Below are positions 1-54,541 of a DNA stretch of 54,541 nt, piece by piece. The stretch is from positions 1-54,541 of IMG/VR virus record IMGVR_UViG_3300025133_000137, one strand, 5' to 3'. Under the pieces are notes generated by a model. It searched no databases, was not told the origin of the DNA, and saw only the letters and a program-made list of their open reading frames with translations. The stretch's first letter is position 1, and each line of letters opens with the position of its first letter. The position numbers were made by a program, and so were the translations under genes. This DNA is from a virus (Duplodnaviria > Caudoviricetes).

Positions 1-209
1 ACAGCGGATTGATTACCGACACCGGCTTGCCGTCGGACACCGGCTCTATCGATTTCCAGGATTCTGGCGACAGCGGATTGATTACCGACAGCGGATTGAT
101 TACCGACACCGGCTTGCCGTCGGACACTGGTTTGCCGTCGGACAGCGGATTGCCGTCGGACACTGGTTTGCCGTCGGACACTGGCTCTATCGATTTCCAG
201 GATTCTGGC
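1..209 (+). repeat. Coding tandem repeat of mostly 18-nt units encoding DSGLIT/DTGLPS, with DTGSIDFQDSG twice
   Basis: Units such as gacagcggattgattacc and gacaccggcttgccgtcg are visible directly; no unique spacers. Confidence 0.9.
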
Positions 210-335
210 CTTGAAGTCTCTCGAAGGGAACCGCACGGGAATGTACCGGTAGGCTTAGCTCAGCTAGAAGAGCTAACTAAGGCCATAATTAAAAAAATCT
301 TCGCACAGCCCGAATCCACCGGAAGGGGGGAGTAG
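1..335 (+). CDS. 3' part of the wrap-around low-complexity virion-associated protein (starts at 54028)
   Basis: In frame with 54028..54541; D-[ST]-G-L-[IP]-[ST] repeats; stop TAG at 333-335, next ATG at 339. Confidence 0.8.
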   Translation, partial: SGLITDTGLPSDTGSIDFQDSGDSGLITDSGLITDTGLPSDTGLPSDSGLPSDTGLPSDTGSIDFQDSGLEVSRREPHGNVPVGLAQLEELTKAIIKKIFAQPESTGRGE

Positions 336-338
336 GTC

Positions 339-1085
339 ATGGGATGGTTTAGTAAAGGCGGGGTTTTTGATCGGGTAATCCATCCCAAGAAACAGGAGGA
401 ATACTCAGGGGAGGGTTCCGAACACCTAAAGAAAGGTCAAAAGAAGAAGCTTGCTAGATGGGAAGATGATCCAGATAAACAGTGGAAGGCGGACGCAAAA
501 AAGGAAAAGTGGCTAGAGAAGCAGGCCCCTGATTATGATTGGCAAAAACAGCAAAGGGCCGATCTAATGGCTCTCCAACAAGCTGATGATATTGAGGCGC
601 TGCGAGCTAAAATTGCGGCTGGAGAAACTGGTCTATCGGATGCTGAACTGGAGCAGAAGCAGGACGCGGAACGAACTGCGGCGGCTCAACAGCAAGCCGC
701 ACAAGAAGAACGGGTACAACAAGAGGCTCTTGCTCAAGGGGCATCTTCGGCTCACGCACAGCGTATGGTTGATGATTTTCGAGAGGATAAGGGCGCTGAC
801 GCGCAACAAGCTGCTGCTAAAGCATCCCAAAGGGCCTGGGCTAGTGATCTCGCGCAGAAGGCCCAAGAACAACAAAGGTATGACGCAATGAGGGCAGCCT
901 ATACGGCTGCTTATGATGAGTCCGATTCAGGGGCAGGCGCTGATATTTGGTCCCAAGTCTTGGATAGTGCCGGGAGTTTCGCGGAACTTGTTGCACAACA
1001 AGTTAGTAAATCAGGGGACGCCACACCCGAAATTGATCCGGCGCCATCCACCCCACCACCCACAATTACTGCATCCACTCAGTAA
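339..1085 (+). CDS. Putative DNA ejection/pilot protein (Q/A-rich coiled coil)
   Basis: N-terminal MGWFSK, Ala/Gln-rich helices, lies upstream of the large internal proteins. Confidence 0.5.
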   Translation: MGWFSKGGVFDRVIHPKKQEEYSGEGSEHLKKGQKKKLARWEDDPDKQWKADAKKEKWLEKQAPDYDWQKQQRADLMALQQADDIEALRAKIAAGETGLSDAELEQKQDAERTAAAQQQAAQEERVQQEALAQGASSAHAQRMVDDFREDKGADAQQAAAKASQRAWASDLAQKAQEQQRYDAMRAAYTAAYDESDSGAGADIWSQVLDSAGSFAELVAQQVSKSGDATPEIDPAPSTPPPTITASTQ

Positions 1086-1103
1086 AACTAGAGAGAATAT
1101 ATA

Positions 1104-2858
1104 ATGGCAGTAGAACAGAATCTATTAGCAAGCTTAACTGACGCTGAAAGGTCTGAGTTAGAGAGGCGTGCAGAACAAATTCGAGAGCTTAAGAAGAAAG
1201 TTGGTACTCAGCGTGCGCTCCAAATCGTTGGTTCAGGGCTAGCCATTGCAGGGAATAAACCCGCACTGCTTTCAAGAATGACTCCTAAATTTGGTTACAC
1301 TCCTAGTGAGATAGCTTCTCGGAAAGCTGCACTTAGGAAAGAGCGCCATGCCCTAATGGGAGAGCAGGAAGCAGCCGTGCAGTTTGGTCAGACGCTTTTA
1401 AAGGACCTTCAAAAGAACCAACTAGGGCATAAAGGTTCAATCGTTGCCGAGATCCAAAGGATGTATACAGGTGCGATTGCGCAGTTAAACCAGTCTGCTC
1501 GAACACGTGCAGAGATTGAGTCTAAGGCAGCAGATGCTGCGTATAAACAAGCAGGCCAATATTCTGTGATGGAGAGTAGAGGGGATGAATCAAATATGGC
1601 GCGGGTAGACCAGGCTATACAGGACTTAAACTCTAAGATGGAGGGTTCTGAGTACGTAGATGAGAGGACTGGTGGAATAAGCGGGGAGGCTGCGAAACAA
1701 ATCCAGAAAGTATTGGCTTCTAATGCGCTCCGAGTACCCGGAGCAAAAGAATTTTTTGTTCAGGAGATCCACCAAGGTGCCTTCCCAAAACTGACTTTTG
1801 AGGGCTTTCTAAACACACTACGGATGCGGCTCGACGATCCAAATCTAGAAGGATCACACGAAGCAGGGGTCATTGTTCAGGCTGTAGAGGATGACCGGGC
1901 CCGGAAAGAGAAGTATAAGGCGAGTAGAGACGCATTGTTACTTGAGTCTGCGGAAAAGTACGAGGAAGCAGGACGTAAAGCGTTTGGTGGCACATGGAAC
2001 GAAAAGCTCTTTAATAATATTGAAGCTGCGATGAAAGGAATCGATGGGGCGGCTAATGACGAGGAAGCTACGGGGATTATGCGTAAGCTAGCACAGGATC
2101 TCTCGAAGGGACCTGTAGATGATGAGCGTGCAAATGAAATTAAGAATCTGAGAATGATGGAGGAGGCTTATGACAAAGACTTAGGTCCTGCTCCTGTGCG
2201 CAAAGCTTATCGTTTAATGGAGCAGTCGCCCGCAGTCCAAAAGATTAAAGCAGAACTAACGGCTCCTCCACCGCAAGGGAAAGGCTATAATTTAACAGAT
2301 AAACAAGTCGTTAAGTTAATTTTAAAGAACTCACGACACGAGATGATGCGAACAGACAAGGCATCGAAACCAGATTTTAGTCTTCTTTCAAAGATGATAA
2401 GAAGCGGATTGAATATTGTTGCAAAAAAGGATGTGCCACCTAGAGATGAAGCAACAGTAACAGCTGCAATTGACGCAAAGAAAAAGGTAGAAACTCCTAC
2501 CGATCAAGATAGCTTCATACGAGATCTGGTTTACGGTGTAGGTGGAGAACAAGAAGAAGAAGCAGCCGGTGTTGATGAGGACCAGGAATTATTAGACCGA
2601 CTGTATGGCTTAACGTCTAAGGCAGCTAATCTGGTCCCTCAAAAGGATGAGGAAGGGCCCCCGAAAAAGACGTTTGAGGATACTTTAGATTTTGCATCCG
2701 AACGCGCTAAAACTCCTTCGTCCACTATTATCAATATGAATGACCCGCTCAACCAGACCCAAACAGCTGCTGAGGTTTACGAGAAAGTAACCGAGGAGGA
2801 GGCAGTAGACACCAATTATCCCCTTGGCTACCCACATAGGAACTGGGAACTACCTTAA
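1104..2858 (+). CDS. Putative internal virion/ejection protein, 584 aa
   Basis: Helical and charged with a short Gly/Ala hydrophobic segment (QIVGSGLAIAG); synteny with the podovirus ejection module. Confidence 0.55.
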   Translation: MAVEQNLLASLTDAERSELERRAEQIRELKKKVGTQRALQIVGSGLAIAGNKPALLSRMTPKFGYTPSEIASRKAALRKERHALMGEQEAAVQFGQTLLKDLQKNQLGHKGSIVAEIQRMYTGAIAQLNQSARTRAEIESKAADAAYKQAGQYSVMESRGDESNMARVDQAIQDLNSKMEGSEYVDERTGGISGEAAKQIQKVLASNALRVPGAKEFFVQEIHQGAFPKLTFEGFLNTLRMRLDDPNLEGSHEAGVIVQAVEDDRARKEKYKASRDALLLESAEKYEEAGRKAFGGTWNEKLFNNIEAAMKGIDGAANDEEATGIMRKLAQDLSKGPVDDERANEIKNLRMMEEAYDKDLGPAPVRKAYRLMEQSPAVQKIKAELTAPPPQGKGYNLTDKQVVKLILKNSRHEMMRTDKASKPDFSLLSKMIRSGLNIVAKKDVPPRDEATVTAAIDAKKKVETPTDQDSFIRDLVYGVGGEQEEEAAGVDEDQELLDRLYGLTSKAANLVPQKDEEGPPKKTFEDTLDFASERAKTPSSTIINMNDPLNQTQTAAEVYEKVTEEEAVDTNYPLGYPHRNWELP

Positions 2859-2872
2859 TATAGGGAGGGATA

Positions 2873-5800
2873 ATGCCTGGACCGTTCTTCACAGGTGAAA
2901 CGGAGTTGGAGGCAAAACGAAGAAGCAGGGAACGCTTGAGGAAGCTAGGTTTCCCTGTGGTTCCGTGGGAAGGAGACCGCGTAGAGCCTGAAGAGCCTGA
3001 AGAGCCTGAATTCCAACAGGTAACACCGGAACCTGTAGAGGAGTCTGTTTTATCGGGCACGGCTCCCGTTCTCTCTTCTCCTATTACTACTCCAGAGCCT
3101 AAACCAGTTAAGCCTCCTGAGCCCCCCAAATACGTTCATGAACGGGCTCTCCCTGAAGATGAAGATAAGATTTTACTTCAACGACAGGAAGAGCATTTAG
3201 CAGGGCTGAACAAAGCAGGCCATACAACTAATCCGGAAGGTGGGGGTGGTGATCTTACTCTCGATTCGTTTTATTCGCGCATGGAAAACTTCCTTGAGGG
3301 GAGAGCCCCTAAACGAGCGGTGGCCCCAGGTGAGGGGAGTTCCCCCTCGATTTGGCCAGGAAAGAAGATCATAGAACTCTCAGGGTGGGTCGCTCCTCCG
3401 TTCCGAGAATTATACGATGCGGAATCAATGTACCGTCCCGCTACATCTCTACCCTATTATGGGCAGCGCAGAGGCTTTGGTCGGGTGGCTGCTTGGGCTG
3501 TAGACCGAGAAGGTTTTACAGGAGTCAGAGAGGGGGAAGAGCAGGAAAAACGTCCCCCAGAACTAGAGGGAGAAGATCCCGCTAGCGCCCGAGAGCTACT
3601 CCGGGAAGCTGAGAGCAAGATTACAGAGACAGGAGAGAAGGTTGCTTTTGCTGATTTTGAGCCTTTGGCTATCACCCCAGGCGCAATAAAAATTCTCCGC
3701 TTAAGCCTTGAAAGACTTGGTATTCCGGAAGAACAGGCACGCTCAATTCCCTTAGAGTATGTAGCCCCTGTATGGCACAAGATTAGGACGCAGCTTGCAC
3801 AAGGGCAACAGGCACTGAAAGAACGTAAACCTATCCCCACCGAGAAAATCAAAGGCACAGCTAGGGTCATTGGGGATGATGAGGTTAAGGACCTTACGGC
3901 AGAAATTCCCATCGAGGGAGCAGAAGAAGCCCCCCAACAAATCGTCGCAGGAGCGGCTACTGCACGAACAGCAAAGGAAGCACTTCAAAAGGCAGGAATC
4001 ACAGAAGGATACTTCGATTTGTTTGAAGAACCTCTTATCGGGAAAGACATCGGAGACTATGATAGTCTGGCCAGGTTTTATAAGCTAAGCGCCCTTGAAG
4101 AGAAGTCGGACGCAGTAAAGAAGACAAAAGCGGATATAAACGTCCCTCTCGTTCATGTGAAGAACAGGGGATGGAACATAGACCTCAACTCGGCCCTGAC
4201 TAGCCTTAGACAACGTAAGTATATCCAGTTAAGAAACGGTGCCCTTAGACAGATGGAAAGGGAGGGCCTTACCCCAAAGGCCGCATACGAAAGTTACATG
4301 AAGAATCCTGAACTCCGAGATGAACTAGGGGAGAAGGCTATCCGGCACGCGCATATGAGGGTGATGAGTTTTTTAGGCTCACGTGGGAGAGGTTTCACTC
4401 CTGCTTATTACACGGAAAAGAGTATAGAAAAACACTATTCAGAAATGTTTTCCTCCGATGCACCTGCCCCCGCAACTCCTATGACTCCTATACTGCGTCA
4501 AGCCCAGATGAACAAATTCATGGGACCTTGGAGAACGCTCGGTGGGCTGACGGTGGGGGGCCCTGCGGCAGCTGGTCGTATTTATGAGGAAGTTACTCCG
4601 CAGAACATCTCCCACGGCCAACTCTTTGAATTCCTTCGAACAGTTCCATCTACTGTAGCTGGGAGTTGGATCACTACATGGGACCCCCCCGATTCCTCTA
4701 ATCCCCAGGTGATTTGGGAGTCTTTGTGGGATCATTGGGGATCACCAGAACATTATGAGATGATGACGACGGGTCAATGGGATTTAACGGAAAGGTTTTA
4801 TGACGTAGGGGATACAACCGCTGACCTTCTCGGTATCACAAAAGCAGGGGATGTTCTTGGTGGCTCAATCGAGTCTACGATTGATTCATATAAATTTAGG
4901 AAGGCACTAGGACTGGGGATAGGACTTCCTATCCTCTTGGTCGCGGATCTGGGTCCACTAGATGCGGCCTTTGGGGTCGTCGGGAAAGTTGCTTCCCCCA
5001 TCAGTAGGGGACTAAAGATAGGTAGGAACCAGCACGTGATTAGTCGCTTAGAGGAAGTAGTCTCATCTGATAAGTCTACAAAAGACAAACTGATCGCATT
5101 TCGAGAAGCATTCGGGTGGAGCGCGGCTCACGCTGAAGCTGCCGAGAAGATCATTGAACAGCAAGTCGGTGCGCAATTAGGTAAAAATACCTCAGAGGTC
5201 GTTAGTAGATTAGGAAAGGAAATTAAGAAGGCCGAAACTAAGCACACCCGTACACAGGTAGCTACGAAGAAGGCCCTAGAAACGGGTAATAAAGCGAAGG
5301 TTAATGAAGCCAAGTTAACTGAGCTTAAAGCATCACAAGAGGTTTTAGATACTAAGTACGACGCCGCTCTTCAGATGAAAGCATTGGCGGATGAGGAGGT
5401 GCGAGTCTCGGGGTCACTTCTTGATTCGGTAGGAAACCCTAAGCGGAGTCTTAAGAAGTATTCTGATATTCAAGAATTACATCAGCTAAAACAAAAAGAA
5501 TTTGAAGAGCTTCTCGAACAAAAGATATTCCCCGAAGGGGAAAAGACAAAAGTAGAACTGTATAAAATTGAGAAAGCATACCTCGATCAACGCAGAGAGG
5601 CGGTACGGGAAATTGAGGGGCTTCTTTTAAAGGAAGAGGTGTTAACGGGAAAGACACTCCAAAAAACAGTGGGTGAGGTAGAGCTACGGACTAGACGCGG
5701 AGAATTAGATAAGCAGATCGAGAGGCTAACTAGGGCTGTTGCCCGCCTTGATGAAATGACGGGCTTAACAGATGAGGCCACCGAGCTTCAGACCCAACTA

Positions 5801-8800
5801 ACTAAAGCAGAGACACGACTCAAGGACGATCTGACAGCTACCCCAGAGAAAGTAAAGCACTTAAAAACGAAGGGAACGCCACAAGAAAAATGGGATCGGT
5901 ATCTGTCTCAATATTCTAGCAACCGGGTTGCGAAACGTATCCGCGATACCCGTGCTGAAATAAAAGAGCTTGGTAAGCAGATAAAGGCAGAAGCGAAGAA
6001 AGCGGGCAAGAAAGCCGACAGACAGATTGATTTAGAGAAGGCACGGGGCACCCTAGAAAAACTTAAAGTGGAAAGAACGCAGGTCGAGCAGAAACTGCTT
6101 ACCGCAATGGAAAAAAGGTTTCGGAAAACGCCTGCTTTTGTGGACGAAACCATAGAAGGAGTAACTGAAGAAGTTATTGAACAGACTCCGCTAGAACGGG
6201 CACTTGGAGCTACTAGTAAAGAGAAAAAGGATATTGAGATCCAGGTTCGAGCACTTCTTAAGGATGATGAGTACGTGTTTCGGGGGTACTCAAGCAAGGG
6301 GCGATCTAAGGTCGAGGTTGTGATTAGAGAAGATGGTATTCTGGTGCCCGTATATTTTGACAAGTTATTGGGGAAGCCCGCCAAATACCATAGATATGAA
6401 GCCAACAAAAGTGGAATAGAATGGCGTGCCCTTACTGAGGACGAAATGAGCAGGCTTGTGCTGCCGAGTCCGAGGGCCGCAGTAAAAACACAGAGAACAC
6501 CTGCGTTTACGCGCCTTCTTAAGAACTATCTAGGCGAGATCAAGGCGGCAAAGAAGGTTCGACAAGATGCCCTCGCTTCCCTTGGAGTTTCGCCCAGTGA
6601 TCCGATTCTTAAAAAAATCATGAAAGCCGCTGAAAACGTAGATGTTGGTACGCTTGAGCTTCTTCGTTTACGGCGTTATGCGGAGTCAAAACTAGCTAAG
6701 GAAAAACAACAGCTTGCAGCGAAGATGGTAAAAGCCGCGCAGCAAGAACAGAAAAAGGGCCTTAAGCAGGCAGAAAAGCTCGGACTAAAAACTCCTAGTG
6801 ATGTGCAAGCAAAGATCATTGCTGCGAAGAAGGCTGAAATTGCAGCAAGAGAAGCACTTACTTCTCTTCGTAATCTTTGGGACGATAGTGCGCGAAGCTA
6901 TATCAAGGGGCTGAAATACCATAATGCGCTTCTACGTAGAGGCGGGCGGCTAAATGCGAATACCTTTACCAAACTTCTTACCGAGGTTCCGCGTGTAATG
7001 CAGGCAAAGATCGCCCGCTTGATTGGGAAAGGGGTCCCCCCATTGGAGGCTGCTGAAGCTGTCATTGAGGATATTCCGAAGTATATTCAGGTGGAGCTTC
7101 CTGGTTTGTCGTCTCGGTCGTCTCTTAAAATTGAACGGATTACCGAGAAGACACCTGCATGGTCGGAAGGAGCAGTCGAGGGTGTGGGGGGTATGGGGGT
7201 TGTTGAGGGGTCTATCGATGTGCGGCCAAAAGCTATCCGAGAAACTCTAAACGAAAGGTACGGAAAGCGAATAGTAGACCGCTTTCTTGCTCAGAATAAG
7301 GAAGCTTGGGAGAACTTGGGTAAGCTACCTGACGATGATATTGGACTGAGATCTGTAGGGGACCGTACTCAGGTGAATAAAATCTTATCAAGTACGGAAG
7401 AGGTTCTTTCACTCACACCGGGGGACCTAATCGGGATTCAAGACTTCGAAGAGCTACTTGCCGTGGCGGCCAACAAATTTTGGCAACAAGATCGGCGACT
7501 AGATTTGATTGCACAGAGCCTTAGGATTCAGCAGGAAAGAGGCAACCTTGATAACAGGTGGATCGCAGCTGTGACCTCCTTTGTCTCACGACTTTTTAGG
7601 GGGGGCGCAGTTAATACTAAAGAGATGTCGGACCAGTTACGGCAGACAGTAGCCGCAGCGGAGAACCTTTCGACTCGGGCCTATGAAGAAGTTGACTCCC
7701 TTCTCAAAAAAGCGTTTCGGGAAGACCTCACTAGTGATGAAATTCTGGATCTCTTTACCCGGTATATGGACGGGGAATCCTTTCTAATTGGTACGAAACT
7801 CACTAAGATGGGAGAAACTTTCATGAACTCGGGGGTAAACCTCTGGGATGCTGTTCGCGTCAATCTCCGAAACAACGCGCGATGGACCGTAAGGGTAGGC
7901 AAAGGTGAGATCAGCATGGGCCGTCTAGGCCAGGAGATTAAGATAAAAGCAGAGAAAGTGCTGGAAAAAAAAGGGGTGACCCAGATGTCGGTTCGTGCGG
8001 AAGTCTTAGGAAACCTCCCGCCTACACCAGAACTTGAACGGCAAGCAGCACTCAAATGGGCTCAAATATTAAGCAAACAATTCCGTAAGGAAATGAACAA
8101 GGTCGAGGGCCTTAAACCGACGAAGAGTAGGAATGCAGCTGGGGAGATGGAAACCCGACTAGCCACTGTCTGGGGTGAGGGGAAGGTAGATGCCCCAAAA
8201 AGCTTGCGAACTTTAAGTGTGGCGCTGTGGCCAAGAGGTAAGCAGATGACGCAGACCGGTGAGCTACTTCGCTCGGCTTATGTAGCTTTGAATAGTGCCC
8301 CTGACTTCCCTACCTTTATGCGCCTTTTGGGTCTGCGGTTACGTGAAGCGCCGTTTGATCTCAAAATAGCCAAGGAAGATCCTGTTCGAGGCTATCACAT
8401 TGCTGTTCTTGCTTCTCTTCAGGCGAAGATTGAATCACAGGCGATTAGTAGGGCGGCACGAATTGTAGGTCCTACCCTGTCTAAGAAGGAAGCAGATGCG
8501 ATGAACGCCATGGTGACCGGGAATTGGGGGAGCACTAAGGAAGGACTCGAAGCATTTGATCGAGCATTGGGGATACTTAATGATCTAGGCTTACCGATTA
8601 ACCGACAAACAACAAAGGGACTCCTTAATAAAGCAGCGAAACAGTCACTAACAATACAACGGGTAAGCGAAGACCCCTTTGGAATGAATGCCTACCTTCC
8701 GACAGACCTTATCGAAGACTTTGAAAATGTAATGGGGAGTATCCAAAAAGAAATCGAGGGCTCATATGATAAAAGTATTCGACAAGATTTAGAGGGCACG

Positions 8801-10537
8801 GTGCGTCGAGCCCTACCCTCCGCCCTATACATAAATGAGTTAGGGGCCTGGACCGTAAGCATGCTCTTAAATCTTGTAAAATTATGGCGTCAGTCTGTAG
8901 TAACGGGGCTATTTCTTGCTAATCCTAGACACTGGACAAGTACTTCTGTCAGTAACTTTTTTCAAGTCCATCAAGAAGAAGGAATTAAAACAGCGTCGAA
9001 AGTATCTTTCCAGAACTTACCTGTAAATATCCCCTTTGTCGGGCGGGGTTTCCAAGATTACATAGCACTCAAAGCAGCAAGCGGAAACGAATCCGGGTCG
9101 GTAGTTGCGGCTGTGTTCAACCCTCGACTCCAAGAATTTTGGACTATAGGTTCAAGAAAAGCATCAAGCACTTTTTATCGGGATGCTCGTGGACGATTAC
9201 ATAACTTACAAGAATTACGTATACGCGCAGCCGAAGACGGGATTCTTTCTACCTTTGAGGCAGAGAGAGGTCTACTCCAACAAGCGGATATAAATGCACT
9301 AAAAGGAAAAGAAAAACTACATAAGAAAGCAGGGAGAAAAATAGGGGCCTGGAACGCTGCTATCGCCCAGATGATGGTCTATGGCGAACAGCGGGTGAGA
9401 ACAGGACTTTGGTTAGAAAAGATTATTAATCAAGGGGCGAGTTATCGGGAGGCGCAACAAGCTGTTTTCAATACCTATTATGATTGGAAGCATGGGGTCA
9501 GTGACATTGAACGCGAGTTTTTTGTTCACCTCGCAACCTTCTGGCGTTGGTTTAGTTTAGCTGCTCGCCGACATGGGAGTGCAATAACCAAACAGTTAGC
9601 AGAACCCGTGCCCATGTCGAAGATCCTTACTGGGCGTACCCCTCTGGGTCGAGCGCGAAGACAACTCCAAGTTATCCGTTCGTTAGACGAGTTCTCTGAA
9701 TGGGAAGATGACAACGAAGCAAATATAGATACGGCTAGCAAAGAGTGGGATGCTTTGATGGCCGAAATACGTCCCTGGTGGGGCTTTGAGCGTCTGGTGT
9801 TTGGCCAAAGGCCAATGCCTCTTGACCATTCGCTCCGACTAGAAGATATAAGTGGGAGGTTCTATACCCACTGGACATACATCGGCCCTGCTATTACATC
9901 TGCCGAGATGTTCACTCATCAGCTCTCGATTGCTACAGGGATCAGTATTTTCATAGCCCAGCTGATCAATTTCACCCGGAGACTTGGGGGAAAGGAGCCT
10001 TCTTATGTAATCCCTGCGGGTAAGTTTGGTGGCCCAGCAACAGCCGGTTTTGAGGCTATCTTTCAGCCGGTGATAGAGATGCTTCTTCCTTGGTTTGAAG
10101 CTTTTGCCGAACAACAATTAGGGGGTTATCGAAATTCATTCAAACATCGACCTCTTAGTCTAGGTGAGGCTGCTATAGTCGAGCAGGTTGGGAAAGAATA
10201 CCTGAATCTAGGTGGCGCGGATCTCGAAATCCATCAGAATCGCTTCACGGGAAACGCGGACGCCATTCAACTCTATCGGCTTCTCCCCTTTTTCGGGTCC
10301 CAGGTCCCTTCGATTATAGGGAATATAGTTTCCGCTCAGCCCGACATGGAGGATGACATGGCTAGGGGCATGGCTGTAATGTTAGGTAACTTCTTAGGTA
10401 TACGAAAAGTCCCTTTCGCTCCCGAGAACCAGCTCAAGTGGGAGATGAGAGGGATCGAAACTAAGTTGAAAGAGATTGAGGATAGTGCTAAGCTTCCGAT
10501 GGAGAGAACACGTCATAGTGACGTGTGGAAAAAATAG
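2873..10537 (+). CDS. Giant internal virion/ejection protein, 2554 aa
   Basis: Long ORF with GGAGG RBS; Pro/Glu-rich N-terminus, hydrophobic segment, long coiled coil and helical C-terminal region like large podovirus internal proteins; no catalytic motif recognised. Confidence 0.65.
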   Translation: MPGPFFTGETELEAKRRSRERLRKLGFPVVPWEGDRVEPEEPEEPEFQQVTPEPVEESVLSGTAPVLSSPITTPEPKPVKPPEPPKYVHERALPEDEDKILLQRQEEHLAGLNKAGHTTNPEGGGGDLTLDSFYSRMENFLEGRAPKRAVAPGEGSSPSIWPGKKIIELSGWVAPPFRELYDAESMYRPATSLPYYGQRRGFGRVAAWAVDREGFTGVREGEEQEKRPPELEGEDPASARELLREAESKITETGEKVAFADFEPLAITPGAIKILRLSLERLGIPEEQARSIPLEYVAPVWHKIRTQLAQGQQALKERKPIPTEKIKGTARVIGDDEVKDLTAEIPIEGAEEAPQQIVAGAATARTAKEALQKAGITEGYFDLFEEPLIGKDIGDYDSLARFYKLSALEEKSDAVKKTKADINVPLVHVKNRGWNIDLNSALTSLRQRKYIQLRNGALRQMEREGLTPKAAYESYMKNPELRDELGEKAIRHAHMRVMSFLGSRGRGFTPAYYTEKSIEKHYSEMFSSDAPAPATPMTPILRQAQMNKFMGPWRTLGGLTVGGPAAAGRIYEEVTPQNISHGQLFEFLRTVPSTVAGSWITTWDPPDSSNPQVIWESLWDHWGSPEHYEMMTTGQWDLTERFYDVGDTTADLLGITKAGDVLGGSIESTIDSYKFRKALGLGIGLPILLVADLGPLDAAFGVVGKVASPISRGLKIGRNQHVISRLEEVVSSDKSTKDKLIAFREAFGWSAAHAEAAEKIIEQQVGAQLGKNTSEVVSRLGKEIKKAETKHTRTQVATKKALETGNKAKVNEAKLTELKASQEVLDTKYDAALQMKALADEEVRVSGSLLDSVGNPKRSLKKYSDIQELHQLKQKEFEELLEQKIFPEGEKTKVELYKIEKAYLDQRREAVREIEGLLLKEEVLTGKTLQKTVGEVELRTRRGELDKQIERLTRAVARLDEMTGLTDEATELQTQLTKAETRLKDDLTATPEKVKHLKTKGTPQEKWDRYLSQYSSNRVAKRIRDTRAEIKELGKQIKAEAKKAGKKADRQIDLEKARGTLEKLKVERTQVEQKLLTAMEKRFRKTPAFVDETIEGVTEEVIEQTPLERALGATSKEKKDIEIQVRALLKDDEYVFRGYSSKGRSKVEVVIREDGILVPVYFDKLLGKPAKYHRYEANKSGIEWRALTEDEMSRLVLPSPRAAVKTQRTPAFTRLLKNYLGEIKAAKKVRQDALASLGVSPSDPILKKIMKAAENVDVGTLELLRLRRYAESKLAKEKQQLAAKMVKAAQQEQKKGLKQAEKLGLKTPSDVQAKIIAAKKAEIAAREALTSLRNLWDDSARSYIKGLKYHNALLRRGGRLNANTFTKLLTEVPRVMQAKIARLIGKGVPPLEAAEAVIEDIPKYIQVELPGLSSRSSLKIERITEKTPAWSEGAVEGVGGMGVVEGSIDVRPKAIRETLNERYGKRIVDRFLAQNKEAWENLGKLPDDDIGLRSVGDRTQVNKILSSTEEVLSLTPGDLIGIQDFEELLAVAANKFWQQDRRLDLIAQSLRIQQERGNLDNRWIAAVTSFVSRLFRGGAVNTKEMSDQLRQTVAAAENLSTRAYEEVDSLLKKAFREDLTSDEILDLFTRYMDGESFLIGTKLTKMGETFMNSGVNLWDAVRVNLRNNARWTVRVGKGEISMGRLGQEIKIKAEKVLEKKGVTQMSVRAEVLGNLPPTPELERQAALKWAQILSKQFRKEMNKVEGLKPTKSRNAAGEMETRLATVWGEGKVDAPKSLRTLSVALWPRGKQMTQTGELLRSAYVALNSAPDFPTFMRLLGLRLREAPFDLKIAKEDPVRGYHIAVLASLQAKIESQAISRAARIVGPTLSKKEADAMNAMVTGNWGSTKEGLEAFDRALGILNDLGLPINRQTTKGLLNKAAKQSLTIQRVSEDPFGMNAYLPTDLIEDFENVMGSIQKEIEGSYDKSIRQDLEGTVRRALPSALYINELGAWTVSMLLNLVKLWRQSVVTGLFLANPRHWTSTSVSNFFQVHQEEGIKTASKVSFQNLPVNIPFVGRGFQDYIALKAASGNESGSVVAAVFNPRLQEFWTIGSRKASSTFYRDARGRLHNLQELRIRAAEDGILSTFEAERGLLQQADINALKGKEKLHKKAGRKIGAWNAAIAQMMVYGEQRVRTGLWLEKIINQGASYREAQQAVFNTYYDWKHGVSDIEREFFVHLATFWRWFSLAARRHGSAITKQLAEPVPMSKILTGRTPLGRARRQLQVIRSLDEFSEWEDDNEANIDTASKEWDALMAEIRPWWGFERLVFGQRPMPLDHSLRLEDISGRFYTHWTYIGPAITSAEMFTHQLSIATGISIFIAQLINFTRRLGGKEPSYVIPAGKFGGPATAGFEAIFQPVIEMLLPWFEAFAEQQLGGYRNSFKHRPLSLGEAAIVEQVGKEYLNLGGADLEIHQNRFTGNADAIQLYRLLPFFGSQVPSIIGNIVSAQPDMEDDMARGMAVMLGNFLGIRKVPFAPENQLKWEMRGIETKLKEIEDSAKLPMERTRHSDVWKK

Positions 10538-10602
10538 CCCCCCTGAAGAGAGGGAGGGTCTTTGGGTGAAGAATCCATCGTACCCCTCGAAGAGAGGACA
10601 AT

Positions 10603-10857
10603 ATGCCATTAGTCAACGGTAGATATGTAAGAGCTTCAGCCGTAAAGAAGCCTGCACCGAAACCTGTCCCGGCTCCTGCTCTTGAAGGGTTAGACTTTGA
10701 AGCGATTACTAAAACAATCTCTTCAATCAAATCATGGTTGAAAACAAAACCGTCGCAGGAAGATGCGATGGATATATTTCAATATGAGATAGACCATTCA
10801 AACCGCAGCGGAGCAACCGGAGATGAGGGTTGCCTCACTGAATATCTTGAGAAGTAA
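10603..10857 (+). CDS. Small hypothetical protein, possibly head-associated
   Basis: RBS gagagg; K/P-rich linker and a C-terminal E..NRSG..EYL helix. Confidence 0.55.
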   Translation: MPLVNGRYVRASAVKKPAPKPVPAPALEGLDFEAITKTISSIKSWLKTKPSQEDAMDIFQYEIDHSNRSGATGDEGCLTEYLEK

Positions 10858-10868
10858 AGGAGGCTTTC

Positions 10869-11303
10869 GTGCCTAGTGTTAAAAATAGATGGGTCAAACC
10901 TGGTGGATCGTTCAACTACACAGAAGGGCAGAAGGTTCTTAACCGAGGAGGGACTACCCTCCCGACTCTTTGCGCTGTGCGGGTTACTGGAGTAGCGGGA
11001 GGCGTAGCCATTGTAGAGCCTGCTGATGGCGGGGCTCCAGCCACGATCACAGGTCGTATCCTATTCCTCCGTCATGCTATCCCAGACCAACGCTACGGTG
11101 TAGGAACTCCCTGGATTATCGCTACAGGCACAGCACGCAATCCGATTGATACCCTCGCTGCCGCTCCAGGCGATCCAGTTTTTATCGGTGCAGCAGGGGT
11201 ATGGACTCTGGCCGCCCCAGCTAACCCACGTATCATTGGCTATGTTCTTATTTCAGATAATACTAATGGTGCAATCTCGTTTGCTGACACCAACGCTATC
11301 TAG
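10869..11303 (+). CDS. Capsid cement/decoration-like protein (DUF2190-like)
   Basis: GTG start with aaggagg RBS; pattern PGDPVFIG..G.WTL..P..PRIIGYV. Confidence 0.55.
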   Translation: MPSVKNRWVKPGGSFNYTEGQKVLNRGGTTLPTLCAVRVTGVAGGVAIVEPADGGAPATITGRILFLRHAIPDQRYGVGTPWIIATGTARNPIDTLAAAPGDPVFIGAAGVWTLAAPANPRIIGYVLISDNTNGAISFADTNAI

Positions 11304-11315
11304 TGAGGTGCCGTT

Positions 11316-11777
11316 GTGGCTTATTACAACAAACGGGTAATCAGACATCAATCCTTTGGAGTTAGCGCATTTGTGGGTGCGGGTGTGCCTTTTTTTGGGA
11401 TGGAGCCTCTAACTCTCTTGGGGATTCGGGGACAGATCCGCCGTGTCTGTGTGCGGGCAGAATTAACCACCGCCGCAGCCGGTACGTTAGACACATGGAT
11501 AGTAGACGGTCAGCGTTCCCCTATTGTCTCCCCCGCGTCTCCTCCTCCACCCAAAGACGAGGATGTATTCTATGCTAACCTCGGGGCAGTTATTGTTCCC
11601 TCTGCTACTACGGCTATGATTAACGATCATGTCGCTGCGACAGGGGGATCTGATTACGAAGTAGACCCAGTGCAAGCACCACTACCAGCTGCCCTAAGCT
11701 TTGCATGGCAAGTAACCTCGGGAGCGGGGGGGCAGGTAGATTTCCTAATCACTGTCTGGTCTGAAGTCCAGCTATAG
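11316..11777 (+). CDS. Beta-rich virion structural protein
   Basis: GTG start with gaggtg RBS; hydrophobic beta-strand composition; structural operon context. Confidence 0.5.
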   Translation: MAYYNKRVIRHQSFGVSAFVGAGVPFFGMEPLTLLGIRGQIRRVCVRAELTTAAAGTLDTWIVDGQRSPIVSPASPPPPKDEDVFYANLGAVIVPSATTAMINDHVAATGGSDYEVDPVQAPLPAALSFAWQVTSGAGGQVDFLITVWSEVQL

Positions 11778-11785
11778 GAGAGAAC

Positions 11786-12433
11786 ATGCAGACTTGGCCA
11801 CCCCACCTCGCTGGCTTACCTATGCTGGATGCCAGGTGGTATGACTCGACGACACTCGGAGTCTATGATGCAGTGCAGGGGATGGATATTAGGCCATCAT
11901 CAGTCAGCACCAAGGCGCTTTGGCTTGTTCCGTTTCTACAATGGGCAGCAGGACCAGTGCGATACACAGAGATGGGTTTAGATGTTGACAATGCATTTAT
12001 GGGCTCAGACTTTACTTATGGAATCTATGCGAATATAAATGGAGTACCGGGACGACTGCTCCATGCGGCACCCACTTTTAACGCAGCGGTTGCTGGACCT
12101 GCAACGCAAGCTTTCCTGAATCCAGTCCTACTAGCTCCTGGTATGTATTGGTTAGCACTTCTAAATGATAGTAGGGTGGAAGTGGCAGGTTGGACTGGGG
12201 GTTCTGGTATAGGTGCGTCAGAGGGCTTTAGTACGCTTGGAACACCGGATATGGCTTCAACGGCTAGTCTTAATAAACAATGGGGGTGGTTTATTAATAA
12301 CATAGATCCGGCTATCATACCTGGACTCCCGTCTAATCTATCCCCTCTCCCCGCTGCTGGAGCTAGTCCTCCGGGGCCTCTGGTTTTAGGTATTGGTTTT
12401 GACATCCCGCGTCTGGGACTGTTAGTGGGGTAG
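11786..12433 (+). CDS. Jelly-roll-type virion appendage or receptor-binding domain protein
   Basis: Motifs GIYAN.NG.PG.LL and L.PG.YWLAL, typical of phage beta-sandwich appendage domains. Confidence 0.5.
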   Translation: MQTWPPHLAGLPMLDARWYDSTTLGVYDAVQGMDIRPSSVSTKALWLVPFLQWAAGPVRYTEMGLDVDNAFMGSDFTYGIYANINGVPGRLLHAAPTFNAAVAGPATQAFLNPVLLAPGMYWLALLNDSRVEVAGWTGGSGIGASEGFSTLGTPDMASTASLNKQWGWFINNIDPAIIPGLPSNLSPLPAAGASPPGPLVLGIGFDIPRLGLLVG

Positions 12434-12437
12434 CTTA

Positions 12438-12824
12438 ATGCTTCTAACAAAAGAAGAGCGCCAGTCCTTAAGCAAGGACGAAAGAAAGGCCCTGCGCGTG
12501 AAGCGGAGAGCCGAACTTAAAGAGGAGCGGGGTCCCTTCCTGGGGATCAAGCTAGACGTACTTGAGCCCCTTGCGGAAGACCTGATCCTAGAGCTTGTTT
12601 CCGATACCATCCCTGGTAAGGATAAGATGGGGGAAGTTATCGAGGCACTAGCTCAAGAAGCAGATAAATTTCTTAAGTGGAACGGGCTACCCCCTTGGCT
12701 AAGCCTACCACTCGAAGCTCTAGATGGGATATTGCTCCAGGCTATTGCACGTAGTACATTACACCCGCTAGTCCAACGAGTGTACGATAGACTCGAAGAA
12801 GCAGGGAAGCTGGCTGTAGAATGA
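12438..12824 (+). CDS. Hypothetical protein of the lysis module
   Basis: Coupled (ATGA) to the endolysin candidate; basic N-terminus and amphipathic helices. Confidence 0.5.
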   Translation: MLLTKEERQSLSKDERKALRVKRRAELKEERGPFLGIKLDVLEPLAEDLILELVSDTIPGKDKMGEVIEALAQEADKFLKWNGLPPWLSLPLEALDGILLQAIARSTLHPLVQRVYDRLEEAGKLAVE

Positions 12825-13405
12825 ACCTACCTACTCTAGACAACATTCAAGAAACAATGGTGAGGAAGAGCTACGCTTGGTTTTGTCGTCCTGAGTCGAT
12901 TAACCTAGTAGGTGTACGCCATTCCGACCCTACATCCAATACCTTTAATGATTGGATGACTTGTACTTGGTGTGATGCATATGGGCACTGGACCTTTCGG
13001 CGTTGGCCTTGCACTACAGATCCCGGTCTTTATTACAGGGAGAACCCTCTCAATGTAAATGGGACTGCGATTGTAGTACCTGGCCAGTACCGGGGGGCCT
13101 ATGCTTTAGGTTTACACCGAGGCTATAACGCTATTGTCCAGGTCAAACCCATCCATGTATGGCGGGACAATGATAAGGATGAGATCTTAGATTGGGAGGG
13201 GAATACCTCTTCTGGTCTTTACGGGATTAACATCCATCGAGCTAGCTCATCCACCACTTCCAATGAGGTAGGTAGGTGGAGCGCAGGGTGTCAGGTATTG
13301 GCTAGCCCCCATGACTTTGCTGAATTGTTGGCGATTGTAGGTAGGTCCTGCTCGCACTTCGGTGACAATTTCACGTATACTCTATTAGAAGGTAGCGAGC
13401 TATGA
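12821..13405 (+). CDS. Putative endolysin, L,D-transpeptidase (YkuD)-like cysteine peptidase fold
   Basis: TTDPG...GQY...GINIHRA...WSAGCQV gives the H...SxGC signature; followed by a membrane protein. Confidence 0.6.
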   Translation: MNLPTLDNIQETMVRKSYAWFCRPESINLVGVRHSDPTSNTFNDWMTCTWCDAYGHWTFRRWPCTTDPGLYYRENPLNVNGTAIVVPGQYRGAYALGLHRGYNAIVQVKPIHVWRDNDKDEILDWEGNTSSGLYGINIHRASSSTTSNEVGRWSAGCQVLASPHDFAELLAIVGRSCSHFGDNFTYTLLEGSEL

Positions 13406-13851
13406 GTGGGGAGATCGAGGATAGACTTGACCAGCACGGGAGACGTATTTCAAACTTGGAGGGTGATGTGTCTTCACTAAAGATCGATGTATCTAAGATT
13501 GGATTAGTCCTCGATCACCACGCTGATAAGGCAGAGGAAAGGCACGGTATCCTTTCCACACAACAGATTCGTATGATGGATCTCCTAGAGGAGCGCGAGA
13601 AGGATGCGCGGGACTACCGCATCCGTAGAGAAGAGCTTGAGGAGGAAGCAAAGATCGCCCACAAACAGTGGATCAAAAGCTTAGTGAACCCCCAGACTGT
13701 TGTCATCATCCTCGCAATTGCCCTCTCGCTCTTCGGGACACGCTTAGCTGACGTACAGCAAGTCGCTGAAATAATAGGAACGCCTATTCCTCAGCAGCTT
13801 CTTCGACCTCAGCCTCAGCCGCCTCTTCCGGAGCAGGCCCCAGTTCAATAA
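13402..13851 (+). CDS. Coiled-coil plus transmembrane protein (holin/spanin-like lysis accessory)
   Basis: N-terminal heptads, TM segment TVVIILAIALSLFG, ATGA coupling to the endolysin. Confidence 0.55.
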   Translation: MSGEIEDRLDQHGRRISNLEGDVSSLKIDVSKIGLVLDHHADKAEERHGILSTQQIRMMDLLEEREKDARDYRIRREELEEEAKIAHKQWIKSLVNPQTVVIILAIALSLFGTRLADVQQVAEIIGTPIPQQLLRPQPQPPLPEQAPVQ

Positions 13852-14014
13852 TCTCTAAGGTAGGCGCCTCTTCTGTCGCACAGGTAGAGAACTCAACAGT
13901 GAACCCGTCACCTGCGTACACGATACCTCCGAGTGCGGCTACCGCTGCTGCGATGAGTACCTTTGGTTGCTTAAGAGAATCAAGGGTGAGCTTAGTTTTT
14001 TCTTCTTCAGACAT
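13784..14014 (-). CDS. Small single-pass membrane protein (76 aa) with acidic tail
   Basis: ATG at 14014 with GAGGT RBS; TM VLIAAAVAALGGIVYAG; own promoter upstream. Confidence 0.65.
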   Translation of the reverse strand: MSEEEKTKLTLDSLKQPKVLIAAAVAALGGIVYAGDGFTVEFSTCATEEAPTLEIIELGPAPEEAAEAEVEEAAEE

Positions 14015-14104
14015 GCGGACCTCTGGTTGGGGAAGCCGCGCAGAACAGACATACGAGAATATATCACCGACCCCAGGTTGCGGTTTATTCTGCGCGGCCA
14101 GATA

Positions 14105-14133
14105 AATGTAACGATAATTCAAGCTAAAAGCAA
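14105..14133 (-). promoter_or_regulatory. sigma70-like promoter TTGCTT-17-TACATT
   Basis: Read on the minus strand, in intergenic DNA upstream of the 76-aa membrane gene. Confidence 0.55.
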
Positions 14134-14140
14134 GATGCCC

Positions 14141-14317
14141 CTAGTGTTCGAACCCCACATGGTAGTCGAAGTCTAAGATATGGAGGATCAATTCGACAGC
14201 TATAGCGGTGAGCTTAGGGTCTTCATACACAGCTAACTGACTCTCAAAGAGAACTTCAATCGTATCTGGTATGGGAATTTTCCACGGGAGTTCCGGCTCC
14301 TCTGCGTAATAATCCAT
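14141..14317 (-). CDS. Hypothetical protein, 58 aa (MDYYAEEPELPWKIP...), not in the ORF track
   Basis: ATG immediately after the ATPase TAG, GGGGAG RBS, open to TAG at 14143-14141. Confidence 0.55.
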   Translation of the reverse strand: MDYYAEEPELPWKIPIPDTIEVLFESQLAVYEDPKLTAIAVELILHILDFDYHVGFEH

Positions 14318-15559
14318 CTACTCCCCCTGTTCATCCATATCTACCTTACACCATTTACTTGAGAGTCGTCCCCTGGGTTGGATAGGACACTGCACAAAGA
14401 TCTGGTTAGGTCCTGCCTCACTACCGAATGCCTTCAAGAAGTCTGCTATCCCTCGATGATCGAACGCTCGGTCTGGTGTAGTGATGAGATGAAAGGAGTT
14501 ATCCCGATTGATAATGCCTGAAGCTACCGCAGTCAGCAGCCATGTGGATTCAGCACCAGAAACAAGGGGGTCCCCGTTAAAGGTGAAGTAGATGCTGCTC
14601 TTTTCAATGGCGAGTCCAAAGGGATCATCCCCCCCTTCGGCTGGTGTCCGGTGGTTAATCGCACGTAGGATACCTGTTAGGTTGTGCTTTACGTCCGCTT
14701 CCATCGCTTTCAAGCAGTAGCCTACTAGCTCTTCTGCTTCCTTAGCTTGACGGTCTGCCTGCTCAGCGGCGTACTTCAGAGCAGAGATTCTACTTGAAAC
14801 AGGCTCGTCCCCTATCTTAGACTTCGCCTTATCGTGCCGCTCTTGTAGGACATGCATGAAGGTTTCTTGTCCACATACACCACAGATGGGGAGCTTATGC
14901 CCAAGTTGGAACCCCGTGAGAGTAACGATAGCACTCGCTACTATCGCACCATCCGAAGCTTCAGACCCACCTAGCTGCTCAAGTGCAACCCGAAGAGCCT
15001 TAGCCCCAGCCTTATGCTGGTTCATAGACTTCCGTGCAGCCGCTTCAGTGAGGAGGATTCTCTTATTCCAGGGGAGATCGGTGCCCCCCATTAGGTTGGC
15101 TCGGAGCCTATGGATGTCCTGTGTCCCGAAGTACTTAGTTAGAAACCGGAGCATCGTTTGCTTGGTTCCCTTTAGGGCAGCCTCAGCCTCTGGGATAAGG
15201 AGCCGGGGCTCCGGTGCATCTTTAGGTCTGGTTCGCTTAGCTTTCTTCCCTGGAACGAGCGTCCACTCAAAGGTGTAGGTGGATGTAGTCGCATTCTCTG
15301 TCGTATTCACTAGGTCCACCCTTGCGTAGAGTTCTTCCTCCCCTTCAGGTAGTAGGTGCCGAAGCAGCGTACTTGTCTTAGCCTTGTCCTTGATCCCTAA
15401 GTCGTGGGCTTCTCCTGTCAGCGCAAGCTGAAGTGCGTTGAGGATAGCCGTCTTACCGGAACCATTCGATCCTGTTAAGAATACTCTAGGTGTAAGGGTG
15501 TTTACTTTAATTCCTCCTGGGTGTTTGATATTTGTTTCAATGGTTTTAACGTACAACAT
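14318..15559 (-). CDS. Rad50/SbcC-like ABC ATPase with zinc hook and short coiled coil
   Basis: Walker A GSNGSGKT, central CGVCG, signature LVSGAE, degenerate Walker B/D-loop LITTPDRAFD. Confidence 0.65.
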   Translation of the reverse strand: MLYVKTIETNIKHPGGIKVNTLTPRVFLTGSNGSGKTAILNALQLALTGEAHDLGIKDKAKTSTLLRHLLPEGEEELYARVDLVNTTENATTSTYTFEWTLVPGKKAKRTRPKDAPEPRLLIPEAEAALKGTKQTMLRFLTKYFGTQDIHRLRANLMGGTDLPWNKRILLTEAAARKSMNQHKAGAKALRVALEQLGGSEASDGAIVASAIVTLTGFQLGHKLPICGVCGQETFMHVLQERHDKAKSKIGDEPVSSRISALKYAAEQADRQAKEAEELVGYCLKAMEADVKHNLTGILRAINHRTPAEGGDDPFGLAIEKSSIYFTFNGDPLVSGAESTWLLTAVASGIINRDNSFHLITTPDRAFDHRGIADFLKAFGSEAGPNQIFVQCPIQPRGRLSSKWCKVDMDEQGE

Positions 15560-15575
15560 GTTCTCTCCTGGGGGG

Positions 15576-18026
15576 TTAAACGGTTGACCAGCGTTCTCCT
15601 ATATGAGCCTCGGCTGTAAAGGTAACGGCTAATTCCGGTACTCTACGGGTGAGGTGTGTAGTGATGGCATCCCTGGCCCAAACGGCATCCTGCTCTTTTA
15701 CTGTAAACAAAACCGCATCGTGTAGCTGGTTAACTAATCCAGTGCGTTCCTTAAAGCGGAAGGGTAGATGCTTAAGAACATCCAACATCCCAAGGGCTAC
15801 AATGGAAAAGCCTCCAGCTTGAACACCAAAGTTCACGATAGCATTGAAGTCTGTTAGGTCTGCGAAGTAACGTCTACGCCCTAAGACCGCTTCCTCTACG
15901 TACCCATCCCTTCGACAGTCACGTACTACATCGGCCCACCAAGCACTGAACTCGGGGGCAGCTTGCATCCACTTGTGGTGTAGGGCTCTGACCTGGCGCA
16001 GTGAGTAGTGACCGTATAGAAGCTCACCGTTGTCCCCCTCTGCTTTAGTCAGAATCTCATGGACCTTAGGGGGAGCCGCACCGTAGAGAGAAGCGAAGCA
16101 GATGGTCTTGGATAGATCTCTTAGCTTCTTAAAGGGTCCTGTCCCTTTCTCGAACTTGTTGTGGGGTGCCCCACTCGCCTTCCAGAACTCCTGACCAAAC
16201 ATCATTTGTCCAGTTAGATTGTGGGGATCTATCTCTTTTCTCTCAAATGCATCTAAGTAGTGGGTCGCCCCAGCTAGTGCAGCAGCTAAGCGTAGCTCAA
16301 GCTGATCGAAGTCAGCTCCGACAAAGACACATCCTGGTGGGGGGATAAACATATCCCGAAGCTTGTAAGGAATGTTCTGGAAGTTCGGGTTGCTTGAGCT
16401 TAGCCTCCCCGTGATAGTCCCGGTCACATTGTAGTCAGGGTAAACGTAACCATCCCTGACTAGCTCTAAGTTCTCGGGGGCTAGCTTAGCGATATAGGTA
16501 TTGATTAGCTTGGCTGCTTTCCGATAACCACGCAACGCTCTGATGACTTCCTTCTGCTCGTCGTCCACTAGGGGGTTGGTAATCAGAGAGCGAAGCGCAG
16601 CGTCATTAGCACTGGGCTCACCAGTATCTGTGTAAGAGTGAGGAGGTAGATACCACTTGTCAAACAACAACCGCTGTACTTGAGCGGGGCTGTTGGGGTT
16701 AGGAGTTTCATCTCCAAGCAAAGTCTTTAGCACAAGGTGATGCTTCTCTACCTCTACCTTTAGCTTCTCGTGATGCTCCTTACGTCTGCCCTCATCGATC
16801 CGCATACCAAGCCGATGCATCCCAACGCACATGTCTTGGAGCTTGGCATCCACATCATAGAGACTCTTCTGCTTACGCAGGTTGGCTCCTCTTAGTAAGG
16901 GCTTGGTTATCCGAGCAGTCACACAGACGTCTGTCATGCAATAGTCATGAAGTTCTTTATCTTGAGAAGCTGTGGTCGCCGTATGGTCTGCTTTCCAAGC
17001 GGGTACATCAGTCAGGACAGAGCCAATGTAGCCTAAGCCATGCGGGTATTCCCCTTCCGCTAATCGGTGCAGCAGGATAGTATCTACCAGCGGAGTAGGA
17101 GTGACATTAAAATGCTGTTCGATTACTATCCGATCATAGTAACCGGCGTTGTGGCCAACTTTACAGATGGTGGGATCAACGAAGAATTCAGAGAGGAGCC
17201 GTCTGATCTCCTTCTCTTCAGCGGGGAGGTAGAACTTCGTCACGCCATCGATAGACAGAAGCGGGACCAGAAGTACTTCATCCTCTGTGCCGAGTCCGAT
17301 ACACCGTAGTCCTGCTGTAAGGGGTTCTAGAGCGTCCGTCTCCACATCGTAGGCTACCGCTCGCCGTGAGTCTCTACACCGCTGTATGAACTCATGAAGG
17401 TAGGTTCCGGACGGGAAGAAGATACGCTTCGGGTTCTTCCAGTTCAGCTTCCCCTCGAAGTGACGGAAAGCTTTGGCCACATCCCGCCAGAAGATAGGCT
17501 TCCATATCATGTTGTACAGGGCATAAGCAGGGTGGAACGTAGGCAATATCTTAAACCCATTGTTCGAGGTAGGTCCTCCGCGTACCGCACTAAGGCTTGG
17601 GTTCCCTGGTAGTACTGCTTTCGTAGCGAGAGAACCGAAGCTGATTATGTTTGAGTACTGACTAAGCTCATGCTCTAGTCGAGGACGGCAGCATTCCATT
17701 GGGGTGGGGGACTTGTTCTTCCTGCTACGGTTTTGTTTCTTTAGCTTGGCTGTGAATTCTTTCTCGTTGTCATTAGGGAATCTACAGCCACAGACGTTAG
17801 TCCAGGCTACGTCATGCCTTTCTTTTCCGCAGGCTCCGATAGCTTCTACAGCCGCCACAGCAGAGGGTCCAACGAAGGGACGACCATAGATTGTTTCCTG
17901 TTTACCGGGTGCGTCACCAACGATGATGGTATCGCTTGTGTTTAACTCACCGAAGACGGGAGCCCATGAACCCTTCTTTTCCCAGAATTCTTTAAGCGGA
18001 CACTCGTCACATCTAGGTTCACTCAC
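15576..18026 (-). CDS. polA: Family A DNA polymerase with N-terminal family-4 UDG-like domain and 3'-5' exonuclease (SPO1-type architecture)
   Basis: UDG: CxxC, GDAPG, PFVG, TFHPA. Exo: YDVET, GHNAGYYD, YCMTD. Pol: TGRLSS, DFDQLELR, KTICFASLYG, QLHDA. Confidence 0.95.
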   Translation of the reverse strand: MSEPRCDECPLKEFWEKKGSWAPVFGELNTSDTIIVGDAPGKQETIYGRPFVGPSAVAAVEAIGACGKERHDVAWTNVCGCRFPNDNEKEFTAKLKKQNRSRKNKSPTPMECCRPRLEHELSQYSNIISFGSLATKAVLPGNPSLSAVRGGPTSNNGFKILPTFHPAYALYNMIWKPIFWRDVAKAFRHFEGKLNWKNPKRIFFPSGTYLHEFIQRCRDSRRAVAYDVETDALEPLTAGLRCIGLGTEDEVLLVPLLSIDGVTKFYLPAEEKEIRRLLSEFFVDPTICKVGHNAGYYDRIVIEQHFNVTPTPLVDTILLHRLAEGEYPHGLGYIGSVLTDVPAWKADHTATTASQDKELHDYCMTDVCVTARITKPLLRGANLRKQKSLYDVDAKLQDMCVGMHRLGMRIDEGRRKEHHEKLKVEVEKHHLVLKTLLGDETPNPNSPAQVQRLLFDKWYLPPHSYTDTGEPSANDAALRSLITNPLVDDEQKEVIRALRGYRKAAKLINTYIAKLAPENLELVRDGYVYPDYNVTGTITGRLSSSNPNFQNIPYKLRDMFIPPPGCVFVGADFDQLELRLAAALAGATHYLDAFERKEIDPHNLTGQMMFGQEFWKASGAPHNKFEKGTGPFKKLRDLSKTICFASLYGAAPPKVHEILTKAEGDNGELLYGHYSLRQVRALHHKWMQAAPEFSAWWADVVRDCRRDGYVEEAVLGRRRYFADLTDFNAIVNFGVQAGGFSIVALGMLDVLKHLPFRFKERTGLVNQLHDAVLFTVKEQDAVWARDAITTHLTRRVPELAVTFTAEAHIGERWSTV

Positions 18027-18289
18027 CGGTCCCTCCGAGGGCTGGGTTCAAAGAGTCCATCTAGGTCCTCGGGAGAAAACTTAAGGATCTTATTCAGTTG
18101 AGTAAAAAATTCCATGGGCGTTTCTAATATCCACACAGGCTTCTTCCTTCCAAGAAGCCATAGTGCTAGAGCATGAGAAGATTCAACTGCTACGATATGG
18201 TCAACGTTCACCCATAGAAAGTTCGAGGGCGTTACCATATTGTTAGGGCAGTCTGGGGTGACTTGGATAAAGCGAAGTTCGGATTTCAT
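18023..18289 (-). CDS. Hypothetical protein (FlbD-like beta motif)
   Basis: aggag RBS; WVNVDHIVAVE...ILETP pattern; GTGA coupling to polA. Confidence 0.55.
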   Translation of the reverse strand: MKSELRFIQVTPDCPNNMVTPSNFLWVNVDHIVAVESSHALALWLLGRKKPVWILETPMEFFTQLNKILKFSPEDLDGLFEPSPRRDR

Positions 18290-18309
18290 TTCATTCTCCT
18301 AAACACAAA

Positions 18310-18366
18310 CATCCCCCCTCCCGAGGAGCAGGGAGACATGGGAAACCCAAGGCAGGAGGGGGGATG
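18310..18366 (-). terminator. Stem-loop (12-bp perfect inverted repeat, 33-nt loop) followed by a U-rich tract; terminator or processing site after ssb
   Basis: catcccccctcc / ggaggggggatg, then tttgtgttt on the minus strand. Confidence 0.5.
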
Positions 18367-18382
18367 CGAGTGACTTGATATA

Positions 18383-18970
18383 CTACAGATCGATGAAGTC
18401 TAAGGGGTCGGTTGTATCTGTTTCTGGGGTGGCTGGCCGGACAACAACTGGAGTTCCGTTGTCCCCTTCGTCCACTTCTTCCACTTCAATACCACTGGTG
18501 TCTTCTGCGAAGCTGGCTGCAAGAGCCGTCAATGTTTCGTATTGCTGAGGAGTGAGGAACTTCTTGATAGGCCATTCATGTTCATTGATGGCAGGCTCAT
18601 ACTCATAGTATGCTACCTTCCCTACACAGTTCTTCTTGCACCAAGCAAGCAGAGTAGTCTTGCCGGTAACCTTTCCAGTAAGCTTACTCTCACCAACACC
18701 CATACTGAGCAGTGCTGTCTTCCAGAAGCTCATCCGCTGGAAGTACTTCTCCTCTCCTAACTCTGCCCGGTCAAGGATGTTAAGCCCATCTCGCACAGTG
18801 CAACCCTTATGCTTACCTTCATCAACAACCATGTTGAATTCAATACGCTGGTTCCCTGCGTTGGTTTCTCGTTGGCTAACCGAGATGACTCGGGTTCGGT
18901 AAAGACCCTTCTCAGGGATGGGTCGGACGCTACCAGATGCAGTAACGCCAGTAAAATCTAATTCGAACAT
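18383..18970 (-). CDS. Single-stranded DNA-binding protein (DUF669-like)
   Basis: LDFTGV...G.Y...V...T.AGN..I.F pattern, acidic C-tail ending DPLDFIDL, next to Sak4. Confidence 0.75.
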   Translation of the reverse strand: MFELDFTGVTASGSVRPIPEKGLYRTRVISVSQRETNAGNQRIEFNMVVDEGKHKGCTVRDGLNILDRAELGEEKYFQRMSFWKTALLSMGVGESKLTGKVTGKTTLLAWCKKNCVGKVAYYEYEPAINEHEWPIKKFLTPQQYETLTALAASFAEDTSGIEVEEVDEGDNGTPVVVRPATPETDTTDPLDFIDL

Positions 18971-18978
18971 ATGTTCTC

Positions 18979-19908
18979 CTAGAGTTCAACAGTTTCAAAA
19001 CTGTCTATGAATGTATTGATTATGTTTGTATTGTGGTACGCTAGTCTTGCCCGATCGAATGCATCTGACAAGGCCCACCGTACATGTTTCTGATTCTTAT
19101 CCTTTAGCTGATTAGCTACTTTAGTTAGTATCTTCTTATAGTCAGGGTCCTCCTTTCTCATCTCTTCTAGTATCACTGGGTAAAGTTTATCGACTACCTT
19201 CTCTGTCCACCCAAGCTCCTTGGGTCGAGGGAGGGAGTAGCCTGCTGCAATCAGCATCTCTCTAAGGTTCAGGGAGAAGATACCGGGACAGATGCTCAGC
19301 CTGTCTCCAGTCACGTAGTGCTCATCCGGTGCTACCTGATAAACATATGGCCAACTCCCACCATAGTCAGGGTTGTAAGTAACCCTAGCTACGAAGTCTA
19401 CCAGGGCTGGTAGCTTCTCGGGTAGCTTATGCCCACCGATGGACGGAGAGCCGGGGATGTACTTAACCCCACCTACCTTCTTAACCTCACGAGGAGGCTG
19501 CTCATGCATGGTCAGGAACACATGGCATGGGAGCTTACGAGCTAGGTCACGGAACTCACACACCCTGTCGGATAGGACAGCGTATGCATCCCATACAATC
19601 TTGTGTGTCTTACGTAGCTTAGTGAGTTCAGCATCAGCGATGATACTAAAGTCATCAATGATGATGGCAGAGTACTGAGCTACATTGGTTTTCTTATCAC
19701 TTAGAACTTGAAGCAGTTGCTCCACGTCCACTGCTTCTAAGCAAGCAGGCTCCCAGTCGATCCAACTCTTACATGAGAGTCCTCCCCTTGGAGCGATGAA
19801 CAAGCCATTCGGGAATGCTCTCAAGGTTGCTAAGGTTTTACCTGTCTTTGGTCGTCCGTATAGGATACCGAACACAGGGTTTTGTTTAGAGTTACTTCTA
19901 GCGTTCAT
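18979..19908 (-). CDS. Sak4-like AAA (AAA_24) recombinase/ssDNA annealing protein
   Basis: Walker A YGRPKTGKT, Walker B IIIDD, LTMHE, LVDFV; start refined to ATG 19908 (ggggag RBS). Confidence 0.8.
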   Translation of the reverse strand: MNARSNSKQNPVFGILYGRPKTGKTLATLRAFPNGLFIAPRGGLSCKSWIDWEPACLEAVDVEQLLQVLSDKKTNVAQYSAIIIDDFSIIADAELTKLRKTHKIVWDAYAVLSDRVCEFRDLARKLPCHVFLTMHEQPPREVKKVGGVKYIPGSPSIGGHKLPEKLPALVDFVARVTYNPDYGGSWPYVYQVAPDEHYVTGDRLSICPGIFSLNLREMLIAAGYSLPRPKELGWTEKVVDKLYPVILEEMRKEDPDYKKILTKVANQLKDKNQKHVRWALSDAFDRARLAYHNTNIINTFIDSFETVEL

Positions 19909-19909
19909 A

Positions 19910-20737
19910 CTATTCTCCCCACTTACAAATGTTTGCTTTGGGACATTCCCCATACGGTGTCCAACAGGCTGTCTCGTGATAGACTGCGGGCCATTCATTA
20001 GGAGGAAGGTCTTTGTACTTCCTGATTATTCTCTCTGCGTATATGATTGTTTGTTTTAAGTCTTGTACTGCTACTGGTGCTGATTCTAATGTTGGTCTTG
20101 TAAACTCGAATTTCCCATCGAGGCTCTTGGGGAATTGTAGCATGTTCAGCATCACCCCTGCAAACTTTTTACCCCACAATTTTCGACCGAACAACTGATA
20201 GCCCAGCATCTGACCGGACAATGCGTACCGCTTGACAACCTTCGGAGCGATGCGTGCCGTGGACTTGTGGTCGATAATGTGGACGTTTCCACCCTTGTCC
20301 GCAACGATGAGGTCAGCTCGCTGAGTATACAGGTAGGTCGTATCTAATTCCTCATCATAGACATTAGCCCTAAGCTCCCTCTCTACCCCTAGTATCTCCC
20401 ACTGTTCTGCATTCCAATGGAACTCATAGTTCTCTACAACCCTTTGAGCTATCTCTGCAAACTGCATCCAAAGCTCACTACCTGTTCGAGCGTACTCCTG
20501 AATGGACAAACAAGTAATAGCTTCCCCTGCTCTGTACCATTCATCGGGGTCTTCCCCTCTCTGCTCTGACTGCATCCGTTTGTAGTGGTGGGCTAGTCCT
20601 ATGTGAACAAGGGCCCCCTTCACTAGAGCGGGCTTATCCCAATCTGTTCCTAGTGCATAGAGTCTAGGGCATCTCAATACTGTCTGTAGTCTATGCCATC
20701 CTGCTTCGGATGGTCCTGCGTTAAGTAACTTCTTCAT
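19910..20737 (-). CDS. PD-(D/E)xK exonuclease, RecB/Cas4-like, with putative Fe-S cysteines
   Basis: CPR, G..VH, ERE, RADL, IIDHKS, QMLGY, C-terminal C...C...C; start refined to ATG 20737. Confidence 0.85.
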   Translation of the reverse strand: MKKLLNAGPSEAGWHRLQTVLRCPRLYALGTDWDKPALVKGALVHIGLAHHYKRMQSEQRGEDPDEWYRAGEAITCLSIQEYARTGSELWMQFAEIAQRVVENYEFHWNAEQWEILGVERELRANVYDEELDTTYLYTQRADLIVADKGGNVHIIDHKSTARIAPKVVKRYALSGQMLGYQLFGRKLWGKKFAGVMLNMLQFPKSLDGKFEFTRPTLESAPVAVQDLKQTIIYAERIIRKYKDLPPNEWPAVYHETACWTPYGECPKANICKWGE

Positions 20738-20941
20738 GATCTTCCTCGGTGCCATGCGATGATGGCTAAATCTTCCGCAACTTTTTTCCGTTCTTTGTGT
20801 ACATTTAATAGTTCCTTCCCACTCTTTTTTGTGGTGCAGGGGTCATACTTCTTCGCGCCACACTTTGGGCAGTCTCGCATTAGGCTGTACTCATTGGGGT
20901 CGGGCCAACTACTACTCATCGGATGGTCCTGCGTTAAGTAA
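20706..20941. repeat. 23-bp direct repeat tcggatggtcctgcgttaagtaa at 20706-20728 and 20919-20941
   Basis: Exact match, 213 bp apart; both copies encode LLNAGPS on the minus strand. Confidence 0.9.
20734..20919 (-). CDS. Small phage zinc-finger protein
   Basis: CPKCGA...PC...G....H..R; ATGA overlap with the nuclease start. Confidence 0.65.
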   Translation of the reverse strand: MSSSWPDPNEYSLMRDCPKCGAKKYDPCTTKKSGKELLNVHKERKKVAEDLAIIAWHRGRS

Positions 20942-20953
20942 TTGCTTAGTCAT
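20912..20953 (-). pseudogene. Remnant duplicate of the nuclease 5' end (MTKQLLNAGPSDE*)
   Basis: AGGAG RBS and ATG just after the dam stop; matches the nuclease N-terminus MKKLLNAGPSE. Confidence 0.6.
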
Positions 20954-20954
20954 G

Positions 20955-21503
20955 CTATCTCCTGGGTAGGTCAGTTGCAGTTGTGAACTGTGGGACACGT
21001 CGAGACTCATCGAAGATCAATAGACAAGACGGAGCAGGAGCAGTCCCGCTGAACTTAGGCCCAAGAGGTGAGCCGAACTTGATTCTACCCTTGATAAGCC
21101 GTATCTCTGCTGCCTTCATAGCCCAGTCATGCCACCACCTAGTGTCACTACGGACAAAGGTGAGCACCACAACAGTGCAACCCTTCAAGCTTTCCCGGTA
21201 AGCTTTCTCTATCCACTTACCTATGTCCTTTCCATAGGGGGGGTTAAGCCATACCGCACCAGTATAACCAGTCATTTCCCTTGCCCAATCAAAGTGAAGG
21301 GAACCCTCGATGGTATTCCAGCCTTGACTTAGGTCACAACTGTGTCTTGCAATGTAATGGAGGCACTTAGCATTCTCGGCAGTAGCCGCTGCGTCTAACC
21401 CAAAGCTAAACTCCTCATGCAGTGCATCGTACAAAGCTTGGGGGGTTTCCCAGTCCTGTCTCTTCGATGAGTGTAATTGATCTTCATTCCATGCTGTCGT
21501 CAT
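20955..21503 (-). CDS. dam: Phage DNA N6-adenine methyltransferase (Dam family)
   Basis: DWETPQ, LDAAA..NAKC, WLNPPYG, RSDTRWW, GRIKF. Confidence 0.9.
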   Translation of the reverse strand: MTTAWNEDQLHSSKRQDWETPQALYDALHEEFSFGLDAAATAENAKCLHYIARHSCDLSQGWNTIEGSLHFDWAREMTGYTGAVWLNPPYGKDIGKWIEKAYRESLKGCTVVVLTFVRSDTRWWHDWAMKAAEIRLIKGRIKFGSPLGPKFSGTAPAPSCLLIFDESRRVPQFTTATDLPRR

Positions 21504-21511
21504 CCTCTCTC

Positions 21512-21706
21512 CTAGTGTGGTTTAGGTGGACCTTGCTCACGGTTAAAGGGACCTCGGCTTGCATAAAGCTTAGTTAAAAGCCAGAACTCTGCTTGAGCTT
21601 TACGCGGTCGAAGATCCCGTCTTGCGTGTTCAGCTAGCGCGTCAGCTTCAGCCGGGGTTAGGTGGACCTGTAGGATTACAAACCCTTCCTTCTTGTTAGT
21701 TCCCAT
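21512..21706 (-). CDS. Ribbon-helix-helix-like DNA-binding protein
   Basis: Alternating strand LQVHLT followed by helix ..AL..HA..D.R. Confidence 0.5.
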   Translation of the reverse strand: MGTNKKEGFVILQVHLTPAEADALAEHARRDLRPRKAQAEFWLLTKLYASRGPFNREQGPPKPH

Positions 21707-21709
21707 ACT

Positions 21710-21913
21710 TTACTCCTCCGTTGGGTAAATAATATTCTCTCCATCATTCAATAAGCCTTGACGAACGTACCGAATGATTTGTTTAGACCGTCCTCTATCC
21801 TCTCGATCAGCTATTAAATCAAGTGCAGTTAGGAGATGCTTAGGCATACGTAGGGTTACAAACCCTGAACCTTTGCGTCTCCATTCAGTCTTGACCTTCT
21901 TCTTCCGAGCCAT
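21710..21913 (-). CDS. Ribbon-helix-helix (Arc/CopG-like) regulator
   Basis: FVTLRMP..LL..LD.IA..E.R.RS..I...V..GL. Confidence 0.7.
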   Translation of the reverse strand: MARKKKVKTEWRRKGSGFVTLRMPKHLLTALDLIADREDRGRSKQIIRYVRQGLLNDGENIIYPTEE

Positions 21914-23516
21914 CTTGTACCTCCATTAGTTGTAGGATGTCTGCGATGACAGCATCCTCATCCTGTTCTCCTGCTAGCGTACTGGCTAAGCCAGCCGCTT
22001 CACTATCGTTTAGCGTACTACTCACTGCTTCAAGCTTGCCGAGTAGGATGTCAGCTACGTGCTCATCCACTGTACCCTCGGCTACCATGTACATAATTAG
22101 GACCGGACGAGTGGAACCCTTACGAGAAAAGCGTCCCTCTGCTTGGGTTACTTGTCCTGGGGTCCAGGGTAGTAAGGAGAAGATAGCTAGGTCTGTATGC
22201 TGTAGCCCATCTATCGCCTCACCGAAGGCATCGGTAGTACCAACGAAGATAGACGGCTCCTCGCAGGCAGCGTAGGCTGATACCATACTATCCCTTTCCT
22301 TAGTACTAACCCCACCATGACCCCACCATAAGGGAACATGATCGGGCTTCTTCTTCTCTAAGGCTGCGGCTATCCTCTCACAATCCGTACGCCGTCCGGT
22401 AAAGATTACCACCTTCTGCTTAGCATCGACAGCTTCGAGTACTGTCTCCACTACATAGGCCCGCTTCCTACTAGCAGCCTCTAGTAACCTCATCTCGAAG
22501 AGAGCTTGGACTCCGCTCTTGGCTGCTCGCTTAAGGTCAGCAGCAAAGGCAGCGGGTCTGTTCTGGTCTGCCCTGGACAGGTAGCATAGCTGTCTTCGCT
22601 TAGGGGGTAACTGCTTTGCCATCTCTGCGTACTTCACTACATGGCAAACCTCTTGGAGCCTAGCCTGTAGCTCTTCCTTATTCGACACACCGTTCTCATC
22701 CCAAGCTCCGTACTGGTTTTGAACTGCGTCACAATATCTCTTCTTAAACTCTAAGCTATGCCCCCAACAGTTAGGCTCAATCAAATCAAGTTGAGCCCAA
22801 AGGTCACCAAGGACATTACGGATAGGGGTAGCTGTTAAACCTAACCGACGCCTTGCAGCATGGGATAAACGCATAGCCGCAACAGCGATGTTATCAAGCA
22901 GACGATAACCCACAGAACCATCGCTTCTGATATGTTTCTCTTTACGCTTCCAACTCTTAGCCTTATGAATCTCATCGAACACCACCGAGAATCTGTTTTG
23001 TTTACCCCATCGAGTTAGCTCCCCTACCCAGTAGGGTAGGCACTCCCAACCAATGATGACCATGCGTACTTCTTTCCCTATCTTCTTGGGAGTCTGCCCC
23101 TCTAAGATTAGGGGTTGGATAAAAGATAACCGCTCTACCTCTCGCCTCCACTGTCGTCTAGCTGTAGCTCTAGTTATAATTACGATAGGTCCACCCCAGG
23201 CATCACTAAGGGACCAACAGATAGAGGTTGCAGTCTTACCAGCACCACAAGCGTGCCAAAGGTTAGACCCTAGTCTATCTTGAGCGTAGTGCCATGCTTC
23301 CTTTTGATAGTCGGTAAGCCAATCAGGAACCCAATCCCTTAGGGCTTTAGAAGGCTTGTCCCAAGGGGGCTCTGACTTAGCTTGGATAGGCTTACGAGTT
23401 AGTAGGTTACGGCAGTTAACCGGAGGCCCGACAGCTACGTCGGACCTCCTTACCTTTACTCCCGGTACATCATAGAGATACCGAGAACTAACTGAAGAGC
23501 TATACCTTAGCCGCAT
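21885..23516 (-). CDS. SNF2-like superfamily 2 helicase
   Basis: HACGAGKT, VFDEIH, LTATP, KVVIF, QAEGRFSRKG; start refined to ATG 23516. Confidence 0.9.
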   Translation of the reverse strand: MRLRYSSSVSSRYLYDVPGVKVRRSDVAVGPPVNCRNLLTRKPIQAKSEPPWDKPSKALRDWVPDWLTDYQKEAWHYAQDRLGSNLWHACGAGKTATSICWSLSDAWGGPIVIITRATARRQWRREVERLSFIQPLILEGQTPKKIGKEVRMVIIGWECLPYWVGELTRWGKQNRFSVVFDEIHKAKSWKRKEKHIRSDGSVGYRLLDNIAVAAMRLSHAARRRLGLTATPIRNVLGDLWAQLDLIEPNCWGHSLEFKKRYCDAVQNQYGAWDENGVSNKEELQARLQEVCHVVKYAEMAKQLPPKRRQLCYLSRADQNRPAAFAADLKRAAKSGVQALFEMRLLEAASRKRAYVVETVLEAVDAKQKVVIFTGRRTDCERIAAALEKKKPDHVPLWWGHGGVSTKERDSMVSAYAACEEPSIFVGTTDAFGEAIDGLQHTDLAIFSLLPWTPGQVTQAEGRFSRKGSTRPVLIMYMVAEGTVDEHVADILLGKLEAVSSTLNDSEAAGLASTLAGEQDEDAVIADILQLMEVQDGSEEEGQD

Positions 23517-23883
23517 CCTTCTCCTCCTTCTCCTTAAGGATAAGATCACGCTGGTGCTTAAAGATTATATCTCTTAGGATGAGCGTATCCTCCATGTCCA
23601 ACGCCAGATTCTTTATGAGATAGTTTAGGAACTGTGCCCATATCTCTACGCCGTTACCCTCCAGCCATGTCCAGAGGAAATCTAACTCCCCTTGTTCATA
23701 GTCAAGCATGTCGGTGATGTCAGAGTTATTGTACTCCCATTCAAGAGTGTCACTAACTTCAATAGTAACAGTGAAGTCCCCTTTTATTTTCCCCTCTGTT
23801 ATCGTAACGTCTCCGTTAAGATCGCTACCATCTATGAATTCCTCTACCTTACCCTCTACAAATACTTCTCTAGTTCCACCCAT
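23500..23883 (-). CDS. Hypothetical acidic protein
   Basis: aggagg RBS, tight operon packing. Confidence 0.6.
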   Translation of the reverse strand: MGGTREVFVEGKVEEFIDGSDLNGDVTITEGKIKGDFTVTIEVSDTLEWEYNNSDITDMLDYEQGELDFLWTWLEGNGVEIWAQFLNYLIKNLALDMEDTLILRDIIFKHQRDLILKEKEEKDAAKV

Positions 23884-23884
23884 C

Positions 23885-24127
23885 TTAAGCCTCCTTAAAG
23901 TTATAGTAAAAGCGTGGCCGGTGTTGGAATTGTAAGCTCCCCTCTACGTTATCAGCCTTACGTCTAACCACAACATAGGGAGCACCGAACCCCACTACAC
24001 TGAAGTCCTCTTGCAGTTGTGCGGTATCCCATACCTGACCTACCCTATCTTCTAGCTCCTCTCTCTCTGTTGCGTTTCTGTTTGTGTGTGCTACCAGTTG
24101 TCGTCTCAATTGTTCTACTTCGTTCAT
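23885..24127 (-). CDS. Hypothetical protein
   Basis: ggagg RBS before ATG 24127; globular-looking WDT..LQ.DF.V.GF.AP...GSL.FQH.PRFY. Confidence 0.65.
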   Translation of the reverse strand: MNEVEQLRRQLVAHTNRNATEREELEDRVGQVWDTAQLQEDFSVVGFGAPYVVVRRKADNVEGSLQFQHRPRFYYNFKEA

Positions 24128-24128
24128 G

Positions 24129-24524
24129 CTATACCTCCTCTCTAAGTTCATTCTGGATCTCTCGGTTCATACACTCCGCTTCTTGCCTAGCTACCGGATG
24201 CCATAGGGAATTGATTGGCTCACCTGGTTTGTAGTTATCTCGTGCCCATCGGATAAAGCTCTTCTCCTCTTCCGAAGTAAGGTTACGAAATAACTTAGCA
24301 TCCGCTTTCTCTTGCTTTCTCTCCCGAACAAAATCAAGAGCAGACTTATCCCCAATGAATTCAAAGTCAGCGTTACACCTGAATAATGTTATCTCTGTGT
24401 GGTTATTGTCCTTATCTACAAGGATAATGGTTGTGACTGGGAAGGTATCTCGCTCCCCTCGTGTCTCGCGGGTGCTAACCCCGACTGCTTCAATATGATG
24501 TAGGTTTATATTTATGTTACTCAT
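24129..24524 (-). CDS. Hypothetical protein
   Basis: aggag RBS, operon packing. Confidence 0.6.
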   Translation of the reverse strand: MSNININLHHIEAVGVSTRETRGERDTFPVTTIILVDKDNNHTEITLFRCNADFEFIGDKSALDFVRERKQEKADAKLFRNLTSEEEKSFIRWARDNYKPGEPINSLWHPVARQEAECMNREIQNELREEV

Positions 24525-24672
24525 CTCTACTCCTCGTTCTCTGGTTTCTTCTTAGGTTAAAATGGGGATGAGACACCTGATTAAGTGGAATCACAACCAC
24601 TACGGTATGCCTCCCTGTCCGGCTTGGCAGTTAGCTGGCCCTTCCCCAAGTACCAGCTAACCAATCCCTCCC

Positions 24673-26055
24673 TTACCCAATAGGTAAAAGGATTCTGTTG
24701 TTCTCTGCTTGTTGTAGTCCTCGGTGAAGAAGCTCACCACCAAGACGTTCCAACTTCATCTGCTTACCCAAGTTAATCTGCTCGTGAGCCACGTAAGTGA
24801 TGGCGTCAGGAACACTAGTTAGCAGCCGACCGTTACCATGAACAGTAGGGTTGTTCAGCATAGTAGTACGGATCTCTTCTTTAAGTCCGGTAGTCATCCA
24901 TGCTGTATTCTCTACCATAGTTTCAAACCACTTATAGGCATCATCAATCTCAATAATAAGAGAATCATTGTAAGCCTTAAGCAATCCGTTAGCATCAATT
25001 AGCATGTCTTCAACAAGACCTGGGAGGTCACGACGGATACGAGAACCACTGTCCCCAGTGTGGTTCCAACGCTTAGTAGTCTTAGCATTGAAATGGTAAC
25101 AGCCGTTACTACACCACTTATTGAAGATGCTAGGAGCGAAAAGAGAACTACCATCCCCATAGATCCCATTCCTTAAGGTCAGAGCGGGAACAGGAACACC
25201 TACTTCATTGTTAGTATAGGCATCTTCTACGTGGACCAACTGAACATGAAGCCTACCATCCCGACAATCATATCGGATGACATGCCAATCGTTTAGGTCT
25301 TCACCAAGACACATGATAACATCTTTAATGTAAGCGCTATTATCATAGGTCGAGTAGGTCTCACTTAGCATAGCATTTAGATGACGCCTTCCATCCTTTC
25401 CCAGTGCAGTACGAAAGAGGTGGTTCTTATTGTAGTGTGTACGAAACAAACCCATACACATTTCCGTAAGCTTATCTCCACCCCGTAACCGAAGCTGCCT
25501 ATCCCATGTCCTAAGGGCACCGGCACCCCCTAAACTACTACATAGCTCTCGGTATGCTTTCCGGTTAATCCGGATAGGCTCTCCCCATGCATCGCCCCGA
25601 AACATGAACTGACCCGAAGGCTGCTCACCCTTAAACTTAACGATGAAACCATTAGCATTTCGTAGGTAATCCTGAGGGTCCTCCTTCTCTTCAAGGTCTT
25701 CGAGGTTAGCCAAGACTTCTTCAAGAGTCTTGGTAGTGAACTGATCCCGAGCACTAGAGAACTTCCGTCCTCTCATGTTAGCAAAGTCTTCCTCTTCCTC
25801 TTCCACAGAAACAGGGGGGGTAGGGGGTTCGATAGACCTAACTTCAAGGTTAGTACTAGTAGCTGTTACAGGTACTAGCATACGAGTAGGCACTTCCTTT
25901 GCCTCGATAATATCAGGTTCTTCTTGTTCTATAGTCACGGTGTCTGCTTCTTCTTCAATCTGCCCACTAAATCCGTTGTCCCTATAAAACTGCATAGCTT
26001 CTTGAGGATTAAGGTTAGGGTGGACTACTCCATTGGGGTCGATGTAGGATAGCAT
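24673..26055 (-). CDS. DUF932-like protein
   Basis: AMLS..Y..YDN and L.LRNG..G.GS....P.IF..WCSNG...NH.G match the DUF932 pattern; acidic N-terminal extension. Confidence 0.7.
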   Translation of the reverse strand: MLSYIDPNGVVHPNLNPQEAMQFYRDNGFSGQIEEEADTVTIEQEEPDIIEAKEVPTRMLVPVTATSTNLEVRSIEPPTPPVSVEEEEEDFANMRGRKFSSARDQFTTKTLEEVLANLEDLEEKEDPQDYLRNANGFIVKFKGEQPSGQFMFRGDAWGEPIRINRKAYRELCSSLGGAGALRTWDRQLRLRGGDKLTEMCMGLFRTHYNKNHLFRTALGKDGRRHLNAMLSETYSTYDNSAYIKDVIMCLGEDLNDWHVIRYDCRDGRLHVQLVHVEDAYTNNEVGVPVPALTLRNGIYGDGSSLFAPSIFNKWCSNGCYHFNAKTTKRWNHTGDSGSRIRRDLPGLVEDMLIDANGLLKAYNDSLIIEIDDAYKWFETMVENTAWMTTGLKEEIRTTMLNNPTVHGNGRLLTSVPDAITYVAHEQINLGKQMKLERLGGELLHRGLQQAENNRILLPIG

Positions 26056-26128
26056 GAATGCTCCATTAGTATTGTTATTGTTAGGGAAAGGTTGTTACCA
26101 ATGCCGGCTCTCGTTGACCGGCATCGCC

Positions 26129-26158
26129 AGTGTATCACCAGGTGTCACCCCAGGTCAA
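26129..26158 (-). promoter_or_regulatory. sigma70-like promoter TTGACC-18-(TGn)TACACT with GGTGACACC in the spacer
   Basis: Read on the minus strand upstream of the DUF932 gene; followed by hairpin atgccgg/ccggcat at 26101-26124. Confidence 0.65.
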
Positions 26159-26451
26159 CTCGATTTGTGATTTGCCAGTTTCAAGTACCGATCCCACGAG
26201 TGGTGCATCGGATCGTCAAGTGGCGCATCGGCCAGTGCTTCTTCTATCTCTTCTTTTCTATACTCCTCTACTAATTCTTCTGCTGTATTCTCTTCTGCTT
26301 TAAGTCTTAGGTAATCATCTATTAGTTCTTCTAAGTTTATATCTCCTTCTTGTGTAGATACTACGAAATCGTCTGCCTCAATATCTATCTTGGTACACTT
26401 AAGTGGGGTGATAGATGTTACTTGGTATAAGCACCAATCAAAGTGAGCCAT
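26155..26451 (-). CDS. Hypothetical early protein
   Basis: ggagg RBS, TAATG coupling. Confidence 0.6.
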   Translation of the reverse strand: MAHFDWCLYQVTSITPLKCTKIDIEADDFVVSTQEGDINLEELIDDYLRLKAEENTAEELVEEYRKEEIEEALADAPLDDPMHHSWDRYLKLANHKSS

Positions 26452-26837
26452 TAGATACCTCCTTCTAGTAAGTGTTGTTCTAGATCCTTGAAAGCTTTAT
26501 CAGGTATGAGGTCAACCCACTCATCCTCACGGCAGCTATAAAGGACACGTCCATAGATGGGGTTACCATTAGCAGTCCATCGACCCTCCTTTCTGCGTTG
26601 ACTTTCAGGAAGTATAATCTCCTTAATCCTAATGATCTCTACTGTCGCTGGACTAGGGGGATTTACCCTATCTCCCGGTACTTCATCTGTATAATGATAG
26701 TGAACGAGAGCCTCTACTGTCTCCCCACTATCCAGCTCTATCTCTACCTCCTCCTTCTCACTACTAACTGTCTCGTAAGGGGTAACCCTCACGTAGTCTC
26801 TTTCATGGTCATGTTCCCAGTGTCTATCTTCTCTCAT
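26451..26837 (-). CDS. Hypothetical early protein
   Basis: ggag RBS, operon packing. Confidence 0.6.
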   Translation of the reverse strand: MREDRHWEHDHERDYVRVTPYETVSSEKEEVEIELDSGETVEALVHYHYTDEVPGDRVNPPSPATVEIIRIKEIILPESQRRKEGRWTANGNPIYGRVLYSCREDEWVDLIPDKAFKDLEQHLLEGGI

Positions 26838-26839
26838 TA

Positions 26840-27028
26840 CTACTCCACTTTGTACTGTGTTTTTCTAAAGGTAACCAAGTCCCCAGCTATGGGGCTAAAC
26901 GTAAGAGCCTGCACCTCCATCGATGCTTGAGCCCCCTCACGCCAATAGAATCTAATCACTCTTACTGTCTCACTAGGAGCAGCATCTTTGAGGACAGACT
27001 TCAAAGCAAATGGGGGAAGCCTAATCAT
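26840..27028 (-). CDS. Hypothetical early protein
   Basis: aggag RBS, overlaps the upstream stop. Confidence 0.5.
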   Translation of the reverse strand: MIRLPPFALKSVLKDAAPSETVRVIRFYWREGAQASMEVQALTFSPIAGDLVTFRKTQYKVE

Positions 27029-27227
27029 TCTCCTTCAACCTCTGTTTGATTAACTGCCCAACTAGGTGGGTTAGCTGCTTAACCTCTTTACGCAAGCATC
27101 CCACCTCCTCATAAACACAGTCGGAATACCACATGGTATCCCTAACAAGTTCATATAGCCTCTTGCCTTCGGGAGGGTTTCTTACTGCGGCTTCTATTTT
27201 ATGGAGATGTTCATTCGGATGTGACAT
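27021..27227 (-). CDS. Hypothetical early protein (short coiled coil)
   Basis: ggagg RBS, operon packing. Confidence 0.5.
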   Translation of the reverse strand: MSHPNEHLHKIEAAVRNPPEGKRLYELVRDTMWYSDCVYEEVGCLRKEVKQLTHLVGQLIKQRLKEND

Positions 27228-27825
27228 CTTCAGCCTCCGCTATAAAGTCAAAGTTACTAGCGACTAGAAGACGAACCACTTCTGAACGTCGGCTATACTC
27301 CTCCTCCCATGTCATGTCATACTGGGTATCATAGTAGTTAGCTCCGTTATAGTCCCCTTCCTCGATGCAGGATTGCATCGAGTCCCTGTTATCATCAAGC
27401 ATTTCATCAGCCTCAGCTAGTTTCCTAGCTTCATTGAGTAATAGCTTCCACTCTTCACCAAGAGCATGCCACGGCAGGTAATAGCCCGGACCTCTCCACA
27501 TTAGACAAGTAATATACTTCTCAACTAGCTTTTGACTAACTTCAAAGGCATGGGTCTTCGTTAGTAACTGCCGGTCCCCTTCCGTCTGGTGCTCTTGGTC
27601 TTGCATGATTGCATTAGCATCGTATGTTCTATCGTTATCGTAATACTTCCCAGGTAAACCGTGGGCACATCTATGGAGCCGATACGACTGCAAGGTGCCC
27701 TTGAACCAAGGTGCTCGGTTTAGATAAGCATCTAAGATTACATTAGCTAAGAGATCACCCAGAGCCTCTGCTGATTCCGCTTGGAGACAATCTCCCTTCT
27801 CTTGTGCTAACTTTGGGTTATCCAT
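27211..27825 (-). CDS. Hypothetical early protein
   Basis: ggagg RBS before ATG 27825. Confidence 0.6.
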   Translation of the reverse strand: MDNPKLAQEKGDCLQAESAEALGDLLANVILDAYLNRAPWFKGTLQSYRLHRCAHGLPGKYYDNDRTYDANAIMQDQEHQTEGDRQLLTKTHAFEVSQKLVEKYITCLMWRGPGYYLPWHALGEEWKLLLNEARKLAEADEMLDDNRDSMQSCIEEGDYNGANYYDTQYDMTWEEEYSRRSEVVRLLVASNFDFIAEAEDVTSE

Positions 27826-28132
27826 TGAGCCCTCCATCACAGTCGGGATCTTCTATGATACCAGCAGCATAGAGGGAGCGTTCAACCTCTTCCCTAGCTA
27901 GCGCATCCTCTTCTTTTCTGTACTCCTCTAGGTCAGGTAGGTTCAGGTTCCTAACTGCATAGGGTAGTTCCTCTGCACTCTCTTGTAGCTTAGAGATATG
28001 GCGTACCTCTGCTACATCCTCAAGCCTAAGTATCTGCCGCTTAACCTTTAAGATAAGAGGCGGGTTGTATATATCGTTTGGGTCTAGTCTCTCTAGTACT
28101 TCTTCTAGTAGTTCTATTATCTGCTGTTTCAT
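27818..28132 (-). CDS. Hypothetical early protein
   Basis: ATGA coupling to the upstream gene. Confidence 0.55.
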   Translation of the reverse strand: MKQQIIELLEEVLERLDPNDIYNPPLILKVKRQILRLEDVAEVRHISKLQESAEELPYAVRNLNLPDLEEYRKEEDALAREEVERSLYAAGIIEDPDCDGGLNG

Positions 28133-28950
28133 GCTGACCTCTTCGGTTTGGTTAAGTTAATTGCCCACTCTATGTTCTCTTTTGCTAGCTTCTTCCAGTA
28201 TCCTCTTGCTTTATTATCGTGGTTGATGAACCCTACTACCTCTGGTCCCTCTTCCTTAGGGTCACAAAGCCCACAATTATTACATGTTAATGGCCTTTTC
28301 CCTAAGGCTGTCGCCATCTGCTCATAGCAAACAACCCCTTGCTTACCAGCAGGAGTAGTGAAGGTAGCTCCATTCTCGTTAAGCCAACCAGAAGGTAGGG
28401 TTACTGTCGCTCGACTAAACCCTAGAGCATCTATCACATAGTCAGCTTGAGCGAACAGCCCCATCTTCAGTCCCTTAACAGGGAGAGAAGCACAGTAGAG
28501 GTCTTGATCTCCCCGCCTAGCTACCAGGAAAGGGAAGTGAGTATAGCTAAGCCAACCTAGTTCCTCTTCCCTAACCTTGTCATGAGCAGAGCGTACCTCC
28601 TTAGGGTCACATCTAGCAGAGTCCCCTAGCATTACGTTCCTAACGTACTTAGCTGACCAGGAACGACCAGCTAAAGCTCGGTCAATGGTGTAGTGGGTAA
28701 GTACTTCAGCGTACTTACCTGCATCCTTCCACCTCTTAATCTTCCTAGCCATACTAGAGTGTGCCATCCCTGGTGTACCGGGATGGGAATAGCAGTTATC
28801 ACCGCTGTCAGCATCCTCTCTAGTTGGGTCTAAGGGGCAGCCCTTACAGGAAGCGTAGCTCTCCTCCCTAGTCTCTCCTACATAAGAGACTGGGATAGCC
28901 CCTAGCTTAGTTGCTGTTGTCGCCTTAAGCCACAGTAGTTTAGGTTTCAT
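28129..28950 (-). CDS. Cys-rich radical-SAM-like phage protein (Gp88/DUF7227-like)
   Basis: KLGAIPVS, SCKGC...CY, R..MLGD, SYTH, C...TCNNCGLC, VGFINH. Confidence 0.6.
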   Translation of the reverse strand: MKPKLLWLKATTATKLGAIPVSYVGETREESYASCKGCPLDPTREDADSGDNCYSHPGTPGMAHSSMARKIKRWKDAGKYAEVLTHYTIDRALAGRSWSAKYVRNVMLGDSARCDPKEVRSAHDKVREEELGWLSYTHFPFLVARRGDQDLYCASLPVKGLKMGLFAQADYVIDALGFSRATVTLPSGWLNENGATFTTPAGKQGVVCYEQMATALGKRPLTCNNCGLCDPKEEGPEVVGFINHDNKARGYWKKLAKENIEWAINLTKPKRSA

Positions 28951-29177
28951 CGGACACTATCCTTTGGCTTACCTGTTAGGTTGGCTAAGCTTATGTGGAA
29001 CCTACGTTCAGGCTCCGGGTCGCCTTCCTCTACCCTACGGTCTGCTAGCCGTTGGCTTTCCTTCGCTATGGACTGAAGAGATGTTAGTAATCTCTCGTCG
29101 ATAGTCCTGACTACCTCCTCTAACTGCATCATACTTAAGTACAATGCAGCCTCTTGTTCATCCAGTTCGACAGCCAT
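28947..29177 (-). CDS. Hypothetical early protein
   Basis: ggagg RBS, TAATG coupling. Confidence 0.55.
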   Translation of the reverse strand: MAVELDEQEAALYLSMMQLEEVVRTIDERLLTSLQSIAKESQRLADRRVEEGDPEPERRFHISLANLTGKPKDSVR

Positions 29178-29500
29178 TAGATCCCTCCTTCGAAGAGATG
29201 AGTTAGGTCACCTGCTTTTATTGCTGAGTCCCACTCTTTATCAGTCCAGCTAGGGTAGTGCTTAGCTCCTTCAGGGATAACCTCAAGGTTATCGGGGTTA
29301 GCTGCGAGGAATGCCTCAATCCCTGCTTCACTATCAAAGCCAGGGACTACCTGGCATTCATCCTCTAGCTCATCTTCATCACGGTTACGGAGATACTCTC
29401 GTGCCTCCTCTGTAAAGATACCTACCCAACCTGTACCAGGTATACATATCTCTTCTACTTCTACTCCTGCTTCTATGCCTTCTACGAATAGTAATCCCAT
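29177..29500 (-). CDS. Acidic hypothetical protein, first gene of the leftward early operon
   Basis: gaggag RBS before ATG 29500; very D/E-rich. Confidence 0.6.
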   Translation of the reverse strand: MGLLFVEGIEAGVEVEEICIPGTGWVGIFTEEAREYLRNRDEDELEDECQVVPGFDSEAGIEAFLAANPDNLEVIPEGAKHYPSWTDKEWDSAIKAGDLTHLFEGGI

Positions 29501-29593
29501 CGTCTTCTTCTCCTCTATTGTTTCTATTAATAAATATCTAAGTAGCATATCGAGTGAGCCGGTTTCGTCGTCGGTTTGCTCGGTGCTGGATTG

Positions 29594-29622
29594 AGCTTAT
29601 CGTTCGGTGTCACCGCCGTCAA
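29594..29622 (-). promoter_or_regulatory. sigma70-like promoter TTGACG-17-TAAGCT with GGTGACACC in the spacer
   Basis: Near-consensus boxes on the minus strand, heading the leftward operon. Confidence 0.7.
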
Positions 29623-29939
29623 GGTTGAATTTGATTCTCGGCGTTGGCTGGTGGTTTTGCAGGTCGGTGCAAATCAGGGCGGCGTGGTGCATCGGTCGTT
29701 TTGAGACATCGGAAAAGGTAACCAATGGCATCAGCGTACCTCCTATTGGCGTACCTCCTTGTATATCTTTACGTATTGGGAGGGAAGCGGGCAGGCGATA
29801 GGCAAGGTCAGAATCATAAAGCCTTATAATGCCATAGATAAGGGGTCGAATTAGGGGGGTTTGCGCCAGTTGCACCACGACCAGCAGGAAAAGGTAACCA
29901 GCGAAAGGTGACGTTTGCGGCTGAATATCAAAATGGTGC

Positions 29940-29968
29940 TTGCATGGTGTCACCAGCATGACGATACT
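29940..29968 (+). promoter_or_regulatory. sigma70-like promoter TTGCAT-17-GATACT with GGTGTCACC in the spacer
   Basis: Upstream of 30019, with an A-rich tract upstream. Confidence 0.55.
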
Positions 29969-30018
29969 GGAATCGGGTCGCAATTCAGCGCCCATTAATA
30001 GAATAGAAAGAGGAAAAA

Positions 30019-30786
30019 ATGAAACATTCACTAAACGCGGAATCAACACTGCGCAGAATCGTAGAATCGGCACCTATGTTAGATAAGGTGGGTATGCTCG
30101 AAGAGTGCGCGCATGACTATATATACAATGAGGCTACAACTAGCCCTATTGTAGCGTCGGCAATGAGTACGGTGTTTGCAGAGGTAAATTACAAGCCCAA
30201 CAGGGACGGGGGATTTACCACGTCTAAAGCAAAGCTCAAGGCTCGGCTCATGGGGCAACTGGCGAAAGTGTTAGCCGCCAAAGCAGCGCCACCAAAGAAG
30301 CGGGGATTCGACATCAACGACTACCTACCTGAAAATGAGAAGGAAGAGACCTTCCAATATGGCGGGCTAAGTTTTCAAGGGAAGGACCCATGGACAGAAC
30401 GACCTTCAGAAAAGGTAAAGCCCCCCACACCAGAGACCGAATTAGAACGGCTTCAACGTGAGTTGCGAGAAATGAAGGCTTTGCTAGCCAAGCCCGAAAC
30501 GCGAAAGACAGCCCAACCGGATGTGATCGCATGCAAGCTTACAAAGCTTACCCCATCGGCAGCGGACAAATACCCTGCCACCGTGAATATTAAGGTGTGG
30601 GTAGGAAAGAAGGCTACAAGCTATAAGCTCACATTTGGTGGTGATCTAACGACCTATGACAAGATAGCCGGTCAAAATGTTGTAGTAGACAAGTCCAAGG
30701 TGCTAACTAGTGATGTTCGGAAGGAGTTAGCCCTCGCTTGGGAGCGCGCTACCATGACTTTCGCTAATATTGACCAGTGGCTATAG
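30019..30786 (+). CDS. Hypothetical protein (rightward island)
   Basis: agagg RBS, 255-aa ORF after the promoter. Confidence 0.7.
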   Translation: MKHSLNAESTLRRIVESAPMLDKVGMLEECAHDYIYNEATTSPIVASAMSTVFAEVNYKPNRDGGFTTSKAKLKARLMGQLAKVLAAKAAPPKKRGFDINDYLPENEKEETFQYGGLSFQGKDPWTERPSEKVKPPTPETELERLQRELREMKALLAKPETRKTAQPDVIACKLTKLTPSAADKYPATVNIKVWVGKKATSYKLTFGGDLTTYDKIAGQNVVVDKSKVLTSDVRKELALAWERATMTFANIDQWL

Positions 30787-30926
30787 GTAGTCCAGAAGAG
30801 GGGATCACTATCTTCGTATTGGTGGTCCTTTCGATTCCCTGGATACTGATAATACTAGGGATCACACCCTATTAACGAGAACAAATAAACCTAAGAAGCC
30901 CCCACAAGGGGGCGAAGGAATAAAGA

Positions 30927-31247
30927 ATGAAACCATTTAATAATACTAGGTCTGATACGTGGCAGAACGATTTGAACACCCGGCGTTTGCTTCGTATGTT
31001 GTTAGAGAATTCCCCTCGTATGGTGGGTATGTTTGAAGTAAATGAGAACGGGTTCATAGACGATAGCGGAGCTTTCTATATCGGGCAGCTAATGCCCCTT
31101 CATGCTAGTGAGGAGCTTTCCCATATTCGGAACAGGCGGATAGATCTCGGAGCAATTGGAGGTGATCGTTACGTGTTTATGTTGGTTGAAATCAATCAAC
31201 TTGAACGCCTCCCCCGATCAATCTTGACCCAACAAGGAGGTGTGTAA
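30927..31247 (+). CDS. Hypothetical protein
   Basis: aagga RBS; preceded by hairpin gccccc-acaa-gggggc. Confidence 0.6.
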   Translation: MKPFNNTRSDTWQNDLNTRRLLRMLLENSPRMVGMFEVNENGFIDDSGAFYIGQLMPLHASEELSHIRNRRIDLGAIGGDRYVFMLVEINQLERLPRSILTQQGGV

Positions 31248-31552
31248 TGACACCTAAAGCTGACAGGATAGGGAGTGCGATCGGAACTGGTGACGGGGTA
31301 GGTATGGAATCTACCTTGTCTATACGCGAAGGTAAGATCACGCTATACGAGGGCCAGGTCTGGACGGGACCCGGTAGGAGCTATTGGTCGGTATCGCTAG
31401 TACCGCATGGACGCTACACTCAAGTGAAGGAGTTCACGCGAGAGATCGTGGTTCCTCTATGGTTGGCCGAGTTAGCAGAAGCAGCGAGAGGTGACACAAT
31501 GGCCGAAATTCAATTCCTCAAATGGCTACGTGAAGAGGGTATCCTAGACTAG
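31247..31552 (+). CDS. Hypothetical protein
   Basis: aaggaggt RBS, TAATG coupling. Confidence 0.6.
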   Translation: MTPKADRIGSAIGTGDGVGMESTLSIREGKITLYEGQVWTGPGRSYWSVSLVPHGRYTQVKEFTREIVVPLWLAELAEAARGDTMAEIQFLKWLREEGILD

Positions 31553-31576
31553 TCATCACCAGTCGCTGGTAGTCCC

Positions 31577-31615
31577 TACCTCGCTTGGCCTATGCCGGGC
31601 GGGGTATTTTTATTT
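31577..31615 (+). terminator. Rho-independent terminator
   Basis: GC-rich stem tacctcgcttggc / gccgggcggggta (with G-U pairs) followed by tttttattt. Confidence 0.75.
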
Positions 31616-31860
31616 GCAAGATATAGGGCTTTTCCTCTAGGCTATCCCCTAGCTGCCCCTAGTCTTTACTAGGCTATACTAGGTCCGGACTAGCCTGGCC
31701 AGGCCTACATAGAATATCACGCGCGCGCGGGGCACCCCCTCCAAGGGGGGGCCTCAGCCGAAGGCTGAAGGGCCCTCTTGACACGGCAAGTCTTTTTTGC
31801 CCGACAGAAAGCTATGACATTTTCTTGACAGATGTAAAAAACCAGGTTCGCTCGTTGCCT

Positions 31861-32161
31861 GGGACAATATCTACGTCCCAGAAATCGTATATCGTCCCAG
31901 CTACGTCCTCGGATACCCGGCGTTCTAAGGGGGTCGAGTACTTAAGAGGACGATATGACAAAGGAACCCCCCATATCAGCTTCGTAGAACGCCTATGCAA
32001 ATCGCTCTCTATATAGAGGCGAATCTGCACATGCACTCTAGGGTCCCCTGATACTTTTTTACGTCTACATCGTCCTCGATCGCGATAAGCCTGTTACAAG
32101 CCCTAATCTCCGAGGACAATATCGAAAAAAAGATTGTCCTCGGGGACACAGATGTCGTCCC
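31861..32161. repeat. Cluster of about 10 short RGGAC(R)/(Y)GTCCY repeats in both orientations plus an 11-bp inverted repeat; candidate replication origin
   Basis: Non-coding, directly upstream of the primase-helicase operon; ccgaggacaat (32110-32120) / attgtcctcgg (32133-32143). Confidence 0.55.
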
Positions 32162-32196
32162 ACACCTGTAAAATCGTGGTAATCTTTGTGACGCCC

Positions 32197-32225
32197 TTGC
32201 ATCGGTTGTCCATCTGTGCTAGGCT
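32197..32225 (+). promoter_or_regulatory. sigma70-like promoter TTGCAT-17-(TGn)TAGGCT
   Basis: Upstream of the aggag RBS and ATG 32250. Confidence 0.6.
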
Positions 32226-32249
32226 CTGAACATTCACCCAGGAGAACCA

Positions 32250-32453
32250 ATGCCAGACGAACACCAACACAGCCACCGCTGTCTCACTGTAAAAGAAACA
32301 GCAAGAAGGTTGGGGGTTTGCCCTCACACCGTCTACACCCTCGTCCGTGAGGGGGACCTACCTGCATTCCGCGTGCGCAACCAGTGGCGCGTAAATGAAA
32401 CTGCTCTAGATCAGTACATGAACACCGAGAATCCCACCCCCTCTGCCCCATAG
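32250..32453 (+). CDS. Excisionase-like (HTH_17) DNA-binding protein
   Basis: LTVKETARRLGV..HTVY.LV..G.LPAFRV..QWRV. Confidence 0.85.
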   Translation: MPDEHQHSHRCLTVKETARRLGVCPHTVYTLVREGDLPAFRVRNQWRVNETALDQYMNTENPTPSAP

Positions 32454-32459
32454 GACATA

Positions 32460-34958
32460 ATGAACACTTCCCAAGAGCCTAATCTCCAGGCCAATCGACA
32501 GGAAATCCGGGCTGCTCTCGGTGCCCTCTTCAATCAGGGCGATATAGTAGAGCTTCGCGCCTTCATACCATCTAATTACAGCGGTAAACCTAATATCATC
32601 GCGGGCTACTTCGATGACTTCGACGTTCTTTCCAACACAGCAGCAGACATCTCCAATGCGGGCGCTTATGGTTTATACATAACCCCACAAGTGATTAAAG
32701 AAGACCTACTAGCGAGAGCGTTAAACAAAACCAAAAAGGGAATTAAGACAACTTCAGATAAAGATGTTCTAGGTTATCGTTACCTACTCATCGACATAGA
32801 CGCGAATCGCGTATCTGGTGTTAGCTCTACAGACGAAGAAAAGAAAGCAGCCTTCAATAAGCTCAAAGAAGTCTTTTATTACCTCCGAGCCGAGGGCTGG
32901 CCAGAGCCGATCTTTGGTGACAGCGGAAATGGGGCTCATCTCCTCTACAGCGTAGACCTACCCTCGGACTCAGACCTAGTTGAACGCTGTCTCAAGGCCC
33001 TAAGCTTCCTATTCGACGATGATAAAGTTATCGTAGACCAGAAAGTCTTTAATCCCGCAAGGATCTGGAAGCTCTACGGAACCGCTACCCGGAAAGGAGA
33101 CTCAACCCCGGAACGCCCCCATAGAAAAGCCCGACTCCTTAAAGCTCCAGACCATCTCGAACGAGTCACTAAGAAATCCCTTAAGAAACTCGCTAAGAGA
33201 ATTCCGCCAGACCCTTCGCGCTCAAAACTTGGCTCAGCAGGAACAGAACGGGCGAAATTAGCTACATGGATTCACCAGAACTTCAAGGACGGGATTACTG
33301 GCCCTATCTCCTGGCCAGGGAAAGGTGTCCGCTGGCTATTCGACGAATGCCCCTGGGACCCCGACCATCGGGACCGAAGTGCTTTCATCGTTCACTTCGA
33401 TCGGGGAGGCATCGCAGCAGGGTGCCATCACGAAGACTGTGAGGGAAATAGTAGTAAAAACAGCAAAGGGAACTCAGGTTGGACCCGGCTTCAGGGAAAG
33501 TTTACCAAAATGAAGCCCCCTAAGCCCCCGTCAAACACCCCACTAGGCCCTATAGCCGCCCCAACTCCCAACAATCCTGGCTATACGGACACCGGAAACG
33601 CTTTACGGTTGGTTCGAGCCCACAAAGAAGTCATTCGTTACGTCCCGACGTGGCATAAGTGGCTTGTCTTTACTGGCAGACGCTGGGCTCCCGACGAATC
33701 CCAGCAAATCATGCAATATGCGAAGACCTCTATCGACGCGATGTACGTAGAAGCCTCGGGGCTCGCACAAAGTGAGCCAGCAGAAGCCAACAAGCTCTTC
33801 AAATGGGCCGTAAAATCCGGATCAGCCTCGTCACGCAGAAATATGATTAGCCTAGCAGAGTCGGAACCAGGTGTCCCAATCAAAACATCGAAGCTAGACT
33901 CAGATCCTTGGAAGCTTAATCTCCTAAACGGTACGCTTGACTTAAAAACAGGGGAACTTTATGCGCATAAACGGGAAGATATGCATACTAAGCTCGCGAA
34001 AGTGGAGTATGACGACAAAGCAAAATGCCCAATCTGGGATGAGTTCATGCTTACCATCATGGGAGGGAAGGAACATCTAGTTGATTACCTTCATGCCTAT
34101 ATGGGATACTCAATGACCGGGGTGATTACCGAACAGACGCTTGCTTTCCTTCATGGGACAGGCAGCAACGGTAAGTCCACCTTCCTGACAACTCTGCAAC
34201 GACTAATGGGGGACTATGCAAGGCAGGCTGCACCTGAACTATTGCTTTCCAAGTCAATGGGGAGCGACCACCCAACCTCAATTGCAGACCTCCAGGGGGC
34301 AAGGTTTGTAACGACATCGGAGATTGACCGAGGGAGACACTTTGCGGAAGCACTTATCAAGCAACTCACCGGAGGCGAAACGGTTAAAGCCCGTTTCATG
34401 CGGCAGGATTTCTTCGAATTCGAACCGACCCACAAACTCTGGATCGCGGCAAACCATCGACCAATTATCAAGGGAAATGACTGGGCGATATGGCGAAGAA
34501 TCCGTCTCATCCCCTTCGAGGTTGTTATCCCCGATGAGAAACAGGATAAGAATCTCCCTTACAAACTCATCGAAGAACTCCCCGGTATTCTGAACCGAGT
34601 TCTGGCCGGCTGCTTACGCTGGCAGGCAGGGGGCCTTTCAACCCCTGATGAGGTCATGGTTGCTACCGAGGAATACAAGGATGAGATGGATCTCCTTAAA
34701 GAATTCCTTGATGACTGGTGTGTCAAGCGGCCAAGTGTCCGAGTCGAAGTCTCGGTTTTGTATGAACGCTACCTAGACTGGTGTGACTTGACTGGAGATA
34801 GAAAGCCAATTAACAAGAAGTACTTAGGTCGTCTGCTCAAGGAGAGAGGCTTCAAGCAGTGCAAGAAAAGTGGTCATCGAGCATGGGAGGGATTGGCTCT
34901 TAAGCCGAGAAACCCAGCGGCCAATCAAAGGTCCGAGAAGTCGGCTAGGTGGAACTAA
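32460..34958 (+). CDS. Primase-helicase (AEP-like primase, Zn-binding linker, D5/P4-type SF3 helicase)
   Basis: LLIDID, DSGNGAH, NPARIWKLYGT; CPW..H...CHH..C; TDTGNA; GTGSNGKST; KQLTGGE..ARF; AANHRP; WRR. Confidence 0.92.
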   Translation: MNTSQEPNLQANRQEIRAALGALFNQGDIVELRAFIPSNYSGKPNIIAGYFDDFDVLSNTAADISNAGAYGLYITPQVIKEDLLARALNKTKKGIKTTSDKDVLGYRYLLIDIDANRVSGVSSTDEEKKAAFNKLKEVFYYLRAEGWPEPIFGDSGNGAHLLYSVDLPSDSDLVERCLKALSFLFDDDKVIVDQKVFNPARIWKLYGTATRKGDSTPERPHRKARLLKAPDHLERVTKKSLKKLAKRIPPDPSRSKLGSAGTERAKLATWIHQNFKDGITGPISWPGKGVRWLFDECPWDPDHRDRSAFIVHFDRGGIAAGCHHEDCEGNSSKNSKGNSGWTRLQGKFTKMKPPKPPSNTPLGPIAAPTPNNPGYTDTGNALRLVRAHKEVIRYVPTWHKWLVFTGRRWAPDESQQIMQYAKTSIDAMYVEASGLAQSEPAEANKLFKWAVKSGSASSRRNMISLAESEPGVPIKTSKLDSDPWKLNLLNGTLDLKTGELYAHKREDMHTKLAKVEYDDKAKCPIWDEFMLTIMGGKEHLVDYLHAYMGYSMTGVITEQTLAFLHGTGSNGKSTFLTTLQRLMGDYARQAAPELLLSKSMGSDHPTSIADLQGARFVTTSEIDRGRHFAEALIKQLTGGETVKARFMRQDFFEFEPTHKLWIAANHRPIIKGNDWAIWRRIRLIPFEVVIPDEKQDKNLPYKLIEELPGILNRVLAGCLRWQAGGLSTPDEVMVATEEYKDEMDLLKEFLDDWCVKRPSVRVEVSVLYERYLDWCDLTGDRKPINKKYLGRLLKERGFKQCKKSGHRAWEGLALKPRNPAANQRSEKSARWN

Positions 34959-35833
34959 TGGGTAAGCCGACAGGATTGCGTGGGGAGAGGCTTTGGCGGT
35001 TTGCGACTGGGGCCTGTAATTACCCTTCAACAGCTTGCGTTCACCATGTCATTCATATGGGACTTCATTTCCAGAGTGACCTGGCCTTTGCGGAGTTTTC
35101 ACCTAAAGCGGTCAAGCAACTTCTTTTCACGATGGGGCAAATTCGAGGCAATCTTAGGACGGGTGGTTATATCACTTTGAAAGGAGAAAAGAATGTGGAG
35201 ATTGCTTCTTGGATTGAAGGTACTCCTGTTTTCAAGAAGTGGATCATGTCTCCACAAGCTTTCGTCGCCCCAGAAGCTTGGCCCGGTGACACAGAAAAGA
35301 TGTTTCAGTTCTATGGGGAGGTTCCTTCGCCTTACGAGGTCGCAGGACTAAGGGCATCTGTGCATACCGTCCGAGGAAAGTGGCATACCCATGCTGTCTC
35401 AGTTTTGATGGCGTATGCTTGTGGGATGTCTATCGAGATCATGGAAGAGGGGATGCAGATTGACCGGAAGTACATCCTAGCGGACATGATAACCGGGGTT
35501 GAGTCACTGTGTTCGATTCCGCAGTTCAGGCTATGGTGTCATAACCTAGATCTTTCGCTGGTTACCCTTCCTCCACTCGTAGGCTATACCCTAAATGAAC
35601 GCCTTGAAATCTTTGATGCGTTACAGACCCATCCGTTTAACGTGAAAACTCCTGCTTGCCGGGCTCTCCTAGACGCACCCTTTTTTAAGTCTTATGCTAA
35701 ACTGAAACTGCTTCCGTCTCGACCGAAGTTACGTCCTCCCATGGGGACACCAATCGTCGGGCCCCCTCGACTTAGGAAAAAAGATGTCCAAACGGCGAAA
35801 GATACCCACGAGAAGGTCGCCTCCAGCAAGTGA
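34958..35833 (+). CDS. Hypothetical protein, possibly a late-gene regulator
   Basis: TAATG coupling to the primase; sits between the replication and packaging genes; weak HTH-like segment. Confidence 0.55.
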   Translation: MGKPTGLRGERLWRFATGACNYPSTACVHHVIHMGLHFQSDLAFAEFSPKAVKQLLFTMGQIRGNLRTGGYITLKGEKNVEIASWIEGTPVFKKWIMSPQAFVAPEAWPGDTEKMFQFYGEVPSPYEVAGLRASVHTVRGKWHTHAVSVLMAYACGMSIEIMEEGMQIDRKYILADMITGVESLCSIPQFRLWCHNLDLSLVTLPPLVGYTLNERLEIFDALQTHPFNVKTPACRALLDAPFFKSYAKLKLLPSRPKLRPPMGTPIVGPPRLRKKDVQTAKDTHEKVASSK

Positions 35834-36203
35834 TGGTGCTGATTACTCTGCTTGGTTGGCTCAAGTCCCTCTCGATAAGCGCGAAGTAATCTCTAAGTTC
35901 TTACGGACAAATCCCGTTAAGGACTATGAAGATGTTCTAAACTTTAGTCAATTTCTGCTCGCAGAATTGGTAGAGGGAAACATTACTCCTGTCATCGCGA
36001 GAGAAGCGCGGAACTATCTAGAGCTAATCTTTACGATCATCGCTACCAAGAATTCTGCGATGGGGACCCCAGGAAATGCTTACATGGATATCATCGGGGC
36101 TCTAATCTCTGTTAAGCAAGAGGCTCCGAGGCTTACGGCAAGCTATACAACAGATGCAGAAATTATTGATGTTGAATCGGAAAGGGTTGAGAAGGTTGGA
36201 TGA
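35784..36203 (+). CDS. Putative terminase small subunit
   Basis: Coupled (ATGA) to TerL; helical, with C-terminal DAEIIDVE strand. Confidence 0.55.
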   Translation: MSKRRKIPTRRSPPASDGADYSAWLAQVPLDKREVISKFLRTNPVKDYEDVLNFSQFLLAELVEGNITPVIAREARNYLELIFTIIATKNSAMGTPGNAYMDIIGALISVKQEAPRLTASYTTDAEIIDVESERVEKVG

Positions 36204-37933
36204 GTAAGTCAGACGCACAAAAAGCGACTGAAGCTCTTAAGTCCTTAGCAGATCCCTCAATTAGTTTGAGGGCGTATGCGCATATTCATGACCAGGCATC
36301 GGGTCAAGCTGTCCCTTACGATCCCTTTAAGATCACTGGGCGACTTCAGGCTACCCTCCTTACCTATTTTTCAGATCCACCGAAGACAGAATATGGCCAG
36401 AACAAATGGCTCACTCTTTTGGGGTATCGTCAGGGTGGCAAATCTTTAACCGCCGAGCTATGTGGGTATGTGAAAGCAGCCTATACACCGGGCTGGGACC
36501 ATGTGTGTATTGCAGATAATAAAAAGCGCGCAGAATACCTGCATTCGAGGGTTCACTTTTGCCATGGACTTTGGCCTGAAACTATTCGCTCTCCTACAAT
36601 CCCTAATCGTGAGGCACGTCAGCTTACGTTTGATTCCAAAGCGGGTGGAAAGATGCGCGTCCTCTCAGGAGAAAGCGGGGCCGTTGGTATTGGTCAATCC
36701 CCTGATTCATTCCATGCTTCAGAGGTGCCTTACTTTGCGGACGCAGCAGGACAATTTACCTTAATCTATCCGTCGATGATTAACCGGGACCACTCCCTAA
36801 TGGTTCTCGAATCGACTCCTGCACCAATGGATGCGCCCTCTGCGGAGTGGTGGCACGACCAATGCCGGGATGCAAAGCTGGGGACAGCCCGACACATCTA
36901 CGCTTTTTTCCCCTTCTGGGATGGGGTTCTTAATCAGCGTCCTTGGCCTAAGGGTGCAGCCCTGGATGTAGAAGAGCTTCGGTTTCTAGAGCGTTTTGGT
37001 CCACTAGGGCTGAAGAAAGAGCATCTAGCTTTCCGAAGATTAATGCTGGAGATTGACCCCGAGATTCGTCGTAACCCAGATCTCTTCCAGGTCTACTATC
37101 CGTTTGATGATCTCTCTTGCTGGCTAGCTTCTAGTGTTTCTGTTATCCATCCGAGTTTGCTTAAACGCCATCGGGAGGCTAAATTAACCAATTGGGTGCC
37201 TCCGTATATGGAGTACGAGCAGCCACAGGAGGGGGCTATCTATGTCATCGGAGTGGACCCTGCTGGTTATGCTGCTCGCGATCATGCTGCATTCCAAGTT
37301 CTCAAGGTATACGATGGGGAGTGGACTCAGGTCGCTTGCTATGCAGATCACACGACTCCTATCCCGTTTACGCGGAAAATAATGGAAGCTCACCATAAGT
37401 ACAACAATGCGATTGTAGCCGTTGAATCCAATGGGGTAGGCGCAGCTGTTATCGCTCTACTTGAAGAGATGGATTGTAAAAAGCTTTATTATGAAAAAGC
37501 TTACCGTCCCGGTATTACAGCGACATCGAAGTCTGTAGACCAGATGCTCTCTTACCTTCAGGATGCACTTCGAGATGATTTATTTTTTAATGACCAAGAT
37601 ACAGTCTCCCAACTGACTGGTTATAAGCACGATAAACGAGTGGAACGAGCAGCCTCTGCGGAGATATTATTGGGGGATGGTCCAGGGAAAAGGAGGCGCG
37701 AGAGGCATCACTGGGATAAAATCTCTGCGTTACAAATGGCTATCGTGGCTGCACGTCGTTGCCCACGTCGTCTAAAGGGCACACCCGTCCCGGATGGGTT
37801 GGAGAATGTTGTACTTTTTAAGGATATGTCATACGATCGTATCCAAGCGTACCGGAAAGATGAGGCAAAACGCGAATCAAAATCCCGACGCAAATTTACT
37901 TACCGAAGCATTCGGAACAGAAAACAAAAGTAA
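36200..37933 (+). CDS. terL: Terminase large subunit
   Basis: Walker A YRQGGKS, Walker B variant FHASE, LESTP, nuclease IGVDPAG, VESNGVG. Confidence 0.9.
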   Translation: MSKSDAQKATEALKSLADPSISLRAYAHIHDQASGQAVPYDPFKITGRLQATLLTYFSDPPKTEYGQNKWLTLLGYRQGGKSLTAELCGYVKAAYTPGWDHVCIADNKKRAEYLHSRVHFCHGLWPETIRSPTIPNREARQLTFDSKAGGKMRVLSGESGAVGIGQSPDSFHASEVPYFADAAGQFTLIYPSMINRDHSLMVLESTPAPMDAPSAEWWHDQCRDAKLGTARHIYAFFPFWDGVLNQRPWPKGAALDVEELRFLERFGPLGLKKEHLAFRRLMLEIDPEIRRNPDLFQVYYPFDDLSCWLASSVSVIHPSLLKRHREAKLTNWVPPYMEYEQPQEGAIYVIGVDPAGYAARDHAAFQVLKVYDGEWTQVACYADHTTPIPFTRKIMEAHHKYNNAIVAVESNGVGAAVIALLEEMDCKKLYYEKAYRPGITATSKSVDQMLSYLQDALRDDLFFNDQDTVSQLTGYKHDKRVERAASAEILLGDGPGKRRRERHHWDKISALQMAIVAARRCPRRLKGTPVPDGLENVVLFKDMSYDRIQAYRKDEAKRESKSRRKFTYRSIRNRKQK

Positions 37934-37942
37934 GGAGTTCTC

Positions 37943-38362
37943 ATGGCACAAGGATATAACGATAAACTCGATGAATCTCTGGGGGAGAAGGATGGTGCGC
38001 TTGCTACCAAAGACCCATCTACTACCGAAGAAGCTCGTAGGAATGAGTCCCGTGGAGCGAAAGGTCCTGATATTGATGCTCTAATTTCTCATTACGAAGA
38101 GGGACTAGCTCTTTTGAAGGAGCATAAAGCTTCTATGGGGGGTGGTGGTGAACTTATCGAGGATATAGGTATTGCGGAAGAGCTTCCTGGCGGGGAGATA
38201 CTAGCGGAAGGCGCAGCTATCGAAGAGCCTATACCCGGTGGTGAGGTGGACATCGGTGCTCTACTCGAAGCAGAAGCGGGCCCTCCAGGTCCTCCACCCG
38301 AAGAAGAGGCTTTCGATTTGAACGCGCTTACTGCACAAGCAGCTAAAAACGCACTCGCTTAG
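37943..38362 (+). CDS. Acidic small virion-associated protein with C-terminal AAKNAL motif
   Basis: aaggag RBS; QGYNDKLDESLG N-terminus; ends LNALTAQAAKNALA. Confidence 0.7.
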   Translation: MAQGYNDKLDESLGEKDGALATKDPSTTEEARRNESRGAKGPDIDALISHYEEGLALLKEHKASMGGGGELIEDIGIAEELPGGEILAEGAAIEEPIPGGEVDIGALLEAEAGPPGPPPEEEAFDLNALTAQAAKNALA

Positions 38363-38371
38363 GGAGTAGTC

Positions 38372-38680
38372 ATGGCAAGTAACAATCGTGGACCGGGTTG
38401 GCGAGAGACGCTAGGTCGTACGGAGCCTTTTTCAATGAAGGCGCTTCGAGAGAAGGCGGCTAAGAATGCGATAGACAAAGATAAGGAAGATTGGATCGGT
38501 AAGGCTACCGATAAGATGAAGAAGAAGGGAACCGTTGGCGCTTTCTCTAAAGCTGCAAAAGAGCGTGGAGAGACAACAAAAGAGTACGCAGATCAAGCGT
38601 TAGCTCCTGGTTCAACCGCCTCACCGTTGACAAAACAGAGGGCCAACTTTGCGAGGAATGTGTCTAAAGCGGGGAAATAA
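38372..38680 (+). CDS. Basic small protein with AAKNA motif
   Basis: ggag RBS; WI.KA..K..KGT.GAF..AA...T..RANFA.N pattern. Confidence 0.7.
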   Translation: MASNNRGPGWRETLGRTEPFSMKALREKAAKNAIDKDKEDWIGKATDKMKKKGTVGAFSKAAKERGETTKEYADQALAPGSTASPLTKQRANFARNVSKAGK

Positions 38681-39972
38681 TGGCAGAGTCACAGGAGCTT
38701 GTTCTCAAAAGAATGCGGGAACAGGCCGCAAAGAATGCCCTTGAGGCTGATAAGCTTATTAAAGGTCCGCTTGCAGAGGCAGAAGAATGGGCTTTAGCCA
38801 ATCCAGATCCCGAGATAGAGAAGCAAGCTCAACTAGATGAAGCTCCTGGTATTCATTCAGGGGATCTTTCTCAACGTATGTCTACTCCGGAGCAGACCCA
38901 TGAGGCCAAAAAAGACTTCGTGAAAGCTGCTGCGACAGAGGTTGCCGCTAACGCAGCGTTAGGTGGAGCAGGGAAAGTCGCACAAGCTGCTATCGCTTTC
39001 ATCCCAGCCCCCAAAGAATTTGCGCGTCATGGTATTAGCAAAATATCAGCAGCAATTCCCGAGGCTGCGAAGCAGAAGTTCCTGGCTGCCTTAGACGAGC
39101 TTAAAGCCAACAATCCTTTTGCTTACGACAATCAAGTCGAACACTACCAGAAGGTATTGGAACTCGTTGAACGGGAAGAAGCGCGACAGCGGTTATTTGA
39201 GCAGGCAAGCAAAGCTACCCCCGAGGATATTGTTCTAGACATTATTTCGAGTCTGGATGAGGGTCGGCAAAATGGGCTCCACGGTCAACTGCATTTTACG
39301 GAGAGGGAGATCAATCAATTATATAAACAAAGATATAATAATCTTCAGCACGCACGCCTTCAAGATGAGATAAGGCGTCTGCCCGATGACCTAGACAAAT
39401 ACGAGCGCAGGGTGGCTGTAGACAGGTTAGAAAATAGCAAGCGTTTTTCTCAACGAGGTAACACCAAATATCCTGACCTCCTCGATGACGGCGCACCAAA
39501 TCGGGTCTACAACCCTGAAGTCAAAGAAGTTCTAGCCAAACTAGGGCGCGAGGGCAAGATCCGCCTCTTCAGTCGCCCCAGAGGGACCCCTGGGCCCTCC
39601 GTACTTTACTCCCCTCGTACCTACCCCGGACCCGGTGGCATTGAAGGCATTCATATGAATGCCACCGACGACACGGTGGGGGCTCTCACAAGAAAGTCGG
39701 ATCTACTTGAAAAGGACTATTGGTCCCCAGAGAATATATTTAACAAACATCTAAAGTCGATTGATCCCAAGGGTAAGCTGATGGACTATTCTCGCCAAGG
39801 TTCGCCTGCTAAGGCGCGGGTGCTTGATGAAGACATTGTACAGTGGCCATTAGGTGGGGGAAAGTATGGTGACCCCGCACCTCCAGGCTCCTTATCTTTT
39901 CCAGAAGGCTCTCCTGGTGCGTTAAGTCTTGTCGATGACATCCCTGGCGCGTTAAGTATTGTAGACGATTAA
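38680..39972 (+). CDS. Hypothetical 430-aa protein with N-terminal AAKNAL motif; candidate packaged effector
   Basis: TAATG coupling; lies between TerL and portal. Confidence 0.65.
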   Translation: MAESQELVLKRMREQAAKNALEADKLIKGPLAEAEEWALANPDPEIEKQAQLDEAPGIHSGDLSQRMSTPEQTHEAKKDFVKAAATEVAANAALGGAGKVAQAAIAFIPAPKEFARHGISKISAAIPEAAKQKFLAALDELKANNPFAYDNQVEHYQKVLELVEREEARQRLFEQASKATPEDIVLDIISSLDEGRQNGLHGQLHFTEREINQLYKQRYNNLQHARLQDEIRRLPDDLDKYERRVAVDRLENSKRFSQRGNTKYPDLLDDGAPNRVYNPEVKEVLAKLGREGKIRLFSRPRGTPGPSVLYSPRTYPGPGGIEGIHMNATDDTVGALTRKSDLLEKDYWSPENIFNKHLKSIDPKGKLMDYSRQGSPAKARVLDEDIVQWPLGGGKYGDPAPPGSLSFPEGSPGALSLVDDIPGALSIVDD

Positions 39973-39989
39973 AAACGGGGTAACTAATA

Positions 39990-41819
39990 ATGGGACTAAC
40001 AGGGCAGCAGATTCGTGGGATCATCGATACTCATCAGTCTAAGATGCGGCGCGAACGCAACCAGTGGGACAAGTATCGGTCTTGGTATGTGGGTGAGTTC
40101 TGGGGCAATACGCAGGAAGACTTGCCTCAAGGGGCGAGTACTTTTACGGAAACGAACGAGGACGTAACCTTAGAAACAAACTATCCTTATGCTTACATCG
40201 ATACGATGATCGCGAATGTTTGTCCGACAAACCCACAGATTACCGTAAACGCACGGAGGGATAAGTTACGAGAAGCCGCATATTATCGGGAAGCTCTCGT
40301 TAATGACACATTCAATCGGATTAAGATGCATTCTATCGTATGGAATATGTCATCTCATGCCGCGATTTGTGGTCGTTCTTTTTTGAAAGCTGTTTGGAAT
40401 TTTAAGCGTCAGTCTCCGGATTTCTTTTCAGTAGACCCACGCTTTGTTTTCTTTGATATGTCGGCTCAACGGTGGAACGATATTCGTTATCTAGTCGAAG
40501 TTACCGTGCTTACTCGGGCAGAATTTGAGGTTCGGACGAAACGCAGGGGTAAAAAGGATGGCCGCTACAATTCAAAGGTTGCCGACAAGGCTTCGTTTGG
40601 TGGGTATCCTAGTTGGCTACGGGATTATACTAACGACCAATCCCTGTTTAACGATGCCTCTAAAGAAGTCTATGAATGGGTAACTGTTTATGAGTTCTAT
40701 GATTTTGAGGGAGAGGGGAAGTATTACCATTTCCTAGACGATTCGGATGACCCTTTATTTGTAGGCGAGCTTCCTTATCGTTTTATTCGGAACCCCTTTA
40801 CGTGTTTAACTTTTAATGACAACATGTTAGACCTTGGTGGTTTGAGTGATATTAAGTTAATTGCTTCTACACAAGAGAGATTAAACGAGTTAGATACATT
40901 AGAATTATGGCACGCTCAGTCGAGTATCCCGGTAATGATGGTCAATACAGGGCTCGTTGATAATCCTGAAATGATTTTGAATGCTCTTCGAAATGCCACT
41001 GAACCGGGCTCTATGATCGAGATAGCGGGGACTGCTAACGCTCCTCTGCGAGACTTGATCCATACCACACCAACGCCACAGCTTCAGCCTGGGTTCACTG
41101 CTATGAGAGAGCGTGCGGTCCAGATTATTGAGTTTGTACTAGGGATACCCCAGTATAGCCGGGGTGTGGTTGGGGTTACAGACGTAGCAACCGAAGTAGC
41201 TCTAGCCGATACGGCTACTCGAACAAGGAACGGACGTCGAATTCGGAAGCTAGAAGATATTATCCAGCGTGCAGCGGAAGCAATTGTTTCTCTCTATGAT
41301 GAATTCCTTCCGGCTGATAGTCTCTTACCTATTCGTTTAACGGATAGCGCAAAGGTTATTGAGGCAAATCGAGAAGCCTTAAAGCTACGAACGCTGAGTG
41401 AGGAGGCAGAGCAAGGGGCCCTAGAATATGATTACGAGGCAATTGCCTATTCCCCTACGGAAAACCATCGCCTCATACAGCTTCGAAACATCAATCAATA
41501 CCTCCCGCTTCTTATGGAAGCACCTAATGTGGATAAAGAAAAACTTGTAGTCAAGCTGCTCGACTTACTTCTCATGCGGGACCTAGCTATGGAAGCCCAG
41601 CAGGCAGACGCTCAGATGCCTCCCGGTGCAGGTATGGGTCCAATGGAGCCACCTTCTGAAGATACAATGGCAACTGGCGCCCTACCCCCAGGGACACAGG
41701 AACCTCCGACACCCCCCTTCCCCGGTGGTGGCCCAGGTTCTCCAATGCCCTCCGTATCAGATGGGTTTGAAGGAGCAGCCGCAGGGTTTGAAGGCGCAGG
41801 ATTCCCAGGAGCTAAGTGA
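39990..41819 (+). CDS. Portal protein (P22/podovirus-type)
   Basis: Size, position, patterns VDP..VFFD, Q..LN, G.....G....ATE, Pro/Gly-rich tail. Confidence 0.85.
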   Translation: MGLTGQQIRGIIDTHQSKMRRERNQWDKYRSWYVGEFWGNTQEDLPQGASTFTETNEDVTLETNYPYAYIDTMIANVCPTNPQITVNARRDKLREAAYYREALVNDTFNRIKMHSIVWNMSSHAAICGRSFLKAVWNFKRQSPDFFSVDPRFVFFDMSAQRWNDIRYLVEVTVLTRAEFEVRTKRRGKKDGRYNSKVADKASFGGYPSWLRDYTNDQSLFNDASKEVYEWVTVYEFYDFEGEGKYYHFLDDSDDPLFVGELPYRFIRNPFTCLTFNDNMLDLGGLSDIKLIASTQERLNELDTLELWHAQSSIPVMMVNTGLVDNPEMILNALRNATEPGSMIEIAGTANAPLRDLIHTTPTPQLQPGFTAMRERAVQIIEFVLGIPQYSRGVVGVTDVATEVALADTATRTRNGRRIRKLEDIIQRAAEAIVSLYDEFLPADSLLPIRLTDSAKVIEANREALKLRTLSEEAEQGALEYDYEAIAYSPTENHRLIQLRNINQYLPLLMEAPNVDKEKLVVKLLDLLLMRDLAMEAQQADAQMPPGAGMGPMEPPSEDTMATGALPPGTQEPPTPPFPGGGPGSPMPSVSDGFEGAAAGFEGAGFPGAK

Positions 41820-42598
41820 TGCCGGAAGATGATTTAGATGCTTTGAGAGCACAAGCGGCTAAAAAAGCCTTAGAGCCATCTGAAGAGCCTCGACGCAAAC
41901 ATTCGTGGGACCTGAATGTCATTAGCCAAGACCCGAAAGACCCACAGAAATCCTTTGCGATGACAGGTTCACCGGGCTCAGACCCTAAGAAGCTTTACGT
42001 AGGGGATTTTACGCCTGAAGGGGATGCTGTTGTAGGCTTTGAAGATCAGGGGATTCGACTACTTCCTGAGCAACCAGGCTCGAAAGAGTATACCCGCTAC
42101 ATGGGGGACAAGGTTCCGACTCCTGCCCCAGACTATGCAGCGATTGCAGCGAAGGTTAACGAAGCATCGCTGGAACAATCGCAGCTTGCTCAGAAACGAA
42201 CCCGCGCCGCCGCAGACGCTATCGAGCGCGCACGAGAGGGTGTCATCACTGAACTCCGGGGCTTCTATACAGGTCCCCCAGGCGGTCAGTGGGGGGATTA
42301 CGAGGCGACTATCAACGCTCAAATTAAGGATGCAGATTTCCCAGACCCCCGGACAGAGGTTGCGGTAAAAAATGCGTTTGATGATATGTGGTCATTACTT
42401 GACGACAGACCGAGGTTGTTAAGTACATCGCAAGAACATCAAGATGGTATTCCCAATCGTATTTATTTCGAGTCTGAAAATGGCGAAAGGTGGGAGTGGG
42501 TTTATAATGATGGACAGGTTGAAGCTCATCGAGCAGATGAGGATGAGGTGCCCCAAAGGGGAGCTATGCCGGATTTTTCAGGGCTCGAACCAATGTAG
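41816..42598 (+). CDS. Hypothetical acidic protein with N-terminal AAKKAL motif
   Basis: Coupled to the portal stop; begins PEDDLDALRAQAAKKALE. Confidence 0.7.
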   Translation: MMPEDDLDALRAQAAKKALEPSEEPRRKHSWDLNVISQDPKDPQKSFAMTGSPGSDPKKLYVGDFTPEGDAVVGFEDQGIRLLPEQPGSKEYTRYMGDKVPTPAPDYAAIAAKVNEASLEQSQLAQKRTRAAADAIERAREGVITELRGFYTGPPGGQWGDYEATINAQIKDADFPDPRTEVAVKNAFDDMWSLLDDRPRLLSTSQEHQDGIPNRIYFESENGERWEWVYNDGQVEAHRADEDEVPQRGAMPDFSGLEPM

Positions 42599-42606
42599 GA
42601 GAGACA

Positions 42607-42999
42607 ATGCCGTTATATGATATTAAATGTTTAAGCTGTGAGCAGAGAACCAATGACATCTTCTTCCGACTCAACGACACTATCATCTGCCCCACCTGTG
42701 GCGAAGGTGCTCGTACTATTATCGGTCCCGTTCTTACTATTGGCCCTATGCCGTCAAAACCGCTCAAGATGGAATCCATTGGGCGCGAGTTCACATCTAA
42801 TAGCGAGCTTAGGGCGTATAAGGAAGCTAACCCAGATTTAGCTTTTCATTCTAAGGATGATACGAGTTGGCGCAACCATGTAGATATGGCAAGAAATAAA
42901 ACAGAAAGAAAAGCAAAGCTACAGGGTTTCAGTGATAGGGCAGATAAAAAGGCATATTTGCGGAAAGAAAGGAAGAAGAAGCAGGAGCTATCGAATTGA
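42607..42999 (+). CDS. FmdB-family zinc-ribbon protein
   Basis: MPLYDIKCLSC...CPTCG. Confidence 0.75.
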   Translation: MPLYDIKCLSCEQRTNDIFFRLNDTIICPTCGEGARTIIGPVLTIGPMPSKPLKMESIGREFTSNSELRAYKEANPDLAFHSKDDTSWRNHVDMARNKTERKAKLQGFSDRADKKAYLRKERKKKQELSN

Positions 43000-43035
43000 T
43001 TTTTGGTTATCTTTTGAGTAAAACAATGGGGGGAG

Positions 43036-43302
43036 ATGTCCATGCATGACGGGTCTTGTCCAATGTCGGGAGAAGTTGAGGTTGAAACCAAAGAACAGGT
43101 TTCCTCCTCAGATCCCCTTCAAGAGATTCTTGATAATCCTCCTGCAAACCCAGAAGAATTTATGGCTAGGCTAAAAGAAAGCGGCTATGAATTAAAACCA
43201 ATCGTACAGCAGCGGGAGAGTTTCTTACCTCCTCAACCTAAAATGGTAGTTATTCGATTGGACGCAGCCAAAAATGCTTTAAAGGGACAACCGCATGAGT
43301 GA
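43036..43302 (+). CDS. Small protein with C-terminal AAKNAL motif
   Basis: G-rich RBS; overlaps the scaffold start. Confidence 0.6.
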   Translation: MSMHDGSCPMSGEVEVETKEQVSSSDPLQEILDNPPANPEEFMARLKESGYELKPIVQQRESFLPPQPKMVVIRLDAAKNALKGQPHE

Positions 43303-44158
43303 AACACCAGAAGTAGCAGCCCCAGTAGCCGAAGCACCGGCAGTTGCGGCACCGGCAGCGGCTGCACCAGCGGCTCCTGCGGCTGAAGTTGACGCTTCTG
43401 CTTCTTCTAGTGAGGCCCCTGTTGCTAGTGAGTCAGCGGTTACGCATGAATCGTTCGATTGGGATGGGTGGGAAGGTAGCTCCGAAACTTTTCCAGAAGA
43501 TATTAGGCCATGGGCAGATAAGATTTCTTCGCATTATACTCAATACAATGAGATTCTAAAGAAGAATCATCATAATCTGAAAGAGCTTTATGATTCTATT
43601 TTGACTGGCTCGGAAGATCCCCGTATTAAAGAGTTTGAAGAAAGTAGAACTAGCTGGGACGCAGAAAAAGCTGATTTTCTTGCGAAGCAAGAAGAACTTC
43701 AGAACGGCTGGGATACAACAAAACAGAACTATGAGGCTTACGAGCAGGCTGTTTATAAATATCATGTTGATAAAGCAGAGAAGCAACTAGAGGTCTTCGT
43801 AGGTGCGCGTCCTGAAATCTTAAAGGATGAAGCTAAGTATAAACTTTTTTCAGAACTTCTTGATGAGAGATGGGATCTAGATTCGGCGGATAAAATTCTA
43901 AAAATGTCCCCGGAAGCTGCTACGATTGCCCGAAAGGCTAAATCGGAGGGTGTTCCCGCTTCTTACGCTATTAAATTTGCAGAGAAAGCTCCCCCCCAGG
44001 TGCAAAAACCGCAACCTCGTCCCGCAGCTACAATCACGTCGGGTGCCGTTAGTCGGACTACCCCACATGCTTCTAGCAGAGGGATGGGTGACGCAAAGTC
44101 TTTGGAAGAAAGTAGGGCTATGGCATCCGCTAGAGCTTTAAAATTACACAAACGATAG
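43295..44158 (+). CDS. Capsid scaffolding protein
   Basis: Ala/Pro/Glu-rich N-terminus, central coiled coil, short C-terminal helix; directly upstream of the MCP. Confidence 0.75.
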   Translation: MSETPEVAAPVAEAPAVAAPAAAAPAAPAAEVDASASSSEAPVASESAVTHESFDWDGWEGSSETFPEDIRPWADKISSHYTQYNEILKKNHHNLKELYDSILTGSEDPRIKEFEESRTSWDAEKADFLAKQEELQNGWDTTKQNYEAYEQAVYKYHVDKAEKQLEVFVGARPEILKDEAKYKLFSELLDERWDLDSADKILKMSPEAATIARKAKSEGVPASYAIKFAEKAPPQVQKPQPRPAATITSGAVSRTTPHASSRGMGDAKSLEESRAMASARALKLHKR

Positions 44159-44167
44159 GGGGAGACA

Positions 44168-45232
44168 ATGGCTATTTCGCCTGATGTCCTAGCAACTGCG
44201 CTCCAGGAGTTGATGCCAAGTTACTCCGAACTTTTTGTTCAATGGCATCCAGTCCTAGAGAAATTAGTAAATAAAGGGAATCTCTCACGAGAAACCCTAC
44301 AGGGTCCGTGGCGTGAATTTGCCGTTGTAACTGATGGTCCTGGTGATGTTACTCAAGTACTCACTGGTTCAGAGGTTATTGCCGGTGGTCGTCGTCAGAA
44401 TGCGGTTCGAGGTAATACATATGCACCTCGTTTAATTTATGCATTCGATGTTCCTGGTAAGGACTTGGCCGAAGCTAACGGGGAGATGGACCTTGCAAAG
44501 ATCCTGAAGAACTACCCTGAGCTTGCGCTTAGTGACTTCCATGAACGGATTGCAGACCAAATGGGAACAGGAAACGGCCTCAACGTGGGTGGTTTTCTTA
44601 CGCTTAATGGTGACGCCACCTATAACCCAGATGGTATTGCTCGTAACGGTGCATTCGAGTTTGCGGCCCCTGCGGCGCAGGTTCTGCCTCGATTTGGCCT
44701 TAACCCAGGAACAGTACCCGGTTGGGTTAACCAGTACGGCCAGATTACTTCGTTTGCTGTGGACGGTAAGTCTACAATGCGTCGTGTTTATTATGCCTGT
44801 TCTCGTCAAGGGAAAACATTGGGTCCAGTTGACCTACTTCTCGGTGATGAGGAAAGCTATCTTAACTACATTGAAGACTTGGACGATCAGGTTCGGGTAA
44901 GCAAAGTAGAAGGGGATAAGGCTCCTGCTAATGTCCGACAGGGGACAAAGTTCCTCGATGCGGATTATTACCTGGAAGACTCCATTGTCCCGGCACTCTT
45001 TAACGGTGGTGCAGGAAGAGATGGTGTCATCTACATGATGAAGACCGGCACTTGGCACGCATACACCCTCGGTCATGATGCGAATCGTGAAACGAAAGGT
45101 GACTTTGCAGTAAGAGGCCCGTTCCGTATTCCGGAACAAGACCTCTGGCGTTATGAAATTGTACTCATGATGGGTATGCACACCACTCAACTTCGAGCCA
45201 ACGGCTGTATTGAAGGCGGCTCCATCCCATAG
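44168..45232 (+). CDS. Major capsid protein
   Basis: 354 aa following the scaffold, strong RBS, HK97/P22-coat-like size and composition. Confidence 0.85.
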   Translation: MAISPDVLATALQELMPSYSELFVQWHPVLEKLVNKGNLSRETLQGPWREFAVVTDGPGDVTQVLTGSEVIAGGRRQNAVRGNTYAPRLIYAFDVPGKDLAEANGEMDLAKILKNYPELALSDFHERIADQMGTGNGLNVGGFLTLNGDATYNPDGIARNGAFEFAAPAAQVLPRFGLNPGTVPGWVNQYGQITSFAVDGKSTMRRVYYACSRQGKTLGPVDLLLGDEESYLNYIEDLDDQVRVSKVEGDKAPANVRQGTKFLDADYYLEDSIVPALFNGGAGRDGVIYMMKTGTWHAYTLGHDANRETKGDFAVRGPFRIPEQDLWRYEIVLMMGMHTTQLRANGCIEGGSIP

Positions 45233-45255
45233 GGATGATTTAAAGGAGGTTTATT

Positions 45256-45858
45256 ATGTCACGTACAGCTATGGGGATTGACCATCTCACTGCAACAGGT
45301 CAACCAGACCCACTTAACCCAGGCGCAGATCTGCCAGTCCCGGTAACCGCTGCGATTGGTCGGTTTGCACAGGCACCACTTGGATTTATCCATGTAGAGC
45401 CTGCAAGCCAGAATCCAATCGATTTTGGAGGGGGCCCTATTCCAGTTAATAACTCTGGTGCGGGTGATGAAGAGTGGATCTATGTATTCAACTCAAGTGG
45501 TGCTCCTATATTGCCTGGAGCACTTTGTCAGCGCGAACTGCTTACCGGGGTCCCAGGGCCACCCGGACTTCCAGTTTGTTTTGCTACAACTGTGATAGCT
45601 GCTCCGGCAAGCGAACGCATAGTTCTTGGCGTAGCTCAATACCCCATTCCGGCTGGTTTCTTCGGTTTTCTTCTACGGAAAGGGGCAGCTGAGGTAGTCT
45701 ACACCGCGCCGACGATTGGTGGTCTTCCCATTATCCCGACCGCAGCGGGAGTTCCCGGATTAAGCGACGAGGGTGTTATTGGTCAGCCTGGGTTTGGGAT
45801 TACGACAGCTATCGCGGCTCCTGGTCCTGGCATGGCTATTATAGATTGTTCTGGCTAA
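45256..45858 (+). CDS. Capsid decoration/cement protein
   Basis: aaggaggt RBS; WIYV....I..G...GVAQ..I..G.FGF...G pattern; immediately after the MCP. Confidence 0.65.
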   Translation: MSRTAMGIDHLTATGQPDPLNPGADLPVPVTAAIGRFAQAPLGFIHVEPASQNPIDFGGGPIPVNNSGAGDEEWIYVFNSSGAPILPGALCQRELLTGVPGPPGLPVCFATTVIAAPASERIVLGVAQYPIPAGFFGFLLRKGAAEVVYTAPTIGGLPIIPTAAGVPGLSDEGVIGQPGFGITTAIAAPGPGMAIIDCSG

Positions 45859-45881
45859 AAGCTTGAAAGGGAAAGGGGCGG

Positions 45882-47882
45882 ATGAACCTTGCTGAAATCC
45901 GGACGAGGATCTTTAATCAGATTGACTGGGCTCCAACTACCAGTTCTGAAGCGGTAACTCGTACCAATGGTTTTATTAATCGTGCTTACGAACAACTCTG
46001 TTTAGAGGCCCCTTTCTGTTTCTTTGAGTCAGAGGTTAAACTTTCGACTCTACCCGATGTCCTTTCAAATGACGAGTGCAGTACGGCAAATGGGATTAAT
46101 CCTATTTTAGTACCGGTTATTGAGGCGTCGGGTATCGGTATTGCAGACCGTCTTACCTTTGGGACTCAGACCCCCAGCATGATTGCCACTCAGAGAAATG
46201 CGGACGAACAAGCCGATACTGCTGGGGTATTACCTGTTGGTGCGAATACCACCCAGGATACAAATGAAAGTATTCGTTCATGGGCCCCCAATCCTTGGGT
46301 TTTGACCTGGAACTTCGCAGCTTCTGCTGCGCTCTGGCAACAGTTTGTGGCTGCTGGTGGCGTCGTACCTCCGATTGATGGCTCGTGGGATGGTAGGAAT
46401 ATCGATCTCTATGGACCTGATGGGAAATGGCATACGAATCGAATTCGGGAGGTTTGGTTTGAGGCGCAGGCAGTTGAGGGATTTCCTGATATGCTTAGTT
46501 ATTGGATTGTTTTATGGAATCCTTTTCCGATTGAACAATTTGATTACAGCACAACTACGTTTAAGTACCGTGTCTATACGGAGAATTACTATTTTCCTGA
46601 TGATATGATTAAGGCTCATTCTGTTGTCATTAATGATGATCAGCGTACTTATCCTGTGGATATAATTCTTCAGGAAGAAGCGGAACAGTTCTCGCTGACA
46701 GATCATTTTGAGATGGCGAGTGGTATACCTTCTGTTGCTTATCGTAGATCCCACTTCCAGTTACCTGCCCCAAATACAGCTCCTATTGCTAGTCTTAACG
46801 TTTGGGAGTCTTCAAATATCCATTGGCATGGTCCTGAGCCTGCGGGTACGTTTAGTTATCTCGTTACTTACTGTATTGGATCTAGAAACTTATATAATCG
46901 AAATCCGGGCCCAGGCATGTTCGATGAAGACTATACGAATAATTTCCTCCAGAATGGTCGTAATACCTTTTTCGGAGTTTGGCCTTACTATGAACCCACA
47001 ACCCCAGGGGAAACTTCAGGTAATGTAGTTCCCTGGCATCCTTCTTCCAATCGTTTTCGAGAGCCCCTATGGGAATCTGCTCCGTCACCCATCTCGTCTC
47101 TGGTTACGGTAAGGCTTGACCCAGAAGGGGGTGTCGGTACTAATGAGGCGGTAACTCTCCAAGTTCCAAACATTGCTTTCATGCTTGGGATGCTTGGATC
47201 AGGGCTGTATGAAGATGATTCCCATCTCACACGTTCTTTCCGGCGTCCCTTTGCGGATCACTGTGGAGTTCGGATTCGGATTTATCGACGGAGGCACACA
47301 CAGGACTGGACAAACTATGAAATTCTGCGGGCGGCTGCCCCGCCCCATCTAGAAGGGGCGACTTATACTTCTCTTGAAGTTGATGGCGTTCTACAAGCTC
47401 CTTCTGGCCACATTGAAATCTCAGATGCATATTATTTACTGGCCGAGATGCAGGTTACCGACTCGAATAGGGGGATTTACATCGACGATGGGCAGGTACA
47501 TCCTGACTATAATCGAAGGCTGAGAGATGTTCATGGTTATCAATCAATGGGCCTTTATCCTATTCCCGATAAGACTTATAATTTCAAAGTCCGCTGTCTG
47601 CGCCGCCCACCAAAGCTCATTGACGATCAAGATGTCCCTCTTGTCCATGCTGAAGCCTGTAATGCTTTAATTGACTTAGCTGCTTCTTATTGGTATGAAG
47701 CAGAAGGCGTACCCGAGATGGCTAGGCAGATGCGAGAGCGCTATGATAGGGGCATTTTTGATTTAAAGAAGAGATATGGTAACCTACAGAGCCAAGCGAA
47801 CCCCCATCTTAAACGCCTTTCAAGAGCGAAAGCAGGGTTCAGGCGGACACGTCCTTTGCGTAAGTGGTGGACACTACCTTAA
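45882..47882 (+). CDS. Head-tail adaptor (tail tubular A-like) enlarged by inserted beta domains
   Basis: MNLAEIR..I...FINRAY, Y.FP.D, LYPIPD..Y...P..L....D.P...AL..LA. Confidence 0.7.
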   Translation: MNLAEIRTRIFNQIDWAPTTSSEAVTRTNGFINRAYEQLCLEAPFCFFESEVKLSTLPDVLSNDECSTANGINPILVPVIEASGIGIADRLTFGTQTPSMIATQRNADEQADTAGVLPVGANTTQDTNESIRSWAPNPWVLTWNFAASAALWQQFVAAGGVVPPIDGSWDGRNIDLYGPDGKWHTNRIREVWFEAQAVEGFPDMLSYWIVLWNPFPIEQFDYSTTTFKYRVYTENYYFPDDMIKAHSVVINDDQRTYPVDIILQEEAEQFSLTDHFEMASGIPSVAYRRSHFQLPAPNTAPIASLNVWESSNIHWHGPEPAGTFSYLVTYCIGSRNLYNRNPGPGMFDEDYTNNFLQNGRNTFFGVWPYYEPTTPGETSGNVVPWHPSSNRFREPLWESAPSPISSLVTVRLDPEGGVGTNEAVTLQVPNIAFMLGMLGSGLYEDDSHLTRSFRRPFADHCGVRIRIYRRRHTQDWTNYEILRAAAPPHLEGATYTSLEVDGVLQAPSGHIEISDAYYLLAEMQVTDSNRGIYIDDGQVHPDYNRRLRDVHGYQSMGLYPIPDKTYNFKVRCLRRPPKLIDDQDVPLVHAEACNALIDLAASYWYEAEGVPEMARQMRERYDRGIFDLKKRYGNLQSQANPHLKRLSRAKAGFRRTRPLRKWWTLP

Positions 47883-47897
47883 TCCCAGGAGTTAGTG

Positions 47898-48143
47898 ATG
47901 GATTTTATTTGCGGTGCAATCTACCGAGTTAAAAACGAGCCAGAATCATACGGAATGATGCTAGCAACGGAGATGAAGAATGGAATATCCCACGGGCTAT
48001 TCCAACGCTTCGGTCACGCTCCTATGCGGATTAACAATGATTACAATGGCGGGATGGATCTCGAACTCGTTTCAGTTCCAGGTGCCCAGACTACACCCAC
48101 GAAAAAACCAGGTCGGAAAAAGCGTCTTGCCTTAGAGAAATAA
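47898..48143 (+). CDS. Small hypothetical protein
   Basis: aggag RBS; basic C-tail. Confidence 0.55.
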   Translation: MDFICGAIYRVKNEPESYGMMLATEMKNGISHGLFQRFGHAPMRINNDYNGGMDLELVSVPGAQTTPTKKPGRKKRLALEK

Positions 48144-48153
48144 GGGGGATGTT

Positions 48154-50604
48154 ATGGCGACAAAGCGTAATCGGCTTACTTCCGGTACGCTCTCATTACG
48201 AGTTGAAAGTAATAAGTTTATTCTAGCGGATACAATTGCTTCTCATATTCGTAATATGGTGCCGACCGAGGAGGGGACCTTACGTGGAATTCGTGGTCCG
48301 TGTCCATATGTGCCGTATAATCCGAATCTAGCTGCGGCCCTTCCACCGAATAGTGGTCGGCCTATTTTTCCTATGGAGGGGCTCCTAGCTACGAAAGGAC
48401 TTTTCCATGCCGTACTACCTACCTATAATCGGGATGTTCTTCTTTTAGAGGCGCATAGTACAATATGGGAGCTTCAGGGTTGGATGCATGGTTGGCGTCC
48501 CCTTGTAGGTCAAAATCCCCTATCTCTTTTGGTCGTTCAGTCCTGGCTTAATGATGATGCTCCACGTTTTCCAACACAGTTTGAGGTGACAGATACTGGG
48601 ATTATTATTGTTCCCCAGGGGGGGCGCGCTTATTTTTATGATGGTAAGTGCGTAGCCCAGTTGGGGTATACAGAGATTCCGGGTCCTCCAACAGGGCATG
48701 GACCGGCTTCGACCGAAGATTATGTCACTTACGCCCGATTAGAGCGGGGCACTTTTGATATTGCTACTACAACCTACTATCCTGATCGTTACATCTACGG
48801 AGAGGAGATCCCTCTAGTAGACGAAGCCTTCGGTAATCCTATTGAAGTTGGGTTTGCAGATCCCCTTTTGAATAATGATTCATACGCACATGATAGTCAG
48901 CAGGGGTTTAAAACGGCTATGCATCGTGACTTTGGGTATGGACGGGTGGGAACAGTCGAGCCAAATCCGGGTGATGTGGGGGTGAATGGCATTGTCTTAA
49001 ATTGCCGTTATCAAGCAGCAATTCAATGGATAGATCGCTGGGGTAATCTCTCCCCATTAGGAGGGCGTAGCAATGAGGTTTATATTACTGAGCAACCTTC
49101 TTTTATATATAGTGAGACTACAGATTCAACAGAAGAAGACATAGTAACGGAAGTTAGTCCGGGGAAAATAGATTTAGTTTTGAAGCAAGTCGCATGGAGT
49201 GGTATTGAGGCTGGACCAGAAAGGACTATTGGACGGATTCTTTGTCGTACGAAAGATTTAGACCACTCAGGAACATCCAGCTTATTCATGATGCGATCTT
49301 ACGCAGCAGAAGGGGGAGCTAATTTTGCGACAATTCCTGATAACGATACTTCTTTTTTTCCTGACAATGTACCTGATTCGTGGCTGTTTATCCCTGTAAA
49401 GGAGCCTATACCTATCCCGGAGTTTAAGCTTTCTCGGGCCGCTTTCGGTCGGCACTTTATTGCAAATATGACAGCAGAAGAGGGCCTTGTTCGTTGGTCA
49501 ATGCCCGGTAGGTGGGGTACTTTTCTTAAAGATGACTATATATTCCCAGACCCTACCGGAGCGCAGGTCACGGGCCTCTGGCGCTGTGCCCAGGGACTAC
49601 TCGTTTTCACCTCTGGGAGTACATACCTTTTTACCCCGAACAGTTCAGGGGACGGTTTTAAGAGCCAGACAGTAAGTGCCACAGTGGGGTGCGCAGCACC
49701 AAATTCTCTCTCTACGACAGAAACAGGTTTGACTATTTGGTTATCTTATTCGGGTTTTTATACTTATAGTTCAGCTGGAATTAATCCAATTAGTGCGCCT
49801 ATTGAGCGCACACTGAAGACGCTTAACCGTAGTCGACTTCGCCAAGCTTGTGCAGCGATAGATGCGGAGACAGGTGAGTATAGATGTTGGGTAGCTCGTT
49901 ACTCTTCAAAAGAGAATGATTTATGCTTCGTATATGATGGGGTAGGGTGGCGGGAACGTGATGATATAATTGTTACAGGACTCTGTGTTACCCGAGATCA
50001 CCGTCAGTATATGTTAGCGGCTGGTCGTCAGTTTAGGAATGGAGATCTTTATCAACCCCCACTTAGCTCTGGGCCCGAAGATGGGTATGGAGTATATAAT
50101 CCATCTCCAGTTGAGCCTCCCGACTATAACGTCTGGGTTATCGATCATGAGAATCAAGCTTATATACCAATTCGAAGTCCTGCTTTAGTTGAGACCGCGT
50201 GGCTAACAGGGCTAGCGGGGAGAGAACGTGCAACAGCTTTGACAGTTTATTTTTGGTTAAGAGAAACAAAGAAAAATACAGCGTCCTATCCTCCCTTTGA
50301 TACAGAGGGGGACTTAACCGTAGAGGTATGTCGAGATTGGCGTGAGACAGTAATCGAGACTGTAACTACTGATTTAGTTCCTGATGACGATCTCCCCCCA
50401 TTCTATAACGACACACTTTTAGGCACTGACTCTCTTTGGATTAGACGCAGACCTTATTGGGTACGTGCATTTATTTACGTACCTTCGTGTGAGGTCTTTA
50501 AACTTCGGATATATAATACAGGGGACTGGGAATTCTTGGGACTCGTCTTCGATGAGCAACCCAAGAGGAGCGGTGGCGCTCGTATTCCAGTTTCTAGCGG
50601 GTAG
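48154..50604 (+). CDS. Tail nozzle/stabilization protein (P22 gp10 / tail tubular B-like beta-propeller)
   Basis: NM.P..EG.L, VRWS, VTGL...LLVF, VGC.APNS, WLS..G.Y, I..IS.PI. Confidence 0.75.
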   Translation: MATKRNRLTSGTLSLRVESNKFILADTIASHIRNMVPTEEGTLRGIRGPCPYVPYNPNLAAALPPNSGRPIFPMEGLLATKGLFHAVLPTYNRDVLLLEAHSTIWELQGWMHGWRPLVGQNPLSLLVVQSWLNDDAPRFPTQFEVTDTGIIIVPQGGRAYFYDGKCVAQLGYTEIPGPPTGHGPASTEDYVTYARLERGTFDIATTTYYPDRYIYGEEIPLVDEAFGNPIEVGFADPLLNNDSYAHDSQQGFKTAMHRDFGYGRVGTVEPNPGDVGVNGIVLNCRYQAAIQWIDRWGNLSPLGGRSNEVYITEQPSFIYSETTDSTEEDIVTEVSPGKIDLVLKQVAWSGIEAGPERTIGRILCRTKDLDHSGTSSLFMMRSYAAEGGANFATIPDNDTSFFPDNVPDSWLFIPVKEPIPIPEFKLSRAAFGRHFIANMTAEEGLVRWSMPGRWGTFLKDDYIFPDPTGAQVTGLWRCAQGLLVFTSGSTYLFTPNSSGDGFKSQTVSATVGCAAPNSLSTTETGLTIWLSYSGFYTYSSAGINPISAPIERTLKTLNRSRLRQACAAIDAETGEYRCWVARYSSKENDLCFVYDGVGWRERDDIIVTGLCVTRDHRQYMLAAGRQFRNGDLYQPPLSSGPEDGYGVYNPSPVEPPDYNVWVIDHENQAYIPIRSPALVETAWLTGLAGRERATALTVYFWLRETKKNTASYPPFDTEGDLTVEVCRDWRETVIETVTTDLVPDDDLPPFYNDTLLGTDSLWIRRRPYWVRAFIYVPSCEVFKLRIYNTGDWEFLGLVFDEQPKRSGGARIPVSSG

Positions 50605-50610
50605 GTTTAT

Positions 50611-51576
50611 ATGGCTTGGAAATTTACACTCCACAATATGAAACCCGAACACTCGTTGTCCGTTATGGATATTAATGATAATTTTATTGAGATCATTGAT
50701 GAGATGGGTTCTTTGAATGAGCAGAATTGGAATGATCGATTTTTATTCCGAGTTGATTTAGGGCCCACTGAAACAAATGAGATCGTAAATTCAATAGAAG
50801 ATGCCGCTGCGTATGTAATTAACCAGACGGCTCATATCATAAATCCTAACTTTGATTTAGAGAATGATTTTGATGATGAGGTGATGCAAACCTTCTCATT
50901 TGAGTTGAACGAGGATGGAGGCTGGAATCCCATTCCTTTTGGGGGAGCATCTATTGAGAGTGATACTGAGATGCAGTTCACGTCTAAAGGCGGGAAGCTG
51001 TGGATTATGGCATCTTTTCAATATAGTAGCGGAACTTCTTGGTTTGGTTTTCCTCAACAGCGAGTTGATAAGCAGACATGGAACGGTGTTGGATTGGATG
51101 ATCCCACAGAAGCTGTCTTTCATAGTGAGGGGGGGAGGCTAGCTCTCAATACAAGGAGTGCTGGGGCTGAGTTTGCTATTCAGGTGGACGGTACTATTAT
51201 CCCTGAATCAATTTTGGGATCAGGCGAAAGTTCTGTTCAAGACCCTACTGTTTTTAGGCAGTGGAAGAGTACACCCCCTCTTCCGATGCTTCCTGAAAAT
51301 GTATGGGGACCTCTTCGGGGGTCTACCCCTGGGTGTTGGGGAGATCGTCTTCCTTGCGTGGTAGAGGCGCTTGTTTCTATCGCTCCTGGGGTTCACACCG
51401 TTAGGGTTGTTGCTAGAGTCCCTAAGCCCCTAGAATCAAGACGGCCTGCGTCCCTTGAAGCTTGGAATGACGGAAATGTCTATCCGAATGTCGCGACTCC
51501 TGGATTTGAGTATGTTCCGCTTCCCTTGCAATGGGTAACAAATCGTGAGTTAATCGTTATAGAAATTTTGAGGTGA
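50611..51576 (+). CDS. Tail-associated protein, paralog 1
   Basis: N-terminal ..INDNF attachment-like motif; beta-rich; ends RELIVIEI. Confidence 0.6.
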   Translation: MAWKFTLHNMKPEHSLSVMDINDNFIEIIDEMGSLNEQNWNDRFLFRVDLGPTETNEIVNSIEDAAAYVINQTAHIINPNFDLENDFDDEVMQTFSFELNEDGGWNPIPFGGASIESDTEMQFTSKGGKLWIMASFQYSSGTSWFGFPQQRVDKQTWNGVGLDDPTEAVFHSEGGRLALNTRSAGAEFAIQVDGTIIPESILGSGESSVQDPTVFRQWKSTPPLPMLPENVWGPLRGSTPGCWGDRLPCVVEALVSIAPGVHTVRVVARVPKPLESRRPASLEAWNDGNVYPNVATPGFEYVPLPLQWVTNRELIVIEILR

Positions 51577-51578
51577 AT

Positions 51579-51845
51579 ATGGTTATTCCACCAGCAGTGA
51601 TGAAAGCAGGGCTTGCACTCCTACAAGTAGGGGGGACGGTAGCAGCAGCACAAAAACGAAAGCTCGATAAAATGAGAGAAGAAGAAGAAGAAGAAGACCA
51701 GGGTCGGTCTAAAACGCAGAGAATTCTTATTCAAAAAGAAGACCTACAACCACAACAGGTTCCTCTTCCTACTCTAGAAGAGGAAGAAGGTCAGAGTCTT
51801 GATACGCCCGAAGACCTGCAATTAGAAGGCGTCCACTATGCCTGA
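51579..51845 (+). CDS. Small acidic low-complexity protein
   Basis: gaggtg RBS; N-terminal hydrophobic Gly/Ala helix, poly-Glu. Confidence 0.55.
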   Translation: MVIPPAVMKAGLALLQVGGTVAAAQKRKLDKMREEEEEEDQGRSKTQRILIQKEDLQPQQVPLPTLEEEEGQSLDTPEDLQLEGVHYA

Positions 51846-53049
51846 GATTACTTTTGTCCCTTATCTAGAGGGACAACCCTATGACGCAGCATCATTGAAT
51901 ACACGCTTTTCTGCTGTAGAGACCGGTTTAGAGAGTCTAAGACCAGATATTCAATTTGGTTCAGAAGGACTTGGATCTCCGCACCTCCCTAGCCTAGCTG
52001 GATATGTTGTAAATACTGCCCAACCACAAACCCCATTTCTAATACAAGTCGCCGGGGATACCTATACTACGGGACCCCCCCTAACTTTTGCCGCAAACGA
52101 ACATCCAATTCCAGGGGCCCAGTCCATGCTAAACTTAGCGGAAGATCCCCCGTCCACTTGGGTTCCAGGTAATTACCCAGGGGAACTCGCGCCGGGAATA
52201 ACCCTTATCAGTGATAATAACTATTGGTTGCCGTTACGAGCGGGGGCTGACGGCGGGGGATCGGATAACACTCTCGCGCTGTGTTTTGGGGATCTCCTAA
52301 GCGAAGATGATCAAAATCACTTGTATTTAGATCAACCTACTGCGCTTGCTCAAGAGGAAGTCTGGGCACAAGGACTAGTTGTACTTGCGAACTTCCAGTT
52401 TAAAAATCTTGTACGACAACGAGCTGACGGTGAAGGGCCGGGTGACATGCGTCCCTTTTTGGGGACACGTTTTTATGCGGCTTTTTGTATTCAAATTCTA
52501 ACTTACGTTGACGATTGGGAACCAGGTGTTTCTGGTGTTGGAACGGAGAATATGGTATGGCGTATAGTTCCTCGGACGATTCGTTTTGTCTCAGAAAAGA
52601 CCCTTCCAAATGCAGGTCATACTCGTGCCCCATCACCTTCTGTTGCACTTAATATTTTCAAGAATACGGCTGGAAATGATGGAACCACTGTTGCGCCTTA
52701 TGAATGGCTAAATGAGCACGCCTCAGAAGAAAGTTGGATTGATATTTCAATTCGAACAGTTATTCGAAAGGAGGATTTGCTAGCTTCAGGGCAGAGAGTC
52801 TCCCCTGAGACTGGCCCCCTTTTAGGTGTGAGGGTCGCAATCGGTCAGTGGATAGTTTGGCCTGGTCCGGTTCAACCCGGTTCTTATGCGAATGACCCAA
52901 TACCCGGCTGGGATATTTTTTCTGGTTATGGCGGTCCTCCAGATGGTCTTTTTGATGTGGGTCTGCCCCAAATGAGCTTTATCCGTCAAGGCAATCTTAC
53001 AGTATTCCCTCTTCATGCGGGTGAAAACATTAAACGGTTGATACCCTAA
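51838..53049 (+). CDS. Tail-associated protein, paralog 2
   Basis: N-terminal Y.EG.P.DAASLN.RF. Confidence 0.6.
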   Translation: MPEITFVPYLEGQPYDAASLNTRFSAVETGLESLRPDIQFGSEGLGSPHLPSLAGYVVNTAQPQTPFLIQVAGDTYTTGPPLTFAANEHPIPGAQSMLNLAEDPPSTWVPGNYPGELAPGITLISDNNYWLPLRAGADGGGSDNTLALCFGDLLSEDDQNHLYLDQPTALAQEEVWAQGLVVLANFQFKNLVRQRADGEGPGDMRPFLGTRFYAAFCIQILTYVDDWEPGVSGVGTENMVWRIVPRTIRFVSEKTLPNAGHTRAPSPSVALNIFKNTAGNDGTTVAPYEWLNEHASEESWIDISIRTVIRKEDLLASGQRVSPETGPLLGVRVAIGQWIVWPGPVQPGSYANDPIPGWDIFSGYGGPPDGLFDVGLPQMSFIRQGNLTVFPLHAGENIKRLIP

Positions 53050-54014
53050 TGCCCGATCTTACTCTAAATACTTTTATAGATGGGACTCCCGCAGATGCGG
53101 CGAGTCTGAGTCAGAACTTTTATACTCCCCAAGTCTTTAACACGCCTCTTCCAGATGCCGTTTCTTTTGAGCTTCTTAATGGCTGGCTAGAGCGGGATAA
53201 TAAGGAGGCCGATACTAAGGTTTCGCGAGAAGCGATACAACCTAGTGCCCTAACAGAAGGGCGTATGGTAGGTGGTACTCTAAATCAGGATTACTTTAAA
53301 TCTCTTTTCCCCAAATTCTGCAACTGGGAAAATGCTACACAGGATATCTATCCATCGGAGCCGGAGCCTGCCGATTTTGATTTTGAATATCAAGGCACCG
53401 AAGGCACCGAGGGCAGTGCCGAACATGATTCATTCCTCACAATTCCAGGGGCCTCCATTAATTTTTATAATCCGTATGAGAAAGCCTTTATTCTTTTTAC
53501 GTGGAATATTCGGTGGACTCACGATGGGGAGGCAATCATGTTTGGCCGCTTACCAGGCGGGGTGATACCCTTTAATATTACTGAAACTGCTCAAGAGGAT
53601 GCAGCTATTCGTTTTTTTCTTAAAACACCCACTAATTACGGATATGTGCCTGGAATTGGGGCCTCAGCAGATTACTCTGATGCGCTTAGACGGCGTGTAG
53701 GGCAGATTAATATTGGGTTGGAAACGCATAGTCAATTTCCAAGTAAAGAGGTCGGAGGACCGGGCCGGTTCGATTATTTACGTCATCGAGAATGGTCAGG
53801 CCACTGCGCATTAGGTGTCTCTCGCGGTGAGAATTTGATTAATCCTTCGGTGCCAGCTCTAGGCCCCCTTCGGTATCCAGGTAGCAATACCGGGGTGTCA
53901 CGTGGATGGTATGGAGGAAGCTTACGAATTGCTTCTGGTGCAAAACAAGCTCGTGTCCAAGTCCGCTCAATGCGTTATATTTGTTTTAAGTTAGAAGATA
54001 CCCCAGCTGGTTAA
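53049..54014 (+). CDS. Tail-associated protein, paralog 3
   Basis: N-terminal F.DG.P.DAASLS.NF; TAATG coupling. Confidence 0.6.
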   Translation: MPDLTLNTFIDGTPADAASLSQNFYTPQVFNTPLPDAVSFELLNGWLERDNKEADTKVSREAIQPSALTEGRMVGGTLNQDYFKSLFPKFCNWENATQDIYPSEPEPADFDFEYQGTEGTEGSAEHDSFLTIPGASINFYNPYEKAFILFTWNIRWTHDGEAIMFGRLPGGVIPFNITETAQEDAAIRFFLKTPTNYGYVPGIGASADYSDALRRRVGQINIGLETHSQFPSKEVGGPGRFDYLRHREWSGHCALGVSRGENLINPSVPALGPLRYPGSNTGVSRGWYGGSLRIASGAKQARVQVRSMRYICFKLEDTPAG

Positions 54015-54027
54015 GAAGGATGAGACA

Positions 54028-54541
54028 ATGGCATTCGAAGATAAATTAAGAGATAAGGCAATCAAAGCCGCACTTCCCCCGACGCAAGATGATCCCGACC
54101 AACAGCTCCTAGACAAACTATATGCCGCTGAGGAGTCTCCAGCAGCAGAAGTGGACACCCCCCCTACGATGGATCGATACCATGGGAAAGGTCCCGGTAA
54201 GACCTACACGGATAAATTCGATCCGGAATGGTCCTATCGTTTGTATGACGATGGCTCGATTGAGATTATTGCGGCTCCGGAAACATCGACGCTAAAGCTG
54301 CCTTATACTCCGAAGAGAGATGGGCGCGCCTATGAGGCTATCTTTAACCAGGTGACTGGGGCTGAACCGAAAGCGCCAACTGAACCGAAAGCGCCAACTG
54401 AACCGAAAGCGCCAACTGAACCGAAAGCGCCAACTGAACCGAAAGCGCCAACGGAGGCTGTCGAGGAAACAGTTACGGAAACAGTTACGGAACCCGCTAT
54501 TCCAGGCGGTGATGATTCTGGCGACAGCGGATTGATTACCG
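54028..54541 (+). CDS. 5' part of the wrap-around virion-associated protein (MAFEDKLRDKAIKAALPP...), continuing at position 1
   Basis: aagga RBS, ATG 54028, open to the window end; missing from the ORF track because it has no stop within the window. Confidence 0.8.
   Translation, partial: MAFEDKLRDKAIKAALPPTQDDPDQQLLDKLYAAEESPAAEVDTPPTMDRYHGKGPGKTYTDKFDPEWSYRLYDDGSIEIIAAPETSTLKLPYTPKRDGRAYEAIFNQVTGAEPKAPTEPKAPTEPKAPTEPKAPTEPKAPTEAVEETVTETVTEPAIPGGDDSGDSGLIT
54364..54452 (+). repeat. Five tandem 18-nt units gaaccgaaagcgccaact encoding (EPKAPT)5
   Basis: Seen directly; followed by two copies of gaaacagttacg. Confidence 0.95.

Follow-up and report, generated by a model that had tools for sequence, protein, structure and literature searches.

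A motif of the putative scaffold tail recurs at the termini of head-module proteins in a marine phage family and may act as a portable docking helix

The window analysed here, the whole 54,541-nt stretch of viral DNA, contains five head-module ORFs that carry, at or near one end, a copy of a short motif also found in the tail of the putative scaffolding protein. This motif is real and under selection at the protein level, it is common to the scaffold tail, terminal, confined to the head module and portable within the phage family. Judged from the sequences, it is somewhat probable that it represents a portable docking helix, resembling the scaffold tail, by which accessory or cargo proteins are brought into the procapsid. 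A few cultured model phages, and also encapsulins, are known to use short signals for capsid targeting. To our knowledge, the choice of co-packaged proteins is not understood in most phages, and we know of no handle at all on this question for uncultured marine phages.

Motif copies in the window and the proteins that carry them

A first-pass annotation of this DNA had listed seven peptides, six in accessory ORFs and one in the scaffold, and all seven were recovered with exactly the same coordinates and translations. Six-frame translation of the 54,541 bases returned the core AAK[NK]A[LI] five times, always on the plus strand, within real ORFs and between 38.3 and 43.3 kb. The training set of a first matrix (14 positions) consisted solely of 37 distinct scaffold C-tails from relatives, with the clade of the window left out. 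When the window proteome (17,866 aa; 16,969 positions) was scanned with it, the five AAK copies took ranks 1 to 5 (18.0, 17.8, 13.7, 12.3 and 12.1 bits) and the tail of the scaffold encoded in the window came sixth (11.2 bits), which bears out the proposed link to the scaffold tail. All six sites fall within 37.9–44.2 kb of the 54.5-kb genome. At a threshold of at least 12 bits, five matches were observed vs a mean of 0.26 in 200 shuffles. A second matrix, for which 22 terminal non-scaffold tags of relatives from clades other than that of the window served as training set, ranked the same five copies 1 to 5 (14.8–21.2 bits), with a null maximum of 11.4 on average and 15.1 at the 95th percentile. 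The register of the training scaffold tails was set by a regular expression itself shaped by the motif; an independent MAFFT alignment of 31 scaffolds gave the same invariant positions as the tails registered in this way.

Significance against shuffled sequences thus holds for the copies in the 139-, 102-, 430-, 260- and 88-aa ORFs, which stand far above chance, and fails for the sixth, EDKLRDKAIKAAL (54037-54075). This peptide scored 1.1 bits (rank 87 of 16,969), lay outside the top 14 of the second matrix and was matched solely by the regular expression of the first-pass annotation. It is encoded in the 5′ part (54028..54541, plus strand) of an ORF, p282, whose reading frame runs on at 3..335 if the window is circularised, for a total of 282 aa.

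The motif can be written as h-x-x-h-R-x-x-[A/V]-A-[K/R]-x-A-[L/I]. With the motif masked, an all-vs-all BLASTP of the seven proteins gave a best E-value of 0.087, in agreement with their description as otherwise dissimilar. Codons do differ between copies, as had been noted: core-codon identity is 0.93 at positions 1 and 2 vs 0.27–0.30 at position 3, and random third positions with preserved amino acids indicate selection at the protein level. The characterization as amphipathic was not supported, with hydrophobic moments of the seven peptides between the 10th and 81st percentile of the window's 13-mers.

The tagged genes are all on the plus strand. The acidic, Gly/Pro/Glu-rich 139-aa ORF p139 (37943..38362) has its tag LNALTAQAAKNAL (38318-38356; 12.3 bits with the first and 16.3 bits with the second matrix) one residue short of the C-end, and its homologues in the related loci L001 and L003 retain the C-end ...AAKNALA. 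In the Lys-rich 102-aa ORF p102 (38372..38680), the tag MKALREKAAKNAI (38435-38473; 12.1 and 19.3 bits) occupies residues 22-34, or residues 1-13 if the ATG at 38435 is taken as start; it covers residues 5-17 in the homologue from L001 and is degenerate or absent in distant homologues (phrog_20603). The 430-aa ORF p430 (38680..39972) carries LKRMREQAAKNAL at residues 9-21 (38704-38742; 17.8 and 19.8 bits), with a hydrophilic linker next to it. Then comes the gene for the 609-aa portal protein (39990..41819, plus strand; phrog_156, E 3.7e-22), a candidate for an alternative receptor of the tag. The top match of the first matrix, LDALRAQAAKKAL (41834-41872; 18.0 bits), forms residues 7-19 of the 260-aa ORF p260 (41816..42598) and is followed by a Pro/charged linker. 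A 130-aa zinc-ribbon protein (42607..42999, plus strand; PF09723, E 5.2e-06, below the curated cutoff) is another possible receptor and has BLAST matches in related loci (79 subject ORFs). In the 88-aa ORF p88 (43036..43302), the tag MVVIRLDAAKNAL (43243-43281; 13.7 and 21.2 bits) lies close to the C-end.

Three of the five strong copies are therefore N-terminal and two C-terminal. The 30-mers flanking all six accessory tags rank in the 91st–98th percentile for P/E/D/G/S/Q/K/N content, and the p88 family consists of a mini-domain, a variable acidic linker and the C-terminal tag. On the basis of this flank composition and the p88-family alignment, a terminal tag set off from the body by a flexible linker is a feature of the accessory proteins. 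No recognisable function or virion annotation was found for the tagged proteins. The window also encodes TerL, portal, an adaptor domain and tail genes, as expected of a tailed phage. Searches of 30 window ORFs with Pfam and/or PHROGs, which could miss a novel enzyme, returned no prohead protease. Likely ejection or internal proteins of 248, 584 and 2554 aa, whose genes follow the tail genes, lack a significant tag with either matrix; a loading system, if there is one, does not cover every internal protein.

The putative scaffold tail and recurrence among relatives

The putative scaffolding protein (287 aa; 43295..44158, plus strand) carries its tail LEESRAMASARAL at 44102-44140, 28 nt upstream of the start of the gene for the major capsid protein (MCP; 354 aa; 44168..45232, plus strand). 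Of 32 MCP homologues, 31 matched phrog_9953 (major head protein; best E 7.7e-11). The AF2 model of the MCP was poor. For the putative scaffold, AF2 (mean pLDDT 79.2) predicted a helical hairpin at residues 71-171 and a terminal helix at 270-286 (pLDDT about 62-79), formed by the tail, behind a low-confidence linker, with values below 50 at 249-260. Such a helix on a flexible tether behind an elongated, largely helical protein matches the layout of scaffold C-terminal elements of the P22 gp8 / 80alpha gp46 type, as does its place at the very end of the product of the gene preceding that of the MCP. The protein matched no PHROG or Pfam scaffold family and, in Foldseek searches against the PDB, no structure at E <= 0.001. 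A profile search against PDB sequences gave weak coiled-coil matches only, and hhalign against the putative scaffold of CRP-7 gave a probability of 0.2. We assign the scaffold role provisionally, from gene order and predicted architecture, to a protein without detectable homology to known scaffolds.

In the alignment of 31 scaffolds, R274 and A281 do not vary at all, and L282 and the A278 column hardly vary. The conserved tail positions (R, A, A and L at motif positions 5, 9, 12 and 13) are also kept in the accessory copies. In each of the 80 related loci, the motif occurs within the last 30 residues of the ORF adjoining the MCP gene on its upstream side. Of all copies, the tail of the scaffold encoded in the window diverges most (A at position 10, R at position 11), and its 11.2 bits lie close to the mean top hit of 10.5 in shuffles. 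The accessory tags are consequently closer to the scaffold tails of other clades than to their own.

A scan of 2,092 distinct plus-strand ORFs from 80 relatives, all marine phage contigs, detected 32 non-scaffold instances of at least 13 bits. Twenty of these are N-terminal, eight C-terminal and four internal, vs shuffle means of 0.7, 0.15 and 1.8, respectively, and their bearers are head-module proteins, mostly non-homologous. Minus-strand ORFs gave one match in 242,798 aa vs 89 in 359,657 aa on the plus strand. The suggestion that the tag works from either terminus is therefore upheld as far as its placement is concerned.

Its portability was confirmed as well, since the same families were found with and without tag and one tagged N-terminus was found on different bodies. 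The strongest tags (14–29 bits) belong to a basic 97-aa protein present in six loci. With its homologues in L007, L011 and 22 marine phages from GenBank, the alignment does not begin until residue 12, so that these homologues are untagged. Comparing p430 with the proteins at the same position in L001 (972 aa) and L003 (448 aa), only the first 82-114 residues could be aligned. The N-terminal module of tag plus linker thus sits on three bodies (430, 448 and 972 aa) that cannot be aligned with one another, although the MCPs of these phages are 92-97% identical. The tails of the p88 family are divergent, reaching at least 8 bits in 34 of 79 and at least 11 bits in 11 of 79 cases with the scaffold-trained matrix.

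Comparison with known capsid-targeting systems

The tag would belong with the known capsid-targeting signals (T4 CTS, P1 DarB, 80alpha/CpmB, encapsulin), from which it differs in that copies of the scaffold tail sit on several of the phage's own proteins, at either end. Encapsulin cargo-loading peptides are short, terminal and flexibly linked, and address a range of cargo proteins to the inner surface of a shell with HK97 fold. The combination of terminal peptide and flexible linker on diverse proteins is shared with the window tags, whereas here the capsid is that of a DNA-packaging phage with a scaffold, it is the scaffold tail of which the tag is a copy, and the motifs differ in sequence. 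An encapsulin shell, which has no portal, terminase or DNA packaging, was itself ruled out by the TerL, portal, adaptor-domain and tail genes.

The T4 CTS is removed by the prohead protease; unlike in T4, such a protease was not detected among the scanned window ORFs. The CTS is a short terminal peptide that targets proteins into capsids (PMC9958956), the N-terminal 30 residues of P1 DarB do the same (PMC9024508), and both signals suffice to load foreign proteins (PMC9958956, PMC9024508). As with the window tags, a short terminal peptide is common to several otherwise unrelated proteins, which in T4 and P1 are head-internal; in contrast, the T4 and P1 signals are, in these accounts, N-terminal only and not copies of the scaffold's own tail.

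In P22, gp8 residues R293/K296 pair with acidic residues of the coat N-arm (PMC9965877). The family studied here likewise has a C-terminal basic helical element with an invariant Arg and a conserved Arg/Lys, and the nearly invariant N-terminal 28 residues of its MCP include D6, E14 and E21. Unlike the helix-turn-helix of P22, a single helix is predicted, and there is no sequence homology. Sharing of the motif by P22 ejection proteins is not reported there (PMC9965877).

A further parallel comes from the 80alpha scaffold (gp46) and CpmB of SaPI1, which have in common a C-terminal helix-and-hook binding the coat N-arm (PMC5644958). The 80alpha helix comprises 11 residues after an unresolved, probably flexible part of the scaffold, and A198I is lethal, i.e., the small Ala cannot be enlarged (PMC5644958). 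There, too, a second protein bears a copy of the scaffold's short C-terminal helix, by which it docks at the scaffold's site. Unlike in 80alpha/CpmB, the copies reside in the phage's own genome rather than in a satellite, on at least five proteins per genome and at either terminus; they lack a RIIK hook, do not resemble the 80alpha motif in sequence, and are putative docking elements. A CpmB-like satellite mimic was ruled out by the position of the tagged genes, which belong to the head module of the phage itself (between TerL and MCP), in a record with an estimated completeness of 100%.

A docking helix and its alternatives

In our preferred reading, the motif would be a docking helix at the C-end of the scaffolding protein throughout the phage family, and five further head-module proteins would bear a copy on a free N- or C-terminus, joined to the body by a flexible hydrophilic linker. 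The tag would most likely occupy the scaffold tail's own receptor site in the assembling procapsid, which by analogy with P22 and 80alpha may be the MCP inner face or N-arm, and the tagged proteins would be co-assembled within the shell in sub-stoichiometric amounts. We infer in this way that the scaffold tail is a coat-binding element, that the tags use the same site and that tagged proteins are found inside procapsids or virions. The cargo-docking interpretation of the first-pass annotation is thereby kept with regard to the shared scaffold-tail motif, its portability and its placement at either end, and loses the sixth copy, which is at chance, and the notable amphipathicity of the helices. 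Tentatively, and with considerable doubt, one may go further to a plug-and-play encapsidation code in an abundant uncultured marine podovirus lineage. In this case, any protein with the approximately 13-residue helix at either end would be loaded via the coat's scaffold sites, retained on scaffold exit and injected with the DNA; the 430-, 448- and 972-aa bodies would be polymorphic injected effectors (host takeover or anti-defence) subject to cassette exchange, and the basic 97-aa protein a co-packaged DNA-binding protein.

An address label of this kind would be readable from sequence alone, and "dark matter" genes that otherwise resist annotation could be recognized by it as probably encoding capsid-associated proteins. 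As the label is tied to the tail of the scaffold itself, a simple mechanism suggests itself, namely competition for scaffold sites. Such a label would make testable which proteins are delivered with the DNA, how cargo sets evolve by tag gain or loss and body swapping, and whether a natural 13-residue tag at either end is enough for foreign proteins to be loaded into a shell with HK97 fold.

The same outcome could be reached through another receptor if the tag were a helix-helix element binding the scaffold core, the portal or the zinc-ribbon protein instead of the coat. The T4 CTS brings proteins to the scaffolding core (PMC9958956), the portal gene is flanked by tagged genes, and portal, zinc-ribbon protein and scaffold equal the MCP in their spread across the family; the small Ala at positions 8, 9 and 12 would also suit tight helix-helix packing. 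We nevertheless consider this unlikely, given that in both systems with a resolved C-terminal scaffold element, 80alpha and P22, it is in contact with the coat N-arm, and that our data single out neither portal, scaffold nor zinc-ribbon protein as partner. Less likely still, the tagged proteins might be auxiliary assembly factors (co-scaffolds, size or portal-incorporation helpers, chaperones) that use the docking helix, act while the head is being assembled and leave with the scaffold, much as CpmB competes with the 80alpha scaffold. In all 79 loci that have room for it, a small ORF of the p88 type adjoins the scaffold gene; its members are built like a scaffold, from a small domain, an acidic linker and a docking helix, and CpmB offers a precedent as a second protein with the scaffold's C-terminal motif (PMC5644958). 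However, many tagged proteins are clade-specific, gained or lost, or body-swapped among near-identical phages, a pattern that is uncommon in core assembly factors and more often seen in accessory or effector genes, and one of the best-tagged is the highly basic 97-aa protein, of which unrelated marine phages have homologues. Even if the tag marked assembly helpers, it would still define where the scaffold meets its receptor in a large family of uncultured phages.

It is very improbable that the shared segment has no docking function and is either left over from duplication or recombination between head genes or serves as a nucleic-acid element close to where genes start. All copies do lie within about 65 nt of a start codon, near gene boundaries, and segment exchange is clear among the head-module genes of the family. 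Against this, third codon positions are random while the amino acids are conserved, so that no DNA or RNA element has been kept; the flanking sequences are without similarity, the enrichment at protein termini over shuffles is strong, and the motif is maintained across lineages whose MCPs differ by 30-37%.

Occurrence of the tag in the window

The seven peptides reported in the first-pass annotation, six copies of a 13-residue helical tag (R-x-x-A-A-K-x-A-L) and the C-terminal tail of the putative scaffold, are translated exactly from their coordinates, and the motif is real for five of the six tag copies. Six-frame translation of the window contains the pattern AAK[NK]A[LI] five times, always in real plus-strand ORFs and within 38.3–43.3 kb, and every copy is close to the start or end of a gene. 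The bearers, here named by their length in residues, belong to the head module. All of its genes are on the plus strand, beginning with a 139-aa ORF (35784-36203) that is possibly the small terminase, judged by position only, and TerL (36200-37933), recognized by its distant similarity (tblastn) to annotated large terminases. Then follow p139, p102 and p430, the portal (phrog_156, E 3.7e-22), p260, a zinc-ribbon protein, p130 (42607-42999; PF09723 at E 5.2e-06, below the curated cutoff), p88, the putative scaffold of 287 aa (43295..44158), placed by gene position, and the MCP (44168-45232; phrog_9953, E 6.8e-4 for the window protein). The same PHROG was matched by 31 of 32 MCP family members, with a best E of 7.7e-11.

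An HMMER profile of 15-residue scaffold tails was uninformative against the window proteome (all proteins at or below 2.2 bits, best shuffled score 5.8) because local HMM scoring needs a longer profile, and gapless matrices were used instead. The first, with 14 positions, was trained on 37 distinct scaffold tails of relatives, leaving out the window's clade, and scanned over 69 window ORFs (17,866 aa). The training tails were put in register by a regular expression informed by the motif; the same columns were recovered by an independent MAFFT alignment of scaffold-position proteins. The top six of 16,969 positions were p260 (18.0 bits), p430 (17.8), p88 (13.7), p139 (12.3), p102 (12.1) and the window's own scaffold tail (11.2). 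Five positions thus scored at least 12 bits, compared with a mean of 0.26 in 200 shuffles (maximum 16.5 bits), so the motif is indeed commoner than in shuffled sequence. A second matrix was trained on terminal tags of non-scaffold proteins (22 tags, from clades other than the window's) and again placed the five copies at ranks 1–5 (14.8–21.2 bits; null maximum with a mean of 11.4 and a 95th percentile of 15.1).

The description of the bearers as otherwise dissimilar was borne out, the best E among the seven proteins being 0.087 once the motif was masked (seven-sequence database). So was the statement that codons differ between copies: in the core of the five strong copies, identity was 93% at codon positions 1 and 2 vs 27% at position 3, and the third base was common to 30% of the codon pairs encoding the same residue. 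Third positions have diverged while the amino acids were kept; therefore the peptide is conserved, and a DNA or RNA element was rejected.

The sixth proposed copy (54037-54075) did not hold up, with 1.1 bits and rank 87 in the first matrix and a place outside the top 14 in the second. It lies at the N terminus of a protein whose homologue in a related locus (L003:19248-20009) carries a near-tag toward the other end, LRDVARRAL, about 15 residues from the C-end; this scores −2.9 bits in the gapless matrix, its Arg being displaced by one residue, and counts as a lead only. The window ORF itself, 282 aa long with a tandem KAPTEP x5 repeat near 54.4–54.5 kb, appears upon circularization, when the 3′-open ORF 54028-54541 runs in frame into the 5′-open ORF 3-335. 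Therefore the genome is probably circularly permuted and complete (estimated completeness of the 54,541-base record, 100%), the record nonetheless being classed as linear.

Likeness to the scaffold tail

The scaffold tail of the window itself, LEESRAMASARAL, matches the motif only loosely, and the link proposed between tags and tail is settled by the relatives. In 80 of 80 related IMG/VR loci, the ORF adjoining the MCP gene closes with h-x-[D/E]-h-R-x-x-[V/A]-A-R-x-A-L-[K/N] and then basic residues, as in LKDWRSHVARNALN, FKDLRNQVARLALK and MDDIRNIAVKRALK. A MAFFT alignment of 31 scaffold-position proteins has R274 and A281 invariant and the Ala column 278 and L282 nearly so; these correspond to motif positions 5, 12, 9 and 13. 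The residues of R-x-x-A-A-K-x-A-L are hence the conserved scaffold columns and the tail-trained matrix ranks the five copies highest, which upholds the proposed link: to judge from these sequences, the tags and the scaffold tail share one motif.

Gene order and predicted architecture gave the scaffold its label. In its model (mean pLDDT 79.2), a disordered N-terminus leads to a long helical hairpin (residues 71–171) and a small helical region, after which a low-confidence linker connects to a terminal helix (270–286). Foldseek matched this model to nothing in the PDB at E <= 0.001, profiles built from the MCP and scaffold alignments found nothing meaningful among PDB sequences, and hhalign compared the scaffold alignment with the putative scaffold of Roseobacter phage CRP-7 at a probability of 0.2.

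On an ideal helix (hand calculation), tag positions 1, 5, 8 and 12 fall within about 60 degrees, with positions 9 and 13 next to this group and K/R10 roughly opposite it. The hydrophobic moment is unremarkable (10th–81st percentile); the earlier term "amphipathic" is therefore a poor description, and a conserved helix face rich in small residues is the better one. On the body side, the 30 residues next to the six accessory tags are at the 91st–98th percentile of P/E/D/G/S/Q/K/N content.

Spread and portability among related phages

Searches of IMG/VR matched 93 stretches, of which 92 were confirmed and 80 kept (MCP identity 63–97%). Scanning their 2,092 distinct plus-strand ORFs (359,657 aa) at a threshold of at least 13 bits yielded, besides 57 scaffold tails, 32 further instances with 31 distinct 14-mers. 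Twenty of these 32 begin in the first 40 residues, eight end in the last 30 and four are internal, vs shuffle expectations of 0.7, 0.15 and 1.8, respectively; the minus-strand ORFs of the loci gave one match in 242,798 aa. By the shuffle, family-wide and minus-strand counts, a chance origin of the motif was rejected. The bearers are mostly mutually non-homologous, and nearly all are encoded in the interval from the small-terminase position to the MCP gene. They include a 521-aa protein in L018 (19.4 bits), a 405-aa protein tagged at both ends in L050, proteins of 168 and 928 aa in L004, three proteins in L066, and 78–82-aa proteins with the C-ends ...AARKALAQ (L021) and ...AARRAIAKDMSS (L038). 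Directly 5′ of the scaffold gene, a small ORF is present in all 79 loci with room for one. Such p88-type ORFs open with a mini-domain and carry the tag at the C-end, and the acidic linker between the two varies in length (32 ORFs aligned with p88); their tags are divergent, reaching at least 8 bits in 34 and at least 11 bits in 11 of the 79.

The strongest N-terminal tags (14–29 bits) belong to a highly basic protein of 97–101 aa (…TASGKKVSYGQAG…SRKRWKC…) found at L079:2002-2295, L077:1184-1477, L046:1612-1917, L024:763-1059, L025:486-782 and L033:1546-1842; the window encodes no member of the family. The homologues of this protein in L007 and L011 are without the tag. In 22 GenBank marine phages, including Vibrio phages, cyanophage S-TIM5 and Roseobacter phages CRP-7 and CRP-212, the alignment begins no earlier than query residue 12, and the complete tag (residues 3–16) is therefore missing from all of them. 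The bodies behind a tag vary as well. The N-terminus of p430 (38680-39972), tag plus linker over about 80–110 residues, shares 73% identity with the N-terminus of a 448-aa protein (L003:5229-6575) and 42% with the corresponding part of a 972-aa protein (L001:751-3669). The three bodies cannot be aligned despite the same genomic position, in phages with MCPs 92–97% identical, and the sequence behind this tag and linker looks to have been replaced in the manner of a cassette.

The zinc-ribbon protein was recovered by BLAST in the related loci as 79 subject ORFs with 54 distinct sequences. Most members have a W-R-x-H-[V/R/K/Y]-D segment mid-protein that matches, residue for residue, the opening half of the scaffold tail in some clades (DWRSHV...) and lacks the A-R-x-A-L half; chance, shared ancestry or a functional relation could account for it.

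Possible role, receptor and genomic surroundings

The tag had been interpreted as a portable mimic of the scaffold's coat-binding helix that docks its bearers in the procapsid. Scaffold-tail likeness and portability support this in part, while receptor binding and packaging are argued by analogy: the tag would copy the helix by which the scaffold docks, and so guide its bearer to the procapsid receptor that the scaffold uses. In phage 80alpha, the last 16 scaffold residues are described as forming an amphipathic helix plus a hook on the coat N-arm, one Ala of this type of helix being intolerant of enlargement, and CpmB of SaPI1 has a near-identical element and binds the same site (PMC5644958). 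In P22, acidic residues of the coat N-arm are described as pairing with two basic residues of the C-terminal scaffold helices (PMC9965877). Proteins are loaded into heads by the CTS of T4 (PMC9958956) and by the N-terminal 30 residues of DarB in P1 (PMC9024508). Relative to such capsid-targeting signals, the tag, as read from its sequence, would be a variant of the same kind. Beyond the 80alpha/SaPI1 pair, a limited search of open-access text found no report of a scaffold-tail copy common to several proteins of one phage. Further comparators are the C-tail of the HK97 protease, encapsulin peptides and the "polyvalent proteins".

The MCP is the putative receptor of tail and tags, which fits its nearly invariant N-terminal 28 residues, including D6, E14 and E21. 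A complex prediction of MCP with residues 1–45 of p260, run without controls, gave ipSAE values of 0.27 and 0.23 against a mark of 0.32, and the AF2 model of the MCP was unusable (mean pLDDT 41.5). Alternatively, the portal, the scaffold core or the zinc-ribbon protein may serve as receptor, and the bearers may help transiently instead of being packaged as cargo. Pfam, PHROGs, a PDB sequence search and the ESM Atlas provided no usable annotation for the tagged proteins; PF14449, from a single ESM Atlas row (score 0.77), was below noise level and discarded. Since no prohead protease family was found among the 30 window ORFs scanned with Pfam and/or PHROGs, a T4-like cleavable signal is unlikely. 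By tblastn, neither the MCP nor p430 nor the portal has a match among GenBank phages. The closest cultured TerL is that of CRP-7 (24.8% identity), whose 19-kb TerL-to-tail stretch did not contain the motif (24 translated CDS, all at or below 8.9 bits), and thus no virion proteomics can be transferred from a cultured relative.

Neither matrix detected a significant tag in the large ORFs past the tail genes (248, 584 and 2554 aa). The last of these (2873-10537, plus strand) is without a Pfam or PHROG match and may, from its position, be a very large internal or ejection protein. A block of minus-strand ORFs (14318-30073) forms a long, oppositely oriented module, and a D5-like primase-helicase (PF08706, E 2e-31; 32460-34958, plus strand) is encoded just upstream of the packaging genes. 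In a 666-aa plus-strand ORF (45882-47882), an SU10 adaptor domain (PF24175, E 1.2e-06) occupies the C-terminal 80 residues, which suggests a head-tail adaptor with a long N-terminal extension.
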